From Eutreptiella sp. 'Long Island Sound 2002' (Eukaryota; Protista; Euglenida), in NCBI GenBank assembly GCA_964036045.1, contig OZ038379.1:48112001-48176000 (forward strand): a stretch of 64,000 bases of DNA. The letters are read 5' to 3'. A program made the position numbers and the translations under genes. The notes under the pieces are model-generated. The model saw only the letters and a program-made list of their open reading frames with translations. It did no database searches and had not been told where the DNA came from. Positions 1-64,000 of this stretch are shown here, one piece after another (positions within the stretch are counted from its first letter, which is position 1; every line of letters starts with the position of its first letter).

Positions 1-979
1 TCACCGTGGTGGCCAACACCCTGGCGAACGTCACAGGGGCGTGGGATAAAAACATAGGACACCCCAACGAACGCAAGGACCAAGCCCAGGAAAACGAGGA
101 CACCCTGACGCCAGACCTCATGGACCAACTGGTACAGCTCATGAGCCCGCTAGAACAACACAACACACAAGACACCCGACCGTGACCCTGACATATTACT
201 AGCATACATGGTGGGTCACACAATGCAACCGCAGGGCCGCGGCAAAATGGGTGCAGTCGTTCACGCCTGAGTCGCGAACAGCGACCCCACTGGCATTCCG
301 AGTCAGATTCAGACACTGCTTCCACCACAGCAACCACCCCCTGGCGCACTGGCTAGCACTCCTAACCCCCATGCATAGGGCGGTATGCACCCCCACCACC
401 TACACCACACTACCACCCGCATGGCTCACATTGGTCTACAACATGGCGGCACACGTGCGGCGCCACGGAACGTCCCTGATAGAGCGATGGATGTCATGGC
501 CCATAGATACGGAGCAAACCATGAGAAGGAGAACCAACAGCTTGCAAGCCCACGCCAAGAGAAAACGTAGTATGCACCGGCCCAGCAAAGGTCAAGGGCC
601 GGCGTACAGCATCTTCGGCGAACGCAACGCCCCCAAACCGAGACCACCAAGGCGGGCACAAGCCAAACGGCAACTCCTGCCGGCGGCAGAGGCACAACGG
701 CCCCGCCAACCAAAACCACCCAAACGGGTCCCCCAGGGGGCAGCCCCCAACCAAGGCCAAGCCAAAGCCCCAAACATGCCGGAAGTTCACACCACAGGAA
801 AGAGACACCATGCACCTAGAATACGCTGACGGCGCACGAGTGCGGGGAGTATTCGGCCTCGGACGGAAAAACCAATCCAAACAGTGGGTCTGGTTTCGGG
901 GCCACGTAAAGGCCCGACAATGCACACCAGGCGCATACACAGATCTGCAAATCCAGATGTAGTGGCAGGCTCTACCAGT

Positions 980-3900
980 GTGGGGAGTGACGGCAAAAAG
1001 GGAAAACTTCGAACTATGGGATGACAGAACATTCCCAGAATGCCCGCTACATCTTTGCATGCCAGAAAACTTGGTGGAGCCGGGCACCCTGTGGACGTGC
1101 CAGAACCGTGGCTCGAAGCCCCAGTCATCGCGGAGGAACAACGAACGGCGGCAGTGTTGAACCACGAGTGGTGCCTAGGCGAACGACTACTACCTAGGAA
1201 AACAACCAAAGAACGCGCAACCAATGCAACACATGACAATGAGGTCATCCGTGCGCTCATCACCTTGATGTCCCTGAATGAACCAGGCATCACTTGTGAA
1301 AAAACCAAGGCCCTTGACCTGCAAGACATACCCGTCATGGCAGCATGCAACCTGGATGCCATGCTCTGGCAGGTACAAGCTCTCAATACCCAGGCCATCA
1401 TCCCCGACCTCACGCCCCTCCTCACTAGATTACGCTATCAATACCACACTACATGGGTCAAAGGGGTACCCATCTCCCACCAACAAGAGGTGCAAGTCCA
1501 CATCTACCACAACAAACGGAACCATATCTCGGCCTCGCCATGGGACAAGCAGCGGCAGCATGCGGCCTCCGGGGAGAATGCCGCCAGGGACAGGACACAC
1601 CGAGCCGCCACCATCACTTACCATCCATGGTTAGCGCCATATGGCGGGACAAACTAGACCTCCACACCGCGGTGGAATCCCACGACCCACAGACGCGACG
1701 CAACGCCTAGGACATTGCGGCAACTCTAGACACCACCCAACAAAAGGAGAGGCTCGAACGCCGAGCGAAAGGAGTGGCACAAAGACAATAGCAGTATATC
1801 GCAATCCCCAACCACACAAATCCCTGAAACAGGTGGACAACGTGCTGAGAGACACAGGTCACCGTGGTATCAAAGCGGTACGCCTCCAAGACGGCTCCAT
1901 CTCCAACGACCCAGGCATTGTCATGGTGGAAGTGCTGCAAAGCTTTCGGCGCCAACAAAACACGGCGGACCGGAAACTGTCCAACTACACGAAGGAACTC
2001 ATCTCGCACGTGCCGCAACTATACAACAGAACCCAAAGACGAGATATGCACCGCATCCCATTCACTATGCGGGAGTTGGACGCGGTGCTACTCAAACTAC
2101 AAATAGGAAAGACCCCAAGAGTGGACCGCCTACCAGCCGAATTGTACCGTAGCCTTCCACTCCACCCGAAAGGACACCTGGCGCCTTGCTTGTGGGACAT
2201 CGCCATAGGCAAGAGTGACATGCCACCAAACTGGACAAACGTGGTACAACCCCTATACAAGAGGGGCCACTGGGCAGGCCAAGATAATTGGAGACCCATT
2301 GTATGCGCAACCACAGAAGAAAAACTCATCTGAATGCTCATCCTCAGACAAATAGCACCGGCGGTATATCCAGCCATACCACCCACGATGTGAGGGCCAT
2401 ACCGGGCAACTCACCACTGGAAGCCATATTCATGCAGGACGCGGTGGCAGACATGGATCCGCTAGACCTCATCATTACGCCACTGGATGTGAAAGGAGCC
2501 TTCCCCAACACCCCACACCGGCTGTTGAAAGCCAATGTGGGAACAAATGGGCCTTCCGTTCGCGGGCTTCCTACGAGCATATCTAGCCACACACTTGTAT
2601 GCGATCCGAACAGAATTGGGTACCACCCGATGGGTCCACCTGACCAACGACTACCGCACGGAGGCGCAAAAGGCCCGTTCCGCTTCCTACTAGTCACCCA
2701 CCCGCCAGGCTTTTACCTCAGACGCACCTACCCGGATGTGGCACCAGGGACCACGTTCTTGGCATTTGCGGACAACATGGCGGTAGCGACAGCCACCACG
2801 CGCCAACCTCTACAAACAACCCCGGATGCAACCCGCTCAACAAGAGTGATGCATAACATCACAGGCTAAATAGAGAACAATATGCTACTGGTTCACAACA
2901 TAAGTCCACTACCATGGTACACATTGCCCCCCCCATCGTCTTTGCACCCCGGAGACCGACCCATAGAACCAGTACGCACGGCCACAAATGTAGGAATCCA
3001 ACAAGCAGCCAGACCTAAAAACGTCACGCTGCCACCCAACCTAGTACAACAATTGCCCAGGGCACTCGTCATCGCACGTACTCCGCGCTCTCTGCCGAGA
3101 CGCTAGCCTACTTCCTCCGGGCCGTACTCAATGCGGGCATAGGGTTCCAAACCCTACACCCGACACAACCACAAAAAATGCTGCAGGGCGCCGTCGCCAC
3201 GGGTGCGACGAGCGTGGACCATCCAAGGCCACCGCCCAATATCCCTCCCCGGGACCATACGTTGTGTGTCAGCACCATAATACGGAGATAACACCGACCA
3301 TTTCCTTCGCAACGCATACATTGCACACACGGCGGCGCCCCTACACCGCCTAATGCACAACCAAGAACCGTAGGTGCGGGAAGCATTTGCACTGTTGATG
3401 CGTGAGGCGCTAGGCCACCACAACACATGCCCCCAGTACATTCTCCAACAACAAGGCACACCCACTACGGTGGAAAACCACATGAGGAATCACCTGCAAC
3501 TAATACTACCCGACCACCGCGGCCCTAGTCCAGCCTTGAAAAGGGCCGCAAGACACTGCCAGCTTCGGACCACGCACCATTGATATGTTAACAGGAAAAT
3601 GTGCGCACACACGCCAACATCAAGCACCACGAATTGGCAGCCCAGCGCTCCCGTAGGGAGAACGGGCCGCGGGAGAACGTGCGCCAGTACGAGCGAAGGG
3701 CTGTACAGAGTTGTACATACTAGATACAAAGGGTCGGAAAAGAGCGAGCATCCCGCACGCACAATGCTACTTGGGACCACTGCTTGCGTACACGGCACGG
3801 TCCGGGGCCAAGGGAAAGCTGAACCATCCATAGTGTTTACAGTTCCTTTTTTATGTCTCATCGGTATGTGTACCTCGCTATGCAAGTGAACTAACCAACC

Positions 3901-4200
3901 AATTGGACGTGGCGAGGCGCTGCACACTAAGGGATGAAGCATCGGAGTGGGTAGAGTGCACAGCACATTCGATACTAGCCTCAAGGGCTAGGCAATAAGT
4001 ACCTTGCCCCGGATCCCAAAAGGTGCACCGCTAAACATGCCAATGTATGCCCACAAGGCGATTAACCTCAACACCGTGAGCACACCGACCATAAAGTCGC
4101 TTAGACAACCGCCTGTCCCGGCCAAGACACAGGGGTGGCGCACCACCCGCGCTCGGGAGCCCGGCTCTCCCGTCCCGGCCCATAGCAATCACCACAACTG
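980..4200 (+). mobile_element. Decayed LINE-like retroelement body around the RT
   Basis: Broken ORFs flank the RT on the same strand (1040-1657, 2882-3583, 3599-4207). A Cys/His-rich tail near 4020-4095 (RCTAKHANVCPQGD*PQHREHTDH) resembles a LINE C-terminal zinc knuckle. Boundaries are approximate. Confidence 0.6.
1641..2869 (+). pseudogene. Non-LTR (LINE-like) reverse transcriptase, inactivated
   Basis: RT motifs in order: FTMRELDAVLLKLQIGKTPRVDRLPAELY, PLYKRG...DNWRPIVCATTEEKLI, LDVKGAF, GGAKGPFRFLL, FLAFADN (2765-2776). In-frame TGA at 2331-2333 and a frameshift near 2387-2392. Confidence 0.85.
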
Positions 4201-5100
4201 CAACTAAACCCGAACCGCCTGCCACGGCCAAACACACCCGAAACCCAAACAAGCCGACCATAAGGCGGCGAGGACGACAGCAAACAACAACACCGGCACA
4301 GCATAGGCAGGCTACAACACAACGCACCCAATCCCAAACAAGCAGACCACGAGGCGGCAGACACGACAACAACCCACCACAAGACGCCAAGCATGGGTGG
4401 ATCGCAACACGGCACACCCAACACTGAACGAGGCGTCCCGAAGACGGCCCAGACAACAACAACCCAGCCCAACCAAACATACATAGGCGGACCAAGGCGC
4501 AACGAACCCCACCCGAAACAAGCGGACAACGAGGTGGCTACAACGGCAGCAACCCAACACAACACGCCGAGCGCAACCCGGCTGCTACACAACGAACCCA
4601 TCGCCCAACAGGCCGTCCGAAAGGCGATATGAACGAACACGCCCCAACACAACCGAGGCCACGCGGGCCGCATCACGACGCACCCAACCCCAACTAGGAT
4701 GCAAACAAGACAGCCCGAACAAAAGCAACCCAGCACAACATGCCGAACACAAGCGAGCCACGGCACAAGAAACCAGACCCAAAACAAGCCGTTTGCAAGG
4801 CGGCTATGACACCAACAACCAGCCGAGCAAGCGCCGGCTGCAGCGATACGAACCCAACGCCGAACAAGCCGACCGGAGGCGGAAAACACAACCACAAACG
4901 AACACAACCGGTATGGAAACAACGACCACACCACCAACAGACCACACACAAGCCGGCCAATATCAAACCAGCCGGCATGCAAGGGTCAAAACGGGACTGG
5001 CAGTCACCCAGCGGGAAACACCAAGGTGCGCCACGCTAGTCGATGACCATACCCACCAATAGGACACAACACCATAACTCAGCCATTACACAACCAACCA
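4200..5100. repeat. Diverged A/C-rich tandem repeat, period about 80-110 bp
   Basis: Anchor AAACAAG(C/A)(C/A/G)G recurs near 4246, 4336, 4516, 4703, 4782 and 4862, with a looser variant near 4606. Confidence 0.5.
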
Positions 5101-5559
5101 ACCAACATCAAAGAAGTACACCAAATCCACCGGACCCCCGGGAGAGCGAAAGCTTGACCGAGTCAGGAGGTGTAAGCACCTGCACGGCAACCGAGTCCGG
5201 CGGCACGTGCTTCTTCACGTCGTCTTATGCCTACTGAAAACCAACACAGGTGGGGATGAGCAGGACAAGCTTAGAGCTCTTGGATCCCAGAAACGGGAGG
5301 TTGATGAGGAGATGTGATTGGACCCTCCCCCACGTGTCATCCGCCCGAAGGAGGGGAATTGGAGACTTCGGTCAAGCACGGGTTACCCCTCTAGGCAGAA
5401 CCCGCTAGAGGGTGCTGCTCGTGGCGACTGTGCCCTTCCCTCCGAGTTGGGGAAACCGCTTTGTGGGGACACGCAAAGCTAGGGCCATGGGTGGGTGAGG
5501 CAAAGCCCCTCGGTAAGCCCCCCTCGGGGGCGACCCCAGTCCCGACAAGACCTACCTAC

Positions 5560-6938
5560 CTACCTTCCCACGTCACTTGTCCCGTAGGGCTCAACGTCGG
5601 CAGGCAGTACTAGTCCATCAAGCTCCTTCCAGGTAGATATTTGGACATGATTGAACGGAAGTTGGGCAGTTCTTGGCACAAAGACGCTCTGTGGTGCAGC
5701 CGCTGGAGTGGGAGTAGGCTGACTCCTCACATCACTCAAGGTGTGTGTTACACCGGCCACCAGGTGGTTGGCCTGAATCTTGTGGGGTGAAGCCCCCATC
5801 CCGAGAGCGGCACGGGCACGGCACATGAGTGGTTCCAGCCTGGCCGTGATGTCCTGAGTCACGTCCTTCGTTAGGTCATCCACGGCTCCAAGAAGGGCCT
5901 CTTTGAGCTTTAACCGTGTCACATATCTTTGTGAGGATCTTTTAGATCCCCTGCTCCTACCTCCAACGGACCATGAACCTCTCTGCCAATGAGCTATAAG
6001 GTGCTCCAGGGATACCTCCCCCATAGTTAGGCACCGAGGAAACACCTATCATAGTCGTCAGCCCAGGCGCTGGCATACAACGGTAGACACCTGATGGTCC
6101 ATAGAAGGCGGGTCCGAGCATTCAAGTATAGCCTGACCTTGAAGCAAACGGCTCGCTAGCAAGGTGTGCCGTAGGTGGCGCTTCCATAGTAATGTCCGAG
6201 GTGTGGATAGTTACGGACGGGCCAATAGGGTCTGTTCCCTCTGCCATAGGCGAGTGGCTTCTTGGAGAGGACGTAGTTGGGTGTGTAGGGAGTCCTGGCG
6301 TGTCCATGCCGCTATCAGCCGTGGGCCCAGTTCCTTCAAGCCCAGTTGCTGAAGAGGAGGGCGTGGCAATGAAGGCAATCACGCGTTCATGGTCGTGTGC
6401 TGCTTCGTGATGTCCTCCTTCTCCACCTTTCCCTGTCTCTTTGCCTTGAGGTGTGGTTACACTCAACCCTTCGAAGGCAGCACCCAAGCTGCTGCAGTCT
6501 GGCGATTGGTCCTTCTCTGGAGGGCAACTAAAAAGCACTCTAGGTACAGGCTTAGGTTCACGTACAGGTTCACCAGTTGCGCGCTCCTCTAAATGATCTC
6601 GTGAGTTAATGGGCTCTGGCTTCTGCGATGGTGTCCTAGTGCTTTTCCAAGCACTGTTGCCTCCACAGTGTCTTTGATTTGCGTAGCTTTTTCTCCGCCC
6701 TTCAAGGAGTATGCATATTACTCCTCGACAGTCTGATTGTGCTGCACGGGGTTGCACGGGACCTCAAATAACTTAAGCCTCCACTACCGGAAAGAAAGGT
6801 AGACTCCGGATAAGCTTTGATGAAGTTCTTGTGTATCTTTGACCACTGCTTGTTTCCTGTTGCTTGCATGTTGTTCCCAGAGTTTTGACTTTTTTGTGAC
6901 ACCAAGGAAGGATACAAACCACAGTCCAAGTAGGGCAC
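5560..6938 (-). pseudogene. Broken ORFs of unknown, probably transposon, origin
   Basis: Co-oriented ORFs 6702-6938, 6122-6757 and 5560-6045. The segment NKQWSKIHKNFIKAYPES weakly resembles a Myb/SANT-like helix. No firm family. Confidence 0.2.
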
Positions 6939-7189
6939 AATTCAGCATCAAAATACTCCACACATGAAGGGCTGCAGTGCGAAGAACATAGATGATTTAC
7001 AAAGTTAGACATGAACAACAATCGATCCAATTTTGACTGCAACAAACAAAAGATAGTTAAAAACTAAGATGAGAAAGCTGCCCCTATGGGCATCCTCTGT
7101 GAGGCAAGGTCAAACTGAGATGAGTACGCTTCTTTTTTGGTCACATTGGTGTTGATGTGGCATGGCTTGTGGCACCGAGGTCACAGCCA

Positions 7190-7292
7190 TGTCACCGGGG
7201 GTCTTCCTACTTAGCTAGGCTGTTGAGGTTTGAACCTAGGACTTCTCAAAAAGAGGTGGCCCAGCCTGTAGGGTACATACCACTAGGTTAAG
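7190..7292 (-). mobile_element. tRNA-derived SINE-like head (Pol III A/B boxes)
   Basis: Minus strand has TAACCTAGTGGTA (A-box-like, 7290-7278) about 40 nt before AGGTTCAAACC (B-box-like, 7237-7227). No complete cloverleaf. Confidence 0.4.
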
Positions 7293-8999
7293 TAGGCATT
7301 CATGAAAAAGTAGATAAAAATGTATAGGCTCCGAACCATAGCAGTGATTCACTAAACTCAGCATATCCTTCCACGATCCTGTCATAGCATCAATATATTT
7401 GGGGGTGCAAGGGTCCTCATAACACCCTCTAATTTGTGTTTGGTTTCATAGGTCAAAATGCATTATCCTCATTTTGTTGGAGACAAATACTAAGACAAAA
7501 ATGTGGTATGCCTCGAGATGTGTTTAATACAACTAAAGCTATTCTGTAGGCATTTAAATACACCTTTTCTTACTTTGTGCAGATGTTGCTACTCTCTATT
7601 TAGCTTACATGCTTGTTCATTCAGCGGGCGGCCCAACCCGGGCGCCTCTTCCAGTATTGCTTCCTAGCTCATATTGTGGCTTGATCTTGTGACACCGTGT
7701 GAACTATTTCTATTTTGCATGCGCCTAAGAGCACGCTTTCTTTTGCATTGATTATCCTATTCCTACCTGTGTTGTGCCCTTGCACGCAGTCATGTTGATT
7801 TGTCCCTTCCGGCCTCCTTTGTACCCGCCCACTATCGCGTACTTGGTATTTGATGCCAGCCTCTTGCCTGCGTCGTGCATTCCTCCGCCGTTGTATGTTA
7901 TGCTTTGTTACGTTGTTGTATGTCGTATTGTGTTTTGTTGTTTGTGTTGTGCTGTGTTGCTATGCTCCAACCTTGTTGTGTGGTATTCTGTTCTGTTTTT
8001 TTGTGGGGTGTCGCTCTTTGACCTCTTGCTCTCCTCTGCTAGCTCGTCCGTGCTTGTTGTCTCGTCTTGTGTTTGCCTTCTTTTGCCCTTTAGTTGCCTC
8101 CCTTGCTCACTATTGTGCACCTTGTTCAATGTTTTACGCTCTACCAACCTCCCCGATGCCTTGACACAAACTTTTTCCTTGGTGTCATATTTTATGGCCG
8201 TTCTGTTCGTTTTTGGGCTGTTTATGGTAGCATTAATTGCGAAGGTTGCCAACCCTTGTCAGTTAGACAACTTGTGAAGGAAGGGAATGGAATTCCAAGA
8301 ATTCAAGGTACTGTTTGTTTAAATGTATTTGCTTTGTGCCTTCTTCGTTGCCGTTGTATCCGCGACATAATGTGGCACACACTAATGCAGATTCACAATG
8401 TCCAAGAGTTATCACACTCACCAGCCATGTCTCGCTCAAACCTCCAAATGCTGTGCAGTAGTGGTACAACAAGACAGGGCTTTGGGCGGCTTTGGAGAAG
8501 AGCACCCAAAGTACGGTGTTGCGCGTCACCACTACCACGCTTACAACCTATACTTCCCAACTAGTCCTTTAGTCGGAATTTTAAACATCGATTGGGGAAC
8601 CCTTCAAGAACATACTTTATTAATTTGTGCCACGTGACATCCAGTCACTTATCGTTCCGCTGCTTGTTCGGTTAGACATATGCCCGGCAGGATGTCCATA
8701 ATGTGCCTACTAGATGGATTTTTCAAGTCGTATCTTGGTTTTTTGGCGTCCGGTCCAATGCACCAATTGAGTGTTTTCTAGGGGCGGGGGGGGGGGGTAT
8801 GTGTGGCATGCGTGTTAAAATATGTGGCGCAACGCCGCTTCAAAAAGAAATACGGAAGGGTAGGTGGTCACCTTTTCTAGCATAGAGCTGCAAATTGCAC
8901 AACGGAAAAAAACAAAGGCAAGCACATCTTTTTGGAGTCTTCAAAACAACCATTAACCATGAATTGGTGCCGCATTTTGCGGCGCTCGTCCGCATCCAT

Positions 9000-9940
9000 G
9001 AACGAAAAGAACAACGGCTTTTTGACAAAACAAAACGGCAACAAAGAACGTATGCATCAATCCAAAGCAGCCAAAAAAGTAAAACATGTCGTAAATACAA
9101 CATTCAAATGTAGGGTGTTCTTAGTAGCCCTTGCCATAGGGTTTCCGAAGAGCGCAGTAAAATCGCAAGCTCCCGAACATTCAATGAACCTACTGAGATA
9201 ACAACAACACCGAACCCTAAAAACTCATAGACTTGGCAGAATTCTGATTGTCCTTGAGAGATAAGGCGAAATGACTAGTTGCGTGGCCAAAGATCTGCAT
9301 ATTAGAGTGGCAGCTACATAATTTGTCGGAAATCAACAGGCACAATTGTGAAAAACAAAATGGGGAGTTTTTCCGTAACATATTGGTGTTAACATTAAGA
9401 GGCATATCGGCCGAGAAATGTTGCTCGAGTTTAGAGCCACAATTACGGTAGTAACATCGGCGGCAACCATTGCTGTTTCACCACACGAAAAAGATTATTG
9501 GTCCTTCTGTTGCTGGAGTGACAGGAAACGTCACATTTTCTAACAAAAACTTTTGTGTCACTACCTCTCTAGCCGGGAGCTCCAAAAATTCATGACTGTT
9601 ACAATTTTGCATTAGCGTGTCATAAAATAAAAGATCAAATAGGATTGTCTTCATTGTACCCATCAAGGAATTGGAGTGTGTTCATCAACACATTTAAATG
9701 GCGCACATCGACACACTCTATCAACACGCTCTATTTGTAAGCTGTCCTGAAGTGTTTGACATAGTGTGACATTATTTTTGTCTTGTTTTTGGAGAGACAA
9801 CCGGCTAAATGGCAAATATAGCAACCTATAGAGATCACTTTGAAGTACATGTCAACAACGAAACAGGGTTGCTTTTCGTTTTGGTCGCTTTTTTTGGTAA
9901 AACAAACTTCGGACACACTCCCGGTTGACGGACACACTAC
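9000..9940 (-). pseudogene. Highly degraded Mutator-like transposase fragment
   Basis: FVVDMYFKVISIG (D-x-x-F-K type first Asp) is followed in another frame by VAADVTTVIVAL...PICLL. Many stops and frameshifts. Confidence 0.25.
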
Positions 9941-10759
9941 TGGTCATTTTGCCTTATGTGGTCCACATTTACCCATTTGAGTTCCAAAACGAAGTGCGGA
10001 GGTCGTCAATGTACTAAAATTGCCCCAACCGTGTCACAAAACTACCCTTGAAACAACGTTGGGTAGCTTCATATCCGCTAGAAAAGATGATAAAACCAAC
10101 GATCTAGGCGACCAAACCCATCCTTTTTTTTTTAAAAGCAGCACCATAGAGTTGAAACTAATCCGCTTTGCCTGATAAAACCATCCTACCACCATCTCTC
10201 AATGACCACTGTGGAGAAAAGTACGCAAACCAAATAGTTAAATTGCAAAACGCAAAACATTGAACTCAGTGTGTTTAGATAGGAACCTTAGGTAAAACTA
10301 TATGCATTGTCACAAAAATTACTGTTGAATACTGCAGCAAGATAGCTCAACAATGGCACGGGACTTGCCAACGCTACTTGAAGCATTAAGGCCCTAATTC
10401 ACTTTTGTCTGAAACATAAATGCACCAATATGTGCCCCGGTGAAAGAGCATGATGATGAAAAGATATGTCCGTAGGTGCCGTGGATTGTTGGTGGGGGGG
10501 CGGGGCGCGTCATGGTTTCTGACTGGCATCATCTTTGTGATGGAATAATTAAGAAGCTCTGCGCATGGAGAGGGTAGCTTAATATCCATAGGATCTATTT
10601 AGTGGACCCCAACAAACCGGGCCGGGACGGCATGAGGAGAGCTTATCCAAGCCACGGTTGTTTATTATCCCACACCAAGAGGGTGTGCCGCCCTGTTTGC
10701 ACGTGAACCGTGTTTGGTGCGGAACCCCAGTTGTTCACTACAATTCCTAGCGGAGTTTT

Positions 10760-10950
10760 TTTTTCATACCATACCGGCAGGCTGCATCGACCTTGTACCT
10801 GAGTGGTGAGGGGTTAAGGTGCTGAACTCTCCACCTGTAGTGTCCAAGGAGTGTTGGCCTTAGGATGCCCTCTTCACCCTTGGTTCCGGGACTTGGTTGC
10901 ACACCCCACGTGCTAGGCTCCAGCAGTCTCGGTACTTGGGCAACGGGCAC
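10760..10950 (-). pseudogene. Possible tyrosine-recombinase C-terminal remnant (DIRS/Ngaro-like)
   Basis: Across a frameshift it reads CWSLARG... (degenerate HSLRRGGAT-like) then GILRPTLLGHYRWR...PLRY (RW...Y-like). Confidence 0.2.
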
Positions 10951-11600
10951 CGGTGGTACTGCTTGGTGTTGATGGCGGGCATCCGGGAGCATGGGCGGCG
11001 TGCGGAATGGTGTGCATGACCCGGGGGTGTGGGGGGATGTGGTGCACTGGACAGGGTGCCGTGTGGAGAATGGGGCAGGGGTTAAGCCAACAGGTGTGTC
11101 GCCCTAGGGGTGCGGTGGTGGATTTGGTGTTGGGTTGTCCCACATGGAGCATGGGGCGGGGTTTATGCCGACAGGTATCTCATCCCGGGAGTGTTGTGCT
11201 GGTTGTGGTGTTAGGGTATGCCATGTGGAGCAGGGGCCGGCGGTGAAGTCGACGAGTGTGTGGTTTTCGGGGTGTTCGGGTGGTTCTGGTGTCGGGGTGC
11301 CCTGTGAGGAGCACTGGGTTGGGTGAATCCAACAGGCATGTTTTCTCAAGGATGCAGCGGTTACTGTGGTATTGGATTGTGCGGTATGGAGCACGAGGAG
11401 GGGTAAAGCCGGCGCATGTGTTATCCCCGTTGTATGGCAGTGTTGGTGGTGCTAGGCTGTGCCGTATGGAGCATGCGGCCAGGTGGAGTCCACGGGTGTG
11501 TCAACCCTGGAGGTTGGTGGTGGCTGTGGTGTTGGGGTGTACCGTGTGGAGCACGGGGCGGGCTGAAGCGGACGGGCGTGTCGCCCCTTGGAGTGTTGTT
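10950..11600. repeat. Diverged 80-bp tandem repeat, 8 copies
   Basis: Anchor GGAG(C/A)A at 10986, 11065, 11146, 11227, 11308, 11388, 11468 and 11548 (spacing 79-81 bp). Confidence 0.8.
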
Positions 11601-13236
11601 GGAGTGTGGCTTAGGGGGCATTTTTGCACAGCGCGCGCACAGCGCCAATTATTACGGTGATTATCCAGGTAACAACCCTGAAAACCATCATGCACAATCA
11701 ATTCAAAACTCAAAAATTCAAACATCTGATGCTTGCCATGGGTCCCAGGGACCTAAATTCTGCCCCCTATAGCCCCGTCCACTGCAGCAGCCATTCAATG
11801 ACGTCCTTTCAATCTTCTGAACTTACCGAACTCCCGGTGGTGGAGAACAGCCAACTTTTCGCACAGCACGCGCACAGCGCACGGTACGCCCCCTTAGCCT
11901 CTTGCCAAGGACAATGTGAAGGCAATGAATTGGGAAAGCAACAAGTGCAGTTGGAACTGTCATGCACCCTTCAACTCAAAATGCATGTTGTTGTGTACAT
12001 TATTTCCCCTGGTTAAAATTGGTGAAACACATTTATGATGGCATCTCTGTCCATGGAGTACAGAAATGAGACAGCCAGCACAGCCGGCAAATGCACAGCA
12101 GCATGAGCAGTGGAGGGGTTGCAGGCTGCCAAAGTGGCTACAGGCAAGATCTGAGTGGTAGCACCCCATTACCCATTACCCATTACCCCATTACATGGAG
12201 ATGCATGTGGGATAGCTGGCTTGGTTGTGGCAGTAATGCATTGCTTCAGCTGAGAGCAGAATCGGTGCTTACCCTGTGGCCATGTGGGCTACATGACTTC
12301 TGGCGATATGCAGGCTTATCCTGCTTCTGTGCCGTCATCTCGGCACACACTGACCAACGGTGATTGAAAAGCTGATGCATAGACCACTGTTATACAGAAA
12401 CACACAGAAACAAGTGTCGCTGATGAGCTCCCTAGATAGGTGCCCCATAAGGTGAGGGTGTGCAAAAATCAAGGGCTGCAGCCTGCCACAGTTAAATATA
12501 CATGTGTTGTTGTTGCATACAGGGAGACATACTCACCGCGCGCATCGTGTGGTGCACCGCGCGTGCACCGCGCTTATGTTTCTACAAATCCTTCTGTGGA
12601 TTTTTCACGCATTTTCAAGGTGGCAGGAACGCAGCGGCCTAAGGGGTAAGCATACAACAACGGAAACCTCCACTCCATCCTCCTCACTACTGGTGGCTGT
12701 AGCCGCCCACATCCCCTGCCACGGGAGGGCCATAGGAAGAGAAAGAAGAAGAACTAGAACTCTCCCGGATGGCCGCTCAGCCCGGACGGCCGCTCAGGCC
12801 GAAGAGCCTGATGCCCCACAGGGTGCCCAAGCCTGTGAAGCCGATTCGCTATGCGCAATGCACTCGTTTTGCGTTTCGGAATGCTATGAGCCCGAAGAAG
12901 ATGACGAGTCCGAATCAGAATCAGAATGTGAACCACGGTACCCGGGCTCACCACAGGTGAGGGCAGAGGAGGGGGGAAATGGTGGTGAGGCGCAGAAGAA
13001 GGCACAAAGGGGAGCTAAAGGTTCTCTGCACATGTGAGAAATGTACGCACCGCGCCCGCACCGTGTGGTGCACCGCGCGCACTGCGCTTATGTCTCCCTC
13101 ATATGCAGAGGCATGCAATCTTGTGCTGATTCCACCATAATCTGCACGTTGCCATGATCATGCCCTGCACCAAGAGATGCTGCTGCTGTCGCATGCATAT
13201 GCACACATGCACAGCCACGCACATGTGCGCACACAG

Positions 13237-13302
13237 AAACACACACACACACACACACACACGTTGAACGTGATAAACAGGCACCACACACACACACACA
13301 CA
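13237..13302. repeat. (CA)n microsatellites (others at about 14162, 17393 and 46755)
   Basis: Directly visible dinucleotide runs. Confidence 0.9.
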
Positions 13303-13851
13303 CCCACACAGACACACCAGATGAACAGTGGATGGTGCTTAAAAAAATTGAGCGAAGTACTGGTGCTGTTTCATCACAGCCAATATCGCGCGTCAGGGTC
13401 AAACCAAAGACAAATGTCTGTAGCCTCGCTGACCTTGAGCAGGGCTTAGGCACATCTACCAATGAGGTGTCTGCCTGGCTCTTCCAGTTGTTGCTGTCTG
13501 CTTTGCATTGGTTTTCCCCAGACAATGCACCCAAGACTCTATAGACATTGATGTCCATTGCATAAAGAAAACGTAGCGCACACAACCAGACACATGTACA
13601 TGCAGAACCGCAACCCACACTCACACACAGTGTGAAAGGCTCCCAACGCAAACATGCAGGATGCAACAGGGCACTGCACTGGACAGCTTCTACTTCTCGT
13701 CACGCCACAACACATGGAGTGTAAGAACAGACCACCGGGGGGGAGGGGGAGGGTGCAGGCATATTTTGGTAAGGCAAAATTCGCTGAGGGGAAAATTTGG
13801 TACAACATCTTAAATACCATGTAAAAATGTGGCACAAAATTTCCAAATAAT

Positions 13852-13918
13852 GGGAGTTCAGGAATTGAACTGGGGACTTCTAGTTTGCAGGTGTAGTACT
13901 CCTACAACTCAGCTATCT
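13852..13918 (-). pseudogene. tRNA-Cys(GCA)-like pseudogene or SINE head
   Basis: Minus strand TAGCTGAGTTGTAGGAG (D arm/A box), CCTGCAAA (GCA anticodon loop-like), GTCCCCAGTTCAATTCCTG (T arm/B box). The acceptor stem does not pair. Confidence 0.4.
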
Positions 13919-16900
13919 ACTTTCCCTACTACTCACCTGTGAAACAGGGTTCAAAGTGAAAACATGATGTCCCCAACAATTCAGACCCTCGAAACCTTGT
14001 AATGGAGAGAAAATGTGCATAGATCTGGTAAAGGCAAGAACTTGGCCGCGGTCCTCAGATACCACAGCAAAATGTGGTACAATTTTGCCGTGCCACATTT
14101 CGCCGTTCCGAAGTTTGCAGCTCCCAACCCCCCCCCCCCCAGGCATGAGGCGTGTGCGTGCGCACACACACACACACGTACACATGCAGGCGGCGTAAGT
14201 TACGAAGGTCTGAGCGGAGTGCAAGGGCACTGTGTGCACGATGCTTGTCACGCCGCTCTAACGAGTCAAACAGAAACTGGTACTGTTCTGCTTCCTCCTA
14301 AGTAAGTCCCTGGATTGTCATCGGGCCACACTTAAACATACATACACCCATGCACATATACATCAGAGGAAAAAGAGGCAAAATGGTGTACAACCAGCTC
14401 AATATACTCAAACTGTTAGGCAATATACACCACAAAATGCGGACTCAAGGGTCTGTGTGACATGGCACGTGTGCCGACATACACGCGAGCGCAATGAGAA
14501 ATGCAGGAACACAAACAAAGCACAACAAAAGCAGTTGAAGAAAACTCCTCAGGAGTTGTGTTGCATTGCATTGCGTCATCATTGTTGGCTTATTTGTGCC
14601 CACTGTGTGTCCCTTGGGGGGGGGGGGGGGGATGTGGGGTTTATTCGAAAAACCCTTGAAAAGGGCTGTTTGGAACACCCAGGTCAGCATGCTGTACTGA
14701 CGGTATGTTTGAGATTTTCGTCCGTTTTGGACGGTGTGTGTGCTGCCTCTTTTTGTCAACAGGCAACTGGGATGTCTGCATACAAATTCACCCAACAGGC
14801 TGTTGCTTCCCCTGATGCACCACAAAAGGCTTTGGTGCACAAAAAGGCTTGCTCTGGGGGTGCAGACTGGGTGCAGGTGACTCGGCATCCTGCCAAGCAG
14901 GCCAAGAAACGCCGTACAGTCGGTTCTCAGCAACCTGCATGTACCCACAAGGAACACCAGATTCTGTCCACCGCAGAGGATTGTAAAGTGCACCCCATGA
15001 AGGCTTCACAGCATGAGTTCTTTGCCACATGCTTTGACGTTGGTTTTGAGGGCGAGGTCTGCCCCAATGAGGTCCCAGCCCTTGTGAGAGGCGCAGCGAT
15101 GACAACGATTCGGGCTCCGAATAATGAGTGGGCCAAACTGTGCAGTGCATGTTTGGTGTATGTCACCCCATTTGCTGCTCTGTGCTCACCTACCCCTGCC
15201 ATACATTTCTGAAGTGGCCTTTGCTCACAGATTTAAAAAAATATAGACACATATCCCCCCAGGGGAATGATATTTTGGCGCATCGGACTGCAAGTTCAGA
15301 CAACCTGGGAAAAGTGCCCAAACCCACCAAGTTGGCACATGATGACGACACCCTGGGAGATATACCAAACCTTTGCAAACCTTTGTGTACCTTTACGCAC
15401 ACGTGATACAGAGCTGGACCCCCCCTAAATGTTATTTCAGTTTACTGAACATTGACATGGAGGCCCAGAAGGCAGAACACAAGTGCATCGAATGTGTGCT
15501 TCAGGCGACTTCGGCGTAAAAACACAGTACACAGTGAGGAAAATACGACACTTAGGCACAGAAGAAAAAATGGAGAAATCATCGTGCCAGACATTTCAAT
15601 CCGCAACACCGAAATCGGCGCAGAGAGGCTCAAAACCAACGAAAAAATGGCTTGCATTCCTTGCCTGAGCCTGATCTACACTGCCGCCTTAATGGAGGGA
15701 TGACTTTCAGGAGCACTTTGCTGTGCCCAACAGTCCGGAGCCCCATGTGATCCTGCCAGTTCACGTTCCATGTCTCTACAATGGCTAGCAATGGCACGGA
15801 ACACAGTGCAATAAGAAAGATCAAGTTTCATTCATTTGCTCCGTCAACAAAGGGTTCCAAACGGAAAAATGCCACTGGACACCAGATCCCCCACAATCGC
15901 ACGTAAGTAGACTCCAGCCATGCCCAAAAACTACCCGCTTGCGGCCACAGCAGTCGTCACCCTGCTGAAGACGTGTGTTTGTTTTGCAGGTTTCCCCTGC
16001 CTCCCGGCTGCTAGTTGTTGTGTCTTGGGGCCCATCCCCCTGTTCACCCCAACACACACGCACGCACACACGTGCACACACACACACAGATGCACGCACG
16101 CACCCCAGTAGACAAAGGCTATGAACCATGGTTGACTACAACATCATGTACACGGACATTACAATATTGAGAGGGAAACATTGAAGCAGACAAACAAACA
16201 TGGACCCCAAAAAGGATGATTGCGGAATGGGTTGGAAGAAAAAAATTCTGGTTGTGTATGAAGATTGTGCAAACGATGCGAAACCGAGAGTTGGTGCAAT
16301 TTCCTGGCACAGGATCCACTGACTGCGCCACCGCGAGCACTGACAAGGGTGGGCAAGGTAAGGCATCAAAACGAGAGGTCACCCAGCAGCAGCATCTACG
16401 CCACCATCCTGATGCATGGCACAGTAATGGGTGATCAGAGTTTTCCATGGGGGGGGGGGGTCAGAACCCCCCCCCCCATGAGATGCTGAGTTGGTAAGTA
16501 AAATTCTGGATCAGGGACGTCATTCCACAATGAATTTTCTTCCCTGTGCAAATCGCACAAAACAAAAACAAAGTGCAGCAGTAGCCCTTCTGCATGGCGA
16601 GCCTGTGATCCATTGCATCATTCTTTATTATACACAGCAGCATCATTTACAGTAAATGAACAGCACAGTCCAGTTTCATACACAGGGAAGTCACGACTTG
16701 TCAGGCTGCAGTGTGTTCTGAGCATGACAGGGGGACCACGTTGTCTGGTAGCCCACCTGGCGCCTGGTAAGATGGGCCTCCCGTACGCTGACAATGACCC
16801 TTCTTGAGTTGTTGATAAGCATTGAACAAGGGCGACAGGAAATGCAAAACATGTACAAACCAAGTACCAAGATTTCGGTGAGATCAAACGCTTCAGCATT

Positions 16901-19900
16901 CAAATCACCTCAACCAAATCCATCAACCAACGCCGCATGCAGCCACTCCTGCAAGAAGAACGATGGCCCACCAGTAATTACCCTGCAGTCGGCCTATGGT
17001 TCCATTTTGGAAGTGCACTCGCAGCATTTGGGCTAAATGGGGCCCCTGTGTATGACCATAAACCTCTGAGCTTCAGCGTGACATGCACGCCAACCCGTGG
17101 TGGTCAGGTCGCAGAACATACTGTGCTTGTTGTCAAGAACCTGTCATGCACCACAGCATATGGGATTCACTATTGGGCTCCTGTCTGGCATTGTATTGGC
17201 GCGCACAGCTGAATGGTGGCCGGGATCGAGGGGCAAGCGTCTCGTAAAAGCATTCTACGTATTCTAAACATTCTATGCATTACTCAAGACATTGGCTCTC
17301 AACATTTCGACATCTCAGGATGGCACTCTTGGACAGAGGTTTATGGCGCGCATCTGCCGAAAAAGTCATCTGCAGCATCAATCAGTGTCCGCACACACAC
17401 ACACACACACACACACAAACGCACACATGTGTCGGAGGAGGGCACATGCCACAAACTCTTCACATTTACTTTATTCGAATGAAATCACGTATTGTCCAAG
17501 GGGAACACTTCAGGGACGCCAGAAAACTTGATGAGGCAAACAAACCAAAAAGGGCAGCATGTGGGCTGTGGTGTTTCCGTGCTCCACAGCATCGCAGCCC
17601 GCCATTCTTCTGGAAGTGGCGGAACTCGTAAAAAGGGGGGACGTAAAACACAGGGGAATCGCAGTCCCACACCCGACATTTGGAGCACCAGTTGTTAAGA
17701 GTGGCCATACGGGTGGGGCGGGGGCGGGGGGAGCGAGGGTCCTGGGGCCATGATGGGATATGGGTTCTGGGCTGAATAGGTGTTCAGTGCTTGTAAGCAA
17801 CATTTTTGGGATTCATTGGAAGCAGAGGGACAAAGGATTGGGATAAGGATACATACTATCCTACAACACAGCTCATTCATCACCCAACTTCCACCCATGG
17901 CTGATGTTGCTGTAGCCTACGTCGCGTGCAGCCTCAACATCACAAGAAAATGATTCTTCAGACCCTTGAGTCAGAGAAAGCTTCCAGCGGTCAAAGCAGG
18001 GCTGCTTTTCAATTATCTGCACAACACCCATCAAAACGATCGTAGGATCTGCGGACAAGACCTATGATATAACAGTGCAGCACTGAATCATTTCTGTCCT
18101 CGCCCACCCAGTGTCCAAACGAGCCCACCTGGTGTCCAGGCCACGCCCACACACCATACTACACCACACCACGCCATGCCACACCTCACCCTGAGTACTC
18201 CCCAGTCCGACCCTCAGGCTGGGTGCTAGGTGCGAAGCCCCCATGGACACGGCCCAGGCACCGCCCTTCCAAAGGTACGACCTATCATCTCCGAGGGGCT
18301 CAGCTTGGTGCTTGCGAAAACCACACAATCGTCCGCATCCTCTCCGATCCAATAAACCACATCCTCCTGGGCCCGATCGGTGGGTTCCCTTCCCTTGGCG
18401 TTGTCCTTCGGGGTTGGAACGTGCGGCAAGATCCCCGCAAGAAGGCTCGTAACGTCCGCACTATTGAGGAGGATCAAAACAGCCTGAATTGTGGGATTGA
18501 GCATGAAGGTGGTGCGAAACAAGTCACTAACGAGCCCGGGCTCCATCTCTTCAAGAACACTCCGTGGCGCCTCCATACGACCCAACGTAGTCCGCGGATT
18601 GAACTTGGCCCTGGCGAGTAGCCCGTCGATACGGATGGTCTCCTCCACTTCGTTAGGGGTGGCGGCGATAAGACGGGTGCTCTGGGTAGTGAACTAACAG
18701 TGTTGAGCGTACGCGTGCCCCAGTGTTGCCCCAGGAATCCCGCTCCCCCCTAGTACCAGCCCCATGGGCCCCGGAAACCGGCTAACAACCCCTATAGAGG
18801 ATGGCCGGCATGGCCTCCCCCCTTCTCCTCGTGACACACAGCCCCCTCCCCCCCCCACCGACGCAGCCCTCCTGCCCACTGCCCGCACCACCACCCCTCC
18901 CATCCCAGCCCTGCCCGCCCTCCCCACCTTTACAAGGAGGACGGTGGGTCCAACATTGGTGAATTCTGATTCCGGTCTCCTCCTTGTTATGTGTGCCTGC
19001 ATCGGATCCTGTGTCTCTTGATCCCGGGCTTTATGGGCCAGCTATCAGTCATAGTCGCCAGCAATCATGCTTGGCGGCATGTGCCCCTGGGATGGCCCCC
19101 CTAAAAATAGTCGTCCATCCATCAATCCATCCAAGTGTGTGGCCCGGCAACGTGGACGCTCCCATACAAAGGTTTCGACGGCGGCGGAGGCCACGGGGTC
19201 GAGGGGATTGGCGCCCCTTGCCAACAAGAGGAGGAGGGGGGGGGGGGGGCAGCAAGCATGGGTGAGATGGGATGGGTATGCGAAGTGAGTAGGGGTGTGG
19301 CGGGTATGGCGGTCAATACGGTTCGGCGGGTCCCCCCGGGCGTGGGGAGCGGTGGAGGATGGCATGGATGGCACAAATGTGCGGGAACACATTGGGTGTG
19401 AGTGGGTTGGGGCCGAACCCTGTTATGTTTAGTTTGATCTTTGTTTTTCTCAATTTCTTCAGTGCCACTGCCTTTGGGCCCCAAGTGCTTTCCCTTCGGG
19501 TTTGTACTTTCCCTGTTCATTTTCTTAGGCAATGACCCTAGGGCAACACCGACGCCTTGCGCCCACCCATGCTCTCCACCCATGCCGCTCCCCTACAGCC
19601 TTGTACCTTCTTTCCTTCTTGGCGAACGCCCTTCGAGTGAGCCCTGCACAGGGGAGAGGTCCACGAATGAGTGGAGGAGCACCGCTCCCCTGTGTTGCTA
19701 AGCACCTCCAAGCCATGCCCTACCTTGTGTTGGAATCCCCTACTTTCGTTGGCTGTCAATGAACACCTATGTGGCCACCCCCTAGGTGGGTATAAAGCCA
19801 AACCCCGGCCACCACCATAGGCTCCATAGTAGAGAGGGGCACCGGTAACAATGGGAAGGGGCGAGCGTCTTCCCATATGCCCACCAGAGATGGGGCTCAA

Positions 19901-20399
19901 TTACCCCATGCACTGTTAACGGTGTCCGCACGGGACATGACGGCGGAGCTTCCTCCGAGGTCCTTGGGGACGCCATAGCTACCCACGCTAGGGTTCGACC
20001 ACCGCTCCGGTCCACCTATCCTTAGGCACCTCATGCTTGCAGCGACACGTGATTCGCATCCTCAGTAATAGGACCTAAAGACGCATACTAGTCTGCGCTA
20101 GGAAGGACCTCAAGCATTAGAGGCCCTAATCGGGAGATTGCTTGTCCCCAAGGAGGGTAATGGCACGCCTTGCGTGACCACACCTTGTTGCTTGCACCCA
20201 TAGCACGGATGCACCGGTGTGTTGAACTAGGGGAAGAGGGGGATGGCAGCGGCCATGCATACAAACCGAGACTCGCGATGGAAACTTGCTAAGCCCTATA
20301 CTCGCCTTGGGGAGACACGCCGCCGGTGCCGAAGGGGCATTGACGCCCCCCCCCCCCCCCAGTCGCACAGGCGCTCCCTAAGCTGCGATCACCGGGACA

Positions 20400-20800
20400 A
20401 GACAATCCGTCCCCCCAGCCTGTGATCCCGCGCCCTTCGCAACTTTCCCCGCTAGCACACCTACACATGCGACCACTGGCACGGCAGGACAACCCCTCCC
20501 CGCAGCCTGTGATCCCGCGCCTCTGGGGGCCCCCGTCCCCCGCCGGTGCTCCATGAGCTACGACCACCGGCTTAATTGGACAATCAGTGCCCCCGGCTCG
20601 TGATCCCGCATGGGCTACCATCCCGTGCGGAAGCTCCGAAAGATGCAACAACCGGCTAGGGAGAACGCTCCACCACCCCTTCCCGTGATCCTGCGCCTTT
20701 TGGGGGCTACTAGCCCACGCTCGTGCACCTAAAGATGCGGCCACCAGCGCAGCGGGACACTTCGTCCCCCCGAGAGGGTGATTCCGCCCCTTTGGGGGGC
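20400..20800. repeat. Diverged tandem repeat, period about 88 bp, 5 copies
   Basis: Anchor GTGAT(C/T)C at 20422, 20509, 20600, 20685 and 20778. Confidence 0.65.
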
Positions 20801-21329
20801 TACCATCCCGCAATGGCGCGGCCATTGCTGCTCGGGGCCGCGTACCCAGAAGGCCGCCCAGAAATTCCCTTTGTTGATACCTTTGCCGGCCCTACGGTGG
20901 CGTGTAGACCCACCCATGTACCAACAGTTTGAAGTGGGCCGGCCTGTATAGTGGACGGTGACCCCAAGTACATTTTAGCGTGTGCGGGAGGACAAAGGTG
21001 ATAGAGGTGTCTCCTCGAGGGTCGGTGTGTAGGGTTGTGTAAGGTTGTCATAGAACAGCTGATGAGTACTACAGGTCGCTTGCCGGCTTGCAGCTCGGGG
21101 TCCTCCTCTGAGCTCTCCGAGCCCCCATATCGCCCACCGCATCGGTCTCTGCTTTAACAACGACAAAACGAATACCTACCACTAGGCTCGCACTATGAAA
21201 CTGGAACCATCACCTGGCAGGGCCAAGTAATTATGATATGCCCCCCCCCAATCTTGGCGCGCCTAGGGCACGTGGTGGTGCACCCGTCACACGAGGAACA
21301 AGGATGCGCGTCCGCTGGTGTTCGGTGCA

Positions 21330-21780
21330 CCCTTGGGTGCGAGATGTGCTAGCCCGATGACCCCCCAAGGGGGCATACAGTGTCCACGTATTTATATTGT
21401 GTGGCAGACAACTGCCTTTTGGTCCACCCTATTTGCCGACTTGCGTTTTGGGCCACCGTGACCCATCGCGTTATAAATGACCACCATGCCCAGGCCTTCA
21501 TCCCTTACATCCGTTGCTATACGGTGTCTATTCATCGAGGGTTCGACACTGGCATTGTCCCGCAGGGACTAAAGCACGATGCCGTCCCATTGGGCCATGC
21601 TTTGCCTGTGGCCCGAGAATAGGCCCCTATAGGTCTAGCGCGGGATGAGTACCGCGTTTATAATGGCTCCTTTCTGGAAGCCAATTAAGGGTAGTGTCTT
21701 GTATGCAGCGAGGTCGTGGTGTAGTTGGCTCGTGACACAATCCGCAAGAGTATGGCGGTAAATTTCTGTCAATATGCGTA
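21330..21780 (-). pseudogene. Short RT-like fragment
   Basis: ILTEIYRHTLADCV...PLIGFQKG resembles RT domain 2 (Q-x-G-F). Stops follow. Confidence 0.3.
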
Positions 21781-23145
21781 TGATGGCTTTCGGCACCCTT
21801 GCTTCACACCAGGGATTAACGGGGGTTCAAAATGCGTTTGGCCCCCGGCCCCCACCTTGTGTAAATGGGTGTAAGTTTTCCCAAAAAAGGCGTACATTTC
21901 CTTCAAAAAAGTGTCAATTTAAGAGGAAGAGGGTGTCACTCAATAGCTCAACCAATCCGGAAAACTCATAACACAATGATGTGGAGTGGACCCCGAGCAA
22001 ACAAAGCACGAAGGATCTGACCGACCGAACGCTTCGGTTTATATTCAACCCCCCCCCCGATATTCACCACCCAAAGGGGATAATCCGTGGCTCTGCATGC
22101 CAACAACACAATATAAAGGAATTGTACAGCCGCCTTCAAGAAGCAACCGCCACCCCTCCCCGCACCCGCTCGCCGCAAACCTCCACATGTGGACATAATG
22201 GTAGCCCGGGGCACCAGTAGGACGGCGAGCGTGCCGACGGCCTCCCCCAGCGTCCACTTGACCATCTGAGGAGCGCCCACTTGCCTCTACACTGAATGCG
22301 GCGGCCACAAATTTCCGCGGTGCGCCCTCTTCCCAACCCCCCACCAAGTTGAGGGACCAGTGCCAGGCACCGTGGACTGCTGGCCTGAGATGCTAGTGGG
22401 TCAATGCAGCCCGATGCAGGACATCCGGATGCCTCTCGCACGCCAGGATCGCCGCCAAGACTAGGAAGCACCACCCACCATACATCCGTTATCTTAGGCA
22501 ATAAATGCTTAAGCTCTTGCAACAGACCGGGCACAGTGCAGTGGTGCACAAGATTTGGGCGTTGCGGGTAATTGTCATAGATGCACCCCGTATACGTCAC
22601 GCCAACGGCGCGACCTACGCCTGCCACCAAACGTTCAAAGATCACCAGCCGCCGGTGAGGGTTAGCTGCCCAAACCGGGGGGAGGGGCAACGAAAAGCCC
22701 CCGTGGGGGTAACGCCGGATCAGCGTGAAGCCCCATAGGGGCTCGATCCACGGAATTTTTCTTCATTACATACCAGTCAGTGGCGGTGTAAATCAACATC
22801 TTATAATGTGCAAAGTCATGGGGTTCGCCCACTAACACTGAAATTCTTGAGCATGCACGGTACTCAACAATGAAAACCCAGCATATCAAGGAAGAATTTA
22901 CAAAGTTCATGTTCAATATTCACAATTTTAGACATCCAACATATCAAACTCTACATGTATGTACGTGTGGCTCACTGGTGGATATCTGGGCTTGTGAAGT
23001 AAGTTTGCACTGCAAGCTCACTAAAGGCGAAGCCATCGATAGCGGTGTCTTTGTGCATGTCTCTTGTGCTTGTTGCATGCTAGATAATGTTTTTTTAGTG
23101 TTTGAAGGTGGTAAACATTAATGTTTGGTCAAGGTTGTACGGTAA

Positions 23146-24370
23146 GGTACAATTTCAGAAAAGGCAAACCGGTCACTTCACCTTCGCTTAGCATTCGCTT
23201 CGCCTTCGCCAACGAAGGCTCACTGCAAGCTCACTACGAGCTCATTGAAAGCTAATTGACGTTCACTGCAAGCTCACTACAGGCGAATCACATACATATT
23301 GCACAACGTTTGAGCCCTATCCCTTTCCCAACCCTTCCCCCTCCCCATATATTCACCCTCCTACCCCACATTCATTTCCTCCTTCTTCTCATTAAGCCGT
23401 TTTTGTCTATCATGTTGCCCGCATGTGTCGTTGACTCCAACGTTTCAAAGGCATTCGAGGCTCTCGTGAGTCATCCCGTTGTCCCATGTCCTCTTAACGA
23501 GGCATGGTACATGGGGAGGATTTCATCGGACCTTGGTCCTTTGAAACGTTGGGCACAGGATCTGAACCCCCCCCCCCTCAAAATTATCCACATTAGGGTC
23601 TTCGACAAGACCCTAATGGGGAAAAATTGGATGCACGAAGCCAACCGCCTCTTGCGTGAGGTCCACCGGAACCCCCGGGCAATCCGGTTCCGCGTTCCGG
23701 AGGACGTGGTGGACAACCTCCTCCAGCAAACCTCTGGAAAGCTGGACCGGGAGGCCCGCCAATTTGCGATGGACCTCATCAACACTAGTGATTTCTAGTA
23801 TGGTCATTATGCCGATCTCGGTATCGATGAGGTGCACCGCAAGAAGGGTGTGCTGCAACCCTTGCCCTACACGGCAGGGGTGGTGGATGGTGAGTAGTGG
23901 GAGACATTGGGAATGTGCAACGTCACTCCGGAGTGGTGTTTGCACGTTCCCGACTACACCTGCCCGGCCCTATTTACCTCCTCGGAGAAGCAATTTCTCC
24001 AGGGAGACAATTTGCGGAAGGGGGGGTGCAACCCGCTGAGTAAGGTGGTGACGAAACAAAGAGGGTACAAGAGGCGTTGTAGGGATTGGACACGGGCTAG
24101 ACGGCAAGGGAGGGGTAGGGCTGCAAATGGTGGAAAGGATTGTGCAAAGAGCATTGCGGCAGAGGGCACCAAAGAGCTAATAACACTGGACTTCTAACCT
24201 ACCGCAAACCTAGTCAGCCTTCAGCGAGCTGAGCTTGCGGTGAAGCCCAATTAACTTGCAGTGAGCTTGCTCTGAGCTTGCGGTGAACTTTTAGTCCAAT
24301 AGTGAAGTGAAGGTGAGGTGAACATTTCGGAAGGCGAAGCGGACCAATTCGCCTTTTCCAAAAAAGCACC
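23146..24370 (+). mobile_element. Imperfect inverted-repeat-bounded unit with subterminal (G)CTCACTGCAAG repeats and one ORF
   Basis: Left GGTACAATTTCAGAAAAGGCAAACCGGTCACTTCACCTTC aligns with the reverse complement of the right end, GGTGCTTTTTTGGAAAAGGCGAATTGGTCCGCTTCGCCTTC. Motif clusters at 23218-23280 and inverted at 24228-24290. No target duplication found. Confidence 0.55.
23412..24197 (+). pseudogene. About 260-codon ORF of unknown function with two in-frame TAG stops
   Basis: One reading frame from ATG 23412 to 24197, interrupted by TAG at 23796 and 23895. A pyrimidine tract and AG (23395-23396) precede the ATG. Confidence 0.45.
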
Positions 24371-24736
24371 CCCATTGCCAAGGTACCCCAAAGTAGTCAT
24401 GAAGGTCACCTTGGGGGCATTCAAAAACATACCCTAATCCTGAACGGCAACACTCTTGGTGCTACAAGTGTCTATAAACCATTGCTTCGCCTTTGCTTTG
24501 CCTTTTGTCCTTGACTGCAAAAGTGGACTCCACAAGTCCAAGCGAACTGTAGGTACATAATGACATGCAAAGCACTTAGGTTGCTCGATTTACACCAATG
24601 TACACAAATTTAGACAAATTTACAGCACTTTTTGAGCAATGTACAAAAACTTGTGCAGCTTGTAGCGTAATTTGGATTTAGCCCACGCCCCCCCTTTATT
24701 TCCTGGCTTGCCCTGCTTCCCGAATGATGTCTAAAA

Positions 24737-25045
24737 TCATATTACGGGAAACAGATGGAACGTCTGTGCCACATCGAGTAGGGCCACGTAGCCCTCGGTT
24801 TGTGGAGGTCGTTTACCAGTTTTGCGGTGAGTGTTGTTGTGCTCCGGCCACTTAGGGTTCCGTGTTGTATGTGGAGCAGTCCCGGTGTCCGGGCCTGGCA
24901 TAATTTGATTCAAGAGCAAGCGAGCAACGATGCTGTACATGGCGGTGGAATCGTAGATGGGACGGCGGTTCTTTGGGTCTTGCGGGAGCACGATCACGGA
25001 CCAAGCTGACAGCATGTCCGCCGTGCCATTGGCCACAGCCTCCAA
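24737..25045 (-). pseudogene. LINE-like RT fragment (domains 1-3)
   Basis: WSVIVLPQDPKNRRPIYDSTAMYSIVARLL...YVALLDVAQTF matches the P-x-N-x-R-P-I and L-D-x-x-K-A-F pattern. Confidence 0.6.
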
Positions 25046-25573
25046 CGTGCCCGTGGTCGGAGGAGCACGATCACAAGCTGGGAAGACGGAGTGCCCCGCC
25101 GTCCCGGAGGGTTGGAGTATTTAGGGTTTTTGTTGGGGATGTCTTCCTCCCGGAGATGCGCAATCACGGGCCGCGGGGTCGCACTGTCCCGCCGTGATAG
25201 TGGTCGCAGCTTCAAGGGTGCTTGTGGGGGATGGCGACACCAAAAAGAGTAGGATGATGGGTCTGCGACAATGAGTGTCCAGCCACACTGCTGCTCGTGG
25301 CTTCCATCGGCCCTTTTGGGGATGATCAACCCTGAAGGAGCGGCGGCCCGGGTTTGGGGAAGGGAGTGCACCACCGTGCCGTTGGTCGCAATTTTTAAGG
25401 GTGGCGGTTGAAGTTGATGATCTGCGACGAAGGCGCACAATCGCGGGCGAGGGGGTTGGCATCCGCCGCTTCGCCAAGCTCCATAGCATCCGGGGTGCCT
25501 GTGTAGCAGGCCCGGGGGGGGCAACTACAGCCGGTCCTGATGCGACGGCCCCCGCAGCTATCTGTCAAAAAAC

Positions 25574-25575
<2 letters not shown>

Positions 25576-25624
<49 letters not shown>

Positions 25625-25811
25625 TGGGGGGGGGGGGTCCAGCCGGGGGTCCGAGGGGGGGGTCTGGCCGGGGGTCAGGGGGCGTCCAGCCAGGGGTGAG
25701 GGGGGGGGGGGATGAGGGTTAGGGTTCAGGTTAGGGTTAGGGTGAGCCCTAGGGTTAGCGTTAGCCCTAGGGTTAGGGTCAGGGTTAGGGTTAGGGTTAG
25801 GGTTATTAGGG
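25576..25811 (+). repeat. 45-nt poly-G plus interstitial telomere-like (TTAGGG)n variant array
   Basis: G run 25576-25620. TTAGGG and variants (TCAGGG, TGAGGG, TTAGCG) at 25713-25811, with two CCCTAGGG palindromic junctions. Confidence 0.85.
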
Positions 25812-27282
25812 CCAGGGTTGCTGTTTGGGCCTGCAGCCCTCCTATAGCCCTCCTTCAGGTCAAAATCTTTTCTTGTTGTTTTGACACAAATACGAATTCT
25901 CTACAAAATTTTGAGTATTTTGAGTATGAATAAAAATTTTGGCGCCTTCGGCGCCAGACGGTTTTCTCTAGGGACACTTGTTGATGGCCGCCCCGGCACC
26001 ACTATCTTTCAAAACCCGGGGGGGGGGGGTGCCGCATACAAGGACCGGGCCCGGCCGCCCCCCCGGGGTAGCAGGGCCACCGGCCAGGGGGAAGTGCTGA
26101 CCTCCCATGCCGGTGGGCGTAGTTGATGGGCTATTGCTGCTGCTCTACTTGATGGGGCTCGGCGGGTAGCAGGGGCCTGCATTGGACCGGAGGCTCGGAA
26201 GCAAGAGGGAGCAAAGTGCGGGCGGAGGGGCTATATGTAGAAAGCGAAGGGGACACTGCTTCTCTAGGGGTCGCTAGCGAATTTCAAAAGCCCAAGGGGT
26301 TGGTACTAGGAGGTGTGCCGGCTGCTATTGGGAGGAAGGTGGAGGGGGGGGGGGGGGGCATGGTGAAGCTCCTTCGGCTGGCGTCTTTGGGGGTGGCTAG
26401 TTGGCTAACGGGGCCCAGAATACTCGTGCTAGGGGGCATCGGGATCCCTAAGGCAGGTGCTTTGCGGTGGGGTGCCCGCTCCCCCAACATTTTTGGTAGA
26501 CTACCCAAAGAGGGGTCCGGGGGCCCTATCACTTAGGCGTCACAAGTTGCCCACCCCCCACCTGGCGCTATGGCCCACGGAAGTCCATGTTGTAGTGAGG
26601 GGAAAAGTATGTGAAAAGGGGTGTTATTTTTTGGGTATCCAAACCCCCCTGGTGGCAACATGCAAAAACAAGGTGTGTATTTCAAATATATGCCATTATT
26701 TGCATTTCTGGAAACACACAGATTTTCAAAATAAAGACATTCAATCACCAAAATATAGTGTTGTTTTACATTTAGACCACTGCATTCCAGTGCGGGGGGG
26801 GGGGGGGGCTGCCTATTTTTTCTCTCCCCTCTGTTCGAGGGTGATCAGAAACCCCCCTATACATCACAGATAAGGGAACCCCAAACATACCTTTCATCGA
26901 AGGACACAGAAAACTATCCCCAAAGCATGTACTTCTATTTCCTATTTTAACCAACCTGGCCGAAATTTCGGCCAGCTCTTTGAAAAATGTCCAAACACAT
27001 GGTCCTATTTGGCAGGCAGGCCTAAGCTGGCCGAAATTTCGGCCAGATCCATCGAAACTCCGAACATGATCACTGAAATGGCTACGTATGACAGTAGACA
27101 TGAGCAAGGAACACAGGAGCAGTGACATTTGCACAGGGTGTGCAACATAATATACTCAATTACAAGCAAATACTTGCCACGTGACGAATCAAATCGGACT
27201 TTTGCAGTGCCTATGGGGAAACACAATAATAAGAGGCTGAAGAGGCTGAGGACTGCATGCTGGCCGAAATTTCGGTCGGACT

Positions 27283-29893
27283 TCATATTGACACGCAATA
27301 TAAGCAGTAGGACTGGCTTTGGCGGTTGCGCAGACCATATGCACGGAGCTTCTTAGCACCTGTGTTAGCAGGAGGCTTGGCAGGGGCTGCAGCACCAGGC
27401 TTGGCACTAGCAGAGTTCTGTGACTGTGTGTTTCCACCCTGGGATGGTGAAAAATGATTCACAAAAGCATCCATACCTCTGCCAGTAGGGGCCACAGTGC
27501 CTGAGGAGGAAGCTGGGGTGGCCTGAGCGCACTGTGTGCCACTAGGTGAGGGGGCAGGGGCAGTTTTGGGTTTCTTCTTTGGAGTGTGTGTCTCTGGTTG
27601 CGACTGCGCCTCCCCATCTTGCTCCTCGGGATCCTCATCTACATACCTAACCCCAGAACAATCCACAGGAAAACCTGTCCCCAAGTCATGGTACACATCC
27701 TCCCATGACTTGGGGGGGGCACGTGTCGGCGTTGGTGATAGCCGCTCTGATGGATTGGACAAACTCATCAAGCACAACAGTCTCCTCGCGCAAAAGGGCA
27801 CACACAACATTACAGTCCTTGGAAAACCTGGTAGACATCATGGTTGCAAAATACACAGACAGAGTCCCCAGCAGAAACCAATTGCCAGCCCGTTCTGGGA
27901 CCGGAACCGGGCTCAAAAGAAACGAGAATATCTCAACAGGCATCACAGACGACATGGGTCCTTCAGTAAAAGCCACGTAACGGGGCATCCTGTTATCAAA
28001 GGCGGTGGCAGAATAAACGGAAACCAGATGGGAAGTCGAAGTATACAAAGGGGTCTTGGTTGACAAATTGTAAATTGCGACATCACACTGATACATATCC
28101 TCAGCCACAGTGGCCTTCAAAGCAGCAACAATGGCTTTCACATCAGCAGACTCACCCGCAATGAACACAGGCACACCGGACAGAAGCAGCTGCGCAACCA
28201 GGTTATGCAAACCAGCTGTATAGAGGCAGGGCACCTCAATGACACAAGCAGCAAAGGGCAGTGAACTAATGATACTGGGAACAGGGACTCCACAACGCAT
28301 TGTCATCAGTTCCACACGGCTTGACTCTGCAATGAGTTTGCCTGTGCTTGTCTCAACGAGGGACTCCCTAGCACACTGGATACTAACCAGACCAGTATCA
28401 GATTTTTCACAAACAGGCTTAGCAACAGGCTTCTGCAACAATCCCCGCAAACCCTCATATTTGGGTTCCTTCCAAATAGGGGCCTTAATTACTGCTGGTG
28501 GCCAGGGGTTTTCTTCAGTCCAAGTCCAGCTGCCATAGGCTACCTTCAGATGTGATGCGATAGCGCACTGCCATCTCGATAGTACCAAGTGTAGCTGCTA
28601 ACAGGTGGTATCACAGGGTGGGCTCCTATTGTGCATTAATTGAACGACACACAAGCTGGCCGAAATTTCGGCCAGGTCGGTCGATTTATTCGAATACAAA
28701 CCCCTGTTTGACCAAAACATACCTCTGGTGTTGTTCACAAACCCATTGGCAACCGCCTCGGGATGAAGAATGTGCCAGGACCAAATCTGGGCCTTTTTAA
28801 CATCTTTTATAGTTTTTTTGAGACTAGGTAGGGTACTTTTTGTCCCATCCATGTAACCTACGATGTCGCGAAGTCGGTCAGGCGTGATGCCTTCCACTTC
28901 CTTGAACGTACCCAGTGCGGGATGTAATCCACGCTTCTCCATGGCTGCCATGGCGTCTACTGCAGCAAGACCCACAAATTTCACCAAACGCCCAACGCCA
29001 CCTCACCGTTTGGCAACAACAGTCTGCACAGGATAACATGTGGAACACAGAAGCTAGCGGAAATTTCGGCCAGGTCGATCGGCAGAACCGAATTAATAAA
29101 CGAAACACACCACAGTGCCTTCCTCGGCAGTAACACCACACTCTTCAAGCATAACAGTAATGTGATGGCAAAGGGTGTACTCATTGGCACCCTCATCCTC
29201 AAGCCTATCCAGGAGTAGGGACATTCGCTCCGATGTGGTGGATGCTGAGCCAGCAGTGGTCTGGATTTGATGTAAGTCTGCAAGCCGGCGCCTAGTCCGC
29301 AGGGGGCAGTCCTGCTTGACTTCATAACCACCAAATACCAGGGTCCAAAGCGGAGTCTCCATATTTTTCATCTCAAATTCCGTCTTGTGTTTTTGGGCAG
29401 CAGTGTAAACATGCTGACCCCCCAACAGAACCCAGCGAGTGGCTGCGCAACAGGAACATTCGAAACAGCAGGGTCGAAAATTGAGGCACAAAAACGGTAC
29501 TATCGAGAAGAATACCACAACACACATACGAGTGACTTTATAAAAAAAGAGATCCTGGATGTAATCCACAAGCGGGGCTGCCTTCAGATCGTCGTAGCGG
29601 CGTTGCACGCGATCATCCGATATCCTACGGACCTGCCCAAATTTTCAGTCGTGGTCAATAATAATCTGGTCCCAGCGAACCTTTATTTTCGTCGTTGACG
29701 TAACCCAGTCGGATAACTTGATGAAGGATGTTGAATTTTTCTTTGGTGCGGCCTTAGGCTTCTTTTGAAGTCCCTCTGTCCTCGCCTGGTCCTCTTGAGA
29801 CTGGGATTGCACTTGAGCTTGCCCATTGTCTGCCGCAGGCTCACCATCTTGCGAAACAGCCACGTCTTGTGATACCTCTCCAGGCTCAGTCAT
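27283..29893 (-). pseudogene. Four-exon accessory gene of unknown function inside the transposon
   Basis: ATG at 29893. GT-AG introns at 29529-29443, 29110-29024 and 28722-28598 each preserve frame. In-frame TGA at 29645-29647 and 29003-29005, plus frameshifts in the last exon. Confidence 0.7.
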
Positions 29894-30269
29894 AAAATAA
29901 GATGCTACACGGCAACATTTCATGAAGGGGAGAGTTCCCAAATAGCAAATAACAAGCACAGATCAACCAAAAAAGGACCAAAACGGACTGCCTGACAGGA
30001 AAATCGGATAACCTGGCCGAAATTTCGGCCAGCACTGCTCTGCATGTTAAACCACTGTGCAGAAATACCATTCTGAGGGGCTGGTCAAAATTTCGGCCAG
30101 AACCGTATGTCATTTGTGTTCCGGGGGTAGCCATATGACCAAACAACGAGTCTGGCTGAAATTTCAGCCAAAAAAACATGAAACAGCAAATAGACACACC
30201 AAAATCACTGGGAATGCGTGGCAGAACCCATACCACAGTGACAAACACAGCTGCAAACAGAAATCAGTC

Positions 30270-32465
30270 CTAGTCCTGGGTATCCACACCGATGTGTTCT
30301 GCCTCATCTAGGGCTTCAAAGGAGGCAACGCTGTCTGCATCGCAATCAATATCCCGGTCACTATCACAAGAGTCGATGGCAATGGAATCATCAGGGGCGG
30401 GGGGGGGGGGTACTGGGCGGGGGGGGCTGGGGGGGGTACTGGGGGGGGCTCTGGCTCGGGGCTTCGGGGGTGGCTTTGGGGGCAAGGCAATCCCACCAGG
30501 AGCAGCACCAGGAGCAGCAGGCGGTGCACGGTTGGCAGCGCGGATAGAAGCATGTGCAGTACGCAATACCCCTTGCTGGGCAGCAGTGCGAGCGGGTGCA
30601 TTTGTCTGTAAAAAATCCTCAACACCCTCAGGAACCCTGTTAAGCGCAACCAGATTTTGCATTGCATGCAACAAACCACTTTTAACCGGTCTGTGGTGAT
30701 TCGTGTCCTAGACATTGTACCGGGGAAAGTCAGATCCTCAACTGCATCCAGTCTTCTCACCTCAACTTTATAGTCCGGAACGGGAACACATATGGGCAGG
30801 CTCTGTGTATGGGCTGTCAAAATGAATTGTTTAAGATTGGCAGAGAACATTGCCACGGATCTCTCAGTCAGCACACCACGCAAAACTTTCTCTCCCGGTT
30901 CGACAGGGGGAAGTGTCAGAAACAAAGCAGACGACTGTTGGACCCTGGTACAGGCAGTGTTGCGGCGACAGTGGGCTGAGAACCGACTCAGAAGTGCCTC
31001 ACCCAGCTCCTCACCCTAGGGAGGCGGAATGCCACTGACTCCAAAACAAAAGAGCAACAGCAGTGGTTTTCACATACTCCGTGGCTAACTGCTCCTCGGG
31101 CTTTAGCATGTCCAGCATGAGCAGTAGGGACATCTCAAGTGCCTGCTTAGCAACGATCCGGGAACCTGCCCCCCGGCCCTACCAGTTGCACTCACGAACC
31201 AAAGTCCCAATGCTGAAAGCAGCTGGACAGTATGTGTACAGCAAAGCCTTAAGGGCTAATAACATACGCAAACCCTTGCGCTGAATGGGTGTCAAGTCCC
31301 GCTGGCTACTGAGCAAGCCTGTTACGCGCTCATCTAGTCTGCCTCTATTGGACGATGTGGCTAGCATGAGTCCAAGCAACGTCTTCTCCATATGGATGAC
31401 CTTGACCTTGCGAGGGAGGATAGACCCAACTTGAAGGCTATTCCCCTGCTCCAAAAACTTAATGAACGGCAGGAACGCCCTGTAGATCAATTCAACGCAG
31501 TACTTATAGCTATGCCGTACTCCGCACACCAAAGGAAAACCCAACAGTAGTTGTGGTACATTCCACGGAACATAAGCGGCACCATAACACAGCTTAAGTA
31601 GGGCAATGTGTATTTTCATGTCCACAAGCAGCGGAACAGAGTGTCTGGTGCGGTGTTCCACACATGACAAATCAACCACGAGTTGCAAAAGCTCTTTGTG
31701 TGTGCCGGAGCGGAGCTCAGACAGGAAAAAGGGTCTCCAGTTGAGGGAACAAACATTTTTTCTGGCAATATCTAAAGGAGCACGAACCCAAACTCTCTGA
31801 ATCCCTTGGTTGGCAACATCAATACGATCAAACAATGCTCTATGTGAGCGATAGATGTCATCTGCAACCTTTGGTACCCTGGCCTCAATTTCGGCCAGCT
31901 CCGGCAGACCCCGGTATGCAGGTAGGGCAGTAGTGTGCCAAACAGCAACAGTTGTACAGTTTAGGGTTAAGTCGGGTGAATGGGGATCAGCTCCCGACCT
32001 GTAACGCCTCAGGTTATCAAACCATATACAAACTTGCCTACGGTGCATGGTGTTCCACAAGTTGTGTGCTGCTAGTCCAGCACGATGGTGAATGGACTCC
32101 TGTTTGGTGTTACACTGACTGAGGACTCCTACCTTACGGCGTTGGCGGCAGGACATAATACCCCAGTTGTAACCAGACCCACTGTTAGAGTATGGGAGGG
32201 CCATACAACACAGCAGGCAGTATAGGGCATGGAACTGTGACAAAAATGTCATGTACCATCGTGGGGGCTTCTTCTCAGTGGCGGCAGGCTTCAATTGTGT
32301 CATGGAGTGCCGGCTCCTGCGATTCTTCCGCAACATGAGGCAGAATTGCAAAAGCTTTTGCAGAGTCCCACCACGTAATGCATTTCGCAGCAGCCCTTTG
32401 GCTGTAGTAGCAAAAGCACCAGTAACTGCAGCATGTACGACATTGACAGAAATAGCAGAAGACAT
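30270..32465 (-). pseudogene. DDE transposase, Academ/DUF6589-like
   Basis: Motifs VCIWFDNL (D1), PLLVDMKIH (D2), LVCGVRHSYK (G-x-x-H) and, after TAG 31179-31181 and a frameshift, GEELGEALLSRF (E). Pro-rich and acidic tail ends at 30270. Family call is by motif pattern only. Confidence 0.7.
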
Positions 32466-32536
32466 TAATGCTGAGACAAGAAAACAGTTATGTAGGAGTG
32501 TAAGGTGTAATACTCATGAACAATGACAATTGCAAG

Positions 32537-32837
32537 CTGACCGAAATTTCGGCCAGGTGTGTTCGAAGGGGAAATAATTGCTTAAATGTTCAAAAATAGG
32601 AAAAGCTAGCCGAAATTTCGGCCAGACCGACCAAAAACCGGAATAGAAGTGCTTGAATAGTGAACAAACCAAAAAGCTGGCCGAAATTTCGGCCAGCCCT
32701 AAGAAAAATGAAAATAACTATGCCTATTCACTAGGAAACCAAAAAGCTGGCCAAAATTTCGGCCAGAAGGGTCAAAAACTGCATATACACATAGTTGTTT
32801 GCAATGTTACCCAAAAGCTGGCCTCATTTTCGGCCAG
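32537..32837. repeat. Array of five 20-bp palindromes CTGGCCGAAATTTCGGCCAG at about 70-bp spacing
   Basis: Copies start at 32537, 32606, 32677, 32747 and 32818. Further copies at 26956, 27027, 27260, 28656, 29054, 30013, 30081, 30152 and 31879, and a degenerate copy at about 29470. Confidence 0.95.
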
Positions 32838-33379
32838 CTTCAAAAAAACGTCAAATACAACACAGTAGAAGAAGTGGATACACAAGGCTAACACATCAAC
32901 ACGCATTTCAACGGGTGTCACACAGCTCTGCCAACAACTTTGGTCACATATGTCAAATAGCATACTGAAAGTAGAAATGTAGAATATTGTCACATCACGC
33001 GTATACGGGGTCCTAGAGGGTGGGCAACTTGTGACGCCTAAGTATCATGGGACCTTCGCACCTGGCATGAGCCTGTGTCTAGAGCTGAAGAACACTCACG
33101 GTGTGGTGTGGTGTGGTGTGGCAAAGGTGCTATTACTAAAGGTCAAAAGCCGGGATGTCTCCCCACAGGTGCAAGTAAACGCAAGGGATGTATGTGTCGT
33201 GCGCGCGATGTGTGCAAGTGTGTTTAGGGGCGGAGAGGAGGAAAAGGGAGACCTAGAGGCGCGCCACCAGGCTAACGTAGTTAGCACGGGAGCTGCCGCA
33301 AGACTCCCTCCCTCCCCCCTTGCTGGTGCAAGCCTAACTCTTGCAAAACCAACGCCATAGTGCTGTTTGGGCCTGGCCA

Positions 33380-36300
33380 GGCCTTCGGCAACGTGGCGCG
33401 CATCTTGGCGTGGTCGTACGAAACAAGGATGGACTCCTAGTTCACGTGGCGCACAAACTCAGTCCCCAACGTATCGGGCCCAAGCAGTCCATGTGGGTCT
33501 GCTTCATGGGGGAGGTTTGCAATGCACACGCCCACTACTCCAAAACCAACGGCTCCCACGTCTAGGTGCGCACATGCGCAGCCCGGCGCCCCACATGACG
33601 GTGTAGCCACGCCGCAAGCCTCTCTCGGGCCGGCCGTCAACCTTGGAACCAGGTTCAGCAGACCCACAGGTGTGGCACCGATTCCTACTGTGTTCCACAC
33701 ACACGGCACATTGTGTTCAGCACCGTGGTATGGTGGGACGACCTATGTGCCAAGACAGTGATTGTTGGGACGTTGGCCATGCGGTGCACCAATGCGTGGC
33801 ACGGCTAATCCGTGTCGAAATGGTCTAGAGGGAGACCCCCCCCTCGGCACGTAATAAGCCCCGCAATGGAATTCATATCCGAGACGCACTAGAACGGAGG
33901 CGTGCTACTGCACCCGGTCATGCAGCACTGTGGAGGAGAGCCGGCACTCGTCCCGGTAGACCATTTGGGGGGGGGGGGGTTAGGAGCCAGGTTAAGTGCA
34001 CCTAGGGCGGAACCTGTTGCTGGTTGCTAGCGCTAACGGTTGGTCGCTAGCGCTGGGGGGTGGTGGAACCAAATCCCACGTTCGGCTTTGGGACCCTGCA
34101 CTTTGGGGTGGGAGGGGGGCGTCGGTAACCAAGCCATGTGGCGCAATTAATGCTAGTTCTCCGTGGAGCTGTGGGAGATGTGTCTTGAGGGCCGGGTGGA
34201 GTTAAGGCGGCAGTGTACCCACTGTACGCAATGAGTATTACAGGGGCCCTTTGCACGGGTGTCCTGGGCACAGGTGCGCCACACACACAGTGCACATGCA
34301 CAGTCGGCGGTGCAACTACAATCCAGGGCCACGGCGGCACCGAAGTAGTCACCATGACCAGGGTGGTGGGCGACGTACACATTCACTGCCAGTGGGCCTC
34401 CGCCGGCAGCCTTGACAGTCACACGACAGTGGCGCATGCACCGCTCTGAACTAGAGGTGTTCCGCTTATACGTGATGGTGGCCTGCCCAGAGCCATGCGT
34501 GCAGCAGCGTACTCACTTGCGCCTGTACCCACCGCAATGCCACAAGGAGGCGCAGCAGCAAGGTATCGCTGGGTATGGTGTCCGGGGGCTACCAACGCAC
34601 CCGCACTTCCGCCGCCAGGCATGGTCTCCTTCATAGCGGTGGACACCTTGAAGACATGTTCTTTGAGATAGACAGTCTCCTCCCTGCTGCTCTTGGCAAT
34701 GTGTCCTTTGACAACCGCCTCCGCCTGGCACTCCAACACGGCGCCGGGGATCCATTGCTTGGGGGCAGCGTGCCACCTCAGCAGGGGCACGCACAAAAGA
34801 GGGAGCAACATGCACCGTGGCGGGCAAGCCAAATGCGGAGGCTAGGGATTCCTTTGCAAGCCGGTGCCCACTACTTCAACCTCCTGTCCCCGACGATTTT
34901 GTGGTCCGGGGGGTACAGATCCCCCCACAGTGATACCCCAAAGCTTGCACCGTTTCATACACTTTGGGGGGCACAAGCACCTGTGTGACATCCCCATATG
35001 GGGTGGGGTATACCTCCAGCTGGGGGGATGGGGTCGCCGGCGGCCCCGCCCGGGGCCGCCTCATGCCCAACACCAACATGAAGGTGGTGTCTGAGCATTG
35101 GCCTGGCATCCACATCGGCAGGGACACGTCATCCACACCCGCTATAACGTCCGGGCGAGGTATGACACCACACATGGTGGGTGTAGTGCCCCGGGGTAAG
35201 CACTGCCGGGCGGCCCCCTCAAAGCGCCTGATGAGTGCACAAAGTGTAGGTTTGAAACATGCGGAACCCTTCCTTGGCACTCGCACCCTGCCAGACGCAC
35301 TCGCTAGACCACGGCAACTTGCCAGGAGTGGCAAGAACGTATGAGGCCCTAGAAATCGTGCTCCCAAGGTCCCCACGGGGCGTCCGTGTTGGCATGGCAG
35401 GTGCCCGTCATGTGCTTGCATCCCGTGAACATAGGGACGTCATTGGCCGCATGTCCTTTGGCCGTAGGGCGATGAACGATGGCCAGGGGGAGCACCTCGC
35501 TGGAGAGTTTTCCATGAGCACCATCATGGCGGCGTCCTAAGACAACCATTGGGGGCGTAGCTGCTTCCAAACGACTGCCCGAACCTCGGGCAAGTTACGG
35601 GTGGCTGTGGGCGTGCCTTGGAGGTAGATGTCGGTCCCCATGTATGTAAGGACTTGAGAGGGCGGGATTTGTCAGGCACTGGCCTGCGCCTCATCCCGCG
35701 CCACTGAGCTATTTGTCACCGGCGTATGGCATGCATGCCGGGCCACGGCCACCGGCAAGGGCCAGCGTAGCAGCTCGGCGACCGCCATAGACCCATGCTG
35801 GATGATGCGGTCTAGGACGTCCACGGACATGATCCCTTGGTAGTGTGTTCACTAATCCAGCAAACCCTCTTGCATGGGGCCGGCATCACCGCGCTTCAGA
35901 ATGGAGACAGTGTCATCCGGCCACATGAGCCCCGGGAAGCGAAAGAGCACCACCGGAAAGGCGCGGTAGGCGATATCCATGACTTTGAGAAAAAGGGAGG
36001 GTTGCCGTGGCACCGGCATGGACTCCCAAGATCGTCCCAAGGGGGGTACCCACGAGGTGTGCCACGAAATCCGGTTGCCAAGGGCCTAGTGGCAGGGTAT
36101 AGAAGAGGCCCTCCCGGTGGGTGGCTACGTGGCCTTCGTCGGCTAGGCCCACGCGGGCCCACACAATCGGGTGGACAGTCTGGGCCATGGCGTCAAAAAA
36201 CTTGGCGAGGTAAATAACTAAGATGACCACCAACCGGCGCTCGAGCTTGGCCGGGTCCAATTTGATGTGCAGGGTGCGCACTATCTCTAGGAGGAACACA

Positions 36301-37553
36301 CCCCTCATACCCCCCACGAGGAAGTGGCCCCCGAGAGCCCGCTCGTATATTGGCGTGGCGAGGGCATAGAAGGTCGTAGGCTCCAGCTTGGAGATGTGAC
36401 GGGAGATGGTGATGCCCCGGAAATACCCTTCTTGGACCGGTTGGTCAAGATTCGGGTGGAGCCGTGTAACTCGGCTGTGCTGGCCCACATCGCGACACAT
36501 AAGGGGGCTTCGCATAACAACACACAGTGGGTGCTAGTCGTCCTCTGTGAGGTGGCGGTACAAGGTGATATCCATACAAACATCCGCCTTAGGGGGGTGG
36601 AAGTTTGGGCGCCCTGCCTTGCTCAACTGCAATTCCCACAAGTGGCGAGGCGCGACATAGCTGCTTGTGGTCAGCAAGGCGTGTCAAGGCAGGTGGAGGT
36701 TGTACTAGAAATGAGCCCGGCGCACCGGGTCGTCGCTAATGCGGTACGTCTGGCCCTAAGCACGCCTTGAGGGGCCCCCCGACGCAATCTCCTCTTGGAG
36801 TTCCGAGTTGGGCTCCGGCGCCTAGGCGGACGCCCAGGTATCACGCAAGTATTTCCCAAGGATGCCAAAGACGGAGATTAGGAGGCGTTACCCGCCATCC
36901 GGTCACCTGCCGTGCTGGCGGCGGGGGGGGGGGGGGTCCGACCCCAACAGGCATGGCTCAAAATGATCCCCACATCGCGCTGATCATTTTGACTACACAT
37001 ATGTGGGCATGAAAAAAAACGTGACAAAAAACTATCCGGGGCAAAATTTGTGTTGCGGCGCCTTTGGTGGCAACATCCGTCCTTCCACAAAACAAAGGGC
37101 CCGGCACGGAAGCCCATATCTGGAGCCCCCCCTCCTTCGCCTGGCGCCCATGCCATACCCCACCCCCGCAGAGCGATTTTCGGGCCGCCTAGTGGGGCAA
37201 GTAGCTCCGATATAAACTCCGGCATGGGTATGTGGCCAACAAGCCTAATTCCCCGTTCCAAAACTGTAGGGTCCAAACCTAACAACGGCGTAACCGGCGA
37301 GGTGGAATCCCTGAGGAGACAGGACCAAATATATCCCCCTAGGGCATTCACAGCGCTAAGCTGGAACTCATCTACCTGTACCACATCAAACGCCACTTTG
37401 CCCCCCCTCATCGGGAGGAATCGGATCCTACTACACAGCAAAGACCTTAAATTCGGGTGTAGGTGTAATGCTTCAGAAATCTCATCAAGCCAGCCCCGGC
37501 CCGTGTCAGACTCGAGCAATTCCTCCACCGCTCGCGTCCTTGAGAGATTCTGA
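33380..37553 (-). mobile_element. Decayed LINE-like element with RT and RNase H
   Basis: RT 35852-36515: YFRGITISRHISKLE, YLAKFFDAM, GTPLGTILG, LMWPDDT. RNase H-like 34400-34640: GGGSAGALV...GTGASEYAAARMAL. Frameshifted ORFs continue upstream to about 41300, not resolved. Confidence 0.7.
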
Positions 37554-40500
37554 AGATACTGGAGTCCCTCAAGGCGGGGGCTTGCGCCCCCATGACCCTA
37601 AATCGCGTGGAGCGGGCCACCTGCCGCCCTTCCACTTAGGGTCCCGTAGCGCTTGGGCCCAAGACGCCGAGGGGACCGAAACCACAGCAACTAAGGTCCG
37701 CTCGTAATTGGCCATGGCGGCCATTGCGGTGGTCAGCACGAGAGGTGCTCCCCGGGTTGGAGTAAGGGGCAACGTACGGTGCTCTAGATCAAGCCGAGCA
37801 GTATCCACCGACAAATACCGATAATCCCACTTAACGCAGACCTGCACGGGGTGGGGGGGGGGGGGGGGCGTAGGTGCGCCCTGTGGGATGTACAACACGC
37901 ACTGGCACACCGTTATCAAGGCCCGGCTGTTGAGAGGCACCGCCCACAGCGGGGGTGCGACAGACCAGACATACACATACCCCATAGTTTGAAGCCACCA
38001 TCCTAGGTGTGTGCCCAGTCTAGGGTCAGAAGTCGGAGCTCCGACTTCCCCTCTACCGCATTGTACACCGTGACCCGCGGCCCCGGCTCGTCGGGGGCAG
38101 GGATGGTATCCCTTCCCACCTAGAGAGCGAGAAGGGGGAGCCCGTGGGTCAAGTCAACGAGCTGGAGGAGCTCGCGCGTTCCGTTGGCACATTGGGCCGA
38201 AAGAGGGCACAGACCGTCACTCTTTGCGGAGTTTGGGGCCAGGGATGGGGCTGGCATCTTGGCCCCCTTCTCGCATGCGGCACACCACCTCCGAAAAACA
38301 GCGGTTGTCCGATAAAACCACGACGTCCATGGTCTTGCACAGGTTGACCTCCTCCAATGTGGCATCCGCGATGAGGGCCGCAAGGCGGGACACATGTGGG
38401 TTATAAGCTAGAGGAGGCGTGCGCCCTGGGGCATGCGGCTCAGTCTCGGTGCCAAACTCAAGGCCGTCGTCCGAAGAATTCGCTGTTGGTGAGGTGTGTG
38501 GGAGGTCCGCGTGCCTTGCGTCATTCCCTGGGAGGCTATGTAGCTGGATGGCCATGCTTTGGGAGGCATCCACAGTAATGTGGGGAAGCCCGCGGGCCGG
38601 ATCACTCCCCCGCGCAGGATGGACGGGGGTACCGGGGATGGTAGGGGATCGATGTGCCCGGAGGGACACCTCCTCGTCATCGGCGTCTAGGGCGGGGCCA
38701 TAGGCTGTACCGCAGGGGCGTGCCGCTGAACATATTCGTCACACGACCTAGGGTTCCAGCTGTGGCACGTGGCACACCATGCCATGAGCGGGTGACGCCC
38801 GGGGTTCTCCGGCGAGGGAGGGGGCTCCGGCCAGCCTTTGTACGGGCGAAGCGAGTGGGGCACAAAGCCAGCCAACCGTTGGCAGGGTGTCGGCCGACAG
38901 GTTAGGCACGGCCTCCTCATGCGGCGGTTGCAGTACGCCCTCCGAGGGGTCGACCTCCATCACGTTGTGGGATCGCTCCGGCGGGGTTGATTGGCAGCAC
39001 GCTAGCTCTACTTGGGGTGCAGGCACGGGACTAGTCGGGGCCCCGCCTATATGGCCGCGTTGGTGAGGGGTTCGCCCTTGGGTAGGGTTGGGGGCCTATT
39101 TTGCCGTGGGGGACTCACGGGAGTGAAACTGGCAGTCTTGGTTGCCCTGTGGCGCATTCGTGTTGCATCCTCGGCCATTCGAGGCCTCGATGTGTTGGTG
39201 TGCTTGGCCGGGCACCGTGCCCGCAGCCTTGGCATAGTCGTCCTAGTAATCTGCCGACACCCACGACCGTGGGGCAAGGAATTTGTCTGGACATTAGGGG
39301 GAAAGGCCTGGTTTACAAATGGGGGCTCCTAAGTAATGTCCGCCACGGGCCTCTGGCCACGCCATTACTGCCGCGTAGTCCGTAGTGGTGCCAATTGCCG
39401 GACACCCGCGGCCATAGACGCTGTTCAGTGTGTCCGGTGTGGACGAGCACAATGCCCCCGTGCCCTGGGTTAATGATTCTTAGTGCGGCTTCGGTGTGAC
39501 CACCTGGGCCGGGAAACTGCATGGGGGAGGGGGGGGGCAGGCAGCACAGTAAGTTGGCGTACCTGTTCAAGCAGTCGGAGGTCCAAGACCCCTGCAAGTG
39601 GCGGTGGAGGAGAGCGCAAGTATTCAGCTATCGTGACCTCTACGTTCGCTGGTGTTTGCGGCAGGGCTGCGGCGGTGAGGGCTCCGCTCTCAGGGGCGAC
39701 GGGCTGCTGCCCTTTTGTCTCGCCGGGCCGCGGCTGCGCGATGACTTCCACTATAAGGCATTATACCGGGCCTGTGTTGAGGACGGAGTCTGTTGGTTGT
39801 TAGGGCGGGGACTCGGCTGCCTCGTGCCTCCCTAGCCCCCCCCTCAGGGCACCATCTCGGCTGTACACCAAAACTGGGCAAACCGCCTCCAAGTGGACAT
39901 AGTTCACTTCCGTTGGCCGGTGTCGGCGACGGTGGGACCGTTCCTAGGGCCGCGCTGACGATTGCACGCCCAGCCACTAATTGTTGGAGGGACGGCAAGT
40001 GAGATACCAATGTGCCTCACCACCGGGACGACGTCTGTGACCCCCATCGCCCCGTCCAACCACAAGCCCACACGTAGCCCCAACAGCATGATTGTGCGGG
40101 TACGGTCGCCAACCCGGAATCACGTGCGGTCCGGCGACCTTCACCCGAGCCGGATAGGTACAAGGTATCGTGTCGCCGAACCCCACAGAGGGAAATGGGC
40201 GAAATGGGGCCGCTTGGAATCCCCCTCACCCAACGCAGATCGGAAACACTGGCAAAAATGAACCTGAGATTGGCGAGGGGATGACATAGGTGGTCATCTT
40301 ACAACTGGACCCCGGAGCGGCGTGAGCGCCGATCCCCTATCAAGAGGGGAGCCGATAGCCCCCTCCCCCCCTCCCGCAGGTTGAGCCCGCCTCCGGTAGG
40401 CGACACCCTCGACCGCTCGCGGCATGCGGAGGACCGCGGCCCCCGCTAGTCTCCAGAACCCACACCCCATTGGACATAGGATGAAGGGTAAGGTGGCGGC

Positions 40501-41779
40501 GGCAGTCCCCAAGCCCAAACTGAGTGCGGCGCTTGCGATACGACGCTTGGGGGCCCGGGAGGCTGCCAAAGTGGGACCCTAGCACAGCCCCCAATCTCCC
40601 CCCGCCCCACCAAAAGCCGGAGGACCCCTGGCCAAAGCCCAAGAGGCCCGGATGAGCGCGAGGCGTGGCGCAGCCGAACGCACAACCTCAACCCCAGCCC
40701 CCCTAGTGCCCAAAAGGGAGGAACCCCATGGCCCCGGCGAAACCGGGCCTCATGATGGGGACACAACCCACACCCCGCCTAGTGGCCACTTGCTGGTAAG
40801 GACCTTGGTCCCCGCCAGGCCAACGTGGGCAGTGTGCAAGTGCAGACCCACGGAAAGATATGTGCTTTAGGGGCCACGCGAAGCACACCTAGCCTTGCGC
40901 CGCGGGTCATGAACCCCGTGCACGCGAATGAGGCTGCACCGCCGACAACCCAAAGGAAGGCAGGCACTGCCCTGTACATCCGGCGTTTGCCCGTGGGCTG
41001 GACTAGTCCAAACCTCGCCGACCGCTACAGTGCAGCCTGGGACTAGGCCGGGCGGGCCTTCGTAGAGCGGTGGCCTATGACCGCCAACTTGCCAGGTAGG
41101 CATGCTGTCCCACATCCCGCATATCAGACCGTGCGGTAAGGGGAGCATGGGGGGCTTGTCGGGGGAGCCAGCACGCGACTCCGCACGATAGTACGCCACA
41201 CGATAGTACGCGGGGTACACCGGCTGCACGGGGGTCTCCATCAAGGATTGGAGCAAGCAGTAGGGGGGGTGGGCATAATGGGGAGTCGTCCCCGAGTAGC
41301 TTGGGGCATGACACGGCTGCAGTATAGCGGGTCTGCCGTCACGGCTAGGCGTGGCACGTAAAAAGTCGGAGGTGCGGCGGGGAACATGCTGCCTTATGGC
41401 CTAAGCAAACAAGTGAAGCATTGGGTAGGTTTCGTGGGTGTAGCCGTGCCCTCCCTGTACGCCAGGCATGTAGCGTCCAACACAAAAGCCGAAAACTCCG
41501 GGCTTGCGGGGGCCTTCAGCGGCCGCTGTTACGGGGACGGGCTCTACGACACGCACCACGAGGCGCCACGTTGTAACCGATGGGGGTGGCGGGAGGGGAG
41601 GGGGGGTAGTTGTGGGGTGGGGGGGGACGTGGTGCTTCGGCCATGGGGGCACCAGCCAAGAGAAGACAGTTAGCATCCCCCGTGCCTGGGGCCGCCATGC
41701 CGGAAGCATGATTGTTTGGGGGGGGCCTAAGCCCTGCTAATGCGGGTGGGACGCCACTGCAAGACGGGTCGCCTGTCGC

Positions 41780-42350
41780 CGCGGCTGGTCGCCACCCACG
41801 AGGGGTCGTCTCTGAGGGGAGGTCACAGCCGTGCACCCGCCAAGCGGAGATGGATTGTCTCTCCACGTTGGTGGTCGCTGCTTCAGGGGGGGGGGGGTGT
41901 CCGTGTAGGGGGGGACATTTCCCTCCTACTACAGGTACACCCGCTCAGAGGATACAGGTTGCCTCACCATGCCGGTGGGCGCTACTCGGGGAGGGTGCCC
42001 GTTTAGGGGAGGCTAGAGCCCTTCTGTTGCGGGTTCACCGTCCGGGTTGAGACGGGTTGCCTCTTTGTGTTGGTGGTTACCGCTCGGGAGGGGCGGTCAC
42101 TGGGGGGACGCTAGAGCCTTCCCGGTGCAGGTGTACCGGCTACGGGGTGACGGGCTTCCTCTCTACGCAGGTGGTTGCTGCTTGGGAGGGGTGAACAATT
42201 CAAGAAGGGCCAAGGCCCCCGTGTTGGGGGTTCATCCGCGAAGAGAAGATGGGTTGCCTCTCCGTGCCCGTGGCCGTCGCTCGGGAGGGGGGGTTGCTGA
42301 GGGGAGGGCCACAGTGAAACAGGCTGCCTCTCCCTGCTTGTGGTCGCTGC
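41780..42350. repeat. Diverged tandem repeat, period about 100 bp, 5-6 copies
   Basis: Anchor G(G/A/C)TTGCCTCT-like at 41853, 41958, 42056, 42154 and 42253, with a truncated unit at 42323. Confidence 0.6.
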
Positions 42351-42469
42351 CCGCAAGGACCGGGCCATATGGTTGACCCGGCATGAGTGTTAGTGGTGGT
42401 GGACACCAACTGGGCGTGCCCGGCCGGCGGACAGAGGCACCCCGTGCCCAGATGACACATGCGAAAGAT

Positions 42470-42680
42470 CGTTTCTAAGAGCCTTTAACCTCGGGGACCG
42501 GGTGGACCTCCACGCGTTCCCAAACAAGACCTACTCCTATTTCTAGGGAGCTGCCCGCTCCCGCATTGACACGGTCGCCCGCCACAAGGACGCTACAGTA
42601 GCCGTGGCATCCTATCACAAATGGGGCAGCCCCCTCATGTCACACCACGATGTCCCCCTCCTCTGGACCCTCATCCCCCC
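42470..42680 (+). pseudogene. AP-endonuclease C-terminal fragment of a LINE
   Basis: FLRAFNL...TYSYF*GAARSRIDTV...MSHHDVPL matches the Y-T-Y...SRID...SDH-x-P pattern. Confidence 0.55.
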
Positions 42681-43857
42681 CCGTGGTCCGACGGGACAAG
42701 TCCCCCCCCCCACACGGTGTCCCGCACACCTGAGCACCACCCAGGCCCGGTGGAAGAGGCCGACTTCTGAGCCTCCGTGCTCCAACGGCGCGACATCAAC
42801 CCCCTCATTGCCCCGGTCCGCTGGTTGAAGTGGCTTCAGTGAGCTATTTATGATTGGGCCGCCACTACGGGTTGCATCGGGACCCTCAACTTCCCGCACG
42901 CCCGGCTGCGGTCCCGCCCAGCGGAGCGGGCCTCCTGTACACCGCCATTTGGTTGTTCGTCGCTGGCCATACGCTGCTTTGGCACCTGTCGAGCTGCTGC
43001 CCCCGCAGGGTGGTCGTCAGACGGGTTGTCTAGGCACTAAGCCCTTGGGTCTCTATTGTATTGGCCACTGTGATGTGCGCCATGCGCCGGCGGGCTGTGT
43101 ATCTCGCTGGCCTGCACATCTTGTCTTTCGCCCCCGGTGTCGACGACACGATTGATGGTGCAGTCACCTTGGTGTCTTATGCACACCTGCCGGTGTCAAT
43201 CGCGCATGCACTGCTCGCCGGCGCGGCCCCGGACGGCGGCTTTGCCGTCATTACCACCTGCCCGTCGCCTACCAGTCTGATATATGTGCTGGGGTGGGAC
43301 GTGCGATGGTGCTTGGCATTGCACGACCCCAAGTTGTGGGCCACCCTGGGCTCTTACGTTCTACGCCCGCCCCAGAGCAACTGATCTCTGAGTAGACCCC
43401 ATTTGGGCTCTGAGCCCCTCGAAATGCACAGAACTAAATACCCGACAACGACGTCGCCACCGACCAGCGCCGGTCTCATGCCAGGGATACCAGGGAGGAG
43501 CACCACCCAAAGCACGGCACTCAGCACACCCCCCGGGAAGCGCTGCCACACACACCCCCACTATGGGAGGCCAGTTGGCCCCGTGTCGCCGCCAGCAACC
43601 CAACCAACCCCGAGCCCTTCACCAAGGGACCATGAGGGAAGGACCTCTAGGCACTTCCCAATATCGTAGGGCATACCGGACTACACCAGACCCCCCGTAG
43701 GGGACCCGCAGCCACCGCAACAAGGCAGAGCAGCGGGGACCAGCGGACACACACAACACAGAAAAACACAGCGCGCGCACACGCACACAGCCCTGCCTGT
43801 GTTGCTATGCTCGTAAGCAAGATAACCCAGCCATTGCCATCTGGTATCAGCACCTTT

Positions 43858-43965
43858 GGCACACCACACCACACCACACCACACCACACCACACCACAAC
43901 ACAGCCACACCACACGACACCACACCACACCATGACACAGCACGATACCACACGACACAACACAA
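43858..43965. repeat. (CACAC)n pentanucleotide microsatellite (similar at 18150-18186 and, inverted, 33100-33121)
   Basis: Directly visible. Confidence 0.9.
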
Positions 43966-44099
43966 CTTTCAAAAACAAACATGAACCACACCAGACAGGT
44001 GTGTTCTGAGCAGTGCAGCCAGAGGCGCATACTGCCACAATTGCCCGCAATTACCCGTGACTGCACATGCACTGCATGTGAGCGGCAGGCCCTGAGGCT

Positions 44100-44330
44100 G
44101 CAGAAAATACCTCAGAGAAACAGCCGACAGAACTGTTGGCGTTGGAGGTGCTCCTCCAAGCATTCCTCAGGCCATTGTCCCCGGTAAATGGGTCTGGGGA
44201 AGTAACGGCATACATTTCTGTGGATACCGATACAGTGCCCATCGTTACCCCGTTTCTGACAGCTGGACAGGCGCAGGGGGATACAAAGCAAGGGTTATGG
44301 AATGTGTATAAAATCATCCACTATGGTGGG
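44100..44330 (+). pseudogene. RNase H-like fragment, DIRS/Ngaro-type pattern
   Basis: TELLALEVLLQAF...VTAYISVDTDTVPIV resembles the E-L-x-A...D-N motifs of tyrosine-recombinase retrotransposon RNase H. Confidence 0.3.
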
Positions 44331-45185
44331 GTAGCGCGGAGCAGGGGTTGGGGTGCCTCACGCCTTACACATGGTTCATTGGAGCGCACTGAGCACCCAA
44401 AGTGCAAAGCTTGGTCCTCACGGAGGCCTCCAAGTGGGCGGTGGACAAGCCCCAGGGTGAAGCGGGCAGTGACCCAGGAGTAAGGACCAAAAACTTCATG
44501 GGAGCCCATGGTGACCCCTCCTAGGCCTGCGCGCTAATCAGGCACAGTTTCGTTAGGAATCAGTCCCGTGCCACGTGGCTGTCAGCAATATCTGCTGGTT
44601 GTAACCGGACCTCAGTAGGACCCATCTGCACCCTGTGTCCGACTCAGTAGGACCCAGCTCCCTCTGATCAGGGGTGACCGGGCGGACGCGGCTACTCTGG
44701 AGATGCATTGAATGTACATCCTCCAGCCCACGGCTATGGTCAAACAGGGGGGACTGAGCCTACAAAGTGGAGTGCTGATGGCACCGATTCAAGGCTGACT
44801 GAGGGCAGTTCCCAGGCCGCACAGTTACCAATGCCATGTCGGCGTGCCTTTGAAGGAGGGCAGGTATTACTGCGTATCGGGTGGCGCAGCAGGAGGAGCC
44901 GGATGGACCTCAGCAACCTCCGCCCTCATGCAGTTGGAAGAGCAGTTGCGTGGTAAAAGCGTTTGGAGGGCAGCGCGGGGCCATATGGAAGCGATTGGGC
45001 GGAAATGTGAGGGAGGCTTCCTCGCCCTGTAGGCCTGCTCTGGCTTCCATGGGGAACATCGGGGATCAAGCAGTATACATCATTTGCCCCGCTAACGCTT
45101 TCGTGTAAGTGCGGGCGTGGGTGGAGATCCTGCTTGAGTCCTGCTCTCATTCAACCGCACTCCCTCTGTTGAACCAATCAGCGGA

Positions 45186-46245
45186 TCAAGCGGACGTGCC
45201 TCCAGCAGAAAGCTGCTGAAGCATCCCCAGGCCATCGGCACGGTGCAGATCCACTGCCTGTGCGCCACTCAACAGCGCGTGAACACCAGTGAACGGCTTA
45301 GGGTGCTGCCTGCGTTCCTTCAGCTGCTGCAGCATCGACAGTCCCTGGGGCCGCTCCGGACCACCACTGGCCACCACAGACATCAACTTGTGGATGACAG
45401 AGCCTTCCTGCAAAAAGGAGGAGACTCCCGAGGGGCTGAGCACACTCGGAGAGCTGCTGATGCCCACACTTAACTGCACCTGTGCCAAGGACGGCAGCGT
45501 GAAGGCGCCCCCAGCAGCCACTTCAAGGACCGTCGACAGTGCACTGAAGGTGGAGTCTCCGTCAGCCCGCGCAGCAGCGGCCGAGAGGCAGCCTGCGACT
45601 TGCCCTAGCGACGGGACGTGGAGGCCAGCCCCTGAGGCAACCCCCATCACATCCAAGAGGCTCCCGCATGCCCGGGATTCTTTCAGATCCACAGCGGCCG
45701 GCTGGGTACCCTTGAGCTTCATCGCCGCCTGCACAGCGTGCAAGTGTGCGAGACCCGGGTCACGGGCAGCAGCCGTCATTAGTGCAGGCAGAGACTTGTA
45801 TCGATCTCCGGACTGTCTAGCTCGGCCCAGCGCCTCAAGCCCAGTCTTGTCTGCGGTGAGTGCGCCAGAGGCATTGAGCAACGGCGCGATGCCATCCGCC
45901 AGGGTGGCGTCTGACGGCGGAGCGTGAGCACGGCGGAGCAAGGCCAGCCCGGGCTGCGCTTCGGCGACGGCAGCAGAAGAACTGAGCAGGCTTGATACCC
46001 CGTCGGCGATCAAGTACTTCCTCTCCGGGAGGGATTGCGCGCGCACCAAAAGGACCAGCCCTAGCTTGCTCTCAGGGACAAGCGTTGAAGCGTTGAGGAG
46101 GAGGGACGTCGCGACTTCTGACAGCGTCCTGCTTGTTTTTGGACTCTGGGAACGGTCCAGCAAGGAAAGCCCCGTCATGACCTCAGGGACAGCTGCTGCT
46201 GCACTCATGAGAATCGACACACCTTCGGCCGGACTGTCAACAAAA
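45186..46245 (-). CDS. Uninterrupted Ala/Leu/Ser-rich repeat-protein exon (about 350 codons)
   Basis: Open frame with about 36-aa repeats starting GL-x-x-L-x-R. A long pyrimidine tract ending ...GTTGACAG lies immediately upstream, so this is probably a terminal exon. Confidence 0.55.
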
Positions 46246-47149
46246 ACAGTGAAACCCCCAAAGGGACAAGGGGGAGGCAGGGGGGGAGGGAGGGACAAAA
46301 AAGAACTGAGAGATAGGCACAATATGAAAGGGAGGATACTTAAAAATGGCCGCTATTGTGCCTCACATAGACATCATACCTTGACAGTTGAGAGCGGTCA
46401 CCATTGAGGACTACCGAAGTAGTGCGTACCCAAAGGGCATGCCTCCATGCACTGTGTTCCGGTTTGGATCAGGAGACGACGATGCACCCTGTCCGAGTTG
46501 TGCACGAGGTCTACAAAAGGTGTGGCATGATTTTGAATGCCATGGTTCTACTCCAAAGTGCTTGGGGGTTTCACAGACACACAAATGCACGCACGCACGC
46601 TCAGGTAAGTGTAGTTTCCCACAATGTGGGATGGTTGAAAGGGCAGGAGCTGCAGAGTATTGGCAGCACACTGTGTAAAAAGAGAAGCAGCATTAAGGAA
46701 CGTTTAGGAGTTGAACCTCACATGCATGATTGGAGCTGATTGCCTTGATTGACTTGTACACACACACACAGACACACACACATTGAGAATTGCGAAAGAC
46801 AAACAAAGCAAGAAGTTGGAAAAAATTCCTCACGAGCTGCAGACCTAAAGAAATCCACAGAGGAGTTCATGTTTTGCTTTACCATGGCCGTTACATCCGG
46901 GGGGGGGGGGGGGCGACCCCTCGGTTCTGGACGCCAACTACCCCCCCCCCCCCCCCAACTAACTGTTGGCCGGAGGCCCCTTGGGGGGGGGGGTGAGGGA
47001 GGGGCGATTGGGGGGGGGTCTAGGAGGGGCTGGGGGGGGGGGGCTCCAGGAGGGTCGCTTGGGGGGGGGGGGGTCCAGGTGCAGCGATTTGGGGTGGTGG
47101 GGTGGAGCAGATGGGGCGATTTGGGGTGTTGGGGGGGGGGAAGGGGGGT

Positions 47150-47282
47150 GCTTGGTAAAACTTAGTACCGGACGAGGTAACACTTGGTAAAATTTGGTAA
47201 AACTTAGTAGAAACGAGGTAAAACTTGGTAAAAATTGTTTAAAATTTTTTTCTAAATTTATATTTACTAAGTTTTACCTTGG
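47150..47282. repeat. Cluster of GGTAAAAC(T)T repeats with an inverted copy, probable transposon end
   Basis: CTTGGTAAAA-type repeats occur about five times in 47151-47235, and TACTAAGTTTTACC inverted at about 47265-47278. Confidence 0.5.
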
Positions 47283-47556
47283 TCTACTATGCCCCCCCCC
47301 CCCCCGGCTGCCGTTTTAAACAACGTAGTCAATACTTCGATGGTAGGTGGTACTTTTGTTTGAGGGCACAAGGCCCCCGCGCCGATTCTCGGCCACTTGT
47401 GTTAGTGGCACCCCACCCAGGCCAAACCATCATGCACACCAATTAGTTGGCACTCGGCCAACATAACAAAATATAATTGGGGTCGGGCACTAGAAACAAA
47501 ATCAGGCTCAAGAAAAGAGTCCTAACGGGCCCATGGCCAACATCTGTGCCAACTAC

Positions 47557-50540
47557 TTACAAGTAGTTACAAAAGACACTCTTGAAAATCAAGTCGGCCT
47601 TGGTATCTGCTCGGCGCGGTTTGCCTCGCACTGTGGGATTATTGGTGCACATCCCAAACAGGGCCGTTTTGAACTCCCCTTGCAGCTGAGTGCAAAATGC
47701 TTGGCCATTTCTCACTTGACCATCAGCATTTTGGGAATATTGAGGAGGCACTGCATACCACTTGTGACATATCCACACACCACAACAGGTGTTAGCAGCA
47801 GAAGCAGCAACAACAGCAGAAGCAATAGCAACAGCAGCAATGTTGGCCGTCCAGAATTGGCGCAACTCAACACAGATCTCCGATTGACACAAGATGGACG
47901 CATGCAAGGCACAATGAAGAACCTTACATTTGTGGCACGCGATGCGAGGTGTGCCATCACAAGAAAAGCATGTGTCAACGGGGTCCACAGATTTGGGTTC
48001 GGGTAACATCCGAGCCACCTCCCAGTGTACTGCCGGGGTCTTAAGGGTGGAGGCCGGCTTTGAACGACTGAAGTACAAAGTAGCCCTAGCCATGTCACGC
48101 AACAACCACAATCGACCTAGTCGCACTTGCAATATGCCCTTGACAACGCGCCGAGATAAGGCACGAAGCAATGTCAAGAGACATGCCGGATGGCAACTGA
48201 CACCATCAATCTGCTGGATGAAGGTGGAATACCGGGGTGCAATTGCAAATGCAAGGGCACCAAAAGCATCCGAAATCTTTGACCACTTCTTCCGCTGCTA
48301 TGATTCAACGCCTTCTCACTCGGCAATCCACAACAAAAAACTCCTCCTGGTTTGCCCCATCAATGTGTGGCCGGCCACACATTGGGTCAAATTTAAGGCC
48401 AAGGTATTCGCGAGTTGGGGCAATGGGCAACAAGCGGAGCACCCAATGCCAATTGCTCAAATTATACACCTGCGCCACAATCAGGGGTGGTGCGAAAGGC
48501 ATATCTATGGACGACGCTTCCAAAATGCGCTCTGCCCACGATCCAACCAACTGTTTTCGGCATTGTGCACTGGTACATGAGGCATTCCACAAAGAATCGC
48601 GGACAACCCGCGCCACACCCATTCTATCCCAATCCGCACCGAGAGCGGTTTGGGCAGCCCATCAGTAATACACCACAATTTGAGCACAATCTGTCACATA
48701 GCTCTCGTTGGTGAGGTCCCTGAAATGGCGTGCCTTAAACTCAAATTGTTGCGGCGACAAACCTGGAACCGTGACATGTAGTGGCGGCCTCCAATCATTG
48801 CCAAGCATTGCCTCTACCTCTGACAAGGATGGGCGAAACGAGCCTTGGCTATCACTCAATGCTTTGCAAACATCAGCCTGTTGTTGCTCAACATATATTA
48901 ACCGTGCGGTCTCCAAGAAGCGGTTTGTCGTGAAAACAATTGCCATAGAGGTGGTGAGGCAATAATCCAATAAAATCACCGCATCAAGAGAGTCACTACT
49001 TGTTGGCGACACATTTAGCAGCGTAGTCAACTCCTCCATTGTCATGTTCATGCCCCCACCATAGTTTTTTCGACAAGCCCCTTGCAAATGCCAACGTATT
49101 TTCTCCGTGAGGCAGTGGCGGGTATAAGCAGTGCACAACTGCTTCTCCGTCTGTAGTGTATCACTGATTTCCATGGGGTTTTTTCGGTGTTCAAAATACT
49201 CTGTTTGAATGATTTCCCGAACACCCCCGAGCAAGTCGGCCCCTCGCACCTTGAACTCCGTACGATGGGAACAATCGTTGGTATGTGGTATGACAACATC
49301 CACGTACCACTGCCCCTGAGAAGCAACATCTCCGCGGACTTTTGCAAGGGCTGGGCATGGGCCGCAAGGTCCCTTGAGGAGGCACCCGGTACAGCACATG
49401 GCATGCTGAAGTGACTCTCCGTATGCCTAAACTTGAAACCTTTATCGCGATAGTTGTGAATAGCCTCCTTAATAGTCTAAAACATCTCAATTTCGTTGTC
49501 TCAATCATCCACTGTGTCCCCTTCATCCTCTCCCACTTCGTCCTGGCCCTCTCCCTTGTCATGTGCCTTTGACGCTTAGCGGACAGGCCTGGTAAGACAG
49601 AGGGGGTTCGTTGGTCCACTTGGTGGGTTCCACATAACTCCTTGCACCATGGTGCACTTTTCAGAGTTGTCGGGATCATCAGCAACAGAATCTTTGCACC
49701 ACATGCCATAACAAGTTCCTCCAATTCCTCATTCAATACGGGATGGTGACATAGGCAATATGTCTCGAAGAGCTTCCATTTCACCGAAAGCGAACTCCCC
49801 GGAGAAAAGACAAATTGGTTGTCAAACCATGTGAGGAACCGCTGGAATGTGCCCTTCTCGCCTCTTCACTTTGCATCAGACTCACCGTCCTTCCAACGCC
49901 CACCACTAACAACCCGTGTGTGTGTCACCTTACCATCCGGTGTGCTTCGGGGCAGGAGTTCCAACTCCAAACCCTTACTCTTAAAAAACCGGGTTACTGC
50001 TTGCTCATCCACATTTGCCACTAGGGCCATAGCGGTGTGCACAGCAGTAGAACCTGGAAAAACATCATCTTAGTTGCCAGTCACCTAAATGTTTGCACTG
50101 AACCACTGCGAAAGGGTGGGTGCCGCATCAACACCTTCTTCCGGCGCCGATTGCGCACTCAACGGTTCTAACGATGCCGTGCGATATCACACTTTGAATG
50201 TGCAAGTTTCTAACTTGCTAGTGGCCTTGCAATATTTTGTGTCCGGACATGCTCCTTGCTGCTTAAGGAAAGCACTAATCTTGTTACGACCGACATGAGG
50301 CACCCCATTGCGGATGCGTTCCAGCAATGATTTTGACCAAACTAAATGTGTGTCATGAGGTGTGAACTCCAAGTGGGTGGCAACCCACTTTGCAAGTGTA
50401 AGTGGTGCTGAATTTTGTGACATGTGGTGAGACGTGATGGTATGCCGTAAAGCCCACCGAACAGACTGAGAGTTGAAAAAAGACACTCTTCTGGGACACC
50501 CACAAGCTCTATTGGTTTTTGCAACTGTCACATGCAAAAG
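47557..50540 (-). mobile_element. Decayed Mutator-like (MULE) transposase region
   Basis: CPALAKV...WYVDVVIPHTNDCSH (WRKY/FAR1-like Zn finger), LWCITDGLPK (catalytic D-like), CFSCDG...CHKCKVLHCALH (SWIM/PHD-like). Multiple frameshifts. Ends not found. Confidence 0.5.
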
Positions 50541-51695
50541 GGCATGTTACCCTGGTGTATATATAGACTTTGTGAATGGTATTTTGCTTAGCCCACGTTA
50601 CAAGGAGGTTGGACATCGCAACTCCACACTATGAGGAGCCCCGGGCGTCCCTAGCCATCAGTTTTTTCTTTTTCCCCCTCTCCGGCTGGAATATTGAAAT
50701 TGCAAACACAATTAATGGTTGGAGACGGAGGCAAGTGCGTGCGTATGGCCATAGCAACTTGAGGCGGTGGCCTTGGACCACACAGCGCCAGTCTACAAGC
50801 ACCTGTGCCCGCTTACACCACACATACAACAAACAAGCTTAACCTCCGTACCGGCATTGTTGCCTTGCAATGGACACACATTAGCCACCGCTCAGCCAAA
50901 AAAAGTGTTTTGTTGTGTTACCGCGTGGCGGGTGGTGCGGCCTCTCACTCGGACCCAAAATTTGTGTCGTTGGAAAAATCGCCACCCATACCCCCCCCCC
51001 CCTTGGGGGTATGACACGGGGGGCGGCCACTATAGGGATAGGGCCGCCCCCCAACTAGCAAGGCACATGGGGTAGCTCAACTGCCATTCCATCCCCTACA
51101 TGAACAACGGCGGTAATATAGCAAACATTGCAAGACAAAATAGAAACCGAATCGAGAGGTGTTGGGGGGGCCCATGCACGTTCACAAAGAGAACAAAAGA
51201 AGACAACATACAACGTTCAATGAAGGGAAGAACGCCAAGCCCGAGGTTCATTATGGTCCTCAAAATTTCCTATGATCATCACAAACATGAATGTCATAGG
51301 ATGTTTATAAAGGGAATGATGCAATGCATTTTGACTGTGAGTCCCCCACATGAACCGCACCTTGGCATGTGTCTGCGACTCTTTACCCATGAGTGATGAG
51401 TAAGCTCCTGCATCACCTGAGGGGTAGAGGTTCACAAACATCAAGGAAAAGTACAATGCATGCGTGTTCCAAGGGTACCATCCGTGCACGCAGAACTGAT
51501 TGTGGCCGGTTTCTTGGTGCATACCTCGGTGCCATCTGCAGAGCTTTGCTTGGAGGACACCGTTGCAAACACGAAGGGCAAAAGAAAAAAAGGGGGGGCA
51601 CCAAATCAGAAATCGCCCACAAGTGGACCCAATGGCTACATAACCCCTGCCGACTCCATGGGATCCCAACACATCGCCTACCATGAATTGACAGC

Positions 51696-51899
51696 CCCTA
51701 ACCCCAACTCAAGCGGCCGCGCAACAAAGCGTGCATTGCGAGTCCCTAACCCCAACTCCAGGGGCCACACAACAAAGCGTGCATTGCGAGTCCATAGCCC
51801 CAAATCCAGGGGCCACGCAACAAAGCGTGCATTGTGAGTTCCTAACCCTAACTCAAGGGGCCACGCAACAACATGGATTGTGAGTCCCTAACCCCAACT
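51696..51899 (+). repeat. 48-bp tandem repeat with a telomere-like CCCTAACCCCAAC core, continuing at 56757-56820
   Basis: Units start at about 51696, 51744, 51792, 51840 and 51886. The array resumes mid-unit (TCAAGCGGCC) right after the transposon. Confidence 0.85.
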
Positions 51900-52022
51900 C
51901 CCTTGGTACCTGTATGAAAAGTAGTATTGTTCATAATTCATATTTCATATATGAACGGTTCATATATGAACCATGAATCATGAACAGCTTTTATGAACGC
52001 TTCTTTGTCCACAGATTTTGTT

Positions 52023-53928
52023 ATGTCTTACCCTCCCTCCCTCTTGACGGAGCTGAACATGATGCTTGTTCGGCTCAGTGGTGCCACCAGTCTTCGGGAC
52101 AGCAAGTGTTCCGACCTGTTGGCACAATGGATGTCATCGTCGCCCCTCATACGGGCCCGTTTCACGGAGGCAATGGACCACGCTCCCCTCCCGGCGGTCC
52201 ACAAAACCAAGGTGCAGGCCATCCGTACGTATGCGAGGCCCTCTTTCCCGCACCCTATCTGATAGGGCTCCTTTTGGAGTTGGGTGCACCCCGCTCCGGC
52301 TTCCGGGTGTTGTCTAAGTACACCACCCGCCGGGGCAGCGCCTACACCGCCCGCACAGGACTGCCCTTCCCACAGCCCATCCCCACACGGGACCAATTTG
52401 ACGCAACGTGGAAGTCATTGACCGCCCCGCTTGCGTTGTCCCCCCCCGGTGGAATGTGCTGACCCCCCATCGTCACGTCGCTGCTGGCCCCTGCGGTCCT
52501 GGGCACAATACGTGCAATCCCGGCCGGCACTGTGCCAGTCTATTGACTGGACCCGCCCCCTCACCTTTGTGGTGCGGGGTGACGGGTATCCTTGCGTCGG
52601 TGGCAGTTGGTCGCAGCCATCGGTGGGGCCATTGAACCATGGGCTAAAGGCGCGCACACCCGCCTTCCTATGGGTCATCGGCATGGCCGTCACGGGGGAC
52701 AAGGATATAGTTGCCGTAGGCCAAATTTGGGCTCAGGTGCTACAGGTTTGTAGTTTGCATTTTCGTGATAACAAGTTGTTCATAATTCGCGCGTTCATAA
52801 TTCGAGAACCGCCGTCATAAAACGCCGTGCTGCCCATTTATGAATTCTGGACGCATTTTATGAACACCAATTATGAACACCTTTTATGAACACAGGTCCT
52901 GCAGTCCATCATTGACTGCAAAAAAATTTACTGGTGCAACAGCTGGGTGCCGGCAACGGTCCTCCTTGGTGGGGACCAGCCGTGGCTCCGGCGGCTGCTG
53001 GGCATTAGCGTGGCTCCCCAAGTGGGAAGCATTTTCAACGAGGCTGTGCGTGGCAACACGGCCAAGCAGTGGAATGGCATCGCGACTTGGAGGACAACGC
53101 GGTCAAATGCAAACAATCATCGTCGCTATCTGATGACCCGCACCCTTTGCACTGTTGCATGGCCTTTGGGAGGCTCTTCGTGGCCTTTGTGGAGGCCCAG
53201 GTGGGAAATCATCCCCCTGAGGTTGCAGGGGAGGTGCAGAAAAATTTTGTACTGCAACCGGTGTGGCGTGCGTTTGGGGGCGCACAACGCATCGGACGGT
53301 GAGGAGGCCCACAACCTGTTTTGGGCCTAGGAGCGGATTGCGCCGCTGCTTGCATACGTCCAGGAGGACCCCACGTGGCAAGCGGTTGTGGGGCTGCGAA
53401 CATTGCTGCGCACTTTGTACTCGCCGATTCCGGTTGTGCCGCGCCCTTCGTGCCGACCTATTGCTGCTGCGTTTCGGGAACATTGCTGCGGGGAGTCGGG
53501 GTCGCACTATTTGCGGTTCCTCGAAGAGGACTGTGATACCATGCTCGAGAGTGCGGATGCATGTGGGGTGGGATTGGCTGCTGTGTCAGGGGACGTTTTG
53601 GAGAGTGTAAATTACATTTTGAAGAAGGGTTACAACGGGCATACTGCTAGGGGTGGGGGTGCGGGTAAGAGTGCAGTGGAACGGGAAGCAATGGTCGTCC
53701 AACCGGTTTGGGAATGGTGGTTTCTAACCTTTGACCTGCCGTTGCTGCACTACAACACCCCACACACCGCGGCGTGCACCGCCTCTTCACTTCTGAGCAC
53801 TACCCCCCAAGCACCCACCACCCACGCACCCTCTGCGACCCAGCTCTCTTATTCTTTGCCCATCCATGGACGCCGCCGAGATGAGGAAGCTGCTGGAGGA
53901 GAGCCAGAGGGCGACGCTGGCCCTGGTA
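52023..53928 (+). pseudogene. DDE transposase with RAG1/Transib-like motif order
   Basis: FVVRGDG, LLGGDQPWLRRLLG, PLHCCMAF, DGEEAHNLF, SHYLRFL, GLAAVSGDVLESVNYILKK. Phase-0 intron 52746-52895. Frameshifts, and TAG at 53328-53330. Confidence 0.7.
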
Positions 53929-54740
53929 GTATGCTGTCTGTCGCGTTCATATTGCTTTCATAATTCGGCGTTCATAAAACCGACACTGCCATCATAAATG
54001 AATTATGAACCGATTTATGAACTCATGAATTATGAACCACTTTTATGAACGAATTATGAACCGTGTCCCCCATGTCCACAAGAGCAGCCACTGGCAGCCT
54101 ATGCTCTTCCGCCTCCTCCGCATCCTCAAGCTCCACTTCCACCTCCACCTCCAGCTCAAGCTCCTCCGCCTCCTCAAGCCCACCCCCAACCCCACGCCGC
54201 TCAGCCCGTCTCCGCCTCCCAACCCGCCGCTGACTCCTCGAGTGAGGAGTCAACAGACTTCTCGGAGTAGGAGAGGAAGAGGAGGAAGAAGGAGAAGAAG
54301 AAAGAGGACAAGACGAGGAAGAAGGAGAAGAAGAGGGAGGAGAAGAAGAAGAAGGAGGAGGCAGCGGGGGGGGGGGGGGGTGAAGGAGGAGGAGGCCACG
54401 GAGGACATCGAGGAGGTGAAGGCCGAGGTCGAGGACGTGGCAATGGAGGGGGAGGGGGCAGGGGGGGAGGGGTTGGTTGCCACCCCCTGGTAGCGGGGGG
54501 AGGCAGGCCATGCCTGGGGCCTCAGCCAGGCCAACCAGTGCCTGGTGCTGACCCTCCCCTGGGCGCAAGGGACGCTGGACAGCGGGTACTCCCCCGATGC
54601 CCCCCTTTTTTCGAGCCCTAAGGTGACTTACGTCACCCTGCGCTGGGCATTCCGGCGCATGTTGCGGCACCGCATCCGCAACAAGGGGGAGGGGGGGGCC
54701 TGGCGGTACGGGGGGGGGGGGGGCATGGGCATGGAAGCCC

Positions 54741-56360
54741 TTGGCGGGAAAGCCCCTGTCCCCCATCCCTGAACCAATTGAGCCTGAGGATTTGACGCTT
54801 GCCAAAGTTTTTTCGGGGCCGGGGGGGCGCTTGATGCGGAGCTCCCATTGGGAGCTGTTGTTCCTCCACTGGGAGGAACGGGGATGGGTGAAGCTGCAGC
54901 GCTCCGGGCGCAAGTTGGAGTGCATCCCCCAATGGGAATCCATTTTGGGGGGGGTGTATGACCCGGGGCAGGAGGCCTGGTACGAGGGAGCCGTGGAGGG
55001 CCTCACCATCACCCGCCCCATCAAGCCCCTTGCCCGGGCAGCCCCGGCCACCAGCAGCACCACAGACCCCACAGCCGCCCCCCTGGGCGCCCCTCCCAGC
55101 GCAGCGGCGAACGTGCGGACCGCCCTGGGCGCCATGGGGACCATCGGACCAGAGCCGGTTTTCGAGGTATGTGCGTTCATAATTCGTTCATAATTCGCTC
55201 ATAATTCCGCGTCCATAATTCAGCGACCCTGCACTGCCTGTTTATGAACCATGAACGCGATTTATGGACGCGTTTTATGAACGCATTTATGAATGGCACT
55301 GTCACAGGTCGTGGACGTGGAAGTGAACCCGGCGGACGTCGCGGGGGTCCGCATCCGGTACAAGTTGGGGACCGCGGACTTCAGCATCGCCCTGTCCCCC
55401 CTGTATCAGCTGCTGCTGCTCAACCGCCAGCGGGGGTGTGCCATCCTGTCCGGGCTGCGGGAGTGGGGGCGCTCCCGCCGCTTGACGGACACGTGGGCGG
55501 CCAACACCCCGTGCTAGGCGGCACTGGGGGCGTTGGGGTGGGAGGGGTGTTCGGATGAGGACATCCTGATGTCCAGTTGTGGGATGAACCGGCCAACCCC
55601 GGCCCGCCCCCACAGCGCCTCCCTAGCAAAGCCCGCCCCCGCCGAGAAACCCAAACCCCGTGCCGTGGCCCCCCCCAAACCCAGGCAACCCAAGAAGACC
55701 CCCCCGCCAAAGCGCAAATCCTTCGAATCGGGTAGCAGCTCGTCGTCTGACCAGGCACTCCCCTATCCCCATGCAAAGGGGAAGGGGAAACAGCCGCAGC
55801 AGCAAAAGCAGCGCGAGGAGCCCCCTTCTTTGGAGGGGCATGAGTCACTTGACCCCATGCTAGGTAAGCAGGTGTATGTGCCCTACACCGATGGTGTCTA
55901 CCCGGGGGTTGTAACCTCGGTTGTGGCGGGGGCGGGGGGGAGAGTGTGGGTGGAACACCCGGGGGAAAAGGAGATGTTTCGGGTTGAGAGGCATGTGTTG
56001 TATGCATCTCATGCTGCAGCAGTGACCCATTGGGAGAACCAAAAGGCTGCAGCTGCACGTAAGAAGGCCGCCAAGGCCAAAAAGAAGCCTAACCCCAAAT
56101 CAGACGCTGACCCACCGGCTGAGCCGGCCCCCAAGCCCTCCAAACCTGAACCCAAGTCTGAGGCTAAGCAGGCCCCTCAGCCCGAGCCCAAAGCTGCCCC
56201 TCAGGCCGCCCCCATGGAGGAGGATGCCCCAGCGCACCCCTCGGCCAAACCCGCAGCCCAACCACCCGTCCAAACCCATGCCCAGGCCCCGGATGGAGGC
56301 GAAACCCAGGCCACGGCCCCCCTTTGGGGGGACCCGACGGGCCCCAGCCCTGAGGTGTAG
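54741..56360 (+). pseudogene. Second ORF or C-terminal extension with a Tudor/PWWP-like domain
   Basis: Exons ...55166 and 55308-56360 join in frame across a GT-AG intron (55167-55307). One in-frame TAG at 55515-55517. The segment LGKQVYVPYTDGVYPGVVTSV...RVWVEHPGEKEMFRVERHVLY is at 55857-56003. Confidence 0.55.
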
Positions 56361-56933
56361 GGCGGCATGAACCAGCAAGGACAAGCAAGGACAAGCAAGT
56401 ACAAGAAAGATTGAAGCCTGAGCGATTTTTGTGTGCCTGTGCGGCTGTTCATAAAATGCGTTCATAAAACGCGTTCATAAAACGCTCTGCGCGTTCATAA
56501 AACGAGAACTGAATTATGAACCGAATTATGAACAGGGGAGGAGGTTTTCATAATTTTCAAAAACTGGCAAAAATGGAAATTTTTGCCAAAAAACCCTCGG
56601 CGGACAAAAAAAAAAACTCACCCCAAGGGTGGTGACCCAGGCCCCCCAATTTTGAACGAACATGGCCCATGGGTACCCTAGCAAGAGCGAAATCCGTTCA
56701 TATTTCATAAAACCATTTATGATGAACAAAACTACCTTTCATACAGGAGCCAAGGGTCAAGCGGCCACGAACAAAGCGTGGATTGCGAGTCCCTAACCCC
56801 TACGCAAGGGGCCACACAACCCCTGTTTGTCCTTGCGCCGTCTTTCCGCAAACAGTGGATCACTTCTGCAATGTTTTACGGCTTTGTCAAAAATTTATTT
56901 GTGTGTGTATCTTTTATTTGAAGTTCCGCCAAG

Positions 56934-57512
56934 ATGAACATGCTCACTTCCCCATTCAAGAAACCCGCACGGGAGCCCTTAGCTTCGACTTGTAATGCCC
57001 AACCTTCGGCGGTGGAGCCGAGCAACCCTCACAAGATGTCTACCGCCGAGCTCAAAGCAATGTTGCCGCAACAACAACACGTGATGGCCGCGATGCAAGT
57101 GCGGCTGGAGGCGCCGTTGGTGGCGGAGAACACCACTGTGCCGGACCGGGCGGTGGCGGCACTTGATGAAATTATGACGCAGGACCCCGTTGTGTCCCGG
57201 ATGCGACAGACCGCCGATGCCCTCACGGGTTACATCCAAGGTGGAGGCAAGCCAGTAGAGCGACCTTCGGAGGCCCTGGGGACGACAGCAAACTGTAGCA
57301 GGGGCGATGCGCTGCCCCCCCCCCCCCCCCGCGTTTGGATTCTTTTGCCGGATTGGCGTTCTGCCTACACCGGCCGGTACCAGTCAGACGATAAGGGGCA
57401 TGGGGACCGAGGCAATCCGCTAGACGCTCTGCTGCGGCCAGAAACGGTGAAGTTGCAGGGCCTAGCTTTACCGTTGAAGGTATTAGCTTCTCCACCCGCC
57501 AAGGAGTGCTAA
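56934..57512 (+). CDS. 192-aa ORF of unknown function
   Basis: Open frame with a helical-looking central part and a pyrimidine tract plus AG 10 nt before the ATG. No recognisable domain. Confidence 0.3.
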   Translation: MNMLTSPFKKPAREPLASTCNAQPSAVEPSNPHKMSTAELKAMLPQQQHVMAAMQVRLEAPLVAENTTVPDRAVAALDEIMTQDPVVSRMRQTADALTGYIQGGGKPVERPSEALGTTANCSRGDALPPPPPRVWILLPDWRSAYTGRYQSDDKGHGDRGNPLDALLRPETVKLQGLALPLKVLASPPAKEC

Positions 57513-58060
57513 ACTGGGTGAGCCGCAAAGGCCGTTGGATCCCAGTGACGGCGGGCCCCTCGGGTGACCGCTAGCACTGTGCCAAGGATGGCCTCGTAGG
57601 GGACACATGGTGCTGGAGCGCACAGCATAGAAGGTAAAAAATGGCAGGCAAAAGCTGAGCATATTGCTCAGGATATTTGGGGATGCTCAGCATTTATGCT
57701 CAGCAAATGGGACTCATATTGTAGGGTTGGTTTGGGAAGTCCCAGCCAAAATTTCTTCCGAGCTCCACCGGCACGGTCGGCTGGGAAGTCCATGGAACAT
57801 TCCTACCGATATCGGTTGCGTTTTGGGACCCGATCTGGCTGCCAAAACTTCCGAGCATCTTTTCCGGGGATTTCAAAAACTTCCAGGCGTTTTTCCATTG
57901 GTTTTTTGTACAATGAACTACACCGTTGTTGGTTCCCAAATCCCAAACCTTAGCAAAGAAACACACAAAAAGACAAGCATGACTGTTCACTTAAGCTTGA
58001 AATGTGAATGTTCAGTGGGCAAGACAACGCCCTGTAAACATGAAAGCCCCGTTCCTCAGC

Positions 58061-58520
58061 AGGGTTGGGAGAGGGTTGGGGGAGCGTGGGAGAGGGTTGG
58101 GAGAGGGTGGGAGAGGGTTGGGAAAGGGTGGGAGAGGGTTGGGAGAGGGTGGGAGATGGTTGGGAGAGGGTGGGAGACGGTTGGGAGAGGGTGGGAGAGG
58201 GTTGGGAGAGGGTTGGGAGAGGGTGGTAGAGGGTTGAGAGAGGGTGGGAGAGGGTTGGGAGAGGATTGGGAGCGGGTGGGTGGGGGAGGGTGGGAGAGGG
58301 TTGGGAGAGGGTGGGAGATGGTTGGGAGAGGGTTGGCAGAGGGTTGGAGAGGGTTGGCAGAGGGTGGGAGAGGGTGGGAGAGGGTTGGGGGAGGGTGGGA
58401 GAGGGTTGCGAGAGGGTGGGAGAGGGTTGGGAGAGGGTGGGAGAGGGTGGGAGAGGGTTCGGAGGGTGGGAGAGGGTTGGGAGAGGGTTGGGAGAGGGTG
58501 GGAGAGGGTGGGAGAGGGTT
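58061..58520 (+). repeat. G-rich (GGGAGAGGGT[T])n array, about 43 units
   Basis: Directly visible 10/11-nt units, purine-rich on one strand. Confidence 0.95.
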
Positions 58521-61500
58521 AGGAAAATGTGAAACAGTGGGACCATGTAGGGGGGTGGATAGTGGAGCTCACTTTGGAGCCCTGCAATTCTGTGATGGTG
58601 TGGTAAAATTCCACAAAACAAGGTTGTGGTGAAAGCTGGTGGTTGGGGGTTTACATAAAACCCCTACTTGGGAAAATCTGAAACAGTGGGCCCCTGTAGG
58701 GGGGCGGATAGTCGAGCTCACTTTGGAGCCTTCTAATTCTGTGATGGCGTGGTAAAATTCCACAAAACAAGGTTCTGATGAAAGCTGGTGGTTGGGGCTT
58801 TACATAGAGCCCCTAGTTGGGAAAATCTGTAACAGGGGGCCACTGTAGGGGGGCGGATAGTCGAGCTCACTTTGGAGCCTTGCAATTCTGTGATGGTGTG
58901 GTAAAATTCCACAAAACAAAGTTCTGATGAAAGCTGGTGGTTGGGGCTTTACACAGAACCCCTAGTTGGGAAAATCTGAAACAGTGGGCCCCTGTAGGGG
59001 GGCGGATAGTCGAGCTCACTTTGGAGCCTTCTAATTCTGTGATGGCGTGGTAAAATTCCACAAAACAAGGTTCTGATGAAAGCTGGTAGTTGGGGCTTTA
59101 CATAGAGCCCCTAGTTGGGAAAATCTGAAACAGTGGGCCTCTGTAGAGGAGCGGACAGTCGAGCTCACTTTGGAGCCTTCTAATTCTGCGATGGTGTGGT
59201 AAAATTCCACAAAACAAGGTTCTGATGAAAGCTGGTGGTTGGGGCTTTACATAGAGCCCCTAGTTGGGAAAATCTGTAACAGGGGGCCACTGTAGGGGGG
59301 CGGATAGTCGAGCTCACTTTGGAGCCTTCTAATTCTGTGATGGTGTGGTAAAATTCCACAAAACAAGATTCTGATGAAAGCTGGTGGTTGGGGCTTTACA
59401 TAGAGCTTCTAGTTGTGAAAATCTGAAACAGGGGGCCCCTGTAGGGGGGCGGAAAGTCGAGCTCACTTTGGAGCCTTCTAATTCTGTGATGGTGTGGTAA
59501 AATTCCACAAAACAAGGTTCTGATGAAAGCTGGTGGTTGGGGCTTTACATAGAGCCCCTAGTTGGGAAAATCTGAAACAGGGGGCCACTGTAGGGGGGCG
59601 GATAGTCGAGCTCACTTTGGAGCCTTCTAATTCTGTGATGGTGTGGTAAAATTCCACAAAACAAGATTCTGATGAAAGCTGGTGGTTGGGGCTTTACATA
59701 GAGCTTCTAGTTGTGAAAATCTGAAACAGGGGGCCCCTGTAGGGGGGCGGAAAGTCGAGCTCACTTTGGAGCCTTCTAATTCTGTGATGGTGTGGTAAAA
59801 TTCCACAAAACAAGGTTCTGATGAAAGCTGGTGGTTGGGGCTTTACATAGAGCCCCTAGTTGGGAAAATCTGAAACAGGGGGCCACTGTAGGGGGGCGGA
59901 TAGTCGAGCTCACTTTGGAGCCTTCTAATTCTGTGATGGTGTGGTAAAATTCCACAAAACAAAGTTCTGATGAAAGCTGGTGGTTGGGGCTTTACATAGA
60001 GCCCCTAGTTGGGAAAATCTGAAACAGTGGGCCCCTATAGGGGGGCTGATAGTCGACCTCACTTTGGAGCCTTGTATTTCTGCGATGGTGTGGTAAAATT
60101 CCACAAAACAAGGTTCTGACCAAAGCTGGTGGTTGGGGCTTTACATAGAGCCCCTACTTGGGAGAATCTGAAACAGTGGGCCCCTGTAGGGGGGCGGATA
60201 GTCGAGCTCACTTTGGAGCCTTGCAATTCTGTGATGGTGTGGTAAAATTCCACAAAACAAAGTTCTGATGAAAGCTGGTGGTTGGGGCTTTACATAGAGC
60301 CCTTAGTTGGAAAAATCTGAAACAGTGGGCCCCTGTAGGGGGGCGGATAGTCGAGCTCACTTTGGAGCCTTCTAATTCTGTGATGGTGTCCTAAAATTCC
60401 ACAAAACAAGGTTGTGATGAAAGCTGGTGGTTGGGGCTTTACATAGAGCTTCTAGTTGTGAAAATCTGAAACAGGGGGCCCCTGTAGGGGGGCGGATAGT
60501 CGAGCTCACTTTGGAGCCTTCTAATTCTGTGATGGTGTGGTAAAATTCCACAAAACAAGGTTCTAATGAAAGCTAGTGGTTGGGGCTTTACAGAGAGCCC
60601 CTAGTTTGGAAAATCTGAAACACGGGGCCCCTGTAGGGGGGCGGATAGTCGAGCTCACTTTGGAGCCTTCTAATTCTGCGATGGTGTGGTAAAATTCCAC
60701 AAAACAAGGTTCTGATGAAAGCTGGTGGTTGGGGCTTTACATAGAGCCCTTAGTTGGGAAAATTTGAAACAGTGGGCCTCTGTAGGGGGGCGGATAGTCG
60801 AGTTCACTTTGGAACCTTGCAATTCTGTGATGGTGTGGTAAAATTCCACAAAACAAGGTTCTGATGAAAGCTGGTGGTTGGGGCTTTACATAGAGCACCT
60901 AGTTGGGAAAATCTGAAACAGTGGGGCCCTGTAGGGGGGCGGATAGTCGAGCTCACTTTGGAGCCTTGCAATTCTGTGATGGTGTGGTAAAATTCCACAA
61001 AACAAGGATCTGATGAAAGCTGGTGGTTGGGGCTTTACATAGAGCACTTAGTTGGGAAAATCTGAAACAGTGGGCCCCTGTAGGGGGGCGGATAGTCGAG
61101 CTCACTTTGGAGCCTTCTAATTCTGTGATGGTGTGGAAAAATTCCACAAAACAAAGTTCTGATGAAAGCTAGTGGTTGGGGCTTTACATAGAGCCCCTGG
61201 TTGTGAAAATCTGAAACAGTGGGCCCCTGTAGGGGGGCGGATAGTCGAGCTCACTTTGGAGCCTTCTAATTCTATGATGGTGTGGAAAAATTCCACAAAA
61301 CAAAGTTCTGATGAAAGCTAGTGGTTGGGGCTTTACATAGAGCCCCTAGTTGGGAAAATCTGAAACAGTGGGCCCCTGTAGGGGGGCGGATAGTCGAGCT
61401 CGCTTTGGAGCCTTCTAATTCTGCGATGCTGTGGTAAAATTCCACAAAACAAGGTTCTGATGAAAGCTGGTGGTTGGGGCTTTACATAGAGCCCCTAGTT

Positions 61501-64000
61501 GGGAAAATCTGAAACAGTGGGCCCCTGTAGGGGGGCGGATAGTCGAGCTCAGTTTGGAGCCTTCTAATGCTGTGATGGTGTGGTAAAATTCCACAAAACA
61601 AGGTTCTGAGGAAACCTGGTAGTTGGGGCTTTACATAGAGCCCCTACTTGGGAAAATCTGAAACAGTGGGCCCCTGTAGGGGGGCGGATAGTCGCGCTCA
61701 CTTTGGAGCCTTGCAATTCTGTGATGGTGTCATAAAATTTCACAAAACAAAGTTCTGATGAAAGCTGGTGGTTGGGGCTTTACATAGAGCCCCTGGTTGG
61801 GAAAATCTGAAACAGTGGGCCCTTGTAGGGGGGGCGGATAGTCGAGCTCACTTTGGAGCCTTCTGATTTTGTGGCGGTGTGGTAAAATTCCACAAAACAA
61901 GGTTCTGATGAAAGCTGGTGGTTGGGGCTTTACATAGAACCCCTGGTTGGGAAAATCTGAAACAGTGGGCCCCTGCAGGGGGGGGGGGGGGGGGGCGGAT
62001 AGTCGAGCTCACTTTGGAGCCTTCTAATTCTGTGATGGCGTGGTAAAATTCCACAAACCAAGGTTCTGATGAAAGCTGGTGGTTGGGGCTTTGCATAGAG
62101 CCCCTAGTTGGGAAACTCTTAAACAGTGGGCCCATGTAGTGGGGCGGATAGTCGAGCTCACTTTGGAGCCTTCTAATTCTGTGATGGTGTGGTAAAATTC
62201 CACAAAACAAGGTTCTGATGAAAGCTGGTGGTTGGGGCTTCGCATAGAACCCCTGGTTGTGAAAATCTGAAACAAGGGGCCCCTGTAGGGGGGCGGATAG
62301 TCGAGCTCACTTTGGAGCCTTCTAATTCTGCGATGGTGTGGTAAAATTCCACAAAACAAGGATCTGATGAAAGCTAGTGGTTGGGGCTTTACATAGAGCC
62401 CCTGGCTGGGAAAATCTGAAACAGTGGGCCCCTGTAGGGGGGCGGATAGTCGAGCTCACTTTGGAGCCTTGCAATTCTGTGATGGTGTGGTAAAATTCCA
62501 CAAAACAAGGTTCTGATGAAAGCTAGTGGTTGGGGCTTTACATAAAGCCCCTGGCTCGGAAAATCTGAAACAGTGGGCCCCTGTAGGGGGGCGGATAGTC
62601 GAGCTCACTTCGGAGCCTTCTGATTCTGTGATGGTGTGGTAAAATTCGACAAAATAAGGTTGTGATGAAAGCTGGTGATTGGGGCTTCACATAGAGCCCC
62701 TAGTTTGGAAAATCTGAAACAGGGGGCCCCTGTAGGGGGGCGGATAGTCGAGCTCACTTTGGAGCCTTCTAATTCTGCGATGGTGTGGTAAAATTCCACA
62801 AAACAAGGTTCTGATGAAAGCTGGTGGTTGGGGCTTTACATAGAGCCCTTAGTTGGGAAAATCTGAAACAGTGGGCCCCTGTAGGGGGGCGGATAGTCGA
62901 CCTCACTTTGGAGCCTTCTAATTCTGTGATGGTGTGGTAAAATTCCACAAAACAAGGTTCTGATGAAAGCTGGTGCTTGGGGCTTTACATAGAGCACTTA
63001 GTTGGGAAAATCTGAAACAGTGGGCCCCTGTAGGGGGGCGGATAGTCGAGCTCACTTTGGAGCCTTCTAATTCTGTGATGGTGTGGAAAAATTCCACAAA
63101 ACAAGGTTCTGATGAAAGCTAGTGGTTGGGGCTTTACATAGAGCCCCTAGTTGTGAAAATCTGAAACAGTGGGCCCCTGTAGGGGGGCGGATAGTCGAGC
63201 TCGCTTTGGAGCCTTCTAATTCTGCGATGGTGTGGTAAAATTCCACAAAACAAGGTTCTGATGAAAGCTGGTGGTTGGGGCTTTACATAGAGCCCCTAGT
63301 TGGGAAAATCTGAAACAGTGGGCCCTTGTAGGGGGGCGGATAGTCGAGCTCACTTTGGAGCCTTCTAATTCTGTGATGGTGTGGTAAAATTCCACAAAAC
63401 AAGGTTCTGATGAAAGCTGGTGGTTGGGGCTTTACATAGAACCCCTAGTTGGGAAAATCTGAAACAGTGGGCCCCTGCAGGGGGGGGGGGGGGGCGGATA
63501 GTCGAGCTCACTTTGGAGCCTTGCAATTCTGTGATGGTGTGGTAAAATTCCACAAACCAGGGTTCTGATGAAAGCTGGTGGTTGGGGCTTTGCATAGAGC
63601 CCCTAGTTGGGAAACTCTTAAACAGTGGGCCCATGTAGTGGGGCGGATAGTCGAGCTCACTTTGGAGCCTTCTAATTCTGTGATGGTGTGGTAAAATTCC
63701 ACAAAACAAGGTTCTGATGAAAGCTGGTGCTTGGGGCTTTACATAGAGCACTTAGTTGGGAAAATCTGAAACAGTGGGCCCCTGTAGGGGGGCGGATAGT
63801 CGAGCTCACTTTGGAGCCTTCTAATTCTGTGATGGTGTGGAAAAATTCCACAAAACAAGGTTCTGATGAAAGCTAGTGGTTGGGGCTTCACATAGAACCC
63901 ATGGTTGTGAAAATCTGAAACAGGGGGCCCCTGTAGGGGGGCGGATAGTCGAGCTCACTTTGGAGCCTTCTAATTCTGCGATGGTGTGGTAAAATTCCAC
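58521..64000. repeat. 149-bp satellite, about 36.5 monomers, running off the window end
   Basis: Monomer GGTTCTGATGAAAGCTGGTGGTTGGGGCTTTACATAGAGCCCC...CCACAAAACAA counts to 149 nt. Offsets between repeated ORF calls (298, 1192, 745, 149) are multiples of 149. Confidence 0.98.

Follow-up and report, generated by a model that had tools for sequence, protein, structure and literature searches.

Why should two unrelated transposons each carry a short motif of their own along nearly their whole length, and what reads it? The question is raised by a window of 64,000 nucleotides (the whole stretch of DNA analysed) from the euglenid Eutreptiella sp. 'Long Island Sound 2002' (contig OZ038379.1), for which a sequence-only reading had proposed a transposon anti-silencing or self-recognition system at 26531-56756, convergent with VANDAL/VANC. 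The two motif-studded elements, A and B, were confirmed, each motif being enriched and, within about 170 kb (the window plus the other loci), restricted to the family that carries it. They do not form one span, as the 18.9 kb between them belongs to neither, and A begins at 26532, one base from the start first assigned to it. A relationship between A and B was rejected by profile comparison (probability 1.6%), as their earlier description as unrelated had it. Scanning the window with Rfam and for tRNAs found nothing.

Element A is a cut-and-paste DDE DNA transposon, with inverted ends, a target-site duplication and an RNase H-fold transposase with acidic residues. Its ends are 25-bp perfect inverted repeats (100% complementary) that begin CTTAGGCG and open with CTTAGGC, and a perfect 5-bp duplication was present in four of four family-A copies (TATCA, ATATG, ATTGA and TCCAA). 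A second copy of the element, L001:7424-13958, shares 94% identity with the window copy and has the duplication ATATG, whilst the family-A relative in L007 has 23-bp perfect ends. The window copies of A and B are both broken, and all close homologs found come from a single ENA assembly, ERZ25074135. The features of both elements are collected in Table 1.

Table 1. Features of elements A and B, in positions of the window.
Feature	Position	Strand	Remarks
Element A	26532..33042	(-)	6,511 bp, two-gene cut-and-paste transposon; complete but defective copy
A terminal inverted repeat	26532..26556	(+)	partner 33018-33042
A target-site duplication TATCA	26527..26531	.	left copy; right copy 33043-33047
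A three palindromes 3' of gene 2 (3' subterminal)	26956..27279	.	
A gene 2	27283..29923	(-)	several coding blocks, about 700 aa; tblastn
A single palindrome	28656..28675	.	within gap 28571-28714 separating two gene-2 coding blocks; GT..AG bounds in L001 copy
A single palindrome	29054..29073	.	within gap 29045-29095 separating two gene-2 coding blocks
A three palindromes, gene 1/gene 2 spacer	30013..30171	.	spacing 68 and 71 bp; 90-250 bp upstream of gene-2 open frame
A gene 1, DDE-type transposase	30465..32465	(-)	tblastn with intact 722-aa P0001; in-frame stop after residue 428, two frameshifts
A degenerate palindrome	31879..31898	.	2 mismatches; in frame inside transposase, peptide LAEIEA
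A five-palindrome array 5' of transposase start	32537..32837	.	spacing 69-71 bp
Element B	51900..56756	(+)	4,857 bp, defective copy of a transposon unrelated to A; inserted in 48-bp satellite
B 5' cluster	51926..51999	.	GTTCATAA-type motifs, inverted; folds as hairpin, z = -4.7
B putative intron 1	52746..52895	(+)	GT..AG, 150 nt; 2 forward then 3 reverse motifs; frame continues across
B largest coding block	52896..53925	(+)	intact 377-aa frame in L004; here stop at 53328 and internal deletion
B putative intron 2	53926..54082	(+)	1 forward, 5 reverse motifs
B further coding blocks	54494..56360	(+)	conserved with B' in L005; tblastn E 4e-12, 3e-10, 6e-10
B putative intron 3	55167..55307	(+)	GTATGT..CACAG, 141 nt; 2 forward and 2 reverse exact motifs, plus variants
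B 3' cluster	56447..56533	.	4 forward then 2 reverse motifs

The AlphaFold model of the A transposase had a pLDDT of 88 and a pTM of 0.83. Its top 16 structural matches in the PDB (Foldseek) were all DDE transposases, the best being those of Hermes, the P element and ISCth4; the matches to Hermes and the P element (PDB 4d1q, 6dww, 6p5a) were weak, with E values of 5e-3 to 3e-2 and about 10% identity. Residues D150, D232, D282, W317, H318 and E360 were invariant across 44 transposase homologs, and E489, E490 and E493 were nearly so. A Pfam scan of the transposase and these 44 homologs gave nothing above noise, with no hAT or P family match. The duplication is of 5 bp and not the 8 bp of hAT elements, and the hAT C-terminal domain was matched by none of the 44 homologs in Pfam. 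Transib elements have a 5-bp duplication, CAC-type termini and a RAG1-like core; the A duplication is likewise of 5 bp, the termini start with CTTAGGC, and Transib/RAG appeared only at ranks 37-39 (E about 0.6). Sequence and profile searches of the PDB with proteins of the A and B families found nothing. The family-A transposases fall into more than 1,100 representative clusters without a Pfam model, and could be assigned to no described superfamily.

Both elements had been credited with coding sequence beyond the transposase. This was borne out for A by a second gene that is conserved across lineages; B has conserved extra blocks, which may belong to one gene or to two. Gene 2 of A was seen alongside the transposase in five lineages (A, A', L006, L007 and, by eye, L011); it shares 37–56% identity with subfamily A' and is weakly conserved with L006 and L007 (tblastn). 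It had no Pfam match, no PDB sequence match and no recognisable DNA-binding domain in searches with its exons queried one by one, the sole spliced protein used being P0359, a natural entry of the database. An AlphaFold prediction for the gene-2 N-terminus, made from P0359, was unusable (pLDDT 48.7). By eye the gene resembles a ParB/Srx-type N-terminus (GQxR ... GGQH..AA); a ParB/parS-like identity found no Pfam, PDB or plasmid (tblastn) match.

The repeated site of element A, CTGGCCGAAATTTCGGCCAG, is a true palindrome and is private to its family. It occurs in 14 copies (up to 3 mismatches), against none in 100 shuffles, all of them within the element; across the ~170 kb, the search found outside A only variant copies in two A' elements. 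Five copies lie upstream of gene 1, three in the spacer between the genes and three downstream, with one in each of two gene-2 gaps and one, degenerate, in frame in the transposase. At the equivalent transposase position the L007 relative carries its own palindrome without a mismatch. In the less decayed L001 copy 12 of the 14 palindromes are perfect, including five at the matching places of the upstream array, and in both copies the arrays lie 70–370 bp upstream of gene 1 and 90–250 bp upstream of gene 2. The spacers between the palindromes of the ~69-bp array repeats are dissimilar, and the palindrome and the inverted ends are unrelated sequences. An RNA-derived family-A contig, in which an intron with two palindromes is spliced out, places some of the sites in introns. 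The suggestion that the motif occupies essentially all noncoding parts therefore stands for ends, spacers and introns, but not in full, as at least one intron of A (about 29441-29535) is motif-free and one copy is coding.

We favour, at a probability of about 0.4, the reading that a dimeric protein encoded by the element itself would read these private, two-fold-symmetric sites as double-stranded DNA, with control of genes in cis as the favoured output. The bound sites would be the palindrome in A and inverted 8-mer clusters in B. In family A the transposase would recognise the ends and the gene-2 protein the palindromes, as with TnpD and TnpA of En/Spm or in Harbinger, a pairing that is the most economical because A has two distinct sequences and two conserved proteins. 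Arrays beside the ends would bring in the reader so that the ends are recognised and paired, whilst copies 5' of the genes, in introns and occasionally in the coding frame would hold it along the whole element. We favour an effect of this coating on the element's own genes in cis, which it would activate or shield from silencing much as VANC or TnpA does. In favour of this model, the internal sites are dispensable for cutting, yet are retained in each lineage's form of the motif; against it, palindromes and inverted clusters predict RNA hairpins equally well. We infer that the reader is a protein rather than an RNA fold, and its identity and the effect of its binding are proposed with the same reserve. 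As far as the sequence goes, the effect may be VANC-like anti-silencing, end pairing or autoregulation.

The sites may instead serve the transposition machinery only, binding the transposase or a helper for a paired-end complex, with internal copies as a local reservoir, by which the protein would act preferentially on the element that encoded it, or as decoys that lower activity (autoregulation), and no effect on chromatin; this is possible, though we lean against it. The densest and most regular A arrays do adjoin the element ends, and the structural neighbours Hermes and the P element use subterminal multi-site binding. In piggyBat, surplus sites in the ends reportedly restrict the element's own activity (PMC11707139). 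The same explanation sits less well with the mid-element, intronic and coding sites of a 6.5-kb element, which are far from cleavage (they could act as pseudo-ends), or with internal sites being kept and re-tuned in lineages at about 30% transposase identity.

All six family-A lineages examined (A, A', L006, L007, L011 and L012), with transposases ~25–46% identical, carry their own 18–22 bp palindrome in multiple copies, 8–14 in five lineages and 9 and 6 in two A' copies. The palindromes are CTGGCCGAAATTTCGGCCAG, CTGGGCGAAATTTCGCCCAG, TTCGCTCCATGGAGCGAA, TGCGCGC-N4-GCGCGCA, TGTCCGCGAA-N2-TTCGCGGACA and TTTGTTCGCGATCGCGAACAAA, and internal copies agree with the current motif of each lineage. 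The motif diverges along with the element lineage, both in A versus A', L006, L007, L011 and L012 and in B versus B'. Within one genome, the A and A' variants differ symmetrically at positions 5 and 16 (C5:G16 to G5:C16, with pairing retained), and mixing was seen in 0 of 43 copies. Because distant relatives share the habit, each with its own palindrome, the sites may be read as a self-recognition mark. This turnover argues for a reader that is encoded by the element and not by the host, and the symmetry points to a dimeric one.

Could the internal sites have arisen without selection, as subterminal modules copied inward by slippage, gap repair or gene conversion and then homogenised, with only the terminal sites functional? 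The two single-motif introns of A have ~40 nt around the palindrome in common, L006 has two 113-nt intron modules that are 79% identical, and the intron modules of A and of L006 are paralogous beyond the palindrome, so that duplication and gene conversion could spread and homogenise them. The positions of motif-bearing introns match only partly between lineages, and tandem repeat formation also spreads VANDAL motifs (PMC5735166). Such a by-product would nevertheless have to give one outcome in six lineages, in-frame transposase copies at an equal protein position in two of them, and the many perfect copies of L001; the ~69-bp palindrome spacing is also kept in three of the six lineages although the flanks differ. 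On balance we regard this origin as improbable. The idea that the introns are small versions of the element nested within it was rejected, as the end sequences are absent inside them.

Element B appears to be a cut-and-paste transposon with ends conserved among copies, and by eye its transposase may be of DDE type. The satellite that flanks it runs over 51696-51899 and resumes at 56757. The left end, CCCTTGGTACCTGTATG.., was found in four copies and the right end, ..CATACAGGNGCCAAGGG, in three (the L008 locus is without a right end). The flanking 2 bp match in two of three copies but not in the window copy, and the duplication is probably of 2 bp. The main coding block has 159 homologs (E <= 0.001), all within one assembly, with no Pfam or PDB match. 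The rearranged L005 copy (subfamily B') was used for its differing motif only, block homology being taken from tblastn. In B, GTTCATAA has 23 exact copies against 1.25 expected, in six clusters at both ends, in three GT..AG-bounded gaps that separate coding blocks and in the 3' region; outside the family the 8-mer gave 2 stray matches in the ~170 kb. The cluster layout is the same in the L004, L008 and L009 copies as far as each locus reaches.

The inverted clusters of B bear on whether the sites act as RNA, with a palindrome or cluster hairpin in the primary transcript aiding intron definition, export, stability or small-RNA production. A predicted hairpin covers nearly all of B intron 3 (z = -4.8), another lies at the 5' end (Table 1), and the change from A to A' preserves pairing. 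B introns 1 and 2, however, barely exceed shuffles in stability (z = -1.3 and -2.1, with one exon control as low as -2.8), some family-A introns without the motif are spliced nonetheless, and the subterminal arrays 5' of the transposase start and 3' of gene 2 may lie outside the transcript. An 8-bp stem is also short for Dicer-type processing. We consider an RNA role quite improbable. Host transcription factor sites captured by the elements, which the sites upstream of both A genes would suit, are scarcely credible because A and A' keep unmixed variants in one genome, and the sequence differs in every lineage and does not occur elsewhere in the ~170 kb.

Every family-A palindrome contains CpG, and the elements are otherwise CpG-poor. 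In L001 the motif copies had an observed/expected CpG ratio of 1.14, against 0.46 for the remaining noncoding DNA, and CpG sites accounted for 62 of the 218 transitions that separate the two copies of A. This depletion is consistent with a methylating host and would make methylation-based silencing plausible only. A wider claim, which we hold to be doubtful, is that A belongs to a new two-gene superfamily, common among microbial eukaryotes, whose orphan protein reads the lineage-private CpG palindromes along the whole element and blocks methylation silencing, as an independent case of the VANC principle with B as a second in the one genome.

To our knowledge, the VANDAL elements of Arabidopsis are the only transposons for which experiments have documented sequence-specific self-marking over the whole length. 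In VANDAL21 the motif bound by VANC21 lies in upstream regions and introns and is a 9-bp sequence in dense tandem arrays of the same orientation (PMC5735166). The analogy drawn in the sequence-only reading holds for the private motifs and for the accessory gene of A, but not for the arrangement. As in VANDAL21, a short family-specific motif is concentrated in noncoding parts, both introns and upstream regions, and is seldom found elsewhere, an accessory gene stands beside the transposase (in A), and motif and family diverge together. Unlike VANDAL21, A has palindromes of 18–22 bp (with a ~69-bp spacing in three of the six lineages) and B has inverted 8-mer clusters. VANDAL elements have a Mutator-like transposase and a ~9-bp duplication, whereas the duplication here is of 5 bp in A and probably 2 bp in B, with no MULE match. 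Pfam searches with the open reading frames of A and B matched no family, of VANC type or any other, and when extended to every sizeable frame in A, A', B, B', L006 and L007 they gave nothing above noise.

En/Spm (CACTA) encodes two proteins, TnpD and TnpA, the latter with 12-bp subterminal motifs in both orientations near both ends, and TnpA reactivates methylated elements. Family A is likewise a two-protein system in which termini and repeated motif are separate recognition sequences, but it is without CACTA termini, a 3-bp duplication or a Transposase_21/24 match, and its motifs lie also in introns and spacers whilst those of En/Spm are subterminal only. Hermes (hAT) and the P element have multiple subterminal binding sites and encode one protein. 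In its predicted structure the A transposase resembles theirs, with a helical insertion domain that splits an RNase H-like core; A differs in having two genes, a 5-bp rather than an 8-bp duplication and no Pfam match to either hAT or P. PIF/Harbinger elements require a Myb-like partner protein, which binds subterminal sites and brings the transposase to them, and we know of no description of internal sites; A has no DDE_Tnp_4 or Myb match and a different duplication length. A precedent for extra sites that modulate an element's own activity is piggyBat, of another superfamily and with one protein, in which the sites are in the ends only (PMC11707139).

A VANDAL-like layout is found here in two unrelated families, and one of them, family A, is large, has no Pfam model and shows the layout as a deeply conserved trait. 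The turnover of specificity is clean, and includes a symmetric one-step switch between A and A' in one genome. These elements offer a testable system for private recognition codes, for the part of internal sites in regulation or anti-silencing as against cutting, and for the role of the orphan second protein, and the palindrome/reader pairs could serve as orthogonal DNA-binding parts. Beside the A' transposase in L002 there is also a 976-aa MULE-like frame; it was rejected as a part of A' and belongs to a separate nested element with GCGTAAGTCGC end repeats of its own.

Element A, one of the two mobile elements of the window, has a second copy in the same assembly (L001:7424-13958, 94% identity), flanked by ATATG. 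In two copies of A', a diverged subfamily of A, the flanking duplications are ATTGA and TCCAA, and a 5-bp duplication was present in 4/4 family-A copies (two A and two A'). The 20-bp palindrome CTGGCCGAAATTTCGGCCAG occurs 14 times in A (allowing up to 3 mismatches), always within the element, and was not recovered from shuffled sequence (0 in 100 shuffles). The sequence-only reading had placed such motifs in essentially all noncoding parts of A and B. Motifs in ends, spacers and introns bear this out, but the wording is slightly too strong, as the A intron at about 29441-29535 is free of the palindrome.

No frame of A or B matched Pfam. The gene-1 frame of the window (428 aa) is a truncated version of a protein of roughly 740 aa, with one in-frame stop and two frameshifts; an intact version (P0001, 722 aa) has 267 near-identical members. 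Searching 1.84 billion representative proteins with a profile gave 1,111 relatives (E <= 0.001), all of them lacking a name or Pfam domain and most located on short contigs of metagenome or transcript-like type. Using an alignment of 44 relatives, AlphaFold modeled the protein with confidence (pLDDT 88, pTM 0.83). Every one of the model's best 16 PDB matches was a DDE transposase containing a helical insertion domain (Hermes, P element, ISCth4), with RAG and Transib ranking lower, although the matches are weak (best E-value 5e-3, identity about 10%). Residues D150, D232, D282, W317, H318 and E360 are invariant among homologs, and E489, E490 and E493 nearly so. Gene 1 is taken to encode the transposase. 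The hAT and P transposases are nearest in fold, whilst Transib fits in its 5-bp duplication but not in its ends. Family A is a large transposon family which we could assign to no described superfamily.

Private palindromes in distant relatives are our main new result. Contigs were obtained for four relatives of the A transposase (L006, L007, L011 and L012; about 25–31% identity) from unrelated metagenomes. Each carried its own palindrome in many copies, so that, with A and A' (palindrome CTGGGCGAAATTTCGCCCAG), private 18–22 bp palindromes were found in 6/6 family-A lineages. A and A' inhabit one genome, yet differ at palindrome positions 5 and 16, which are C and G in 28/28 and 27/28 A copies, respectively, and in 0/15 A' copies. 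In every lineage the sequence of the inverted ends was unrelated to the palindrome. Across about 170 kb (window and loci), neither the A nor the B motif occurred outside its own family, bar two stray 8-mer matches, the A-type search also picking up variant copies within two A' elements. The earlier claim of family-specific motifs studding two elements was confirmed, and with the relatives' palindromes the pattern is broader than sequence alone had shown.

Features of elements A and B (window positions) and of the distant relatives (locus positions)
Feature	Position	Copies	Details
Element A	26532-33042		genes on minus strand; 25-bp perfect inverted ends starting CTTAGGCG; 5-bp duplication TATCA
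A palindromes, upstream of gene 1	32537-32837	5	spacing 71, 70, 71, 69 bp
A palindrome, in transposase frame	31879-31898	1	degenerate
A palindromes, between genes 1 and 2	30013-30171	3	spacing 71, 68 bp
A palindromes, gene-2 inter-block gaps		2	two short gaps with a single copy each
A palindromes, downstream of gene 2		3	3' subterminal
L006 palindrome TTCGCTCCATGGAGCGAA		13	spacing 67-69 bp; gene 2 holds four pairs
L007 palindrome TGCGCGC-N4-GCGCGCA		13	complete element, 23-bp perfect ends
L011 palindrome TGTCCGCGAA-N2-TTCGCGGACA		9	
L012 palindrome TTTGTTCGCGATCGCGAACAAA		8	plus core copy in transposase frame
In-frame palindromes in transposase, relatives	L007 1237-1256, 1852-1938; L012 2326-2343; L011 4005-4026; L006 2893-2910		
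Element B	51900-56756		ends CCCTTGGTACCTGTATG.. and ..CATACAGGNGCCAAGGG; left end in four copies, right end in three (L008 locus without right end)
B GT..AG-bounded gaps with motif clusters	52746-52895, 53926-54082, 55167-55307		between coding blocks
B right-end cluster	56695-56730		small; degenerate copies only

One position of the transposase protein is equivalent in A and L007: there A reads LAEIEA in frame through its degenerate palindrome, and L007 reads LRAQARN through a perfect copy of its own palindrome. The position is palindrome-free in A' and L006. This shared site could reflect independent gains, or an old site kept current. Three further L007 palindromes lie in the putative insertion-domain loop of the transposase. 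Neighboring palindromes are spaced 67–71 bp apart in A, A' and L006 (arrays of the window, the A' locus L003, and L006) despite dissimilar spacers, a spacing absent from L007, L011 and L012.

With gene exons used singly as search queries, coding blocks of a second gene were found downstream of the transposase in four lineages (A, A', L006 and L007) and were recognized by eye in a fifth, L011. Their identity is 37–56% between A and A', and distant relatives still gave matches to them, at E 2e-9 and 7e-9. Gene 2 had no match in Pfam, PDB or plasmids; its N-terminus resembles ParB/Srx domains by eye only, without tool support, and modeled poorly (pLDDT 48.7). A 1,034 bp JGI contig (L010, protein P0359) matches L006 in three blocks at 99–100% identity, but precisely 175 nt (GT..AG, with two palindromes inside) and 80 nt (no palindrome) are missing, indicating that L010 is RNA-derived. 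Gene 2 is therefore expressed in this lineage and its transcript spliced; the two palindromes lie in a genuine intron, and motif-free introns are spliced as well. For A and B of the window, introns are predicted by block conservation, reading frame and GT..AG boundaries.

Element B lies beyond 18.9 kb of unrelated sequence and, as the sequence-only reading held, has no detectable relationship to A. Its flanking 2 bp match in 2/3 two-ended copies (TG/TG, TA/TA), the window copy having CT/TC. For the main block (377 aa; intact in L004, a B copy), 159 homologs were found at E <= 0.001, every one from the same assembly, and on our own reading of its sequence B may encode a DDE enzyme. Subfamily B' shares the conserved blocks that follow, as far as 56360; the C-terminal block (about 55860-56010) appears Tudor- or chromo-like by eye, without Pfam support. 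Exact GTTCATAA occurs 23 times in B against 1.25 expected, in six clusters: both ends, three inter-block gaps and the 3' region. In the intron and 3' region clusters forward copies come first and reverse copies last, and the 5' end has one of each, so that five clusters are themselves inverted repeats. The layout is repeated in the B copies L004, L008 and L009, within the extent of each locus. A 48-bp satellite surrounds the window copy (51696-51899 and 56757-56822), and the B' copy sits in a 74-bp satellite (L005 5132-6023 and 11153-12932); this may reflect a preference for tandem repeats, or survival there.

Sites that are private, symmetric, multi-copy and lineage-tracking argue for a reader encoded by the element itself, which would be a dimeric protein. 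Having two different cis sequences alongside two conserved proteins suggests a pairing in which the transposase would act on the ends and the gene-2 protein on the palindromes. Such a pairing is used by En/Spm and Harbinger. Arrays adjacent to the ends fit a role in end recognition. The sites may act purely in transposition or autoregulation; however, those in introns, in coding sequence and ahead of either gene are unneeded for cutting yet kept current in long-separated lineages, which favors a second role for the bound protein along the element, either regulating the element's genes or shielding it from silencing. Alternatively, modules may have spread through duplication and gene conversion, consistent with intron modules being paralogous past the palindrome itself. 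RNA hairpins might also be formed, with B cluster folds reaching a z of -4.8, but 2/3 B introns scarcely depart from background and one exon control is as low as -2.8.

The sequence-only reading had proposed convergence with the Arabidopsis VANDAL/VANC system, and an anti-silencing reading of the A and B motifs is plausible. In VANDAL21 the motif to which VANC21 binds is 9 bp long and occupies introns and upstream regions (PMC5735166), a distribution like that in A and B. The VANDAL family differs in transposase kind, duplication length and site arrangement, and no protein similarity was found in Pfam scans of the A and B frames; the A/B system falls outside that family. A resembles En/Spm in its second protein and subterminal motifs, but does not have its defining features. 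CpG observed/expected is 0.65 in the window (GpC 0.97), 0.48–0.56 in A and A' copies from this assembly and 0.64–0.66 in L006 and L007, and 62/218 transitions between the two A copies are at CpG. Depletion of CpG without GpC suggests that the host may methylate cytosine. All family-A palindromes contain CpG, and in L001 the ratio is 1.14 in motif copies versus 0.46 in the remaining non-coding DNA.

Nested in an A' copy lies a separate element, MULE-like (L002 11847-16152), with a 976-aa frame and a weak match to PF10551. Its own GCGTAAGTCGC repeats occur at its two ends only, an ordinary subterminal pattern in contrast to A and B. Just upstream of A (25576-25805) lie, in this order, a 62-G run, G-rich 12–47 bp repeats and 15 AGGGTT units, telomere-like (TTAGGG) but internal. 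Inverted microsatellites, (GGTGT)n at 33100-33160 and (CACAC)n at 43820-43935, flank 10.7 kb of 60–65% GC with no recognizable domains. Within 58061-64000, an 11/21-bp GGGTTGGGAGA-type array (58061-58524) gives way to a 149-bp satellite, which has at least 36.7 units and continues past the window end; GC skew is strongly positive there. Within 46927-47301, a C-run and G-rich 25–29 bp repeats precede a group of seven GGTAAAACTT units with an inverted copy (47154-47278), and adjoining frames (47533-49784) have no Pfam match; a further element may end here.
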